Shown here piece after piece: positions 1-64,000 of a stretch of 64,000 nucleotides of DNA. The stretch is from Diplonema japonicum (Eukaryota > Protista > Euglenozoa: Diplonemea): contig OZ025709.1 in assembly GCA_964019335.1 (NCBI GenBank), positions 248,001-312,000 of the forward strand. Direction: 5' to 3'. A program made the translations under genes and the position numbers. The notes under the pieces were generated by a model. That model made no database searches. It was not told the origin of the DNA and was given only the letters and a program-made list of their open reading frames with translations. The stretch's first letter is position 1. Every line of letters starts with the position of its first letter.

Positions 1-1215
1 CCGGTCCCCAAGGTTTCTTAAATCTCTGTGTAGTACCCCAAATCTTCAAAAAAACTCATACTCACCCCTAAGTTTTAAAATGCGTGAATTCGGTCCCCTT
101 AGTTTCATAAATGCTCAAAGTAGACCCCCTTGGTTTTCAAAATGTTCAAATCCGGACCCCTTAGTTTCGGAAATACACAACCTGGGCCCCCGATGTTTCA
201 TAAATGCTCAACATTTTTTCACCCCAACATTTCCTACAGCTCTTTTCCCCATCATTATATCACAAAAACCAATCCTGGCTTTCTTTTTTTTTTTTTTTTT
301 TATTTATAGTTTGATGAAGAAGTGGCAGAGTACCTGAGAGCCATTGACCCCACCAAATGGGCTGACTTGCACTTCCCCACCTGCTGTTTTGGAGTTTACA
401 CCGACGGGAAGCACCAAGTCGACCTCAGAGGGACGTTCATCGTTGGCGCTAAAGCAGAGCTGCTCTTGCCCTCTCTTCAGGAGAGAAGGGCTTCCTTGCG
501 CGCATCTCTGTACAGCCTGCTCAAAAGAGAGCATCGATGTCCTTGGCATGGTTGCCCCATTTCTTCGATATGGCTTTCATCGGCTTGCATACGCGGGTAT
601 CCTCCAGCCCAAAATACCTGGGCCGAAGACGGCACTTTACCGCCCATTTTCAAGAAAGGTGTAGGGAGGAAAAAGAAGAGGATCCCCAGCAAGAGCGAAA
701 GGAAGAATGCCTGCAGTCGTTGCGGTGTTCTTGGCCACAAAACTTCGGCGTGCACCAACTCTCCTGATCCTCCAAGAAGAAGCAAAGGTTTTCTTTCAAA
801 TGCTGTAATCTTTTACACAGAAAGACACCTTCGACGCAGCCCTCTAAGAAGTAGCCTTGGTTACCCGGGCTGTCTTTTTCTTTTCCTTTCAAGTTGCCTA
901 TTGTTAAGGAACATGCATGCGCACAACCTTGTTGAGCATTAATGAAACATAGGGGACCCAATCGGGTTATTCATGAAACTAAGGGGGGGTTTTTTGAGCA
1001 TTTTGAAAACTAAGGGGTTGACTTTGAGCGGTTTCCCACCGTAGGGGCCTAGTTAGGGCATTTGAAAACCTGAGGGGGCGGACTTTGAACACTTTGGAAA
1101 CTTAGGGGGCGGGATTTGAGCGTTTTGAAGACTTAGGGGGTGGACTTTGAGCATTTTGGAAACCTAGGGGTCGGAATTTGAGCGGTTCAGAAACTTAGGG
1201 GTCGAGTTAGGACTC
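1..1215 (+). mobile_element. Non-autonomous/degenerate MULE (Mutator/Foldback-like) element with long modular TIRs; left end outside window
   Basis: ~31-bp degenerate repeats (e.g. cccctaagtttt..aaatgctcaaa) at 1-212 are mirrored in inverted orientation at ~930-1215. The interior encodes a frameshifted SWIM finger (CSCPLFRREGLPCAHL, 344..664) and a CCHC knuckle after a GRKKKR motif (CSRCGVLGHKTSAC, 322..942), typical of MULE transposase C-termini. Confidence 0.75.
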
Positions 1216-1390
1216 TAGTTATTTTTTTTATTGAAACAAGAAACAGAAGTTTAAAAAAAAAATAAAAAAATACATTCACAAAAAAAAAGGGGGGAAAAAA
1301 CAAAACAAAAAAGAAAGAGAGAAAAAAGGCGATGTTTAAGGGCAAATCCGACTTGAGGACCACCCTTAAAAAAAGATCTAGTTTAAGAAA

Positions 1391-3045
1391 TCACCACACC
1401 CGTTGGGGCCCTGTAAACACCGGGGACCCAGCATCCACAAACATATCGGGACAAGATAAGGCAAGGCATCTCAGCAGGCTCTTTGTTGCTATCGTTGTAG
1501 CTTCCTGGGGCACGACACCTTGCTGCTGCCTTCTTGCAGGAGAAACATCGCTGGAACCACAGTTTGAGCCTGCAAGATGCTGAAACGCTTGGAGGCCCGC
1601 GTTAAAAAAAGCAAGCGAGGCAGCCCTGCGATGCGGAGCAGCAGTGTATTTATACAGCAAGGACAAGAGCGTCACAAAAGGAAAAGTAGGTTCAGACCAA
1701 GTCCCTGAAGGGAGCGATGCCACTGTGTGCTTAACGACATCATCAAGCAGCAGGTTGATGACAGAAGGAGGAAGGTGAAAAGAGTGCGAAAGCTGGGAGT
1801 GAACCGATACCGCGGTAAGGTAACCCGAGATGGCACCGAAACGTATTGTCCCAGGGTTTTGTATCTCCTCGTACTCTTCGAATATTCTTCTCAGCACCAC
1901 CAAGTCACCGTGGGTGAGCTTGAAACACCGCTCCGCCCTGGGGCGTTCCCTCCGTCTCCACTCTGCTTCTGCCCCGTACCAAACATCATGACCTCCACCA
2001 CCTACCATTTCTATGTAGCTTTCCTTCACAACCGTCCTGGCTGCCAGCGTTGCCGCCACTGCCGCAACTTTCTCCGTCCACTCCTTGTCACCCTTTTTTG
2101 TTTCCTCGACCCCTTTCACCCATAAACATATAAACTCGCCCATTCCCAAGAAACCGGTTCTGTTCGGGTCCAGCGTGGTGTTCACCCATGTCCGGACTTC
2201 ATTCAGCGTCTTGTACTCCTTGCTCAACCGTGTGCCAAGGGACACAAAATGGTCCGTTGGCTGCATGGTGTACGGTTTCCTGTTGTAATTGATTTTTTTT
2301 GAAGAAGAAAAAAGAAGGGGGGTGTGCTTTATTATTATTACAAAATCATGAAGCTTCCTCTCTTCACGGCCTTTCTGCTTTTCATAACAGGCTTCGGTGG
2401 TTCAGCAGGCGGCGGGGATGGAACCGATTCATCGAACGGTGGGGGAGCAGGGTGGGCTACTTCTACTTCTGTTTCCGTGCCTGCTGCAGTTCTCTCTTGG
2501 GTGTTTGTATATAGCTCCTCAACGGATTCAAGGTCGGCAACGGGAGGTTGTGCTGGGAAAAGATTCTCAGAAGTTGGAGTTGAAGGTGGCGGGGAGATTC
2601 CAAGGCACTCCGAAATCGGTGAGTTGAGTAGATACACCCCAGGGTGAGCAATCGATGGAGTGATAGGTGAGCTATCTCCGCTTCCTTGTGTTGTATTCTC
2701 GCTGTAGTCCAAGAGGTGTCCCTGTAATGGTGGTACACTTGGAGCCTGCGGTGTCTTCAGCCCTTCCCTGTGTATTCTCTCCTGTTTTTGTACAATGTGT
2801 TGGTTTGGTATTTCTGGTTGGTTTGCGGGTGTACCAGGGCTGGACTTTCCCACCCTCTTTCCTTTCGGCGGTGTCCTCTGAACATATCCACCGCCCCCCC
2901 TCACCGCCCTGTTCGCCCTCTCATCAGCCACCACTTTTTTCCAGTCTGTTGTTGGGTAAAAATCCGTTTCATACAACGGTGTCAATCCCTGTTCCGCCCA
3001 TCCTTGTGGTAATACATCAAGATGACATTTTAGTGTGTGTTGCAT
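1391..3045 (-). CDS. Hypothetical protein, probably two exons: join(2342..3045,1391..2279), predicted 62-nt intron 2280..2341
   Basis: ORFs 2338..3045 and 1391..2266 are joined in frame (..FMIL|KPYTMQPT..) by removing GTAATAAT...TACAACAG. The N-terminal half is Pro/Ser-rich. No recognisable domain. Confidence 0.55.
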
Positions 3046-3062
3046 CTTGGATTGTTAAAAAA

Positions 3063-3145
3063 TCCTCTCGGCCGGAATCGAACCAGCGGCCGCGCGATGG
3101 CTAACATTCTACAGTCGCGCGCTCTACCAATTGAGCTACGAGAGG
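3063..3145 (-). tRNA. tRNA-Tyr(GUA) with 10-nt canonical intron
   Basis: Minus strand reads CCTCTCGTAGCTCAATTGGTAGAGCGCGCGACTGTAG[AATGTTAGCC]ATCGCGCGGCCGCTGGTTCGATTCCGGCCGAGAGGA. Full cloverleaf with A/B boxes and intron at 37/38. Confidence 0.95.
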
Positions 3146-3151
3146 CTTCGA

Positions 3152-3430
3152 TTTTTTTTGCAATAATAACCACTGGGGGAAAACTGGGGGTGGGGGGAGG
3201 GGTGTGGGGTGTGTCCAGTCTTTTGTCTGGAGTAACCGAGAGGGCCACCACGTGGGCTGAACCTTCCCTTCGGTGCTCCGTTCCCCCCTTCCTGGGACAG
3301 CCGACCTGGCTGATTACATTCGGGGCGGTCCCCTCGAGGCTGAACGCAGGGGCGTTCTCTTGCTGCGCCCTGCGCCCTCCCGGCCTTCCCTGTGGCTGCC
3401 TCCCGGGAGGTTGTTTCTTGGCCCATTTGC

Positions 3431-3477
<47 letters not shown>

Positions 3478-6400
3478 GGGGACAAAGGGGTAGGGGGGGG
3501 GGTCTATAATGGGCTCACGATCACCCTTGTGCTGCGTCGGCCGGGGGGAAGATCCCACACTCAGACCATGATAAGAGCCCGGAGGCCTCGATGAAGGCGC
3601 AGACCTCGGCGGAGTGCTTGGAAAGCAGCGCGCGGAGCGGCAGCCCAGTGTCGTAGAAGGACTTAGCTGTGGGAGCCAGAGAATGACAGCCCCTCAGCAG
3701 GTGATCAGCGTCGAGCGGTGATTGAACGTTGCAGGCGGGGCAGGTGAGGTGATGACTCCCCTCAGCCCTCAGGGGTCCCTTGAGCTGGAGGTACCCCCTC
3801 ATCAAAGGCGTGTGTCCGGTCCGGAGCCGAATGATCAGGACCTCATCCCTCCTACTGAGTGGTGGGAGAGAGAGACATTCGCCACCGGTGACGAGGCGGT
3901 GGTGGCCGGGGGAGTCGCTGTTGTATCTCGCACGCGACCTTCCTCTCAGCCACGCTTTTATGGCCGCCTTGCTGGAGCGGTAGCTAACCCCGCAAGGCGA
4001 CTTCGACAGCCCGTCCCTGACCGCTCCGTCGGCGAGCTCGTTCCCCGTCACACCGCAGTGGGAGGGGATGTACCAGAAGTGCACATCACCAGAGCGTTTG
4101 GCCCTGAGCCAGGAAGCGGCATCCCAGATCCGTCTGTCCGTGGACTCCCTCTGCTGTCCGGGGCCTCCAGCGAGCCTCCGCAGCATCGTCTGTGAGTCGG
4201 TCAGCAGGTAGAGAGGGCGGCCCCTCAGGTTCACGACCGTTTTGTACACCTCCGCAGCCTCCTTCAACCCCATCAGGATAGCGGTGCCCTCGGCGCACAT
4301 GGGTGTGGAGACCATGCCGGCCCCGTGAGAGGTGGTAAGGGTGAGGTCCATGTCGGGGACTCTGAGGGCAACCCCAGCCCCCCCTCTCCCCCTTATCACC
4401 GAGCCGTCCGTGTACACTACCAGAGCGCCGCTTGGGATCTCGTCCAGCTTTTCCGCAGCCGCTGCCGCCCTCACATCGTCGGGGAGTGTCCTCCTGGTGT
4501 CGGTGGCGTAGGGATCGACGTGGATGCCTTCCGCCCAGGGGGGGGCTCTCGTATCAGGCCCTAGCGGTAGGGAAGCAACCGCACTCAGCCCAGAACTCCT
4601 CGTCGCCTTCAGCGCTCCCAAGGCCCATCCTGCGGTAGCTGCACCCCTGACCACCCTGTTCACCGGGGTTCCCACCCACCTCAGTGCCCTCTGCAGTAGA
4701 ATGGCAGAAGCAGGTACAAGGACCTGAGTGATGCTGCGGAACTGCCCCAGGACGAGCCGGAGAGGAGCCGCAGTATGCGAATTCGTTTGTCGTATCTCTC
4801 GATGATGTCGCGGGCATGGGCACCGAAAGACAAGTCAGCGTCAAGGATGACCCCTAGATACTTGGCCCTATCACGCCTCGCGACGGGGACGGCCGTGGAG
4901 AATTCATACACCAGCCCTTTGGAGACGAGTGCAGAGACGTCGCGTCGTGTCGTGGCCGTGCGGTTAACGGACAGGAGCCTCCTCCCGATCAGGTGAGTAG
5001 GTCCCCCGGCGATGAGTCGGCCCTTGAGCTCCAGCGGCTGGAATTCGAAGCCCGGATGCGTCGCCCCGGTCGAGGGGAAGTAGACGTGGAAGTCGTACGG
5101 TTCGCATTTGGGGGTGGGGACGTACAGCGTCTTCTCCCTGCTCAACTGCATCCCCCATCGTGTACACCAGTCTTCGACTGCACCCACTACCGCCGTGGCC
5201 CTGGCCTCGAGCTCAGTCCTTGTTGTGGCAGAGACTACTACCGCGACGTCGTCCGCGTAGATCGTGGAGAGCCCAGCCAGACCCTCAAGTTCCCTCGCTA
5301 GGTCGTCCACGAAGATGGTGAACAGCACTGGACCGAGTACAGAACCTTGAGGCACGCCACTCTTGATTTTGTAAGGGGTCCCCTTGACACCCTCCACGAC
5401 TACCCTCGCTGTTCTGGACGTTAGGAAGGAGGAAACCCACCTGGTGTAGGCCGTAGGGAAGCGCTTCTGAGACATCTTCTGAATGAGTGCCTCGTGGTTG
5501 ACCCTGTCGAACGCCTTTGAGAAGTCAAAGAGTATGGTGAGGCATGCCTCCTTAACTTCGGCGTTCCTTTTTATCGTCACATGCTGCACGATGGCGGCAA
5601 CCTGCTCCTCGGTGGACCTCCCTTTCCTGAAGCCAGCCTGGGCGGGGTGAAGTCCCTCTACCATCGTTGTCGGGGAGTCAAGTAGATACGTCACGCGGGC
5701 CTCGACCATCCTTTCCATGAGCTTGCCGAGGCAGCTCGTCAGGCTGATGGGGCGGTAGGACTCAATCTTCGTGGGGTCTTTGCCCGGCTTCGGGATCGGG
5801 ACGACTAGTGCCAGTTTCCACGTGTCCGGAACTTGCCCGCTCGCCCAGGAGAGATTGAACAGCTGTAGAACGATTCTCAGGGATTCCCTACCCAGACGCA
5901 TCAGCATCACGTTGAAGATTCCATCGTCGCCTGCAGCACTCTTCGTTCTCGTCCTGAGCAATTGTCTCAGCAGTTCGTCCATCGTGAAGTAGCCCGTTCC
6001 GCCCTCGTAGGGTTCCTGCGTCTGTCCTGTTGTGTCGAGACCAGGGACAGTGTCGTCTCCGCAGATCGTCTCGTAGTAGCGTCCGAGACGATCGGCCCTA
6101 GCCTTGTTGCCTGTGAGAAGAGCGTCGCCGTGTTGAAGGGGGGGGCATCGGTGGCCTCCATGACCTGCCGTCGAGCTCCTTGACTGCCTTGAATGCCGCA
6201 GGCAAGTTCTTGGAGGAGCTGAACTTGGAGCAGAGGCTCCTCCATGACTTCTCTTTGGATGCCTTCACCGTCTCGTTGACTGCATTGTTGAGCCCAGCGA
6301 GCCCTGCGTGATCTTCGGATTCCCCCCTGAGGATGGCGTCTCTGAGGGTGTCCCTTTCTTCAAAGGCCGTGTCCAGTTCGCTGTTCCACCATGGCTTCCT

Positions 6401-7400
6401 CTCGGTGAAACACCCGTGCCGAGGTATGTGCCTTGTTGCGGCTTCGCTCAGGGCTTCTTGGATCCTCTTGGCGAAGGTCGTGACCTGTTTGCATCCGTCC
6501 AGCCCTCGAAGCCTCCCGTCTACAAAGTTCTGGAACGCTTCCCAGTCTGCCTTCCGGTAGTTGTACAACTCAGGCGTGTATGCTCTCCTAGTCGGCCTCA
6601 GTAGGGGGACCTCGAATTGAAGGGGTGTGTGGTCAGAGCCCCAGGAACCCAAGTGGCAAGGCGTCCTGGGTTCCCATTTATCCTTGCTGAGGATCAGGTC
6701 AAGGACAGACCTGCTCCCTCCTCTCGTCCACGTGTGGCGGTCCGGTCTGTTCCATAGCACGAAGTTCTTGTTCTCCATCCATTCCCATACGGTCCAGCCC
6801 CTGTCGTTAGCTTTCGCAGCATGGTCCCAGCTTGAGTGGTGGGCGTTGAAGTCACCGCAGGCGATGTAGTCGTCTTCTTGGGGAAGGTCGGCCAGCTGGA
6901 GGGTCTGACCGCCTCTGGGCGGCAGGTAGAAGTTGCAGATGACCGCTTTGGAACTGTCACACCTGATTTCGACATCGAGCCTTTCCACGTCTTCGGAGAC
7001 AACACAAACCACCTCGCGAGCCTGAAGGTCCTTCTTGACCAGGGTGACAAGTCCACCTCCCCTCCCACTGCCAGCCTGGGCGGTTCGGTCCTTCCTGAAG
7101 ACTTGGTACCCCAGAGCCTGGAATTCGTCAGCTTGCACCAGCTTCGTTTCCTGAATGGCGATGACGTCCAGTTCCCTCTTTCTCGCTTGGTGAAGCAGCG
7201 TCGTCGTTTTGGCACCCCTTATCGAGTTACAGTTCCACGTGACAACTCGGAGGGGGCGAAGGAACCCCACAGGGCCCATGGCTAACACCTTTTGGGGACA
7301 GCGATCAGGCGCCGTTTCTTCTTCCCCGAGGGCGTCTTTGGTGAGCCTGGGGGCTTAGCGCTTGTCTGTTTGGACTCCGACGGGCCCCCCTTCTTTGAGG
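3152..7400 (-). mobile_element. Non-LTR retrotransposon LINE-A (APE-RT-RNase H-Zn finger; ingi/I-group-like), frameshifted, 5'-truncated
   Basis: APE (TWNCNS, IQET, GDFNAHH, SDH) at 6098..7288; RT (YRPISLTS, QAGFR, PQGSVL, YADD, YLG) at 4681..~6140; RNase H (YTDGS, TDSQ, HCGVTGNELAD) plus CPAC..H at 3521..4675. Two frame disruptions (~6140, ~4700). 3' UTR ends in TTATTATTGC-A8. Confidence 0.92.
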
Positions 7401-7977
7401 CTTCGAGAATAATTCCGAGGGTATTACTAGATTTGACCTAATAATAATTACCTTATTATTAACTGGAGAAACAGTAACCGGAAAAAGCGTGTTCATGAGA
7501 TATTCACAAGTGTGCTGCAAGGACAAGGACGGGAACATTTCGTAAGCCTTCTCAAAAAAAAAAAAAAAATACTGTAAAGCAAAAATCCACCGAAAGGAGG
7601 AATCTTTAGGGCACCTTGTGGAGATATCAGACGAGAGCCCGCATTTGGAGGGCCGCGAAAGGGACGCATTGGTCCATGCGGTATCCGAAGGCCACGTGGA
7701 AGCTGCTAGGGGCCGTCATGTGGGGCATGATGACCCAGCTGAAGGTACCTCATATGCGAAAGTGGATGTCGGAGAAGGCCAAGGCTCTGCAGGCGGGAAC
7801 AGCGACCTGGAGCTCGAAGGCTGAGATGCGTCCACGATGACGAGTCGTAGAAACTATCTCGTTGTTCCTTTGGAAGTCCCGCTTTTCGGAGCGGGTCCCG
7901 GGTGGATCTGTCTGGGTTTTGTTAGTTACGTTATTGAAAAGCATGTTATTTTTACGCATTCAACTCTTAAATTAAAA

Positions 7978-8046
7978 CATCTCAGGGGTTCTCGGGGAAA
8001 TGTAGCGATAAACGCCATTTCGAGGTCACGTGCACGATACCTGAGC
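7978..8046 (-). ncRNA. Possible single-hairpin (H/ACA-like, AGA-box) small RNA
   Basis: Minus-strand hairpin closed by CTCAGG/CCTGAG, with an internal loop and upper stem, and AGA at the 3' base. It lies next to U5. Structure only, no family recognised. Confidence 0.2.
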
Positions 8047-8125
8047 AGTCCCAGTATGTGCATTCTAGCTAGAAGGAAAAAAGAAAATAACAGGGGTCGC
8101 TAGAAAATGTTGGTTCTTCAAAAAG

Positions 8126-8235
8126 AAAGGTGCTAGACCTTTATAAAAATTACGTTATCACTTAGTGATCCATGTCCACGGTCATCTTTAGTAAAAGGCG
8201 AAAGATGAGTTCGTTATGAACAAGAATCGTGAGAT
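8126..8235 (-). ncRNA. U5: U5 spliceosomal snRNA
   Basis: Minus strand ATCTTTCGCCTTTTACTAAAGATGACCGTGGA carries the invariant loop I GCCUUUUAC and the CCG internal loop. Sm site AATTTTTA and 3' hairpin AAAGGT-CTAGC-ACCTTT follow. Confidence 0.92.
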
Positions 8236-8622
8236 GCCTAATCAAGACAAAGGCAAACCTCCTTTTACAAAGTATGGTACAACGAAAAGGGGTACGAAAG
8301 CTTCCAGGCTAATGGGAAAAACCAAAGCAATGGAACCCGAACCCACGTACATCGGGTAACTGAGCGGAATAAAAAGCGAAAATTAAAAATGAGTGAAGAA
8401 GGATAAATAGGCCTGCATACGAAACAGAGAGAAGAATACAAAAGAATAAAAGAGACTGACATCCTCAAGAGGAGCCTCCACGTACCAGGAATTAAGCAGA
8501 GGTTGCTTCCATGGCCCGTATCAGTCTATCGCCGGAAAGAATAATGAAAATAACAGAACGAAGTGAGAAAGGAAAAGAGAAAAGACGGCCTAGAGGTCTG
8601 TGAAATCTCGTAGCACGCCTAC

Positions 8623-8689
8623 ATGCGGAAAATCACCCCTAAATATGCGGAAAACCACCCCTTTAAATGCGGAAAATCACCCCTAAATA
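8623..8689 (+). repeat. 22-bp minisatellite (atgcggaaaatcacccctaaat), interrupted by the pogo element and resuming at 11212-11250
   Basis: Three units lie left of the transposon and two degenerate units right of it. Confidence 0.75.
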
Positions 8690-11211
8690 CTGTAAAACGA
8701 AAAACTCCCGGACGGAAAAATGTCCGAGTTTTTTTGGTGTCCGGGAGTTTTTCCGTCCGGGAGTTTTTCCTGTAAGGTCGTCAGGGGGCCTGGTCCACTA
8801 CCACCTACATACTGGCCTGGGCTGCAAACGGCAACCGCGCGAAGAAACCGCCACCAAACCACTGGGTATCTGGGTCATGTGTTTCGTGTCCGTATTATCC
8901 CTGGAAGAAGATACCGTGTGGGCATAAAGCTCAAGATAAAACTGATTGATAAAAGGCAAAAAGAAAAGAAAAAAAAGGGGGGGTAGAGCTATCTACTGTG
9001 CTACCTTGCCTCCGGGTTTGGCCGCTGCCTTCTTGCCTGCGGGCTTAGCTGCTGCCTTCTTGCCTGTGGGCTTAGCTGCTGCCTTCTTTCTTGCAGGCTT
9101 AGCTGTTGCCTTCTTGGCGGCCCTCCTGGCGGCAGCGTCATCCAGCCGTTGCTGGGTGAGACTGGGGAGTATCTCCACTGACGAGTCTGAAGAAACGGAA
9201 AAGGTTTCTTCGGTTATCGTCGAGGCGGCGGACACGGTGGTCGTGTCGGAAGATGCATCTACGTCGATGACTTCCACACGTCCATGCTCCATGTCCTGGG
9301 CAAGCCTGGCATATAGGGAGTACTCGTCTTCCTCCTCTTCCCAGACCTCCTCCCAGCCCCAGTCCTCTTCCCACTCTTCCTCCCATGTTTTTCCAACAGC
9401 CAGCACACACGCAACACCGGCGTATGCAGCAAGTACCGAAAACTCCCAAATTGGGCTCCATCCGGGTTCCAGGTAGTGGCCAAAACAGGAAACCCAGCTG
9501 TTCCTGATCGACTGGCCGGAGACAGCATCCCAGGCTGTTTCGACCCACCTAGGAAAAAAACAGGAAAAGAAAAAGCCTCGTGGCATACCTCAAGTGAGGC
9601 CCTTTAATCGAGCTAGTAGAGGGCACCTCCCATGATTCAGCCGCCGCCCCTGAGGCAATCAGCTTGTCGAGCCTTCGTGTGGCCCACTTTTTATAACTGT
9701 TCTTAATAGATGCTTTTACAGCTGCGTTCAACCCAATATCCATCGGTTGAACCATGTAGGTGAGCCCAGGGGGGACAAAAGCAATGTGCACGTTTGTGCC
9801 TTCGAACAACTCCAAAAACTCATCGGTCGAATGACAGTTGTAGTCATCGACAAGCAGCAGAATCGACTCGTTCGGGGCAAAACCATGAGAATCGATGGTT
9901 TTACTGCAAAAAGGAAGAAACAGCTTTTTGACCCAGATACTGAGTGTATCATAATTAGCCCAATGACTGGGCGATGCCGTTAGGCTCCATTCGGCGGGCG
10001 GGTGCTTGACCCGGGGCACGGACCCTGGATAAACCCTGTCGGCTGCAGGTTCCGTTCTGCCTTTGTATATAAGTTGCGGATGCAACTTATCCCCAGCCAG
10101 GGAGACAGCCAGCTGTCCGGTTATGGCCCGTTTGTCCCCCAAGCCACGGACTTTTACGACCTTTGCACCCCTTTTCGTTTTGGTTTTTAACCCCAACGGC
10201 AACAGCTGCAGGGAGGTTTGGTCCATATTCCAGACCAATTCAGGCCTTACTTTATGGGTGTCGATTATTGACCTGAATTGCATGGCGAAACAGCGTGCCC
10301 TCTCTTTGTCCTTCTCGTTTCCAGGTTTTCCGGTGGTGGGCCTGCTGCTTTTGTAGCCTTTCCTGCTGCAAAGCTTGTCAGCCCAGCTGGTGGAAAAGGA
10401 CAGTGCCCCACCAAAGTCTACCAGCTCTGTCTTTCGGGCTGGATTAGCGCGCAGCAGCCCTTCTGCATAGGTGCATATTTGTTGCGCTGAGATAGGCTCG
10501 CCAAGTTCGTTTTGCCTATCGACCCAAGCAAAAACCTTGGCAGTCTCTGCCTCGGCCAGAAGAGGTTTGCGACCGACGGTAAAGGGGGCAGCAACAGGCC
10601 CAACAGAGCCTCCAAAGTTTTTTTTCCAGTCGGAAATACTGGACGTTGCTAGTTCCACCCCCTCTTTCGTGCGGTACCACGACCTGGCCGCCGCGACGCC
10701 GTGGGTAGCAGCGTATCGCCCAATAAGGGCTTTAGTATCCTTCGGGAGCTGGAGCTGCTTTCGGGGGTTTGTTCTGGCCTTCTTGGCCCGGTGTAAGGAG
10801 TTTATCTCCTCCACCTCTCGGGGGGTGAGCTGGTCGGAAGTGTCAGCAACCAAAGTTGGGTGCCTCACAAGCCAACAAGTTGCTCAACGTGCCTTGGGTA
10901 GTCGAACTGGTCATTTGACGAAAGAAGTACGGGTTTATGAGATTGAAGTTAAGATCCTGTGGGTGCTGTTTGTTGGTGCATTGAAAGGGAGGGAAAAAAA
11001 ATTCAAACTGCCACGCAGGGTAAACATTTTGGCTCTGCATACGAGTCTGCAAAGCCCTTCCAGGCAAACATGGTGGTATGGGAAAAAAAGCAGGAGGTGC
11101 TACCCCCCTTCCGTAAAAAAGACTTTTCCCCAGAAAAACTCCCGGACGGAAAAATGTCCGAGTTTTTTTGGTGTCCGGGAGTTTTTCCGTCCGACATTAT
11201 TCGTTTTACAG
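8690..11211 (-). mobile_element. pogo/Tigger-like DNA transposon (Tc1/mariner superfamily), apparently intact
   Basis: TIRs CTGTAAAACGAA / TTCGTTTTACAG, flanked by a TA duplication. Sub-terminal 'aaaaactcccggacgg' palindromic repeats occur at both ends. Confidence 0.92.
8993..10868 (-). CDS. DDE_1 (pogo-type) transposase, join(9589..~10868,8993..9548), 40-nt intron 9549..9588
   Basis: HTH/CENP-B-like N-terminus; NMDQT, LLVDDYNCH and VQPMDIGLN catalytic motifs. Splicing restores HLR|WVETAW..IRNSW. Acidic then KKAAAK-rich tail. Start codon uncertain (the ORF-track start is non-ATG). Confidence 0.85.
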
Positions 11212-11519
11212 TATGCGGAAAATCACCGCTTTATATGCGGAAGATGACCACGCCCTGCCGACCCTGCAGAGGCTTCCCCAAGCCCTGTACCCCCACACAC
11301 CCCCCGAAGAATTCCAAAGCCCTGGGAAAAGCTTTAAAAAATGGATTCTTTGGGTTCTCGGCCTTGCAGGTGGCGCTGCGAGTCCGGATAAAAGACCCCC
11401 AACCCAAAATAACGTAGGATCAGGGGGGTTTGCTGCAGGCTTCCCCAAGCCCCACAGGCGGGCGTGGCCCTGCCGACCCTGCAGAGGCTTACCCAGGTAA
11501 AAAAGGAGTAATAAAGTGA

Positions 11520-12350
11520 CTATTCATTATGAGAAAAAACTACCGACTTGGTGAGTGACTCTGAAAATCTCTTTTGTGAAAAGTACAAAAGCCGCGCAGT
11601 CTTGGCGAGCTCCGCCAAAATTATGGCATATTGTACTGCCGCCGTAGAGCCGAAATATCCTGCAGTTCTCGCCACCTGGTTGGCACAGGACTCGTTTCTC
11701 GGGTGCACGATGACAGGGAACCCTCAACTCCACTGAGAAGAACACATCCGCGGGTGTTGGTACTATCTCAGGACCAGCCCCTTCTTCTCCATCATTGCAC
11801 TATCCATCATGTCGCTTTTGATTGCGCGAGGTCCTCCAGATGTGGGGGGCCTTGGCCCCATGTCTGGCGTAATGTGCATGCCACCTTTCGTTCTATTGAA
11901 CCATGTTAGCCAGCTCCCCCATACCAAATGGCTTTTTGTAAAAATTTTCCACTCTCCACGGTAACCTATTTTTATTTCCACTAAACCATGTAAGTAAGAA
12001 CTTTTTTTCCACCGTCCACGGTAACCCACAACTTTTTTTCCAACGTCCACGGTGGAGGTGTGTGTGCACTTGGCACAACCAGGGCTCGAAAAAAGACACC
12101 AAGAATTTCTCCTGGAACTTGGCAAGGGCGATTTCCAAAGACGAGGTATCTGGCGTCTGATGTACTTCTCCACCCCTCGCCCCCCTGCCTGTGAAGGATA
12201 TGCCAAGGATGACCTCAAGCCCCCTGTTGTCACGAAGTCACAGATAGGCAGGCCAGCAAAGAGGAAGCGAAGTGAGAGAGAAGGGGAAAATAAATGCAGC
12301 AACTTGTAAAAACCTTTATTGCTCAACCGCTGCGCCACAGCCACAATCAT
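11520..12350 (+). pseudogene. Degenerate MULE-like transposase remnant
   Basis: LKPPVVTKSQIGRPAKRKRSEREGENKCSN resembles the MULE C-terminal PP..GRP.KR..CxxC motif. It contains stops and is interrupted by short 'ccacggtaacc' repeats at 11945-12055. Confidence 0.4.
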
Positions 12351-12367
12351 CCCAGCCTTCAGGGTAG

Positions 12368-34730: not shown

Positions 34731-35921
34731 CTATGTAAACAGCAACATAAGGACTAACCCCACAATGACCGTTAAAAGGTTCGGATCCGTGTCGAGCGAC
34801 GATTTCGAACAAAACACCTCCGTCTGTGCAGGATCGCACTTCTGCAGCCGACCGAGCACAAGGCACTGCTGTTCAAATGTGGGGATACACGCCGGAAGGA
34901 ATGTTCTCAAGCAGATCAGAAGAGAAGGAATGCATGCCTGGTGGTTTGGGCAGTTGTAGTAAGGCATAGCACCTACGCACACCCCTGCGAGACAGGCGTC
35001 AGACTCAGTGTGTAAAGACGAATCTGAACATGGGGTTCCGTCGGGTTTATTCAGCATTACACATGACCCATCCGGTCGACAGCTCACTGTTGAACATTCT
35101 GGGGTTTCTGCCGTGCATGTTCTTTCTATGTTAGTTCTTGGTTCGGTACACGTAACCTTCCCCACACACGACCCATCCAGACAAGTATCGTTGAATGTTA
35201 AGTCGCTGAAGTCGGAACACTCCAACCCGTCCGGTTGGTTCGCTTCCAAGCACTCTCCGTTTTCACAACCGCCTGATTTTCTACAGGCGTGTATCACTGG
35301 GGGGCATTTCATGTTTTTGCACAGTGATTCTGAATCGGTGCTTTTGTTGCATAGACCTGATGCACAGGTTCCACCCAAGCATCTTATGCTGTTGTGTTTA
35401 TGTTCAATGCACGTGGTGTTCTTGCATGAGAAGCTCACGCATTCTCGGTCGAACGGACACGTTGTTGTTCCGCATAACTTCGGCTCCGGTACGCAACTTC
35501 CAAAATAGCATTTTTTTGAACCGTCGTCTCCGCATGGGGTCCCGTCGGGTTGGTCGGTGTACTCACAGTCGCCTGTTTTTGGGTTGCATGAAGGTGGGGC
35601 TTTGCAGGTTTTAGAAGGGCATTTTTTGCGGTAACATTTGTGAGAGCAACCGTCGTTAGAACCGAGCCAGACACCTCCTCGGCAGATGCATTGGTCTTCC
35701 CAGCATTTTGTGAGCCCCATTTCGCGATTGGCAGCGTTTTCTGCTTCTTGTTTGAGACATTGCACCGATCTTTCGATCCTGGGATCCAACGCGAGCAGCG
35801 AAGCCTCATTAATTACATCGAATTGATAGTTCAACGGCAGCGTCAAGGTCAGCGTGCCTTGTTGCGGTGGTGCCGTTCCCTGCACTGAGATCATCACCAA
35901 GATGACCAATGGGTACAACAT
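34731..35921 (-). CDS. Cysteine-rich surface protein (signal peptide, C-terminal hydrophobic TM/GPI signal)
   Basis: Start MLYPLVILVMISVQG at 35921; repeated PDGxxC.D....T..D.C..G.C modules; C-terminus LLTVIVGLVLMLLFT. Confidence 0.78.
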   Translation of the reverse strand: MLYPLVILVMISVQGTAPPQQGTLTLTLPLNYQFDVINEASLLALDPRIERSVQCLKQEAENAANREMGLTKCWEDQCICRGGVWLGSNDGCSHKCYRKKCPSKTCKAPPSCNPKTGDCEYTDQPDGTPCGDDGSKKCYFGSCVPEPKLCGTTTCPFDRECVSFSCKNTTCIEHKHNSIRCLGGTCASGLCNKSTDSESLCKNMKCPPVIHACRKSGGCENGECLEANQPDGLECSDFSDLTFNDTCLDGSCVGKVTCTEPRTNIERTCTAETPECSTVSCRPDGSCVMLNKPDGTPCSDSSLHTESDACLAGVCVGAMPYYNCPNHQACIPSLLICLRTFLPACIPTFEQQCLVLGRLQKCDPAQTEVFCSKSSLDTDPNLLTVIVGLVLMLLFT

Positions 35922-36237
35922 TTGGTACCTGTGTCTTATTTCATTTTCTGTTTTTTCTTTTCTTTTTTTTTTTTTTTTTTTTTTTTTAGACAAAATTATA
36001 TACAAGAGAATCATATAAAGGAAGGGGGAAACAGGTGTGGGTAGGTAACACTCAACTTTTTTTTAAGTGGGGGGGTCAATGTAACAAAAAAAGCAGAAAA
36101 AGGAAAAAAAGGCTAGCTAAAAAAAGATCTTCTTTTCTGGAAAAAAAAAAAAAATGCAAAAAGAAAGGAGAAAAAAGGAAACGAAGCGAGAATGGCAAGG
36201 GCATTGTTTAAATTTCCTTTTTTTTCTTTTCTCTTCC

Positions 36238-36558
36238 TCAAAGTCCACCTCTCAGTGCCAACACCAAGTGAAGTACGGATCCTGCGGCGATATTGTATTC
36301 GACTGCAGTCTGTTATAGTGTTCCTCTTTTTCTTTTCATCCATTTCCACAAACCTTCTCATCGGCCATCTGTCTACCACCGAAAATCAGTCTCTGCTGTG
36401 CAGGCGGGATCCCTTCCTGCTCCTCAACTCTTTCCTGCAGAAGACGGGGTAAAATGCATAAAAAGATGTACACACACCTTAATCCTCTCAATCTTGCTGT
36501 CCGCCTCGATGTCAAACTCAATCTCCTTCCCAGTCAGCGTTTTCACTTTGATCATCAT
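36238..36558 (-). CDS. NEDD8: Ubiquitin-like protein NEDD8/Rub1, join(36478..36558,36354..36434,36238..36309)
   Basis: Spliced product [27 protein letters not shown]|[27 protein letters not shown]|[23 protein letters not shown]. Introns are 43 and 44 nt. Missed as a single ORF by the track. Confidence 0.95.
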
Positions 36559-36625
36559 TTTCTTAAAATTTTTTTTTCCAAAGTGTTGTTCTCAGAGTGC
36601 CTTTTATTTGAAAAATATAAAAGAA

Positions 36626-36699
36626 TATTCCCATCCGGGTTCGAACCGGAGACCTTCGCCGTGTTAAGGCGACGTCATAACCAACTAGACCATGGGAAC
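36626..36699 (-). tRNA. tRNA-Val(AAC)
   Basis: GTTCCCATGGTCTAGTTGGTTATGACGTCGCCTTAACACGGCGAAGGTCTCCGGTTCGAACCCGGATGGGAATA; full cloverleaf. Confidence 0.95.
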
Positions 36700-36704
36700 T
36701 CACG

Positions 36705-37620
36705 TTTTTTTTTTAATAATAATAATAATTATTCCACTACCAGGCGGGGGGGATGGGGGGCGGAGAAAGTTGAAACCATAAAAATTGGGAAGGGAAGGTT
36801 AAAAACAGTCTCTCTTACTGAGCCATATCGGGGGGGACCTCTTGCTCGTTTGCTCGACCTCTTGTATATTTTCCTGGGGCCCCCGACATCCACCTTTCTT
36901 ATTTTTTCCCCATTCCCCCGCCACGCAGCTCTTGGGCCTCGAAGGCTTCGGCTGTCACCAAATAAAGACAACCCCAAATATTAAAGGACGGCGATGAGAT
37001 CCCTAATTTTGATTTATCCAGCCACAGGGACCCCACCATCTGCTGGTTTTGTTGGGCTGTGGGAGCCTAAAATATAAATTTGAAAAGGAAATGTAAAAGG
37101 AAAAGTCAAGTTCAGAACTCAACTTCCACAAAGAAGGGAGGAATGCATAACTAGAAAAGGAGCCTGGTAGGGAAAATAAAAAGAAAGGGAAACCAATGGG
37201 GGAGGGGGAAAAAGAATTACTGGTTACTATTTCTAAAAAAAAAAAACCCCCTTCTCAGCTGCGAAAGATGTTTTTCCAACGAGACTCCCTATCGCGTAAT
37301 GACGCGGGCGCACCAGGTAGGCCGGCGAGTGCTGTGGAGTCAATCGTCAGCGGGGAGGAAGAGGTTGTGAGAGGCGAAGTAGAGGAGGGGGGCACGTTGG
37401 CAGATAACCCACCGGCCTTGGGTTTTTTTTTTTTTTTTTTTTTTTTTTTTCAAAATACCAATGCAGGGCCGCCATGGAGAGCAACACCTGAGAAAAGGGG
37501 AAAAAAAGGTGAAGGGAAACCATGGGGAAATAGGGAGGGCAATGGACCAGGCTTCTGCAAGCAGGAGGAGCCCTGGTCCCCCACCAACCCGTGCTCTGCT
37601 TTGGGACAGCCGAAGAAAAT
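36705..37620 (-). mobile_element. Non-autonomous retroposon (internal-deletion derivative, RIME/NARTc-like) related to LINE-C
   Basis: Its 5' ~170 bp (37445-37615) is homologous to 50590-50755, and its 3' ~370 bp (36715-37075) to 43810-44225. It has a (TTA)n-poly(A) tail and is flanked by ACG. Confidence 0.82.
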
Positions 37621-38160
37621 ACGTTTTTTTTAATAATAATAATAAATGAACCACTGACGTGCGAAGCAAAGGCTGGGGGGGGGGGGACAGAACAGGTGGA
37701 CCAAGGGTCTCCCTGTATCTAACGAAAGGGGGAAAGGAAAGGAATGTGATAACCTTGAAACTTCCGCTAAACTATCCATACGTACCGAGGACGGAGGTGG
37801 GGCCGGTTCGTGGGCTCCAGTGTTCGCGACTTCGCCCACCTCCGTGACCCCGGCAGCTCTCCAGCCCGCTTCCCAAGCCAGCACCCTTCGGGCGAACCTC
37901 CGGGTTTTTGAGGAGTGGGGTACCTCGTCCGTGCTCGCCCTCACGAGCGGCACACTGGCACGGAGGCATCCCCTTCAGCCAGCTTTGTTGGGCGGCGGAG
38001 CCTTAGAAAATTCAAAACAAAGGGAAATGATACGGGGGGATGTGTGAAGGGGCGGGGAAAGGTGAAGACAGAAGTTGGGGTGCACGACAGGGTAATAATG
38101 GGAAACACAGGGGGAGGGGGAGAGGGTTCACTAGTACTTTTTGGTTCACTTTTTTCTGTT

Positions 38161-38196
<36 letters not shown>

Positions 38197-38241
38197 CTAC
38201 GTCCTGCGATTGCGGTCAGCGGCTCGGCGGTCGTGAGAGTC

Positions 38242-41200
38242 TCAGATGAGGTCCATCCTCTTCAGGTAGGAGGCGGTTTCACTCACCCTCATTGTGAGCA
38301 TCTCCTTCGTGGTCGTGGGGATGTCATCCCCGAAGATCTCTTCGCGGACCTTGTCTCCAGCTGGGCACCCGATCAGCAGATGGTGTCTGTCCTGGATCGA
38401 ATGGCACGAGAGGCAACGTATGTCATTCTGGACGGGTTTCGACAGGAAACCGCAAGTCAGGTGGCTCCTGCCCGTTCGCAGTCTCGTTATCTGTACCTCA
38501 TCGTGTCTGCAGGACAGTTCCTTCAAGGGGAGGTACCTCGCGCCGATCTCCTCTCGGTACTTCTTGTCCCGACCCGTCTTCTCCCACGAGGCTGCCCAGT
38601 CGCGGTTCACCGACCTCTTGATGAGGCTCTTTGTGGTCATCAGGTCCGTCGGTCCGTCCGGTGTCGACTCCTTTGCGGCGCGTTTGGCGTGTCGGTCGGC
38701 TTGCTCGTTACCTGGTAGGCCGCAGTGTCCGGGAACGTACTGGATGATGGTGGAGAGGCCTTGGCGGTCAAGCGCGTCCAGCCATTTCCAAGCCAGCAGT
38801 TCCTCCTTCTGCCTCATCTCTCTGTGGCCCTGCATCAGTCTTCTGATCACCGACTGGGAGTCCGAGCACAGCAGCACTACTCCGGTCGTCACACCTTGTC
38901 TCCGGGTATGGTACAGTGTCAATTGCAGCCCCAGGTTCAGCGCTTTCAGTTCGCATCGGTAGGCCGAAGTCACTGCTCCTCCGCTCTTGCGAGCCTGCTT
39001 CGGTGTGTCAGACCCGATCCTTATCACAGCTGCCGAACCGCCGTTCCTGTGTCCGGTGACTGACCCGTCGGTGTAGACGATCACATCTGGGATGCCGTGC
39101 CTCCTGATCGATTCGAAGGCCGCTCGGAGTTTGAGACTTTTTTCGTCCTTCTTGTGTACCTTGCGGACTAGGTCGGGGTGGAACAGGACTTTGGGTTGGA
39201 CCCATGGAGGGAGCTGCAGGTCTGCGCTCTGAGTGACTGAGTGGTGTGGTAGGTCTTCGCGTTCCGGCATCCCGTGACTCTTCGCCAAGTCGAGCGCGGT
39301 GTTTCGCCAGCTTTTCCCGTACCACATCTGACCCCCGGATATCTTTGTTGCCTTCTCCGCTGTCGTCCCCGGTTGACGCTGTGCCTTCTCGTAGAGCACC
39401 AGGGTGTCGTGTTCCAGCAAGGATTCAATCTCCCAGATGCCCGCCTCTGACCTGGTCACCGTCGCGGAAGTCTTGTCGAAGCATCCCGTTATCAACCTCG
39501 CTGCTGTGTATTGTAGCGAGTCGAACTCGGCCAGAGCAGCATGTCCCACGAAGTTGCCGTAAGCACCGAGACAGTAGCGCAGAACCGGTTGGACGTACGT
39601 CAGGTACAGCGTCCTTAGGGTGTGCTTGCGGCAGCCCCACCTTGTTCCGGCGAGTTTGCGCAGCAGGCGAAGACGGCTGTTGATCTTTCCCTTCACCTTC
39701 TGCACATGCTCGTGGAAGTTCATGCTTTCGTCGAAGGTGACGCCAAGATATTTAGCCTCGCGTACCACCTTGACTTTCGCCCCACTCGAGGGGAAGCGGG
39801 CGTTGATGAGGTTTGCGAGACTGTCGTGCGAGTTCCAGAACTGTCCCTCTACCGGCATGAACTCTGTCTTTTCCTGGGACAGTTTCATCGAGAACGTCTC
39901 GCACCATCGCTCCGTGAGGCTCACCGCGCGTTGCACCTTCTTGTTCAGCTCGGCAGGACTCCCCGCCTCCAGCACTATCGCTATGTCGTCTGCGTACACT
40001 ACCGCGTCGATTCCAGCCTTCCTGTACAACCTGGCCAGGTCGTTGACGTAGATGGAAAAGAGCTGCGGGGCCAGGATGGTGCCTTGGGGTACGCCCCCTG
40101 TCATTGTCTTCACGCAGCCGTGTTCCCCGTTCACACAGACGGAGGCTTTACGTTGGTCGAGGAAAGAGGTGATCCATTTCACGAGCTTGGGAGGGTATCC
40201 GTCGCCTATCAGCTTTGCGATCACTCCCTTGTGCCAGACTGTGTCGAAGGCTCCTTTGAAGTCGAACAGCAGGAGACCCCCCAGACCTTGGCTCAGTCTG
40301 ACACTTTTGAGCTTTGAGGCGGCGTACAGCACGTTTTCCTCCGTGGACCTCCCTTTCCGGAAACCCGCCTGCGATGTGTGCAATTGCCTTACCCGTCCTG
40401 TGTCCTGCAGGAAGCACATCCTGTCCTTGACTATTCGCTCCAACGTCTTCACGATGTTTGACGTCAGCGCGATCGGCCTGTACGAGGCGGGTTCGGATTG
40501 GTCTTTGCCCTTTTTCATGAGGGGGATGATGGAAGACCGCCTCCATTCGGCAGGGACGACACCGGTCTGGAGGGATGAGTTGTAGAGGAGGAGTTGAACT
40601 TCCCTGGCCACCGGTCCCAGGTACTTCAGCATTTCGTTGTAGATGCCGTCTGGGCCCGGAGCCTTGCCCTTCTTCAGCCTTCGCAGCACCGAGTCCAGCT
40701 CGTCCTTCGTTACCAGGGGGAAGTCGTTGTCTGTCCCGGGCTTCGCGTCCTTCTTGATGGTGGTGATCACTTCCTCCGACTTGGCAGTCGTCCTTGGGGA
40801 GCAGGCCCTCGCGTAGTGTTCGACGAGTACACTGGCCTTCTCCCTGTCGGTGGTGGCGATACCGTTTCCTCGTCGGAGCGGGGCTATTGGTGGCTTCTCG
40901 CTGCGACCGTCGAATCTGCGGATGACCGAGAAGGCTTGCGTCAGGTTTCCGTCCTTGGACAACTTCTTGGTGTAGTCGCCCCAGGCAGCCTGCTTCCCGC
41001 TCGTTATCGCCCTGTCCAGCTCAGCCTCCATCGCCGCTAGACGTGCCAGGTCTTCGTCGTTCCCGTCGTGATCCTCGGACAACAGCTTCGCCTTCAGTGT
41101 GCTTCGTCGCCTTGCGAGTGCGTCAATCTCGTCGTTCCACCAAACCTTCCCTTTCTTCTGTCCTTTCCTGGGGACGCACGATTCGGTTGCCGATAGAAGA

Positions 41201-42570
41201 AGAAGTGTGCGAAACTCAGCGTTTAGCCTTATCGGGTCTCTGGCCCTGAGCAGCCTGCTGCACTTTTCTTCCATCGTCTCCCTGTACGCGCTCCTTGCCT
41301 CCTTCCCCCAAGAGTAGAGTACTCTTCTGGTCGGTTGGCTGACTCCCCCTCTCAGACTGAAGAACATCGGAACGTGGTCTGAGCCCATTGCTGGCAACGT
41401 CCTCCAAGAAGATTTGTCGAACTCTGCGCCGCTCATTACCATGTCCGGAGAGGTTGGGTTTCCTGACGGGTTCAGGATCGTGGCTTCGCTGCTCTTGTTC
41501 CATGTGCTGTAGCCCCATCGCAGCATCCAGCTGTGCAGTATTTCTCCCAGCTTATTCGGAGTGCCCCTTTTGTCCCACATCGTGTGGTGGGCGTTCATGT
41601 CACCGGCGATGATGGTGTAACTGTCATGAGGCAGCTCTGCCGGGCGGAAATATTTCTCGGGGGGTGGTCTGTCGTCGCCGTCTCTACCCGTTGTCGGAGG
41701 CAGGTACAGGTTGACGAGTCTGTACGGCTTCCGGTTGGGCAGCGAGATCTCTACGTCGAGTCTTTCCGTCACGTCGCTGGGTTTCTGAAGAACTTCGATC
41801 TGTTTCGACGGTATCGATTCTCTGACCAGTGTGACGAGACCCCCTCCGCTGATTTGCTTTCCTCTTTTCACCGGTCGTGTTCGGTCTCGGCGGTATGCCT
41901 TGAACCCAGTGAAGACTCCGGTTATATCTTTCGACGGCCTCAGGAAAGTCTCTTGGAGTAGGAGCACGTCGATGTTGTGTGTCTCAATGCCCTTCAGCAG
42001 CTGCGCTGTGGTGCTCACCGTTAGGGATCTGACATTGAGAGACAGTACGTTGATGTTGTTGGGTGGTGGTGTTGTGTTGGAGTGTGCCTGTGAGAGAGAG
42101 GAAGTAGAGGGGACGGGAGGGAGAGAGTGTTCAACTCTTGTTGTCTTTTCGGTGGTTGGACCGGGGTTCGCTTCTATGTCCCCGCAGCTCAGTAAGTGTT
42201 TTCCGTGCGGACCTCTGGCTGCGGGATTTCTGCGAATGTGAAGATTGCCTGTGTGGTCACCCCTAGGTCCAGGCCTTTGGATACTGGGTAATACTTCGTC
42301 ACCGGTGACGGGAGTTTGTGAGTGCTTGTTTGGGGAGGAATTGTGCGTGGAGAGAGGGAAAGATGAGGGATGGTGATGTGGTGATGATGTGCTGCCTTTG
42401 CGGTCACCCCAGCTTCCAGGGCTTGAGAGGCTGGGTAGTACTTCATCTTCGTTTAGATGGGGTGTAGTGTTGGGGGTTTGGGAGTAGGGACAGGGAGTGA
42501 GAGACGGTGTGGGAAAGGGGGTGAAAGGGGTGTTGAATGAGATTGCACGGCCCTTAGTACTGGCCTTCAA
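38242..42570 (-). CDS. LINE-B ORF2: 2A peptide, AP endonuclease, reverse transcriptase, RNase H, Zn finger
   Basis: LLSCGDIEANPGP; SLNVRS, LQET, GDMNAHH, SDH; YRPIALTS, PQGTIL, YADD; YTDGS, CSDSQS, HCGLPGNEQAD; CLSC..H...C. Confidence 0.93.
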   Translation of the reverse strand: MKASTKGRAISFNTPFTPFPTPSLTPCPYSQTPNTTPHLNEDEVLPSLSSPGSWGDRKGSTSSPHHHPSSFPLSTHNSSPNKHSQTPVTGDEVLPSIQRPGPRGDHTGNLHIRRNPAARGPHGKHLLSCGDIEANPGPTTEKTTRVEHSLPPVPSTSSLSQAHSNTTPPPNNINVLSLNVRSLTVSTTAQLLKGIETHNIDVLLLQETFLRPSKDITGVFTGFKAYRRDRTRPVKRGKQISGGGLVTLVRESIPSKQIEVLQKPSDVTERLDVEISLPNRKPYRLVNLYLPPTTGRDGDDRPPPEKYFRPAELPHDSYTIIAGDMNAHHTMWDKRGTPNKLGEILHSWMLRWGYSTWNKSSEATILNPSGNPTSPDMVMSGAEFDKSSWRTLPAMGSDHVPMFFSLRGGVSQPTRRVLYSWGKEARSAYRETMEEKCSRLLRARDPIRLNAEFRTLLLLSATESCVPRKGQKKGKVWWNDEIDALARRRSTLKAKLLSEDHDGNDEDLARLAAMEAELDRAITSGKQAAWGDYTKKLSKDGNLTQAFSVIRRFDGRSEKPPIAPLRRGNGIATTDREKASVLVEHYARACSPRTTAKSEEVITTIKKDAKPGTDNDFPLVTKDELDSVLRRLKKGKAPGPDGIYNEMLKYLGPVAREVQLLLYNSSLQTGVVPAEWRRSSIIPLMKKGKDQSEPASYRPIALTSNIVKTLERIVKDRMCFLQDTGRVRQLHTSQAGFRKGRSTEENVLYAASKLKSVRLSQGLGGLLLFDFKGAFDTVWHKGVIAKLIGDGYPPKLVKWITSFLDQRKASVCVNGEHGCVKTMTGGVPQGTILAPQLFSIYVNDLARLYRKAGIDAVVYADDIAIVLEAGSPAELNKKVQRAVSLTERWCETFSMKLSQEKTEFMPVEGQFWNSHDSLANLINARFPSSGAKVKVVREAKYLGVTFDESMNFHEHVQKVKGKINSRLRLLRKLAGTRWGCRKHTLRTLYLTYVQPVLRYCLGAYGNFVGHAALAEFDSLQYTAARLITGCFDKTSATVTRSEAGIWEIESLLEHDTLVLYEKAQRQPGTTAEKATKISGGQMWYGKSWRNTALDLAKSHGMPEREDLPHHSVTQSADLQLPPWVQPKVLFHPDLVRKVHKKDEKSLKLRAAFESIRRHGIPDVIVYTDGSVTGHRNGGSAAVIRIGSDTPKQARKSGGAVTSAYRCELKALNLGLQLTLYHTRRQGVTTGVVLLCSDSQSVIRRLMQGHREMRQKEELLAWKWLDALDRQGLSTIIQYVPGHCGLPGNEQADRHAKRAAKESTPDGPTDLMTTKSLIKRSVNRDWAASWEKTGRDKKYREEIGARYLPLKELSCRHDEVQITRLRTGRSHLTCGFLSKPVQNDIRCLSCHSIQDRHHLLIGCPAGDKVREEIFGDDIPTTTKEMLTMRVSETASYLKRMDLI

Positions 42571-43774
42571 CCTTCCTTTTTACGGGAGGGTTCACCTTGT
42601 GCAGGGGCGTTGTCTGCGAGGGGGTGGTGTGTAGGGTTGTCTGCCTTGTTGTGGCAACTCCTACGAGCCTTTCGGCTGGTGGGGGGGTGTCGTAGCATAA
42701 AGGTGCTACGGTACCCTTTCTCTCCGGTGTCGCAGCGTGCCTGGGGCAGTCTGGGGTGTCAGTCCCCTCGTCAGCGCCATCGGTGGACGGCACGTGTCCC
42801 CTCTGTTCTGGGGACCCGTCTGCCTCCTCGGAGGTTCCTGGTGGGGGGGCTCCTGTAGTCAAGTGGATGAGTAATCTGTTCATCCCTTGCTTCAGCTCCT
42901 CCACCGACCGCTCCGTCCTCTCCGATGACGCCTTCAAGGAAGAAATCTCCCCCCTCAGGCCACCAAGCTCGCCCTCCACCAGGCCCACCCTCCTGTTCAG
43001 CTCCTCAGTCCTCTCGTCCGTACGCACCCCTCTCATCTCCACCTCTTCCACCTTCCTCTCGCACGCCTTCTCCCACAGCCCGGCCTGTTCCCTCGCCTGC
43101 TCCAACTCGGCAATCCGCCTGTCCATGGCTTCCCTCCAGCCCCAGTCGTCCTCCATCCCGCCTCCCTCTTCCTTCTCGGCGCTCTCCAGCGCCTGGATCC
43201 TCGCCTCCAGCTTCTCCTCTCTTTCCCTGGCCTCGGCCTTCCTTTTTGCGGCTTTGGCCCCCTTCTCCTCTCTCGCCTTCTTCTTCCTCCCCTCCTTCTC
43301 GTCGGCCAGCTCCCACACCTGCGACCAGCTCGCCCCCCCGAACTCCCTGCGGAAGTCTATTTTGGTCCCTCTACGAGACCCACCCGGTAGTTTCCTTTTA
43401 AAGGATCCCTTCTGCTCCTCGAACACCACCTTATGGGTAGTGTCTCCGTCCCTCACTGAGTAGGACTGAAGAGGGGGAGTCCCTGTGGTTACGATGGTGC
43501 CTAGGACACCGTCGAACCTCATCGACTTCCCCAGTCCAGCCTGCGCAATGAAGGCCGCCCACGTGGGCTTGGGGGCAAGCGGGGCTACGACTGCGTCGTA
43601 GTGCTTCCGGGTGGGCTTCGTCTTGGGGGTCGTCTCGGGGGGGGTCTTTCTGATCACCACCTCGGTGGTTTGCAGCACTAGCTGCGGCGGGTCTTGGTCG
43701 GGCTCGCTCCCGTCCGGTAGGGGCCCCTTGGAGGCGCCCGCCTTGCTCGGCTTCGTCATTTTGTCACTTGACAT
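42554..43774 (-). CDS. LINE-B ORF1 (coiled-coil)
   Basis: 406-aa ATG-initiated ORF with a central heptad coiled coil, directly upstream of and overlapping ORF2. Confidence 0.75.
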   Translation of the reverse strand: MSSDKMTKPSKAGASKGPLPDGSEPDQDPPQLVLQTTEVVIRKTPPETTPKTKPTRKHYDAVVAPLAPKPTWAAFIAQAGLGKSMRFDGVLGTIVTTGTPPLQSYSVRDGDTTHKVVFEEQKGSFKRKLPGGSRRGTKIDFRREFGGASWSQVWELADEKEGRKKKAREEKGAKAAKRKAEAREREEKLEARIQALESAEKEEGGGMEDDWGWREAMDRRIAELEQAREQAGLWEKACERKVEEVEMRGVRTDERTEELNRRVGLVEGELGGLRGEISSLKASSERTERSVEELKQGMNRLLIHLTTGAPPPGTSEEADGSPEQRGHVPSTDGADEGTDTPDCPRHAATPERKGTVAPLCYDTPPPAERLVGVATTRQTTLHTTPSQTTPLHKVNPPVKRKVEGQY

Positions 43775-44273
43775 TTTTTTTTTTTTTTTTTTTTTTTTTT
43801 ATTTGTTTTTTTTTAATAATAATAAAAATAAATATTCCACTACCAGGCGGGAGGATCGAAGGGGAGTAGAGAAAACCATTCAAGGGAAAGGGAAAGGGAC
43901 ATCACTTCAAACCAAGAGAGGTGTTTGAAAGTGATTCGTGAAAAGCAGTCTCTGTTACTGAGCCATTGGTCGAGGGGTCCTGGTCCGCTGCTCCCTGTAG
44001 TAAATTACTTGGACCCCCTCACCACGCTCTTTTCATAATAAAATAAAACCGATCCCACCCACCAGGCAGCACCTGGGTCTCGAGGCATTAGCCGCCTCTA
44101 GTAACAAGAGACGACCTCCCAGATTTTAAGAACTTTGGAGGAGTTTCAATTGTGAAAAATTAACCAGCTGACTGTGAAACTCCACCGTCTGCTGGACTTG
44201 TTGGGCTTTCGGGAGCCAATAAATTCAATTCAATTAAGTTTCGTTCTTCAGTTTTTTTTTTTTTTTTTTTTTT

Positions 44274-44306
<33 letters not shown>

Positions 44307-44635
44307 TTTTTCTCAAAATAAAGGAATTCAAATCAAGCTCGATTGTGTACACCGAAGCTTGAATCATCTGTCCTTCTTTTTTTTCTTTTTTTTTTTTTTT
44401 TCTTTTTTCTTTCTATATGAAAGGTGAGTGAAAAATTTGAATAACACTGGGGGCGGGGGACAGGGGCCTGGTAATGGAAAATAAGGGAAGACACTGGGGA
44501 GGGAGGTGAAAAGAAAGGATAGGAGTGAAGCCAGAGTCGAGAGATTGAGTTAGAAACAATTGCTGTCTGAAGTCGTTTAACAACTTCAGACCTCAATGTT
44601 TGGAGAGTATAACATATTATAATTTATAAGTTTTT

Positions 44636-47600
44636 TCACAATGTTCCCTGCCGCTCCAAGAGCTGGGCGGTCTTACAGGCGTCGGTGGACAGGAGGACTT
44701 TGAGGGAAGGAAGGGAGCTACCGAAGATCTGACTCCTTTGGTCGGTCCTCTTTCCGTCTTGGCATTCCCGTAGGAGGTGGCTTAGAGTCTGGGGTTGCGA
44801 ACATAGATGGCACGGGACCTCCTCGACTGGGGGTATGAGTAGGTATCCGCAAGTGAGTGGGCTCTTCCCCACCCTCAGCCTCATGATCGCCACTTCTTTC
44901 TTTCTGTCCAGCTCCTCGAACTTCTCGTAACTTCCGGCAAACTGCTCCCTGTACGTCTTTGTGACGCCAGTATCCTTCCATAGGCGGAGGTGGCTTCTGA
45001 TGACATGCTTCCTCACCAGAGTTTTAACCACCTCAATGTCTGTCTCACGGGTGTGGGCCAGTCTTTCGCTCGCCTCTTTTGCCTTCTGGTCCGCCTTCTC
45101 GTTCCACTTGTACCCGCAGTGACTCGGGACGTATTGAACGATTAGCTTGTGGCCTCTGCCTGTCAAGCTCGCGACCTCCTGCCAGAGTTCGAAGTCATCT
45201 TTGGAGGCTGCCGACATGTGTCCCTGGCACATCTTCCGTATCACCGACTGCGAATCTGTGCATATCAGAACCATCCCTTGGCTTGCAAGCTTCCTCTCTG
45301 AGAGTCTTGTCGCCAGTCGGATCCCTAGCCTCAGGGCCCTGAGTTCGCATTTGTAGGATGTCGAATACAGTCCACCGCTGATCCCGTAGGCAGCATCGGA
45401 CCCGTTGTGCAGCAGGATGGCGGCCGAGCCTCCGTTTTTCCCATCCTTTACGGACCCGTCTGTGAACACCATGCAGAATGCCCGGCCGTGTTTCTCGCAT
45501 AACCTGTTCAGGGTGTTCGTTGTTGCCTCTTTCCTGACCTCTTTTGGGTCCGTCCTTTTCACCTGCGTGTCTAGGAAGGGGGAGAGCACGAGTTGCCCCT
45601 CGAATCTTTGCCAGGGTGCAACCGCGAGTCTCCTCATGAAGACGGCGCCCGAGTGAGGTGTGCCCGTCCTCTCTGGGAGTTTGTAGGCTTTCGATGCCTC
45701 TCTCTGTTTGTCAGACCAAGTCCTCCTTGGTAGGAGCTTCTCGTACCTGGTCAGATCCTCCAGAGGCTGAGTCGCCTGGTATGCGGCGGTGTCCACTTTT
45801 CTCATCAGTGACTCGTAGAGCAACAGGCTGTCGTGTTCGATCAGCGCATCCAGGGTCCACAGCCCCGCTTCGTTCAGTGTCGCGAATGTCTCTGATGACG
45901 CGATGCAGCCTGTGATCTTCACCGCTGCCCTGTATTGAAGCTTCTTGATGCCTTCGTGGGGCGTGTTCCTCCCGCTCGGGAGAAATGACCCGTACACGCC
46001 CAAGCAGTATCTGAAGACTGGTTGCACATATGTGAGGTATAGAGCCCTCAACACCACCTTCTTGCAACCCCATCTCGTTCCCGCAAGGCAGCTCAGCAGC
46101 CTGACCCTGCTTTCACCTCTTTCCAAGACGTCTCTGGAGTGTTCGGAGAAAAGCATGTCCTCCTCGAAGGTGACTCCGAGCAGCTTTGTTTTTTCGACCA
46201 CCTCGAGTTCTTCGCCGGTCTTGAAAGTTGCTCTGATCTTCCCCTTCAGTGTTCTCTGCGGATAGGAGATGCCAGCAACGGGAAGGAACTCTGTCTTTCC
46301 CTTGGAGATCACCATCGAGTTTCTCGAGCACCAGCTCTCCACAACCCTCAGGATCTTCATCAGTTTTCCATTCAAGCTGTCCAGGTCTTTTTCGTGCAGC
46401 ACCACCGCAATGTCGTCTGCGTACATCACGGCATCAATGCCCTCCTTTTCGAACGTCTCTGAGAGGTCGTCCATGTAGATCGAGAAGAGGGTTGGGGCAA
46501 GGATGGTTCCCTGTGGAACCCCACCCGTTATGTGTTCGTGCTTCCCTGTTTCGCCACTCACCTTGACGGCAGCGATCCTCTGGTCTAGGAAAGCGGCCAC
46601 CCAGTCCGTAATTCTTTGCGGGTAGCCATTACTCCTCATTTTCGCATTTAGACCCTTGTGCCACACTGTGTCGAAGGCTCCTTTCAGGTCGAAGAGCAAA
46701 AGTCCGCCGCAGAACTCATCGTCTCTGATGCGGTTCAGTTTCGTGGTCACTTGCAGGACGTTCTCTTCTGTGGAGCGCCCTTTCCTGAAACCTGACTGCA
46801 TTTTGTGCACCCTCTTCACATCTCCCACGTCTTGGTGGTAGTCGACCCTTATCTTTACTATCCTCTCCATTGTCTTTGAAATGTTGGAGGTTAGCGATAT
46901 CGGTCTGTACGATGCCGGATCACTTCTTGACTTGCCCTTTCCTTTGTAAAGTGGGATTATGTGCGTGAACCTCCAGTCTGATGGTACCACTCCCTTCTCC
47001 CATGACATATTGAACAGATGGAGTAATGTGTCCATGGCCGTCCCCCCCAGGTGTTTCAGCATCTCGTTGTAGACACCGTCTGGGCCCGGGGATTTCCCCT
47101 TCTTCAACTGCCTCAGCGCGTGCTTCAGTTCCTCCATGCTTATCCCTGGGCAAGTGACCCTGTCCCTCAAGTCCTTGATCACTTTGGACTTCCTGTTTTC
47201 ACCGTCCAGCATCTTCTTTGTGTCCTTGTTAAGGTGGGGTGCAAAAGCCTTTGCGTAGTGCTCCACAAGGACGTCTGCTTTTTGCTTCGCCGATGTGTGT
47301 AGCTTGCCGCCTGCCATTAGTGGTGCTACTGGATCTTTGTCCTTCCTGCCATCGAGCGTTTTTATCGTCCTGAAAGCGTGTCCCAAGTCCTTTTTCTGAG
47401 ACAGCTCCTTCATGTAGTCGGCCCACGCTCTTTTCTTCCCTTCATCGATCTGTTTCTGCACTTGCCTGCTGATTTCACCAAGCCTCTCGCATTGTTCTAT
47501 CGATGGGATGCCGATGTCCGACATAATCTCCTTCTTCAGAGCGTTTCTTCTTCCAACCAGTTGCGTCAGCTCTTCAGTCCACCACGCTTTCCCGCCTCTC

Positions 47601-48619
47601 GCTCCCCCTCTTGGGATGAAGAGCCTGGCGGCCTCCTTGACTGCTTCAGTGAACTGCTTGTTTAGCCTGACCGGGTCTCCTGTTCTCTGCAGGTGCCTCA
47701 GGGTGTACTCCAGATGATTTCTGTACCCCTCCCAGTCAGCTTTTTTGAAGCTGAATTTCTTAATGGTTGGTCCGGTTTCGTATTTCGTTCTTATCCGGAT
47801 GGACATGGGTATGTGGTCAGACCCCCATGAATCGAGGGTTGTCCAGGATCTAGAGTCCATGTCTGGCCCGCTTATCACCAGGTCCGGTGATGATAAGGAA
47901 CCTCTTGTGTTCAATAGTGTCGGTGTGGCTTTGTCATTCCAGGGTCGCATCCCTTTCTCGATCATCCACTTTGCGACTTTGTCACCTATGAGGTCCTCTT
48001 TCTTTCTTCTCCCGTCCCACAGAGGGTGGTGGGCGTTGAAATCCCCCATGATTAAGGTTCTGTCCCCTGTCGGGAGTGTGTTCGGGTTGAAGTAGGTGTC
48101 GATGCTCGGTCTGTCATCGCTCGGATCTGACGGCGATGTTGGTGGAAGGTAGATGTTCACCAGGAGGATCTCCTTTTGACCTGGCGGGTATATTTTGACG
48201 TCCAGTCTTTCCGTCACGTCATTTTTCTTCTCCTTCCTTTCGACACCGCTAGCGTTGATGCCTTCTTTCACGAGAGTCAGTAAGCCGCCCCCTTTTATGG
48301 GGAAATTCCTCCTTCTCGGTCGCGTCCTGTCTCTTCGGAAAGCTCTGTACCCTTCGAACCAGCCGTGGATCGCATCGTCTGATGTTAGGTGTGTCTCTTG
48401 GAGACACAGGATGTCCGGCGCTGTTTCTTCGATAGCCTTCTCGATTTCGGCCTTCCTAGCTCTGAGGGACCTCACGTTCAGCGAGACTATCTTCAGCCAT
48501 CCGTCTTTCGCGGCTGGCCCCGGGTTCTGCTCGACGTCACCGCACGCCAAGATGTCCATATCATGTGGTCCGCAACCTTTGCGCATCTTTCTCGGTGTGG
48601 TCGAGGGTCGTTTCAGCAT
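44636..48619 (-). CDS. LINE-C ORF2: 2A peptide, APE, RT, RNase H, Zn finger
   Basis: ILACGDVEQNPGP; SLNVRS, LQET, GDFNAHH; YRPISLTS, YADD; FTDGS, CTDSQS; CHLC..H...C. First ATG at 48619. Confidence 0.93.
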   Translation of the reverse strand: MLKRPSTTPRKMRKGCGPHDMDILACGDVEQNPGPAAKDGWLKIVSLNVRSLRARKAEIEKAIEETAPDILCLQETHLTSDDAIHGWFEGYRAFRRDRTRPRRRNFPIKGGGLLTLVKEGINASGVERKEKKNDVTERLDVKIYPPGQKEILLVNIYLPPTSPSDPSDDRPSIDTYFNPNTLPTGDRTLIMGDFNAHHPLWDGRRKKEDLIGDKVAKWMIEKGMRPWNDKATPTLLNTRGSLSSPDLVISGPDMDSRSWTTLDSWGSDHIPMSIRIRTKYETGPTIKKFSFKKADWEGYRNHLEYTLRHLQRTGDPVRLNKQFTEAVKEAARLFIPRGGARGGKAWWTEELTQLVGRRNALKKEIMSDIGIPSIEQCERLGEISRQVQKQIDEGKKRAWADYMKELSQKKDLGHAFRTIKTLDGRKDKDPVAPLMAGGKLHTSAKQKADVLVEHYAKAFAPHLNKDTKKMLDGENRKSKVIKDLRDRVTCPGISMEELKHALRQLKKGKSPGPDGVYNEMLKHLGGTAMDTLLHLFNMSWEKGVVPSDWRFTHIIPLYKGKGKSRSDPASYRPISLTSNISKTMERIVKIRVDYHQDVGDVKRVHKMQSGFRKGRSTEENVLQVTTKLNRIRDDEFCGGLLLFDLKGAFDTVWHKGLNAKMRSNGYPQRITDWVAAFLDQRIAAVKVSGETGKHEHITGGVPQGTILAPTLFSIYMDDLSETFEKEGIDAVMYADDIAVVLHEKDLDSLNGKLMKILRVVESWCSRNSMVISKGKTEFLPVAGISYPQRTLKGKIRATFKTGEELEVVEKTKLLGVTFEEDMLFSEHSRDVLERGESRVRLLSCLAGTRWGCKKVVLRALYLTYVQPVFRYCLGVYGSFLPSGRNTPHEGIKKLQYRAAVKITGCIASSETFATLNEAGLWTLDALIEHDSLLLYESLMRKVDTAAYQATQPLEDLTRYEKLLPRRTWSDKQREASKAYKLPERTGTPHSGAVFMRRLAVAPWQRFEGQLVLSPFLDTQVKRTDPKEVRKEATTNTLNRLCEKHGRAFCMVFTDGSVKDGKNGGSAAILLHNGSDAAYGISGGLYSTSYKCELRALRLGIRLATRLSERKLASQGMVLICTDSQSVIRKMCQGHMSAASKDDFELWQEVASLTGRGHKLIVQYVPSHCGYKWNEKADQKAKEASERLAHTRETDIEVVKTLVRKHVIRSHLRLWKDTGVTKTYREQFAGSYEKFEELDRKKEVAIMRLRVGKSPLTCGYLLIPPVEEVPCHLCSQPQTLSHLLRECQDGKRTDQRSQIFGSSLPSLKVLLSTDACKTAQLLERQGTL

Positions 48620-49074
48620 GTATGTCACTCTGCCTTTGTGGTCACCCCTACCTTCAGGTCTTCGAAGATAGGGTTGTACGACTTGGGGGGGGCCGGCCCT
48701 AACAGACCTTACGTCGCCACCACTAACGCCTTGTCCCGTTTGGACACCCCTATACGTGCGGGGCCGGCCAGGATTTAGCCGCGAGTTGTAGCCAAGTCGT
48801 ACGAGCTTCCTTCGCGCAGAGAGATGACATTGCTGTGACCCGTTGTCGTCGTCGTCGTCGTCGTCGTGTATTATTTTTTTTTTATTTTTATATTTTTTTT
48901 TTGTTGTTTTTTTTTTTTCTCTTGTTCTTTTATTTTCTTTATGTTTTTTTTTTTGTTTTTGTTTTTTTTTTTATGGTTTTTTTTTTTTTTTTTTTTTTTT
49001 ATTATTTTTTTTTTTGTAGACGAATTGGGGGCTTAATAGGGAAACACTTTCTTTTTTCTTTTTTTTTTCTTTCT

Positions 49075-50430
49075 TATCTATTATGGTAAAATGGAAAAAA
49101 CTTATCACCTTTTTCACCTCTTCTTTGATTTTCCGCCTTTCCCGGACTTCTTCGCTGTGTCCGGTGTGCTCGGTGTCGGCGATGTCGAGGTGGAGGAGGA
49201 GGTTGTCCCCTTCGAACCCTTCGAGCCCCCTGGTGCGTAGGGCGCTGCCTTCAGCGACACCTTTGCAGAGGCCCATTCCTGGCCCCTGCGCCTTCCTGGT
49301 TTTGCTCCGGCGGGAGTCTTCCAACTCCGTTTCCGAGCCCGAGGATGGCTGGTGTTGCTGTGGGGTGTTCGGTTCCAGCTCCGGTCCGATGAATTTGGAC
49401 GGTGTCGGGGCTGTGGGTGTGGCGGTGGTTTGGGCCTTTTTGGCCTTTAGGGCCGTTCTTCTGGCGGTGTCCCTCGCGTCCCGCTCCTCCTGCTTGGCCA
49501 TCATGGCACGCACCCCTTTCTCCAGAGCCTCCTGTTGACTCCTCAGCTGCTCCATCAGAGCCGGGAGGCTGGTCCTGATCTCTGCCAGACCCTCTCCCTG
49601 CTTCCGCAGCTCCTCCCCCTGCACACTTACCTGTTTCTGCAGGGGTTGGATGCTGGTCTGGACGGCTGCCAGTCCTTCCCCCTGCTTCAGCACCGCCTCC
49701 CCTTGCGCACTGACCTGTTTCTGCAGGGCCGGGTAACTGGACTGTGCTTCTGCCAGAGACGTCCTCTGTCTCTGCAGTTCCTCTCTCTGCGCGGTGATCT
49801 CCTGTCTCTGCGCCGAGAGTTCGGCCCTCTGCGCCGCAACTTCTTGATGCAGATTCTGCATCTGGGCTACCATATCTGGCGAGATTGTTGCTGTTGTTGG
49901 GGGGGCTCCTGTGTGTTTTTTTGGGGTGTGGCGGTCCTCTTCCTCCACTCTTCTACTGCCTTGCAGTAGAGCTGCCACCCTACCGACCGGCCGTAGAATT
50001 CCAGAAATTCTTCTGGGCTGTACCTGTCTTGGTGGACTTTTGTTCTTTTTTTTTTTTCTTCCCCCTTCCTCGACCACTTCTTCCCTCCTGCAGCCCTGGA
50101 CTCCAGGGGGTCGGCCACCTTTATCGCCGGCAGGACTTCTGCCGTGGCGCCGTTCACCTTGATGCAGGTGTGGTGGGGGGGGGTGCGTGCGGTGTAGAGG
50201 AGGAAGGACGCGCCTTCCGTCGTCAGGATGACGACCTTCTCGGTCTGCTCTGAGACCGTTGCTGCGAGAATCGCAGCTGCGCCCTTCTCCTCCACTCCCT
50301 TCGGCAGCGGACCGATGATCCAGTTGCCCTTCCGCACCTCGTCCTTTTTCTCCTTCTTCTTCTCTTCTTCTTCTTCGAATACCAGATTTAACTCTGGCAT
50401 CGCCGCGGCGTCTTCGTCCACCTGCATCTG
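49075..50430 (-). CDS. LINE-C ORF1 (coiled-coil), frameshifted at a homopolymer
   Basis: ORFs 49867..50631 and 48971..50077 overlap. YSPEEFLEFYG..W motif, then a Q/E-rich coiled coil with a 21-aa internal repeat. Ends uncertain. Confidence 0.55.
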
Positions 50431-50448
50431 CAGGCTGTCCAGTGGGGG

Positions 50449-50570
50449 CCTCGTGGAGGCGTCCGCGCTCGTGGAGGCGTCCGCCCGTTTTTTTTTTTTT
50501 TTTCGCGCTCGTGGAGGCGTCCGCCCGTTTTTTTTTTTTTTTTTCGCGCTCGTGGAGGCGTCCGCCCGTT
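50449..50570. repeat. Tandem repeats (cgcgctcgtggaggcgtccgcccg + T-run) in the LINE-C 5' region
   Basis: Four copies of ctcgtggaggcgtccgc, three followed by poly(T). Confidence 0.8.
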
Positions 50571-51306
50571 TTTTTTTTTTTTTTTTTTTTTTTTCAAAAT
50601 ACCAATAGGTGCCACCATGGGGGAGCAACACCTGGGAAGGGGAAAGGTGAAGGGAAGCATGGAAATATTACAGGGAGGGCGAAGACCAGTTCTTCTGCAA
50701 TCAGATGGAGCTGTGGACTCCGCCAACCCGTGCACCTGTTTGGAACAGCCGAAGAGGGCTGAATTACTTTAATTCCAAGCCGCGTAGACCTACGTGACTC
50801 GGACGGGGACCTTGACCCCAGTTCGTCGTTTTTCTCAACTGGGACCTCTGGTGACCGGAACTGGCCCCGGTCGCCCCCTCGAGAGGGATTTGCTCCATTG
50901 AGCGAAACATGAAAGGGTGAGAGTAAAATCTCTCAAAATCAAAAGGGGAAGCGAGTGTGCGTGTGCGCATGGGGATGTTAGGGGAAGCATTTGCTCTCCC
51001 CGCTGCACTCCGGCTGGCGGGGGGAGGGGATGGCCGTACCACACTCGTTCGTGCGAAGATGAGAGGACTCATCTGGGCAACTTCAGAGTAGGCCGGGCCA
51101 TCCGTTTTTGACTACAATGTCAGGGCACACGATAACAAGAGGATGTTAATTTTAAAAATTTAAAAGTTTAAAAGGGGACGGGCATACTGGTAAGAGAAAG
51201 GCCAGACGCCGGATGATGATAAAGAAAAGGATGAGAGGGAGTGGAAGAGAGGGGAAGGGAACGTAAGCACTAAAAGAATTGAAATGTTGATCTCACCCTA
51301 CTCACT

Positions 51307-54300
51307 TCAGCGCAACACGGGGGCCGCAGGGCCGGCGTCAAGGGAGACAGCCGGCGGGATGAACGAAGGGGCAGCGGTACCTGCCGTTGCCGCAGACGGC
51401 GACGTGAAGACCCCGGATCTGGCCCAGTCAAGCAAGCCAGAGTCGGCGATGAGGGTGAATACCTGCGTCACGCGTTTTGACAGGCACTCCACCAGCGAGG
51501 GGCGTCCATTGGGAGCGTCGAGCGAACCCCGTCCAACCACAGCGCACCCCCCAACAACGTGCTCCCTGGACATCTTTGCTCCACACGCTGGGCAGCTGAG
51601 CTCAGCCTTCTTCCTGTTCGGTCCAGCCGCCTGCAGGAAGCCGAAGAAGAGAGCGGAGTGCCCTACCCTCAGCCGCGAGATGACCGTCTCCGCTAGCCTG
51701 GGGAGGGACTGGGGGAAGCACGCCGCTCGGAGCCCCGTGGCCCTCGCGTATCTCGGGGCCACCTCCCCGACAATGACCGCAGACCTCTGCTGAATCTGGC
51801 GACGGACCAGGGCCCTGACCGACCTGTAGTCGAGAGAGGGGCGAGTCAGCTCGCGCTTCGTGCCCTCCCCGGCCAGCCTGTCTGCCGCCTCGTTGCCAGG
51901 AACCCCGCAGTGGGACGGCACAAACTGGAGAATGACTGGTGCACCTTGTGCACGTGCCGCGGCCACCAGCAGTTCCCAGGTCTCGTGGTCGAGCCTCTCC
52001 CTCTGCCGCGAAGGACCTGCCCTCAGCTGATCAAGGAGAGAGAGCGAGTCGGTACAGATCGACAGCCGGCTGTCTGCCAACGTGGGGTGCTCGCTCCGGA
52101 GCGCGGCCACCATGTCCAGAGCCACCTTGACAGCCAGACCCTCCGCCCGAAAGGAAGAGCAGAAATTGCTGACGCCGAAGCTCTCGGACACGGGTTCGTG
52201 GGGGCGGGGGAGCTGCAAGTAGACCCCGGCGCCGCCCCTCCACCTCTGGCGGTCCCGTACGACAGAACCATCCGTATAGGCATGGATACCCGGTGGAAGG
52301 GCAGCCAGAGCCTCCACGGCCGCCTTCCGCTTATCCACGTCCGGCGACGAACGCGTGACCCTGCCGGGAAGGGCAGTTCTGAACTCCACCAGGAACGCGT
52401 GCCACGGTGCTACTTTGGGCGAGGCAGTCAGTAGCTCGAAGGTGTCGTACTTCCTGAAGCCTTCCTGCGTCGTCCACCCCTGCAGTCCGCAGCGTCGTAG
52501 CGCAAGGATACCCGCACGCAGTCACCCATTGCCCATACCGGTCATCCGCTTCTGCTCAAGGACCTCGCGGTGAACCGGGGAGGTCCTCCAGCAGAACGAC
52601 TTCGCCGTCAACACCGCCGCAGCTCCCTCAGCCATCTGTCGGAGGGGTAGCAGACCTGCCTCAGCAACAACCTTCGCCGTGCCCGAGCCGTGCCAACAAC
52701 CCGAGATCAGCACCGCCGCTCTCTGGTGGAGCCCAACGAGCTCCTCCACCCTGCTGTCCCTGAGCCTGGCAAAGTAAACACCCATGCAGTACCGGAGTAG
52801 CGGGAGAACGTACGTGAGGTACAGAGATCGGAGCGTGGCCTTCTTGCACCCCCAGGTCGTGCCCGACAGGAGCCTTAGTACCCTCAGCCTCTTGTCAGCG
52901 CGCCTCAGGACATCCCCCGCATGCTCGTCAAACGTGAGCCCAGAGTCTACAGTGACCCCAAGATACTTCGCCGACCCACACAGAGGCAAGGGGCGAGCCG
53001 CCATGTAACCAATGTCGGACCTCCGGATGGCGGCGGGAATGTCGAAGGACCGTTTGCCACCCGCCTCCACGACCCGAAAGCCAGACAGCTCACGGACGCC
53101 AGACAAGGTCCCACAGGCCCCAACCCCAAGATTAAGGACAGGGTCCTGGAAGGCCCCCGGGCAAAGCGGGACACGCGACGAAGAGAAGTAGACATTAAGC
53201 CGCTTCTGATAGGGAACGCACACTGCCTGCGACTTGCTGGAGCTCAGCAGCATGCCCCGTCTCCCACACCAGCCCTCAACCGCGTCCATCACAGCCTGGG
53301 CCCCTCGCTCAAGACCAGCCAGGTCGCCCTGCCCGGCTGAGACCACCACCGCAACATCGTCGGCATAAAGAACCGACAGGTCCGCCATCCCAACCAGCAA
53401 CCTGGCTAGCTCGTCGACGTAGATGGTGTAAAGGACGGGTCCCAGCACAGACCCTTGGGGCACCCCTCTCCTCACCTTCGTCGTCGACCCTCGCGAACGA
53501 CCCACCGTGACCGCCGCCGTACGACCGCAGAGGAAGGAGCGCGTCCATTCGACGAAGGGCTCAGGGATCCCTTTCCTCCGCATCATGCCCAAGAGAGCTT
53601 CGTGCTGAACCAGGTCAAACGCAGATGAGAAGTCAAACAGCAGGGCAGCCGACAGACGCCGACTGTCTTTGTTCCTCGACAGACACCCGGTCAGGGACGC
53701 CACCTGCTCCTCCGTGGAGCGGCCCCTCCTGAAGCCAGCCTGGCTGTCGTGGAGACCCTCAACGCCCGACGCGCTAGAGTCTAGGAGAAAGGTAAGCCTC
53801 TCCTCTATCATCCTCTCAAGCAGCTTACAAAGACAGCTAGTGAGACATATGGGACGGTACGATGCAAGCAACGTGGCGTCCTTCCCTGCCTTCGCCACTG
53901 GAACAATCACCCCCTTCTTCCAGGCACCCGGCACGATCCCCGCCTGCCATGAGCGATTGAGGAGCAGAAGTAGAACCCCGAGCGAGGGTTGGTCGAGGTG
54001 GAGAAGCATCTCCGCGAAGATGCCATCATCACCCGCTGCACTGCGTGTCTTCATCCTTCCCAGACCGCGGGTGAGATCATACACCGTAAAGGCGTGGCAC
54101 CCAAGCACGTTCGTCGAAGGAGCTACGTCCACCGCGTCCCCATCACCACCCTGGCCGTAGAGCTTGCCGAAGTGAGCCCCCAGGCGGTCGGCTTTCGCCT
54201 TGTCCGTCACGAACCTCCCCTCGAGAATGGGAAGGTGCGGTCTGCGGTGTCTGCCGTCCAGCTTCTTCACCGCCCTAAACGCAGACCCGAGGTCCTTGCT

Positions 54301-55518
54301 CCGACTGAGGTCAGCCGCCATCTCACCCCAGGCCGCGCGCTTCGACTCGGTCATGAGTTGGTTTACCTCCTTGACCTTCGCCTTGTAGACCGCCGCCACG
54401 CTGTCGTCCTCAGTCTCAGCCGACTTGAGGAAGCGATCCCGCAGGGCGTTCCGTTCTTCGAAGGCGTCTTCGAGTTCGGCCGTCCACCAGGGGGTCGGGC
54501 CTCGTCGCACTCCGCAAAGCGGAATGTGGTCGTCAGCTGCATGCAGAAGAGCCTCTGTTACCTCCTTCGTGAAGGAGTCAATGTGGGCCTTCGTGTCGAT
54601 CTTGGTCAGAAGGGCAGCGGCGGCCGCGGTGAAGTCGTCCCACCTGGCCTTTTTGAAGTTCCAGGTAGGGCAGGGTCGCTCCGAGCAGTAGGCGTCCTCA
54701 AGCGGCAGGCGGAAGGAAACCGGGCTGTGATCAGAGCCCCACGTCCCCAACGTCCTCGGCTCCAGTTCCGCACAACGTCCCACCACCAGGTCCAGAACGC
54801 ATGGCGGTGAGTCCCGCGTCGGCTCGTCACGGTTGTTGTAGACCGTGTAGCCGTGGGTGTCAAGCCAGTCCCTGACCACGTTCCCCCTTTCGTTGGGCGT
54901 TGTCACCTTGGCATCCCAAGAGCTGTGGTGTGCGTTGAAGTCGCCAGCAACGATCGTGTTCTTCCCCACAGGTAGGCTGCCCGGCCGTAGGTACTCGGGG
55001 TCCCTTGTCCCTCTGCTTATACTCACAGGCGTGAGGTACACGTTGGAGAGGGTGACCGGGACGCGCTTCACACAGGAGATCCTCACGTCTAATCGCTCGG
55101 TGACACTGTCACCTTCAGGGAGTACGAAAGGAGCTTCCTCCGAGGCAAGGCAGTCACGGACATACGTGATGACACCACCGCCTCTCGTCGCAGAGCCGTC
55201 CGTCACCGGTGTTGTGCGGTCCCTCCTGTAGGACGTGTATCCAGGCAGGTATGGTGTCTCATGCCCCTCCCTAAGGTGTGTCTCCTGGATCATAATGATA
55301 TCCAGCGTCAGTAGGACAGCGTGGTAGGACACGGTTGACCACTTGGCGGCAAGACCGTTGCAGTTCCAGGACAGGACCCTGAGTCCCTTCGGCTTCGGGG
55401 GTGGGAGCTTCTTAGGTGGACCGGGGTTCGTCTCAACCAGCCCAAGCAGCCCCAGCAGGTCCCTGGCCGACATCCGTTCAAGTAAGGAAGGGATCAAGGA
55501 AGGGAGGACGTCGTACAA
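51307..55518 (-). pseudogene. LINE-D ORF2 interrupted by a single in-frame TGA
   Basis: ORFs 52522..55518 and 51307..52389 share a frame. The stop in GNG*LRAG aligns with the Trp of KSWRN/RTWSD in LINE-B/C. Motifs GLVETNPGP, SWNCNG, YADD, YTDGS. Confidence 0.85.
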
Positions 55519-55614
55519 GTGATGTGGAAGGTGTCTCCTCGGCTGTATGCGCGGGAGACCAGGAGAGGGGGCGTGGTCGTCGATCTGACGCCCCCCCTGC
55601 TCAGCGGGACCCCT

Positions 55615-57789
55615 TCAATTGGCAGGGGCGGGGGCCGGGCCCACAGAGGCTGCCCGTCCACGGCCGGCCCCGTTGGGGGAAGCAGAGTCGCCAGCCAGCG
55701 ACTGGGCGCGTCCCCTTCCGCCCCCTTGCTCCGTCGATGTCGGGTAGGGGCCTGGAGTGCTTACGCCCTGCGCCTGGTGCCCCTTCGTCCCTGCCTTGGA
55801 CCCAGCCTTGCCGCCCTTGCCCTTCCCAGCAACTGCCGTCCGCCCAGCACCGTCTGCAGATGACGCCGGCGCGCCAAGTGACGCTGCCATCTTCTCCTGG
55901 AGGTCGCGGACCGTCGCCTGCAGACCGTCGATGGTCGCCTGCATCGACTGGATCAGCGCGAGGAGCGCCGGGACCTCAGGTTCCGGTGCGGGATTCTTCT
56001 TCTGGGAGTCACGGGGAGGTGTCGTGGTCGGGGAAGCCGCAGAGGAGACCGGAGTCACAGTGCCAAGTGGCGGAGGGGCAACAGAGCTCGGTGGAGATGA
56101 CCACGGATTGGTGCTCGGCAGCCCTGTGGACTGCACCGTGGGGCCAGGGGCCGGCGTCGGCGTCTGGGCCGTGGTTGCCGCAACCGGCGTCCGAGCCGCG
56201 GGTGGAGCCTTCTTGTTGGTGCGGGGCGGGAGCGTGACGCTCGGGTGGTCTTCCGCGTCGTGCAGTCGAACGAGACGAGAGCCGAAGAGCCATGTCCTGG
56301 CCTTGGGGGGCGGGGCGTCGGCGACGATGAAGAACACGAGTTGCCTCGTGCCCTGGAACGCCGTGTCAGAGCGTCGGATGATGGACGACGGCTTCCAACC
56401 GATGTGGTCCATCATCCCGTCGAAGGCTGCCCTGGTAACAGACAGCGGGGCTCCGGTGAGCAGGTACCGTCGCTTTGTCCTCTGCTTGGCGAGGGCCTCC
56501 CTCAGACGCTGCTCCGTCTCCGGCAGGCACCTCACGGTCCAACCCTTGCGATGGGCCACCCCCAGGGACAACCCGCCCAGTGCCTTCGCCAGCTGGAAGG
56601 CCTCCGCCCTCCCCTCCGCTACGATGGGCACGTAGGTGTACCCCCCGCGCCGCTCGGTCGTCCTGACCATGCAGCCGTCGCCCGAGGCCCGGAGTACCGC
56701 ATGGACGGATGCCGCCGGGAGCCGCAGGCCCACCTCGTGGCTCCAGTGACGCGCCCGCGGCTCGTTCCCGTCGATCTTCTTCGGGCGGAAGATCGCCTGC
56801 TCCTCCACCGCCACGCCCTGGGTCGCGACGAGGTCCCGAACCCTGGCCTTCGCCGCGTTCACGCTGTCAGCTTTCACGCTGACGTACACTACCTCAGAGC
56901 CGCCATCGAAAGAAGCGAGTGGGGTGTAGGAGGGGGGGTTCGACCCGACCGAGAAGGTGTGCACGGCCTTGTGCACGACACGCTGGCCGGCGAGCACGAT
57001 GACGGTGCATGGGGTGGTCGAACCGGCAACCTCCGTCAAGAGGACGAAGGTCAGGGAGGCCGTGGGCCTCGCAGTGCGAATCGCGTCCACCTGCTGGAGG
57101 TCGTCGAGAGCGACGACGGCGCGGGGCACCTCCTCAGGGGGAGCAGTGTTGGTGTAGATGGGGGCGTCCCACGTGTCGGGGACCAGATCCCAGCGAGGCT
57201 CTGGGGCCGGTGCGGGAGCGGGGGCCGTGTTCTCGTCGGTGTCAGAGTCCGACATGGGGAGGGCGGTGTCGCAGGCAGCGGCAGTGAGGACGGCAGTAGA
57301 CCACACGGCAGCAGTAGGGGCTGGAGCCGGAGTAGGAGCAGTGGTGTCAGCAGTAGAGGCTGGAGCAGGCGCAGGAGCAGTGGTGTCGGCAGCAGCAGGT
57401 GCAGGAGCAGTGGTGTCGGCAGCAGCAGTCCTCATCCTCGCCCTCCTGACCTCTGGCGTGTCGACCGTGAACGAGGTGAAAACGCCCGGCGACTCGCTAA
57501 TCAAGACGACAGAGTCGTCGGAGCCCGAAGCAGCGGCGGCGGCGGCGGTGGCAGCGTCAGCAGCTGCTGCCTTCTGTCTGGCCCTTCTGGCCGCCTTCTT
57601 CCCTTGCCCGGGGGAGGGTGTCACCACCGGCGTGACCCCCTCTGCGCGCTTCCTCTCCACCTCCTCGCGCGTGCGCTTCGCCCTGGCGGCGGCGTTGTCC
57701 TTTACCCGCTCCCCGCGGGCTTTCTCCAGGATTTCCTCTGTCCTGGACTTGTGGTGTGGGGGCCTCTTCTTCTTGCTGGAGGTCGACAT
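55615..57789 (-). CDS. LINE-D ORF1 (gag-like; Ala/Pro/Thr-rich linker, short C-terminal coiled coil)
   Basis: ATG at 57789 (MSTSSKKK) opens a ~724-aa frame ending ~100 bp before ORF2. Confidence 0.7.
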   Translation of the reverse strand: MSTSSKKKRPPHHKSRTEEILEKARGERVKDNAAARAKRTREEVERKRAEGVTPVVTPSPGQGKKAARRARQKAAAADAATAAAAAASGSDDSVVLISESPGVFTSFTVDTPEVRRARMRTAAADTTAPAPAAADTTAPAPAPASTADTTAPTPAPAPTAAVWSTAVLTAAACDTALPMSDSDTDENTAPAPAPAPEPRWDLVPDTWDAPIYTNTAPPEEVPRAVVALDDLQQVDAIRTARPTASLTFVLLTEVAGSTTPCTVIVLAGQRVVHKAVHTFSVGSNPPSYTPLASFDGGSEVVYVSVKADSVNAAKARVRDLVATQGVAVEEQAIFRPKKIDGNEPRARHWSHEVGLRLPAASVHAVLRASGDGCMVRTTERRGGYTYVPIVAEGRAEAFQLAKALGGLSLGVAHRKGWTVRCLPETEQRLREALAKQRTKRRYLLTGAPLSVTRAAFDGMMDHIGWKPSSIIRRSDTAFQGTRQLVFFIVADAPPPKARTWLFGSRLVRLHDAEDHPSVTLPPRTNKKAPPAARTPVAATTAQTPTPAPGPTVQSTGLPSTNPWSSPPSSVAPPPLGTVTPVSSAASPTTTPPRDSQKKNPAPEPEVPALLALIQSMQATIDGLQATVRDLQEKMAASLGAPASSADGAGRTAVAGKGKGGKAGSKAGTKGHQAQGVSTPGPYPTSTEQGGGRGRAQSLAGDSASPNGAGRGRAASVGPAPAPAN

Positions 57790-57817
57790 GTTTCTTTTCT
57801 TTTCTTTTCTTTTCTTC

Positions 57818-57974
57818 CCCGGGTAGCTGGGTAAATACGCCCCGGGTAGCTGGGTAAATACGCCCCGGGTAGCTGGGTAAATACGCCCCGGGTAGCTGGG
57901 TAAATACGCCCCGGGTAGCTGGGTAAATACGCCCCGGGTAGCTGGGTAAATACGCCCCGGGTAGCTGGGTAAAT
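57818..57974. repeat. Perfect 23-bp tandem repeat (cccgggtagctgggtaaatacgc), ~6.8 copies
   Basis: Identical units with no spacers, immediately upstream of LINE-D ORF1. Confidence 0.95.
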
Positions 57975-58212
57975 GTCGGATCATTGTATGAATATTGCGA
58001 TTGATTAAAATATGTTGAAAGAAAGTCGCAATCACGATTTAAATAACCTGTGGCCTTTCAAGAAAAGTCCACTCCTTCCTCTCGGGTTTGATTTTTCATC
58101 GGTGGACTCGTTGTGTCACAACTTTTTATTTAAGGCTTTTTTGAAATTTTTATTTTTGAATTTTTATCATTTGGAGTTGCCTCTTCTTCTTCCCCTCTCC
58201 CTCCCATAAAGG

Positions 58213-58261
<49 letters not shown>

Positions 58262-58483
58262 GGCATACAAAGTTAGAAGCCGCGCCGACAAAAAAAAAGA
58301 AAAAGAAAAGAAAAAGAGAATCCGAGCAGGGTACAAAGGGGAGAAAAAAAAAAACAAGAAAAAAAAAGCTAGATTTGGAAAAGGGCAAAATGGGTACCAT
58401 CAACAACACACCTCACCTTTATAGTAATGTCTTGCGCTGGGACTCGTGAGATAAAAGCTAAAGTAACATAAAACCGTTTGGAT

Positions 58484-59134
58484 TCACCAGTTGTATGTAT
58501 AAGGGTTAGTATGGTAAGGAATATCATATTCCCTCCGGTCCTGCACGTGGCGGAAAACGTGCGACTTCGGAGAGGTTTGCAGTGTGTGGAGGGTGATCTC
58601 CTGCCCCGACGTCAACACGTAGGGGGTCCCGTCAAAGGCCGGCAGCCGATAGCTAGCGATGGCCGTAGCCTCAGCTACGGTGGGGAGTTGTAAATAAATA
58701 GTGGTGATCCCAGGTGTTCCAGGCGAAGGGTTCTTTTGCACACCAACCTCGTAATCTCCTGGTGCTACTTCTGACTTGCAGGTGGTATTGAAGTGCTGTA
58801 CTAGCCGCATGGCGTCCTTCTCACCCAGATCTGCCACACCCCGTACTTGCAGCATCACCACCTTCGTGTCCTGTCGCGGGTCCTGGTTCAATGTCACAAC
58901 CTTCACACCTTCGTATTCAACATGCAACGTTTTCAACACCCATCGCAAGGGTCCGTCTGCCTCTTCCGTGTTCCCCTGCACCGGGTACACCAGTAAGTCC
59001 TGCCGCCCGTAACACGTAGGCGACACAAGGTGCACTTGATGCGTGGCAAAGCCTGCTAGCCGCAGCTTCATGACTGTCAAGTCGTAGCTGGCGCCTTGTA
59101 TGAGCAGACCCTTTCGGCATTGTCTCGGTCGCAT
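58484..59134 (-). CDS. Hypothetical protein or fragment
   Basis: 216-aa ORF of balanced composition between homopolymer tracts, after a poly(A)-ATG context. No domain recognised. Confidence 0.35.
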   Translation of the reverse strand: MRPRQCRKGLLIQGASYDLTVMKLRLAGFATHQVHLVSPTCYGRQDLLVYPVQGNTEEADGPLRWVLKTLHVEYEGVKVVTLNQDPRQDTKVVMLQVRGVADLGEKDAMRLVQHFNTTCKSEVAPGDYEVGVQKNPSPGTPGITTIYLQLPTVAEATAIASYRLPAFDGTPYVLTSGQEITLHTLQTSPKSHVFRHVQDRREYDIPYHTNPYTYNW

Positions 59135-59236
59135 TTTTTTTTTGTTTTTTTTTTTTTTTTTTTTTTTTTTTGAAGTGAGTACGGTTGGGTAGAACTGTTG
59201 GAATGGATGTCACCTTTTTTAAAAAAAAAAAAATAA

Positions 59237-59827
59237 TAGCTATTTATTGCCAACAAATAATGAGTCATTATTTAACTCGAGTTCCCGAATTTTTTGCACG
59301 AGGGCCCGCAGGGCCCGAGTGCAAAAAAACGGTAACGAGTGTTAAATAATGGCTCATTTGGCGGCAAGTAAGTCGTTTTATTTCACTTTTCGTCATTTGA
59401 GTCACTCACTCTTCACTGCTTTCACTGCTGTTTTTTTTCACGCAGGTCAGCTTTTTGGGGATTTTCCTAAGGTAATACAGGGTAGCTATTTCGCCGTGGT
59501 ATTTAAAGGGGAAGTAAAGCACTTATTCCCACTTTTAAGGGCTGGAATGGCCTCAGATGGCCAAAAATAGTCAAAATACCCCCACCCCAAAAATATTTTT
59601 CAAGGGGTTGGGTGCATTTTTTTCCACGACAAGACCCATTTTTTCACTCTGAAGGGCCATTATTTCACTCTGAAGGGCCATTATTTAACTGCAAAATCTC
59701 ATTATTTAACTAGTTAAATAATGGCGATTTCGCGTTAAATAATGGCCGTTTCGCGTTAAATAATGGCCATTTCGCGTTAAATAATGAGGCCCCTAGTGAG
59801 TGAAGAAAATGACGAAGAGTGAAATAA
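59237..59827 (-). mobile_element. Asymmetric-IR non-autonomous element, copy 2
   Basis: Near-identical to 33707..34257, with a ~20-bp internal duplication and an extra 21-bp unit. Confidence 0.85.
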
Positions 59828-60190
59828 ATAAATAAATAATGCCCAAAAAAGTGCCCAGAATCGGGCGGAAATCTTTGCATGCAGTGCGTGCGACCGTCAA
59901 AAGAAGCTGGTGAGGCTGAAGTGATGCGTAGAGGCGATAAAACGACAAATGAGGACCTTCGGTCTTGTTGCTTGGAGAGCCGGTTCCAGTAGGAGGGCTT
60001 TGGGCTTTCCAGTAATATGCTCAACGGGGGTCGAACATATCACACTTGTGTTTCAAAAAAGGAACTCAAAAAAGGGCCCCTTTTTTTTAAAAAAATGGGG
60101 CATTCGGTGAATAGTGTTACTTGGTAAGAAAAAAAAAAGAAGAAGAAAAACAAACAAACAATATAAGCTCCTTCTTACAAAAGAAAAAAA

Positions 60191-60742
60191 TAACTATTTA
60201 TTGCCAACAAATAATGAGTCATTATTTAACTCGAGTTCCCGAATTTTTTGCACGAGTGCAAAAAAACGGGTAACGAGAGTTAAATAATGGCTCATTTGGC
60301 GGCAAGTAAGTCGTTTTATTTCACTCTTCGTCATTTGAGTCACTCACTCTTCACTGCTTTCACTGCTGTTTTTTTTCACGCAGGTCAGCCTTTTTGGGGA
60401 GTTTCCTAAGGTAATATGGGGTTGCTATTTCGCCGTGGCATTTAAAGGGGAAGTAAGGCACTTATTCCCACTTTTAAGGGCTGGAATGGCCTCAGATGGC
60501 CAAAAATAGTCAAAATACCCCCACCCCAAAAAAATTTTTTCAAGGGGTTGGGTGCATTTTTTTCCACGGCGAGACTCATTTTTCCACTCTGAAGGGCCAT
60601 TATTTAACTGCAAAATCTCATTATTTAACTAGTTAAATAATGGCGATTTCGCGTTAAATAATGGCCGTTTCGCGTTAAATAATGGCCATTTCGCGTTAAA
60701 TAATGAGGCCCCTAGTGAGTGAAGAAAATGACGAAGAGTGAA

Positions 60743-60746
<4 letters not shown>
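60191..60746 (-). mobile_element. Asymmetric-IR non-autonomous element, copy 3
   Basis: Near-identical to copies 1 and 2; the tip of the GC hairpin is deleted (TTTTTTGCACGAGTGCAAAAAA). Confidence 0.85.
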
Positions 60747-60782
<36 letters not shown>

Positions 60783-61040
60783 AAAGGCGGTATTCAGTGA
60801 AAAAAAAAGAGGGGGGGTGAGGAGAAAGGAAAAAAAAAGGAAAATAAAAAAATAATAAAAAAGAGAAGAAGAAAAAAATACGAAAGGACACATTTTTTTT
60901 TTCCAACGACGCGTAGCAAATTAGAAGGGGAAAAAAAAGAGAGAAAAAAATAATATAATGTATCCATCGACTACCTTCTTTTTCTTCTCCCCCCCCTCCT
61001 TTCTCCTTTCTAAGGGTTTTCCTTTTCACTCATTCGCTCC

Positions 61041-61089
<49 letters not shown>

Positions 61090-61208
61090 TTTCTTTCTGT
61101 TATCCATGCAGCGCCGTTATTTCTAATCCCAAGGGAATAAAAAAAGAGGCAGCTTGCATAGAGGGGAAAACGGGGGGATGGAATGGAAGAACGAACTGAA
61201 AATCTTTC

Positions 61209-62489
61209 TTAAAGATCCTTGTGTGTAAATGCGAGCTCGCCAGAGGCAAAGGGCGCGACCACATGACACGAAGAAGAAGAAACATAATACTTGTGCGTGG
61301 TGATGCCTTCGAGCCCAACCGGCCCGCGTGGGGGCATGTTGGAGGTGGAGACACCTACCTCCGCACCGAAACCGTACCGAAACCCGTCAGCGAAACGGGT
61401 GGAGCAGTTGTGAAAAACACCGGCAGAGGGAACCACGCTCTGGAACGCTTCCGCGGTGGCGAGATCTTCAGTAACAATACAATCCGTGTGTTTTGACCCG
61501 TATTCAATGATATGATCGACGGCCGAGTCCACTGAAGGAACTATCTTGATGGACACCTCCTTGTCACAATATTCAACTGCCCAGTTGGACACCGGTTCGA
61601 CTCCGTACTTCCCCGCTATTTTCTCACACCCGTTGACTGCCACACCGGACAACCTGCATTTTTCGAGAAACTCCGCGACAAATCTTGCCTCTACATTCTC
61701 GTGAACGAGAATAGTTTCCACTGAATTGCAAGCGGAAGGGTATTGGGTTTTGGAATCCATGCAGATGTCGTGTGCCTTTGCAAGATCAGCGTTCTCATCT
61801 ATGTAGATGTGGCAGATACCGTCCGCGTGGCCGAGGACAGGGATGGTTGTGTTTTGCTGGACGAATTGTACGAACTGATTGCTGCCTCTGGGGATGATCA
61901 AATCGATCTCGCTGCTGCATCCGAGCATGGCGTGGGTTTCCTCTCTTGAAGTGAGGAGTGCGATCGCATCCGGAGGAATCGATGTTTTTGCCAGAGCTCT
62001 TTGGAGCGTTGAAACGATGGCGGTGCACGTTTCAACAGCTTCTCGCCCGCATTTTAAAATCACCCCGTTCCCGGACTTGACCGCCAACGATGCAATCTGC
62101 ACTGCGGCATCCGGACGGGCTTCAAAAATTATCCCGAGCACACCTAAGGGAACAGTCTTTCTTTTCAGAACCAATCCTTCAGAAAGCTCTCTGTGGATCT
62201 GAACGTGGCCCAGCGGGTCTGCCAGCCGTTTCAGGTCCCTCACACCAGCTACCGATCCTTCAAACTTCCCCCCGTTGAATCCCAACCGGCCCCTCATGGC
62301 GTTGGAGACTTCTGAGTCACCTGCTGCCTTGTCCATGTCATGTTTGTTGGCCTCTTCTATCACCGCCCTGTCGCTTTCCAACCCCCTTGCCACCGCTTCA
62401 AGAGCATCGTTTCTGGCCTCCAAGCTGCTCACCGCAGTTTGTTTTGCTGACTTGCGGACGAGCTGTGCAAGAGAGCGAACATTTTTCAT
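61209..62489 (-). CDS. proA: Gamma-glutamyl phosphate reductase (stand-alone)
   Basis: PLGVLGIIFEARPD, KSGNGVILK, IIPRGSN, GHADGICH, YPSACNSVET, STRFADGFRYGFGAEVG, RGPVGLEG. Confidence 0.95.
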   Translation of the reverse strand: MKNVRSLAQLVRKSAKQTAVSSLEARNDALEAVARGLESDRAVIEEANKHDMDKAAGDSEVSNAMRGRLGFNGGKFEGSVAGVRDLKRLADPLGHVQIHRELSEGLVLKRKTVPLGVLGIIFEARPDAAVQIASLAVKSGNGVILKCGREAVETCTAIVSTLQRALAKTSIPPDAIALLTSREETHAMLGCSSEIDLIIPRGSNQFVQFVQQNTTIPVLGHADGICHIYIDENADLAKAHDICMDSKTQYPSACNSVETILVHENVEARFVAEFLEKCRLSGVAVNGCEKIAGKYGVEPVSNWAVEYCDKEVSIKIVPSVDSAVDHIIEYGSKHTDCIVTEDLATAEAFQSVVPSAGVFHNCSTRFADGFRYGFGAEVGVSTSNMPPRGPVGLEGITTHKYYVSSSSCHVVAPFASGELAFTHKDL

Positions 62490-62560
62490 TTTCTATTTTT
62501 TTTTTGTTCCCCCGTTTCTGGGAGAAGAGTTTTCGGGACGGAAAAAAAAAAAAAATAGAG

Positions 62561-62596
<36 letters not shown>

Positions 62597-62717
62597 AAAA
62601 AAAACTCGTTCAAAGTATATTTACACTTTTTTTCTTTCTTTCTTCTTTTCGTTCTTTTCTTCCCCTCTCCTCCATGTTTTCCAACATTTTCCCACTTTTC
62701 CACTTTCCCAAAATCAT

Positions 62718-63470
62718 TCAGAGCATGAAGGCCAAGTCTGTGTTCGTTTGCCCGTCTCCGAAGTAGTAGTACCCATAAATCGGCGTCGATGGTTTGTGGT
62801 ACCAAACCGCACCAGGGTACAACAGAGAAGAACCGAAAATGGTGCCCAACGCGGGATCGAGCTTGAGGGACCAGATGCCCTGCGGGGTGTCTTGTGCGAT
62901 GCTTTCATTGATGTCGATAGAAGGAACGGAAGACTCCGACTTGAGAAGCGACGGTTCATAGACGGTATCTTTAAAAGGTCGGTGGAGGTAGGAACTGAGC
63001 CTACCAGCTGCGGAAGGGGGTAAACCTGTGAAGGCAAGGTTCTGTTCTATACTACCGACTTCATTCTTTGAGAAGGCACCCCGTGGGGCTACTGCAACGT
63101 TCCTGTCACAGTCTCGTATGAACACACCAAGCCTCTGTACCTCTCGGACAGCGACACCACCGATAGTGTATCCATAGGCAGGGTCCCCTACAAAGTTTCC
63201 TCGGATCTTCCTGCACACCTCCGAAACGCTCTCATCCACAACCGGTACAAGGTACCACCTGTTGCCGCCATCTGTGCTGTAGAGCCCTGTGCCACCGTCG
63301 CTTCCTTGACATATCAGGTAATCCCCTTGTATACCAATCACCTTTCCCCAAAACTGAACCTCGTCCTTGTACTCATAAGACAGCAGGGGCAACGATCTCT
63401 CTAATGAGGCCACATCCGATGAGGCAAGCCTGTTGCCTTGGTGCCCTAGGAACGAGATTTCGCAGGGCAT
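62718..63470 (-). CDS. RSPH9: Flagellar radial spoke head protein 9
   Basis: FWGKVIGIQGDYLI, VAPRGAF, SLLYPG..H...YGYYYFGDGQTNTDLAFML C-terminus characteristic of RSP9. Confidence 0.85.
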   Translation of the reverse strand: MPCEISFLGHQGNRLASSDVASLERSLPLLSYEYKDEVQFWGKVIGIQGDYLICQGSDGGTGLYSTDGGNRWYLVPVVDESVSEVCRKIRGNFVGDPAYGYTIGGVAVREVQRLGVFIRDCDRNVAVAPRGAFSKNEVGSIEQNLAFTGLPPSAAGRLSSYLHRPFKDTVYEPSLLKSESSVPSIDINESIAQDTPQGIWSLKLDPALGTIFGSSLLYPGAVWYHKPSTPIYGYYYFGDGQTNTDLAFML

Positions 63471-64000
63471 TTCCTTTTTTTCTTTTCTTTTTCAACCCCA
63501 CCCCAGATTCCCTGGATTTGTAGAATAATTAAGAAACTGGGCGGTGAATGGTGGTGGGGGGGGGGGGGGGGGGGTTGAAAGAGATGCAAATAAAAAAAAA
63601 AGATAAAAAGAAAAAAAAAAAAAAAAAAAAAAAGGGTGTAAATGGAAAGAGACACCCGCTATTGGTGTCACTGGAGGAAAAAAAAAAGTGGGGGGGGGAT
63701 AAAAAACAGAGAGAGTTGTTAATTAAATATTGTACAGCGATGGTTATGATTTTATTTTTTATAGTTTTCTTTTTTTTTTGAGAGGAAATAAAGAGGGGGA
63801 AGAAAGGGGGGGGAAAAAAAAAGCAAAAGAAAAAAAAAGGGGGGAGGGGAAACTAGTCGTGAGGCCTCGACTGAGATTGTGAAATCAATGATTATATATC
63901 TACACGAATATCTCGGGGGAAAAAAAAAAATCTTCAAACCACGGACTTGCGGTGAGTGGGTGTCCTCGAAGGGGACTGAACCCAGGTCTGCGGCTTGACA

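Follow-up and report, generated by a model that had tools for sequence, protein, structure and literature searches.

A 64,000-nt stretch of Diplonema japonicum DNA (contig OZ025709.1, positions 248,001 to 312,000 of the forward strand; hereafter the window) carries a LINE, LINE-A, whose 3' tail stops a few bases before a tRNA-Tyr gene. Does this placement reflect targeting of tRNA genes by LINEs, and if so, what sets the position? The features at the junction were as follows.

3057-3062, minus strand: T6 run directly 3' of tRNA-Tyr, likely a Pol III terminator (putative function)
3063-3145, minus strand: tRNA-Tyr(GTA) gene, the intact target gene (Rfam, 58.1 bits; ARAGORN with introns)
3142-3151, minus strand: 3' copy of the TSD, TCGAAGCCTC, equal to -6 to +4 of tRNA-Tyr
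3152-3175, minus strand: LINE-A 3' terminus with CAGTGG motif, (TTA)2-TTGC and A8 tail
3152-7393, minus strand: LINE-A, a 5'-truncated LINE (Pfam; public-run contigs)
7394-7396, minus strand: three extra A between the truncated 5' end of LINE-A and the TSD
7397-7406, minus strand: 5' copy of the TSD, TCGAAGCCTC, at the repeat edge of LINE-A
7407-7440, minus strand: original upstream flank of tRNA-Tyr, displaced by LINE-A

The minus-strand order given in the preliminary description (terminal motif, A8, TCGAAG, tRNA-Tyr) was exact in the sequence, with the terminal motif at 3175-3160, A8 at 3159-3152 and the spacer TCGAAG at 3151-3146. The tail was likewise found 6 bp before the gene, as had been described (A8 ends at 3152 and the tRNA starts at 3145). 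The tRNA-Tyr(GTA) gene contained a 10-nt intron (about 3108-3099; ARAGORN with introns) and was followed directly by the T6 run, which fits a native gene rather than a retrocopy.

Our analysis added a 10-bp TSD to this observation. About 2e-4 copies of the 10-mer TCGAAGCCTC were expected per 200 bp and 0.12 per window, and the 11-mer was unique; a third copy of the 10-mer on the opposite strand (+6506) was taken as chance. The TSD spans -6 to +4 and shows that LINE-A entered the leader of a pre-existing tRNA-Tyr gene. The insertion leaves both gene and short leader uninterrupted, with just four tRNA bases copied to the far side. The empty site had no A-run and the TSD was 60% GC; since this target is not A/T-rich, a plain L1-like preference for T-tracts offers no explanation for the insertion. 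By eye, the first 14 nt or so of the displaced flank (7407-7440) resembled the tail-less flank of another tRNA-Tyr copy, and that tail-less flank (loose end at 3150) was present in all four public runs described below.

Two further observations were made at this locus. The tail-less flank of one tRNA-Tyr copy contains an 18-bp palindrome that ends two bases before +1, and an imperfect version of it is present in the displaced flank of the window. Before the LINE-A insertion, a U5 snRNA gene on the same strand (complement 8127-8234) ended 721 bp upstream of the tRNA-Tyr leader; LINE-A pushed the two 4.2 kb apart. No LINE tail was found upstream of this U5 gene (n = 1; Pol III transcription of U5 is assumed here).

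LINE-A carries the features of an APE-type LINE, including APE and RT coding, a 3' A tail, 5' truncation and a flanking TSD. Pfam placed the endonuclease in the ORF piece 6098-7354, RT in 4681-6264 and RNase H in 3521-4834. Compared with other copies, it is one base longer near 6138 and lacks a stretch near 4712, seen in the public-run contigs as a 1-nt gap at 6138 and loose ends at 4711/4713; judged from its sequence, the window copy is defective. Its repeat edge lies at about 7393-7400, and other copies continue past 7393 in the public-run contigs. Between neighboring bins at this edge, summed depth, which is not to be read as copy number, fell from 98,180 to 708 in run X5 and from 2,715 to 126 in run X1. 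This depth step, together with the copies running beyond 7393, indicates that the window copy is 5'-truncated, and with its 5' part lost it has no ORF1. Compared with the PDB by sequence, the endonuclease gave four generic exonuclease III-type matches, which have no bearing on DNA specificity. Two runs from other organisms (X11 and X12) covered LINE-A in pieces, and no empty-site joint was found in them.

The second tRNA gene lies beside an array of elements.

36626-36699, minus strand: tRNA-Val(AAC) gene, the second target (ARAGORN)
36705-37616, minus strand: element S, a short non-coding relative of LINE-C, 0.9 kb (shared blocks)
37624-43805, minus strand: LINE-B, with ORF1 and an intact ORF2 with a 2A-like motif
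43806-50755, minus strand: LINE-C, with an intact ORF2 (Pfam)
51307-58000, minus strand: LINE-D, without a recognizable tail, the closest relative of LINE-A in the window

The near match in orientation and spacing that had been described between the two tRNA genes was borne out, with a same-strand tail at 5 nt from tRNA-Val versus 6 nt from tRNA-Tyr and the spacers CGTGA versus TCGAAG. At tRNA-Val, the A10 tail ends 5 nt before the gene (CGTGA), or 6 nt if its last A belongs to the target. Both tRNA genes of the window had been called occupied, and ARAGORN at its default threshold found two tRNA genes, each with a tail (2/2). The terminal motif is indeed common to the end of LINE-B (CAGTGGTT at complement 37656-37649, one of five occurrences in the window). 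The tail beside tRNA-Val belongs not to LINE-B but to element S, which shares blocks with LINE-C and not with LINE-B, namely the 5' 190 nt (80%) and three 3' blocks.

The minus strand of the window carries four LINEs with endonuclease, RT and RNase H (LINE-A to LINE-D; Pfam). It also holds all four occurrences of the tail pattern AGTGG-(TTA)n-An, at tRNA-Tyr, at tRNA-Val and at the ends of LINE-B and LINE-C; the last two (2/4) have no tRNA after them. The LINE-C tail abuts an A-run before the start codon of LINE-B ORF1 rather than a tRNA. After the LINE-B tail comes a 7/10 match to the -6 to +4 site of tRNA-Val (P about 0.01) and then S, an order that fits a landing of S between LINE-B and the tRNA-Val gene. 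By eye, the C/B junction agreed with the expected TSD at 2/10 positions; near the D/C junction (6/10) and at the 5' end of LINE-D (7/10), the best matches were at chance level. We rejected the reading of the whole D-C-B-S array as a tRNA-Val stack, because TSD matching holds at most for the B/S junction. With no TSD match at C/B and D/C and the LINE-C tail in an A-run, the evidence does not anchor the rest of this 21-kb array, beyond B/S, on a tRNA.

Other features of these elements were recorded. The conserved end motif AGTGG(TTA) (complement 3174-3167, 37655-37649 and 36738-36734) also resembles the D-loop sequence of the third tRNA target described below. A long hairpin of similar form is present in the shared 5' blocks of S (complement 37617-37520) and LINE-C (complement 50756-50655), at -32.8 and -31.7 kcal/mol (calculated without a shuffle control); by eye, one pair appears to be exchanged between the two (T-A to C-G). 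After the hairpin come a pyrimidine tract and AG, resembling a trans-splice acceptor. In LINE-D, the 5' end (complement 57817-57974) contains about six tandem 23-bp units, recalling the modular 5' repeats of other LINEs. The idea that the elements target each other's internal Pol III promoter was dropped, since the 5' block showed neither an A box nor a B box in S or in LINE-C.

The window also encodes RPB1 (complement 22580-28405) without heptad repeats, which gave eight matches at 71–100% identity followed by Euglena at 50%; the clusters of the 82% matches include Rhynchopus humris and Flectonema neradi. Further genes are a 2OG-Fe(II) oxygenase (complement 32570-33660), a NEDD8-like gene (complement 36240-36557) in which two introns of about 43 nt were recognized by eye, an aldehyde dehydrogenase family gene (complement 61209-62490) and a radial spoke head-like gene (complement 62718-63470). 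In a long ORF without a Pfam match (complement 14197-18066), a hydrophobic N-terminal stretch precedes a charged tandem repeat that makes up most of the length. Two isolated large-subunit rRNA fragments were found (complement 12888-13108 and 31670-31817); about 3600 scattered rRNA pieces are reported for D. papillatum (PMC10161547). Two pogo/Tc5-type DDE transposons (complement 9549-10883 and 19293-20475) are 65% alike and have repeated ends, and a 61-bp exact direct repeat is located at 8699-8759 and 11133-11193. A MITE-like non-coding repeat of 560–630 bp, about 90% identical among copies and with internal inverted repeats, occurs at 33704-34268, 59213-59839 and 60170-60758, and in part at 31054-31242.

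The stretch 3040-3183 was compared with contigs of four public runs (one organism, two studies). The junctions were read from short contigs among the displayed rows, with about 31 matching LINE-side letters, at the edge of the bridging rule. At least five different types of downstream flank of tRNA-Tyr were found, and upstream flanks were of four types among those displayed. The first is the LINE-A tail, unchanged from the window form in X5 and with an A7 variant (two differences) in X1 and X5. The second is a TAT-A9 tail (TTA-type) followed by CATCAG, 6 nt before tRNA-Tyr, in two contigs of X5. The third and fourth are tail-less and retain CGAAG or TCGAAG. A 63-nt contig of X4 joined an S-type tail to tRNA-Tyr in register, with 0 gaps and five other letters; it may or may not represent the same locus as the X5 CATCAG junction.

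A 202-nt contig of X2 showed a LINE-A-type end, A8, GTAAGA and then the 5' half of a tRNA, again a distance of 6 nt. Run X4, which belongs to the other study, gave a LINE-A-type/tRNA junction of the same geometry. The 24 displayed bases of this tRNA contain T8, G10, A14 and G18-G19, with 3/3 visible D-stem pairs. They end before the anticodon, and the acceptor strand matched tRNA-Val at 3/7 and tRNA-Tyr at 4/7 positions. Because both acceptor strand and D arm are unlike those of Tyr and Val, the target is a third tRNA gene type. The LINE side of the contig departs from the window LINE-A after about 40 nt and so represents a sister family or a short derivative.

Both LINE-A-type ends with displayed, readable downstream sequence (2/2) led to a tRNA at 6 nt. 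Most LINE-A ends stopped inside a long A-run (six contigs in X1, one of two in X2 and many of the 13 in X5). One X5 consensus that extended past the A-run resembled a tRNA only in part, with A at position 8, and was left out of the counts. Another X5 contig held a LINE-A tail, 7 nt ending in AAG like the Tyr leaders, and LINE-A cut at 3718, as expected of a head-to-tail stack formed by repeated insertion at one tRNA leader. By depth arithmetic, no X2 contig crossed 3151/3152; this may reflect a polymorphic insertion or a filtered record, and we made no evidential use of it. Across four junctions, two in the window (TCGAAG and CGTGA) and two in public contigs (GTAAGA and CATCAG), the tail-to-tRNA distances were 6, 5, 6 and 6 nt.

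These junctions make it very probable that the LINEs target tRNA genes as such. For a given tRNA, the chance of a tail in a 3-nt interval was about 1e-4 with the four tail motifs in 128,000 strand positions, and about 3e-3 when any run of A8 or longer (144 in the window) was counted, both values being post hoc for the two window cases. An improbable alternative is a weak preference for open chromatin or A-rich leaders, with tRNA starts as one favored class and the fixed distance a product of the small sample. It would account for the LINE-C tail in the A-run before the LINE-B start codon, the LINE-B tail before S, and the many LINE-A ends in contigs that stop inside A-runs. The window is also dense in mobile elements, and tRNA loci of T. 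cruzi are often near retroelements in a report that claims no targeting in its available text (bioRxiv 10.1101/2023.12.15.571829). It fits poorly with four junctions at three tRNA types that are all at 5–6 nt and on the same strand, two of which were found after the prediction was made, and with a tRNA-Tyr target that has no A-run.

An artefact or shared history (mis-assembly, a tRNA carried by the LINE, or one junction duplicated) is highly improbable. The assembly does have long homopolymer runs, and at some sites the run contigs disagree with the LINE-A of the window. Nevertheless, both window junctions were recovered in contigs, the 3' junction unchanged in a 57-nt contig of X5 (0 differences) and the 5' one, with 23 letters on the LINE side, in a contig of 264 nt. 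The TSD overlaps tRNA-Tyr, whose end is a T6 run without poly(A), and the junctions involve more than one tRNA type and more than one element family.

How far apart the participating elements are bears on what sets the position. LINE-A and LINE-D were 47% identical over the RT piece and LINE-B and LINE-C 42% over ORF2, and LINE-A was about 33% identical to LINE-B and LINE-C. A quick RT tree was built from 55 hand-picked rows, comprising the four window LINEs and 51 of the matches listed, with no named ingi, L1Tc, TRE or NLTR sequence among them. In this tree, LINE-A and LINE-D grouped with D. ambulator and D. japonicum proteins (support 99) and LINE-B and LINE-C with D. ambulator proteins (97); the two groups joined at 90, apart from animal elements. 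The AGTGG-(TTA)n-An end is common to both RT lineages.

APE, RT and RNase H are encoded in one long ORF in LINE-B and LINE-C and in pieces in LINE-A and LINE-D (Pfam). A 2A-like DxExNPGP motif precedes the endonuclease in full in LINE-B and LINE-C and as ExNPGP only in LINE-D. It is absent from the window copy of LINE-A, which is cut there; the nearest relative of LINE-A (P0242) starts with similar motifs. LINE-B, LINE-C and LINE-D each have a separate upstream ORF of 414–807 codons with no Pfam match. An atlas search with residues 230-530 of LINE-D ORF1 gave a best score of 0.82 and RRM-like matches at 0.76–0.79, a lead only. LINE-C ORF2 was 99.6% identical to a transcriptome-derived protein (P0122), so the LINE-C family is likely expressed. 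We regard the window LINEs as ingi-like; since LINE-B, LINE-C and LINE-D have an ORF1, we would not file them in the Ingi clade. In weak tests, no HDV family was found among 11 Rfam matches over S, and a crude descriptor of our own for HDV-like ribozymes gave no hit in 3/3 5' regions (the 5' end of LINE-A is missing).

The best 80 of 387 metagenome loci found with the LINE-A alignment were distant LINEs (≤41% identity), and 0/80 had a tRNA gene, a count that is uninformative because these are other clades on short contigs. Viral contigs contained no LINE-A relatives and no exact matches to two tail motifs.

Target-primed reverse transcription is the standard mechanism of LINE insertion, and the junctions can be read on it. 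The LINEs and their short non-coding partner sit at a fixed position 5–7 bases before various tRNA gene types with the tail towards the gene, probably because the RNA polymerase III start complex on the tRNA gene brings the LINE protein to the site. The first nick would fall on the template strand between -7 and -6, priming would proceed without a T-tract, and the second nick would cut the other strand after +4. Independence from a T-tract is suggested by the empty tRNA-Tyr site, which has no A-run; the first primer base also varies between sites, and only 1/4 could pair with the A tail. The site would be rebuilt after each event, so that each later copy would enter on the gene side of the older one and head-to-tail stacks would form. 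By analogy with TRE5-A and Ty3, TFIIIB, TFIIIC or Pol III may set the position. Such a host landmark fits the spacers, which have no common motif, and the presence of two distant RT lineages at the same offset, and we lean towards a LINE protein tethered by the Pol III start complex.

The preliminary description had ascribed targeting to position-specific protein tethering and not to a DNA sequence motif. The fixed position and the differing spacers uphold the first part; the dismissal of a motif goes too far given an A box shared at fixed distance, and the tether remains an argument by analogy. In every target, the tRNA A box and D arm lie 13–25 bp from the nick. Positions +1 to +4 of the targets read CCTC, GTTC and GCTC, with TC at +3/+4 in all three types. 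Given these two regularities, direct DNA recognition predicts the same data: the LINE protein itself would read A box/D-arm DNA and cut at a fixed distance, with a TC preference before the second nick and no host factor. We consider this unlikely, though less so than a weak preference. Besides the A box distance and the +1 to +4 bases, it is favored by two purines at -2/-1 in 4/4 spacers, the tight spacing of 5–7 nt, and a D arm that is mostly common to the third target and tRNA-Val. It also has precedents in L1Tc insertions, which are reported to follow a degenerate upstream pattern (PMC5814959), and in tRNA-specific LINEs reported among RLE-type elements (NeSL-1_TV and LIN15/25; PMC4640811). 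On the other hand, the sequence around the first nick is not conserved, the D arms of Tyr and Val are substantially different, and the same DNA specificity would be needed in two RT lineages about 33% identical.

Published systems are compared here as described in the available parts of the cited papers. The closest known system is NLTR-A of Dictyostelium purpureum, which has RNase H and is located 2–6 bp upstream of tRNA genes (PMC5911963, PMC5006619), compared with 6, 5, 6 and 6 nt here. RNase H after RT and two ORFs are found here too. The likeness covers distance, RNase H and ORFs as described for NLTR-A. NLTR-A comes from another eukaryotic supergroup, and the elements in the window have a 2A-like motif and fall among Diplonema LINEs. 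TRE5-A/B/C of Dictyostelium discoideum and NLTR-B are likewise LINEs upstream of many tRNA types and serve as the model of TFIIIB tethering: for TRE5-A, an intact B box is required and ORF1 binds TFIIIB (PMC5911963, PMC5006619). However, TRE5 elements insert about 40–54 bp upstream in the opposite orientation (PMC5911963), in contrast to 5–7 bp in the same orientation here, belong to the L1 group with a zinc finger in place of RNase H, and differ from the window elements, whose TSD reaches into the tRNA.

L1Tc/ingi elements are euglenozoan APE-RT-RNase H LINEs with a DxExNPGP 2A-like motif before the endonuclease (PMC5814959, PMC3708506). Together with NARTc, RIME and SIDER, they share poly(A) tails, TSDs of 7–11 nt and tandem clusters (PMC12278014, PMC4035085, PMC5814959, PMC3708506), and in its construction element S resembles the internally deleted partners that accompany trypanosome LINEs (PMC4035085). 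The Ingi clade differs in having no ORF1, which is present in LINE-B, LINE-C and LINE-D. Its 5' Pr77 signature comes with an HDV-like ribozyme, for which our weak tests gave no match here. The available trypanosomatid literature describes no tRNA targeting by the L1Tc/ingi group. Ty3 inserts 1–4 bp from the Pol III start via TFIIIB (PMC5911963). Ty3 and Ty3-like LTR elements (Ty3p, Tj1 and Tyl3) resemble the present case in inserting within a few bases of the Pol III start, but they are integrase-based and do not use target-primed reverse transcription. Brf1 and TFIIIC subunits are reported to be present in trypanosomatids.

In the literature searched, LINEs at tRNA starts were described for social amoebae only. 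A search for literature on diplonemid (2022 on) or euglenozoan retrotransposons upstream of tRNA genes found nothing, and the available text of a trypanosomatid mobilome paper makes no mention of tRNA-targeted LINEs. The one published diplonemid genome, that of D. papillatum, is about 280 Mb and repeat-rich, with LINE, SLACS, R2 and jockey-like ORFs and 211 tRNA genes; the available text of its paper makes no mention of tRNA targeting (PMC10161547). In the available accounts, tRNA-gene targeting by LINEs is explained as a safe-harbor adaptation of compact amoebal and yeast genomes.

That these LINEs target tRNA starts, across tRNA types and across element families, has good support, though from a small sample. 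Tentatively, as a picture that may well prove incomplete or wrong, a diplonemid-wide old clade of 2A-bearing LINEs, with two lineages about 33% identical and short partners, would cut any tRNA gene within its Pol III start region, at -6 on one strand and at +4 on the opposite one, prime without a T-tract, rebuild its target and pile up multi-kilobase stacks. If true, this would be the first tRNA-start-targeted LINE system in Euglenozoa, with a sense-oriented geometry in which the A/T-rich tail of the element replaces the TFIIIB-binding flank of the gene. A diplonemid case would represent an independent origin in another supergroup. From the TSD, the two cuts can be placed to the base within the start region of the tRNA gene, and intact, likely expressed members such as LINE-C make it testable whether Pol III factors position an APE-type LINE at the start site. 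For site-directed insertion tools, too, a LINE able to insert at any tRNA gene and leave it unbroken would be of interest.

Follow-up and report, generated by a model that had tools for sequence, protein, structure and literature searches.

The 5′ flank of a tRNA-Val(AAC) gene of the marine protist Diplonema japonicum is occupied by an array of about 21 kb in which five retroelement pieces are arranged head-to-tail in the order LINE-D > LINE-C > LINE-B > D2 stub > NA, a non-autonomous element, followed by the tRNA. Very probably this array was built by target-primed reverse transcription five times in succession at one and the same site, presumably under the guidance of the Pol III complex on the gene. 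The array lies in a stretch of 64,000 nt (GCA_964019335.1 OZ025709.1:248001-312000), referred to here as the window, to which all coordinates apply (Table 1); the ends of the array elements were placed by alignment to other copies in the genome. Families B, C, D, D2, E and others make up a clade of related APE-type LINEs in D. japonicum that have been active recently.

Table 1. Retroelements and tRNA genes of the window, with the evidence for each assignment
Feature	Position	Strand	Evidence
tRNA-Tyr(GTA) with intron	3063..3145	-	ARAGORN run with -i
Degenerate family-E LINE	3152..7290	-	tail, ORF2 comparison
tRNA-Val(AAC), target gene	36626..36699	-	ARAGORN; Rfam RF00005, 60.3 bits; sequence
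5-nt leader CGTGA, last tail to tRNA-Val +1	36700..36704	-	sequence
NA, non-autonomous element, 3′ 718 bp of ~1.34-kb element	36705..37422	-	genomic copies
D2 LINE-family stub, 194 bp, 5′-truncated	37423..37616	-	copies at 97-100% identity
Junction filler CGTATTT	37617..37623	-	sequence
LINE-B, full length	37624..43800	-	Pfam; motifs; comparison of genomic copies
LINE-B ORF2, 2A CGDIEANPGP, APE, RT, RNase H, CCHC	42570-38242	-	Pfam; motifs
LINE-B ORF1	43774-42554	-	
LINE-C	about 43806..50568	-	Pfam; motifs; comparison of genomic copies
LINE-C tail GGTAGTGGAATA(ATT)nA9	43806-43843	-	
LINE-C ORF2, 2A CGDVEQNPGP	48628-44636	-	Pfam; motifs
LINE-C ORF1 region, two overlapping frames	50631-48971	-	
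LINE-C 5′ end, 41-nt tandem units	50448-50568	-	
LINE-D	about 50569..57819	-	Pfam; motifs; comparison of genomic copies
LINE-D tail GGTATTTTGA26	50569-50603	-	
LINE-D ORF2, two parts split by one TGA	55518-52522 + 52389-51307	-	
LINE-D ORF1	57789-55615	-	
23-bp tandem repeats (n=7), LINE-D 5′ edge; membership in element uncertain	57817..57977	-	

All five pieces are in the orientation of tRNA-Val, adjoin one another and show no nesting. A reading made from the sequence only had described a stack of four elements, and its head-to-tail, single-orientation and un-nested organization is borne out, but the count has to be raised to five, as the D2 stub at 37423-37616 had been overlooked. The tRNA-Val(AAC) gene is apparently intact, with T-runs 3′ of it. 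As that reading had stated, the last tail stops 5 nt short of the gene: its final base is 36705, and the CGTGA between it and +1 of the tRNA is a spacer belonging to the most frequent class genome-wide. The copy of NA in the array keeps the last 718 bp of the element and ends in the tail (ATT)5A10. Full-length NA is ~1.34 kb long and begins with AGGGGTCCGATTACACAC, and its 3′ module, when aligned to those of LINE-C and LINE-B, resembles the LINE-C one. At least 19 copies of NA are present in the genome at 96-100% identity; copies without a tRNA have a 5′-truncated LINE within the next 5-15 nt, and an Rfam search around the NA copies found no other Pol III gene. The D2 stub terminates in GGTATTTTGA28, and its copies elsewhere are the 3′ end of a LINE with an ORF2 region ~72% nucleotide-identical to LINE-D. 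Between the D2 tail and NA, at 37423, there is neither a visible spacer nor a target-site duplication (TSD). On the other side of the stub, the first three nucleotides of the junction filler (CGT) match the leader CGTGA and make up a short TSD; the recurrent ACG-T-run junction previously placed at 37621-37631 does coincide with the true end of LINE-B, although the repeat itself is reduced to this 3-nt match.

The ORF2s of LINE-B, LINE-C and LINE-D all contain Exo_endo_phos, RVT_1 and RNase_H domains on the minus strand (Pfam) in a common 2A-APE-RT-RNase H-CCHC order, the 2A-like NPGP motif being present in all three. Protein identity between the ORF2s is 43% (B/C) and 35% (B/D), and no similarity was found among the ORF1s of the LINE families compared. 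In LINE-B, an internal poly(A) occurs in the 3′ UTR at 38163-38196, and the true end of the 3′ module is the (ATT)nA8 tail at 37624-37655, with more than 25 LINE-B copies terminating at the identical base. LINE-B and LINE-C have uninterrupted ORF2s, and that of LINE-D is broken by a single in-frame TGA near 52522, where three other copies have TGG (a private TGG>TGA change), so the most distal element is indeed the only one with a broken ORF2, as the sequence-only reading held. The hallmarks of non-LTR elements are present, namely APE together with RT, A-rich 3′ tails, frequent 5′ truncation and TSDs, and neither LTRs (repeat check) nor an integrase domain (Pfam) was found in the array pieces. 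The best 120 homologues come from diplonemids, metagenomes, molluscs and barnacles, and an Atlas search bore out the domain set. Since copies at 99-100% identity are numerous and a EukProt transcript (P0001) is 99% identical to the LINE-C ORF2, we read these families as recently active.

The window contains a second targeted gene. The tail of the family-E LINE, CCAGTGGTTATTATTGCA8 (3152-3176), ends 6 nt before tRNA-Tyr, and its ORF2, now in three pieces, is 47% identical to that of LINE-D. Across the genome, the association with tRNA genes is likewise clearly positive. Among the 63 best-scoring Rfam RF00005 matches, which were chosen regardless of retroelements and from which all fractions are estimates, 24 (38%) have a retroelement tail 1-18 nt upstream, always in the same orientation. 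The occupied sites comprise 18 tRNA species and at least six tail families. That several divergent families share the site, as had been supposed, is confirmed by the tails of B, C, D, D2, E and at least one further family, plus NA, each of which is found at other tRNAs. The element copy lists hold the best ~40 scored matches each, and counts taken from them are therefore lower bounds. D/D2 tails lie at most 16 nt upstream on the same strand at 11 of the 63 tRNAs, against a chance expectation of ~0.0025, calculated from a genome-wide total of 154 exact D/D2 tails.

The spacer lengths are bimodal: one group spans 1-8 nt and peaks at 5, the other spans 11-15 nt and peaks at 12, and no spacer of 9-10 nt occurs. 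The -5 class accounts for ~18 of the 33 measured tail-to-tRNA junctions; the anticipated position at -5/-6 is thereby recovered, with the second class at about -12 appearing besides. The examined loci contain 91 distinct tails, 33 of which adjoin a tRNA, 2 a tRNA stub and 52 a same-strand repeat, with 4 left unclassified, at least two of these being element junctions when inspected; unique non-tRNA DNA was not seen after any of the 91. 5S is probably a target as well: going by coordinates alone, a D2 tail stands ~6-9 nt upstream of one 5S gene. No U6 gene adjoins a tail among the tails listed, and no tRNA was found on the short contigs of 80 metagenome loci with related ORF2s. The leaders of unoccupied tRNA genes are GC-rich between -18 and -15 and follow a weak consensus nearer the gene, with T at -6/-5, C at -4, G/T at -3 and A at -1; many spacers start with YGT.

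The TSDs carry the evidence on how the stacks grow. Nested TSDs built from the tRNA leader are found at the loci L057, L064, L068/L036, L071, L086 and L016, for instance TGTGA (L057), GTGtC (L071), GCATATTCTCG (L086), TACCTCAAACAT (L064) and CCAACTC (L016). At one site the TSDs form a three-step series, gcccaaTATTTCGCATC > TATTTCGCATC > GCATC, and its unoccupied paralogue (L074) reads ...cagtatttcgcatc|tRNA. Some TSDs extend 6 or 45 nt into the tRNA. Therefore, new insertions land beside the tRNA and older ones are pushed away, in agreement with the displacement proposed in the sequence-only reading. For the window's own stack, a 3-nt TSD and a non-significant substitution trend weakly suggest the same order of arrival. 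Private substitutions number 0/718 nt in NA, 0/2348 nt in LINE-B, 2/2258 nt in LINE-C and 2/2091 nt in LINE-D, that is 0/3260 for the proximal against 4/4349 for the distal part, which is not significant; the direction fits divergence rising with distance from the tRNA, but the numbers are too small.

Insertion thus proceeds as follows. Integration takes place in the orientation of the tRNA, with the first nick on the tRNA template strand ~5 or ~12 nt before mature +1 and the second at the 5′ end of the tRNA or just inside it, because of which the TSD equals the tRNA leader. The tRNA and its leader come through each insertion intact, and hence the site can be targeted again, every new arrival shifting the older copies further upstream in a head-to-tail stack. 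A LINE-C-like 3′ module is borrowed by at least one non-autonomous partner. Since every insertion brings new DNA to the upstream side, and since the targets comprise 18 tRNA species and probably 5S, we infer that the determinant would be the Pol III transcription complex (TFIIIB/TFIIIC) on the gene rather than DNA sequence, by analogy with TRE5-A and Ty3, and that the insertion address would be the Pol III start site. ORF2 is likelier than ORF1 to carry a shared targeting function, because it is conserved across families whose ORF1s are unrelated. Given the weak leader consensus, sequence may make some contribution to the choice of nick.

Could a sequence-specific endonuclease, reading a short motif made of the tRNA leader and the first tRNA bases with no Pol III tethering, account for the same data? 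The site-specific APE-type LINEs R1, Tx1 and Keno do recognise DNA sequence, and both the non-random leaders of unoccupied genes, with their GC-rich stretch, and the YGT starts of many spacers fit such an enzyme. However, its motif would have to be met at 18 tRNA species with differing 5′ sequences, and probably at a 5S gene too; nicks fall at two separate positions spaced by 7 nt, sites of the -12 class share no sequence, the leader consensus is weak, and re-targeting persists once the whole upstream region has been replaced. We consider this explanation improbable. Far less probable still is that the A/T-rich tails of earlier elements are the real target and build the stacks, with tRNA adjacency being secondary. 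It is true that the majority of tails are followed by another element and that some junctions, such as that of the D2 tail with NA, lack a visible spacer, but the TSDs between stacked elements copy the tRNA leader and not the tail, the element next to the tRNA invariably stops at -5 or -12, no tail runs into unique non-tRNA DNA at the examined loci, and first insertions at unoccupied tRNA sites are left unexplained. Lastly, it is scarcely credible that the array arose by mis-joining in the assembly or by copying of a segment rather than by independent insertions: although it exceeds the typical HiFi read length and 95%-identical versions of its D>C and C>B junctions are present on C44 and, in two places, on C61, its elements belong to different families and so offer no long repeat to mis-join, the same architecture is seen at more than 20 other loci, and the assembly combines HiFi with Hi-C at QV 59.4 (PMC13598402). 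Segmental duplication was rejected as an account of these repeated junctions, because the C44 stack is composed differently (NA > 5′-truncated LINE-C > LINE-B); the shared adjacency is therefore to be expected from a few active families at one site.

Targeting through the Pol III complex admits an extension, which we regard as rather doubtful. The AT-rich tails, (ATT)nA(n) and TATTTTGA(n), standing at -5/-12 might replace the TFIIIB/TBP-binding stretch of the promoter, while the Pol III complex would fix the second nick with its edge at +1, so that each insertion would rebuild a working promoter that can be targeted anew, a self-renewing landing pad. If this were true, ~40% of the tRNA genes of D. 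japonicum would be transcribed from upstream DNA supplied by retroelements.

The closest known system is NLTR-A of Dictyostelium purpureum, a non-LTR element inserted 2-6 bp upstream of tRNAs (Spaller et al. 2016, PMC5006619; review PMC5911963). By its description there (PMC5006619), NLTR-A shares with the present elements APE, RT, a downstream RNase H and two ORFs, and the -5 class of D. japonicum falls within its 2-6 bp range. The hosts differ (Amoebozoa versus Discoba), and the 2A motif, the -12 mode and the use of one site by several families are not mentioned for NLTR-A in the consulted passages of PMC5006619 and PMC5911963; in D. japonicum, 38% of the sampled tRNAs are occupied and stacks reach up to five layers. 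The precedents named in the sequence-only reading, Ty1/Ty3 and TRE, rightly made tRNA-adjacent targeting a known phenomenon but omitted NLTR-A, the nearest one (PMC5006619). Given this precedent, the system of D. japonicum is a new lineage of a known strategy and not a new kind.

Dictyostelium TRE5-A is an APE-type non-LTR element inserted in fixed orientation upstream of tRNA genes and also at 5S genes, whose targeting depends on the Pol III complex, box B being needed and ORF1p binding TFIIIB (PMC5911963). The elements of D. japonicum are alike in type and in fixed orientation upstream of tRNAs. They differ in their spacers (1-18 nt versus 40-54 bp for TRE5), in having RNase_H in LINE-B, -C and -D where TRE5, of the L1 clade, has a zinc finger, and in that ORF1 is implicated in the targeting of TRE5 whereas the ORF1s here are unrelated across families. 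Yeast Ty3 and Dictyostelium DGLT-A use TFIIIB to integrate only a few bases from the Pol III start site, ~15 bp ahead of the mature tRNA (PMC5006619, PMC5911963); their precision and safe-haven logic are comparable, but they use LTR plus integrase chemistry, without poly(A) tail or 5′ truncation. Kinetoplastid ingi/L1Tc begin with an N-terminal 2A-like peptide, continue with APE, RT and RNase H, and carry a zinc motif at the C-terminus (PMC3708506, PMC5814959). Their hosts are euglenozoan too, and LINE-B, -C and -D follow the same 2A-APE-RT-RNase H-zinc motif order, with ORF1 + ORF2 in place of one long ORF. For the Pr77/HDV-ribozyme 5′ hallmark of ingi/L1Tc, Rfam gave no counterpart and no ribozyme match in 36200-58400 at E<=1, a search that a diverged HDV-like/Pr77 copy could escape. 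We know of no tRNA specificity in ingi or L1Tc.

Targeting of Pol III genes is a textbook case of transposons that have evolved to spare their host, and yeasts and dictyostelids are, to our knowledge, the only groups in which its position-specific form has been elucidated. LINE targeting upstream of tRNAs is apparently unreported for this branch of eukaryotes. D. japonicum would add a third and very distant lineage (Discoba), pointing to convergence on the same solution, and with it a whole clade of active LINEs sharing one trick at base-pair precision, whose natural insertion series would read out both nick positions. It would offer a compact, culturable organism for studying how the Pol III complex is recognised by an APE-type LINE. 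For the annotation of diplonemid genomes, the flanks of tRNAs are to be treated as stacks of transposable elements, which may hold tRNA stubs derived from long TSDs.

The retroelement array upstream of tRNA-Val is real, and its boundaries were determined by searching the genome with queries spanning each junction. The minus strand reads ...GGAATAATTATTATTATTATTAAAAAAAAAA, then CGTGA, then +1 of the tRNA, placing the last tail 5 nt from the gene as the sequence-only reading had it. Five pieces make up the stack rather than the four counted there, in the order LINE-D, LINE-C, LINE-B, D2 stub, the non-autonomous element NA, CGTGA and tRNA-Val; the stub is the extra piece, and D2 is a LINE family with ~72% nucleotide identity to LINE-D in the ORF2 region. 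As had been claimed, the pieces share a single orientation and adjoin one another, with none nested. The tRNA-proximal piece, taken for a non-autonomous derivative, proved to belong to an element with at least 19 near-identical genomic copies.

Features of the tRNA-Val stack and its surroundings in the window
Feature	Position	Strand	Basis or remark
tRNA-Tyr(GTA), intron-containing	3063-3145	minus	aragorn -i; missed by the default tRNA search
~21-nt-period arrays	34000-34215; 59529-59786		94% alike, 25.5 kb apart
NEDD8/ubiquitin-like gene	36400-36560	minus	GT-AG intron
tRNA-Val(AAC)	36626-36699	minus	ARAGORN and Rfam
NA		minus	last 718 bp of a ~1.34-kb element with start AGGGGTCCGATTACACAC; genomic copies
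D2 stub	37423-37616	minus	194 bp, between LINE-B and NA; separate heavily 5′-truncated copy
LINE-B	3′ end 37624	minus	(ATT)nA8 tail; >25 copies, 97-100% identity, same end
LINE-B 3′ module	37624-38160		
LINE-B internal poly(A)	38163-38196		genomic copies continue through
LINE-C	3′ end 43806	minus	genomic copies cross internal A-tracts and stop there
LINE-C 3′ module	43806-44250		
LINE-C internal poly(A)	44252-44311		
LINE-C ORF1 region	48971-50631	minus	two overlapping frames, stop/start overlap ~49867-49874
LINE-C 5′ tandem repeats	50448-50568		41-nt units with A16
LINE-D	~57819 (start) to ~50569-50585 (end)	minus	ends of other genomic copies
LINE-D 5′ tandem repeats	57817-57977		23-nt units
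Contig-end repeat	58060-58222		between host gene and LINE-D 5′ edge

Each of the three long minus-strand ORFs contains Exo_endo_phos, RVT_1 and RNase_H domains. A 2A-like motif stands at the start of ORF2 (CGDIEANPGP in LINE-B, CGDVEQNPGP in LINE-C and LVETNPGPP in LINE-D), and a CCHC motif closes it in all three. ORF2 is open in LINE-B and LINE-C; only the most distal element, LINE-D, has it broken, as had been noticed, by a single TGA that is TGG in three other copies. The LINE-C ORF1 layout, whose LINE-B counterpart is one ORF, may reflect a frameshift or be characteristic of the family. In another LINE-D copy, a (GAAAA)n-type simple-repeat match takes the place of the 5′ tandem repeats. 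In LINE-B and LINE-C the internal poly(A) is followed by a ~450-540-nt 3′ module also present in NA. The NA module (~400 nt) can be aligned to the LINE-C one and, less tightly, to the LINE-B one; the blocks common to all three are GGCTCC..GCCCAACAA, ATGGCTCAGTAAsAGAGACT and (ATT)nA(n). The module has the look of a 3′ recognition module, either acquired or shared.

The association extends genome-wide, as had been proposed. In a sample of the 63 best RF00005 matches in the genome, picked regardless of repeats and retrieved with 3 kb upstream, a retroelement tail ends 1-18 nt before tRNA +1 in 24 cases, always on the tRNA strand; such occupancy figures are estimates from the sample. Several families do use the one site: D2, D, B, C/NA, the further LINE family E and at least one more were found at these tRNAs, and 18 tRNA species are targeted. 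A genome-wide count of the exact D/D2 tail word gives 154, compared with 0 for the reversed control; 11 of the 63 tRNAs have it within 16 nt, against ~0.0025 expected by chance. D/D2 tails are strongly clustered, concentrating in a small number of stretches tens of kb long on C51, C52, C61, C13-C15 and C18, which suggests tRNA/TE islands. A second targeted site lies in the window itself (3063-7290, minus), where the tail of a degenerate family-E LINE ends 6 nt upstream of tRNA-Tyr.

From the element side, all fetched loci were scanned and duplicates dropped, leaving 91 tails, a survey biased by two thirds of the loci having been picked as tRNA flanks. The neighbour is a tRNA for 33 tails, a tRNA stub for 2 and another repeat for 52; the script left 4 unclassified, of which one is the LINE-D/LINE-C junction of the window, one adjoins a B-like element and two have similar downstream sequence. 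A tail followed by unique non-tRNA DNA was seen in none of the 91. Of the NA copies whose tail is complete (~22), 10-11 run directly into a tRNA, and in most of the others a same-orientation 5′-truncated LINE begins 5-15 nt after the tail. No tRNA was present at metagenome loci with related ORF2s, which are short contigs.

Tail-to-tRNA distances have a bimodal distribution: one class spans 1-8 nt (mode 5), the other 11-15 nt (mode 12), and none is 9-10 nt. Between elements stacked within one retrieved locus, the filler repeats the leader of the tRNA at that locus: TGTGA at L057, GTGGC versus GTGTC at L071, GCATATTCTCG of GCATATTCTCGAA at L086, TACCTCAAACAT at L064 and CCAACTC at L016. One tRNA-Ile site has a three-step series, gcccaaTATTTCGCATC -> TATTTCGCATC -> GCATC, and its unoccupied paralogue reads ...cagtatttcgcatc|tRNA. 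These loci establish the position, orientation and target-site duplication (TSD) structure of the insertions, the re-use of occupied sites and the breadth of tRNA targets. Read under target-primed reverse transcription, the leader-repeat junctions place the first nick at -5 or ~-12 on the tRNA template strand and the second at +1 or just inside, and they mean that each later insertion landed on the tRNA side of the tail already in place. The nested TSDs give direct support to the earlier proposal that older copies are displaced away from the tRNA.

The duplication extends 6 nt into the tRNA at L083 and 45 nt at L052, where a tRNA half remains. The stub at L052:1129-1175 is the 45-nt 5′ half of tRNA-Arg, and 'ggatcgatcgtggtctagtt...' tRNA pieces follow tails at L003, L019 and L052:2277. 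Such stubs are best explained as long TSDs reaching into the tRNA, a source of tRNA pseudo-fragments.

For the window stack, the evidence on order of arrival is thinner than at other loci. The recurring junction claimed at the LINE-B tail holds as to the tail end, and the CGTATTT that follows matches the CGTGA leader in CGT only; no duplication is visible where D2 meets NA. Private substitutions (NA 0/718, D2 0/194, B 0/2348, C 2/2258, D 2/2091) run in the direction expected if divergence rises with distance from the tRNA, as the displacement model has it, and the difference is not significant. Both the D>C and the C>B junction are found again at other places, with 95% identity. Block duplication as their source was rejected on the make-up of the C44 stack (NA > truncated C > B); given this different composition, the recurring adjacency fits a few active families on one common site. 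The elements have been recently active, many copies being 99-100% identical and one transcript being 99% identical to LINE-C ORF2.

What do the elements recognise? A D2 tail lies ~6-9 nt upstream of a 5S rRNA gene (C52:246942-247060), with a LINE-B fragment just downstream, by coordinates only, which suggests that Pol III genes besides tRNAs are also targeted. We infer recognition of the Pol III complex because targeting persists though every insertion puts new DNA in place of the entire upstream region, because tRNA 5′ sequences vary among targets, and because of this one 5S case. Against pure tethering, a weak leader consensus leaves room for some endonuclease sequence preference. Across the families of the stack, ORF2 proteins share 35-43% identity, and identity to the LINE-D protein is 47% for the family-E copy next to tRNA-Tyr, whereas BLASTP found no similarity between the ORF1s. 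Since only ORF2 is similar between families, a common inherited targeting function would more likely reside there.

Around the stack, the repeat at its distal edge, which matches one lying no more than a few kb from the ends of many contigs, looks subtelomeric. The two ~21-nt-period arrays bracket the whole tRNA/stack region, and the NEDD8/ubiquitin-like gene shares the strand of tRNA-Val and starts ~60 nt downstream of it. The assembly comprises 62.5 Mb in 132 contigs; the genome note for strain YPF1604 (GCA_964019335) reports PacBio HiFi and Hi-C data and QV 59.4 (PMC13598402).

tRNA-gene targeting is established for Ty1, Ty3 and the dictyostelid DGLT-A and Skipper-2, and, among non-LTR elements, for TRE5 (40-54 bp upstream), TRE3, NLTR-B and NLTR-A (PMC5006619, PMC5911963). 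The precedents named by the sequence-only reading, Ty1/Ty3 and TRE, are among these, and NLTR-A of D. purpureum, which it did not name, is the closest analogue, with APE, RT and RNase H and insertion 2-6 bp upstream of mature tRNAs. TRE5-A targeting is tied to ORF1p, which binds TFIIIB (PMC5911963), whereas ORF2 is the likelier carrier in Diplonema japonicum. Kinetoplastid ingi/L1Tc resemble the stack LINEs in domain order with an N-terminal 2A (PMC3708506) but, unlike them, show no specificity for tRNA genes. By similarity search, the closest proteins among the matches listed belong to diplonemids, molluscs and barnacles or derive from marine metagenomes. Searches of the full-text literature turned up no description of a tRNA-targeted retrotransposon from a diplonemid or another euglenozoan; the sequence-only reading likewise knew of none in euglenozoans. 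The earlier interpretation is thus supported: the system is a new lineage and clade on a known safe-haven strategy, not a new kind of system. Its nested-TSD evidence is unusually clear, and the finding matters moderately to highly for transposon biology.
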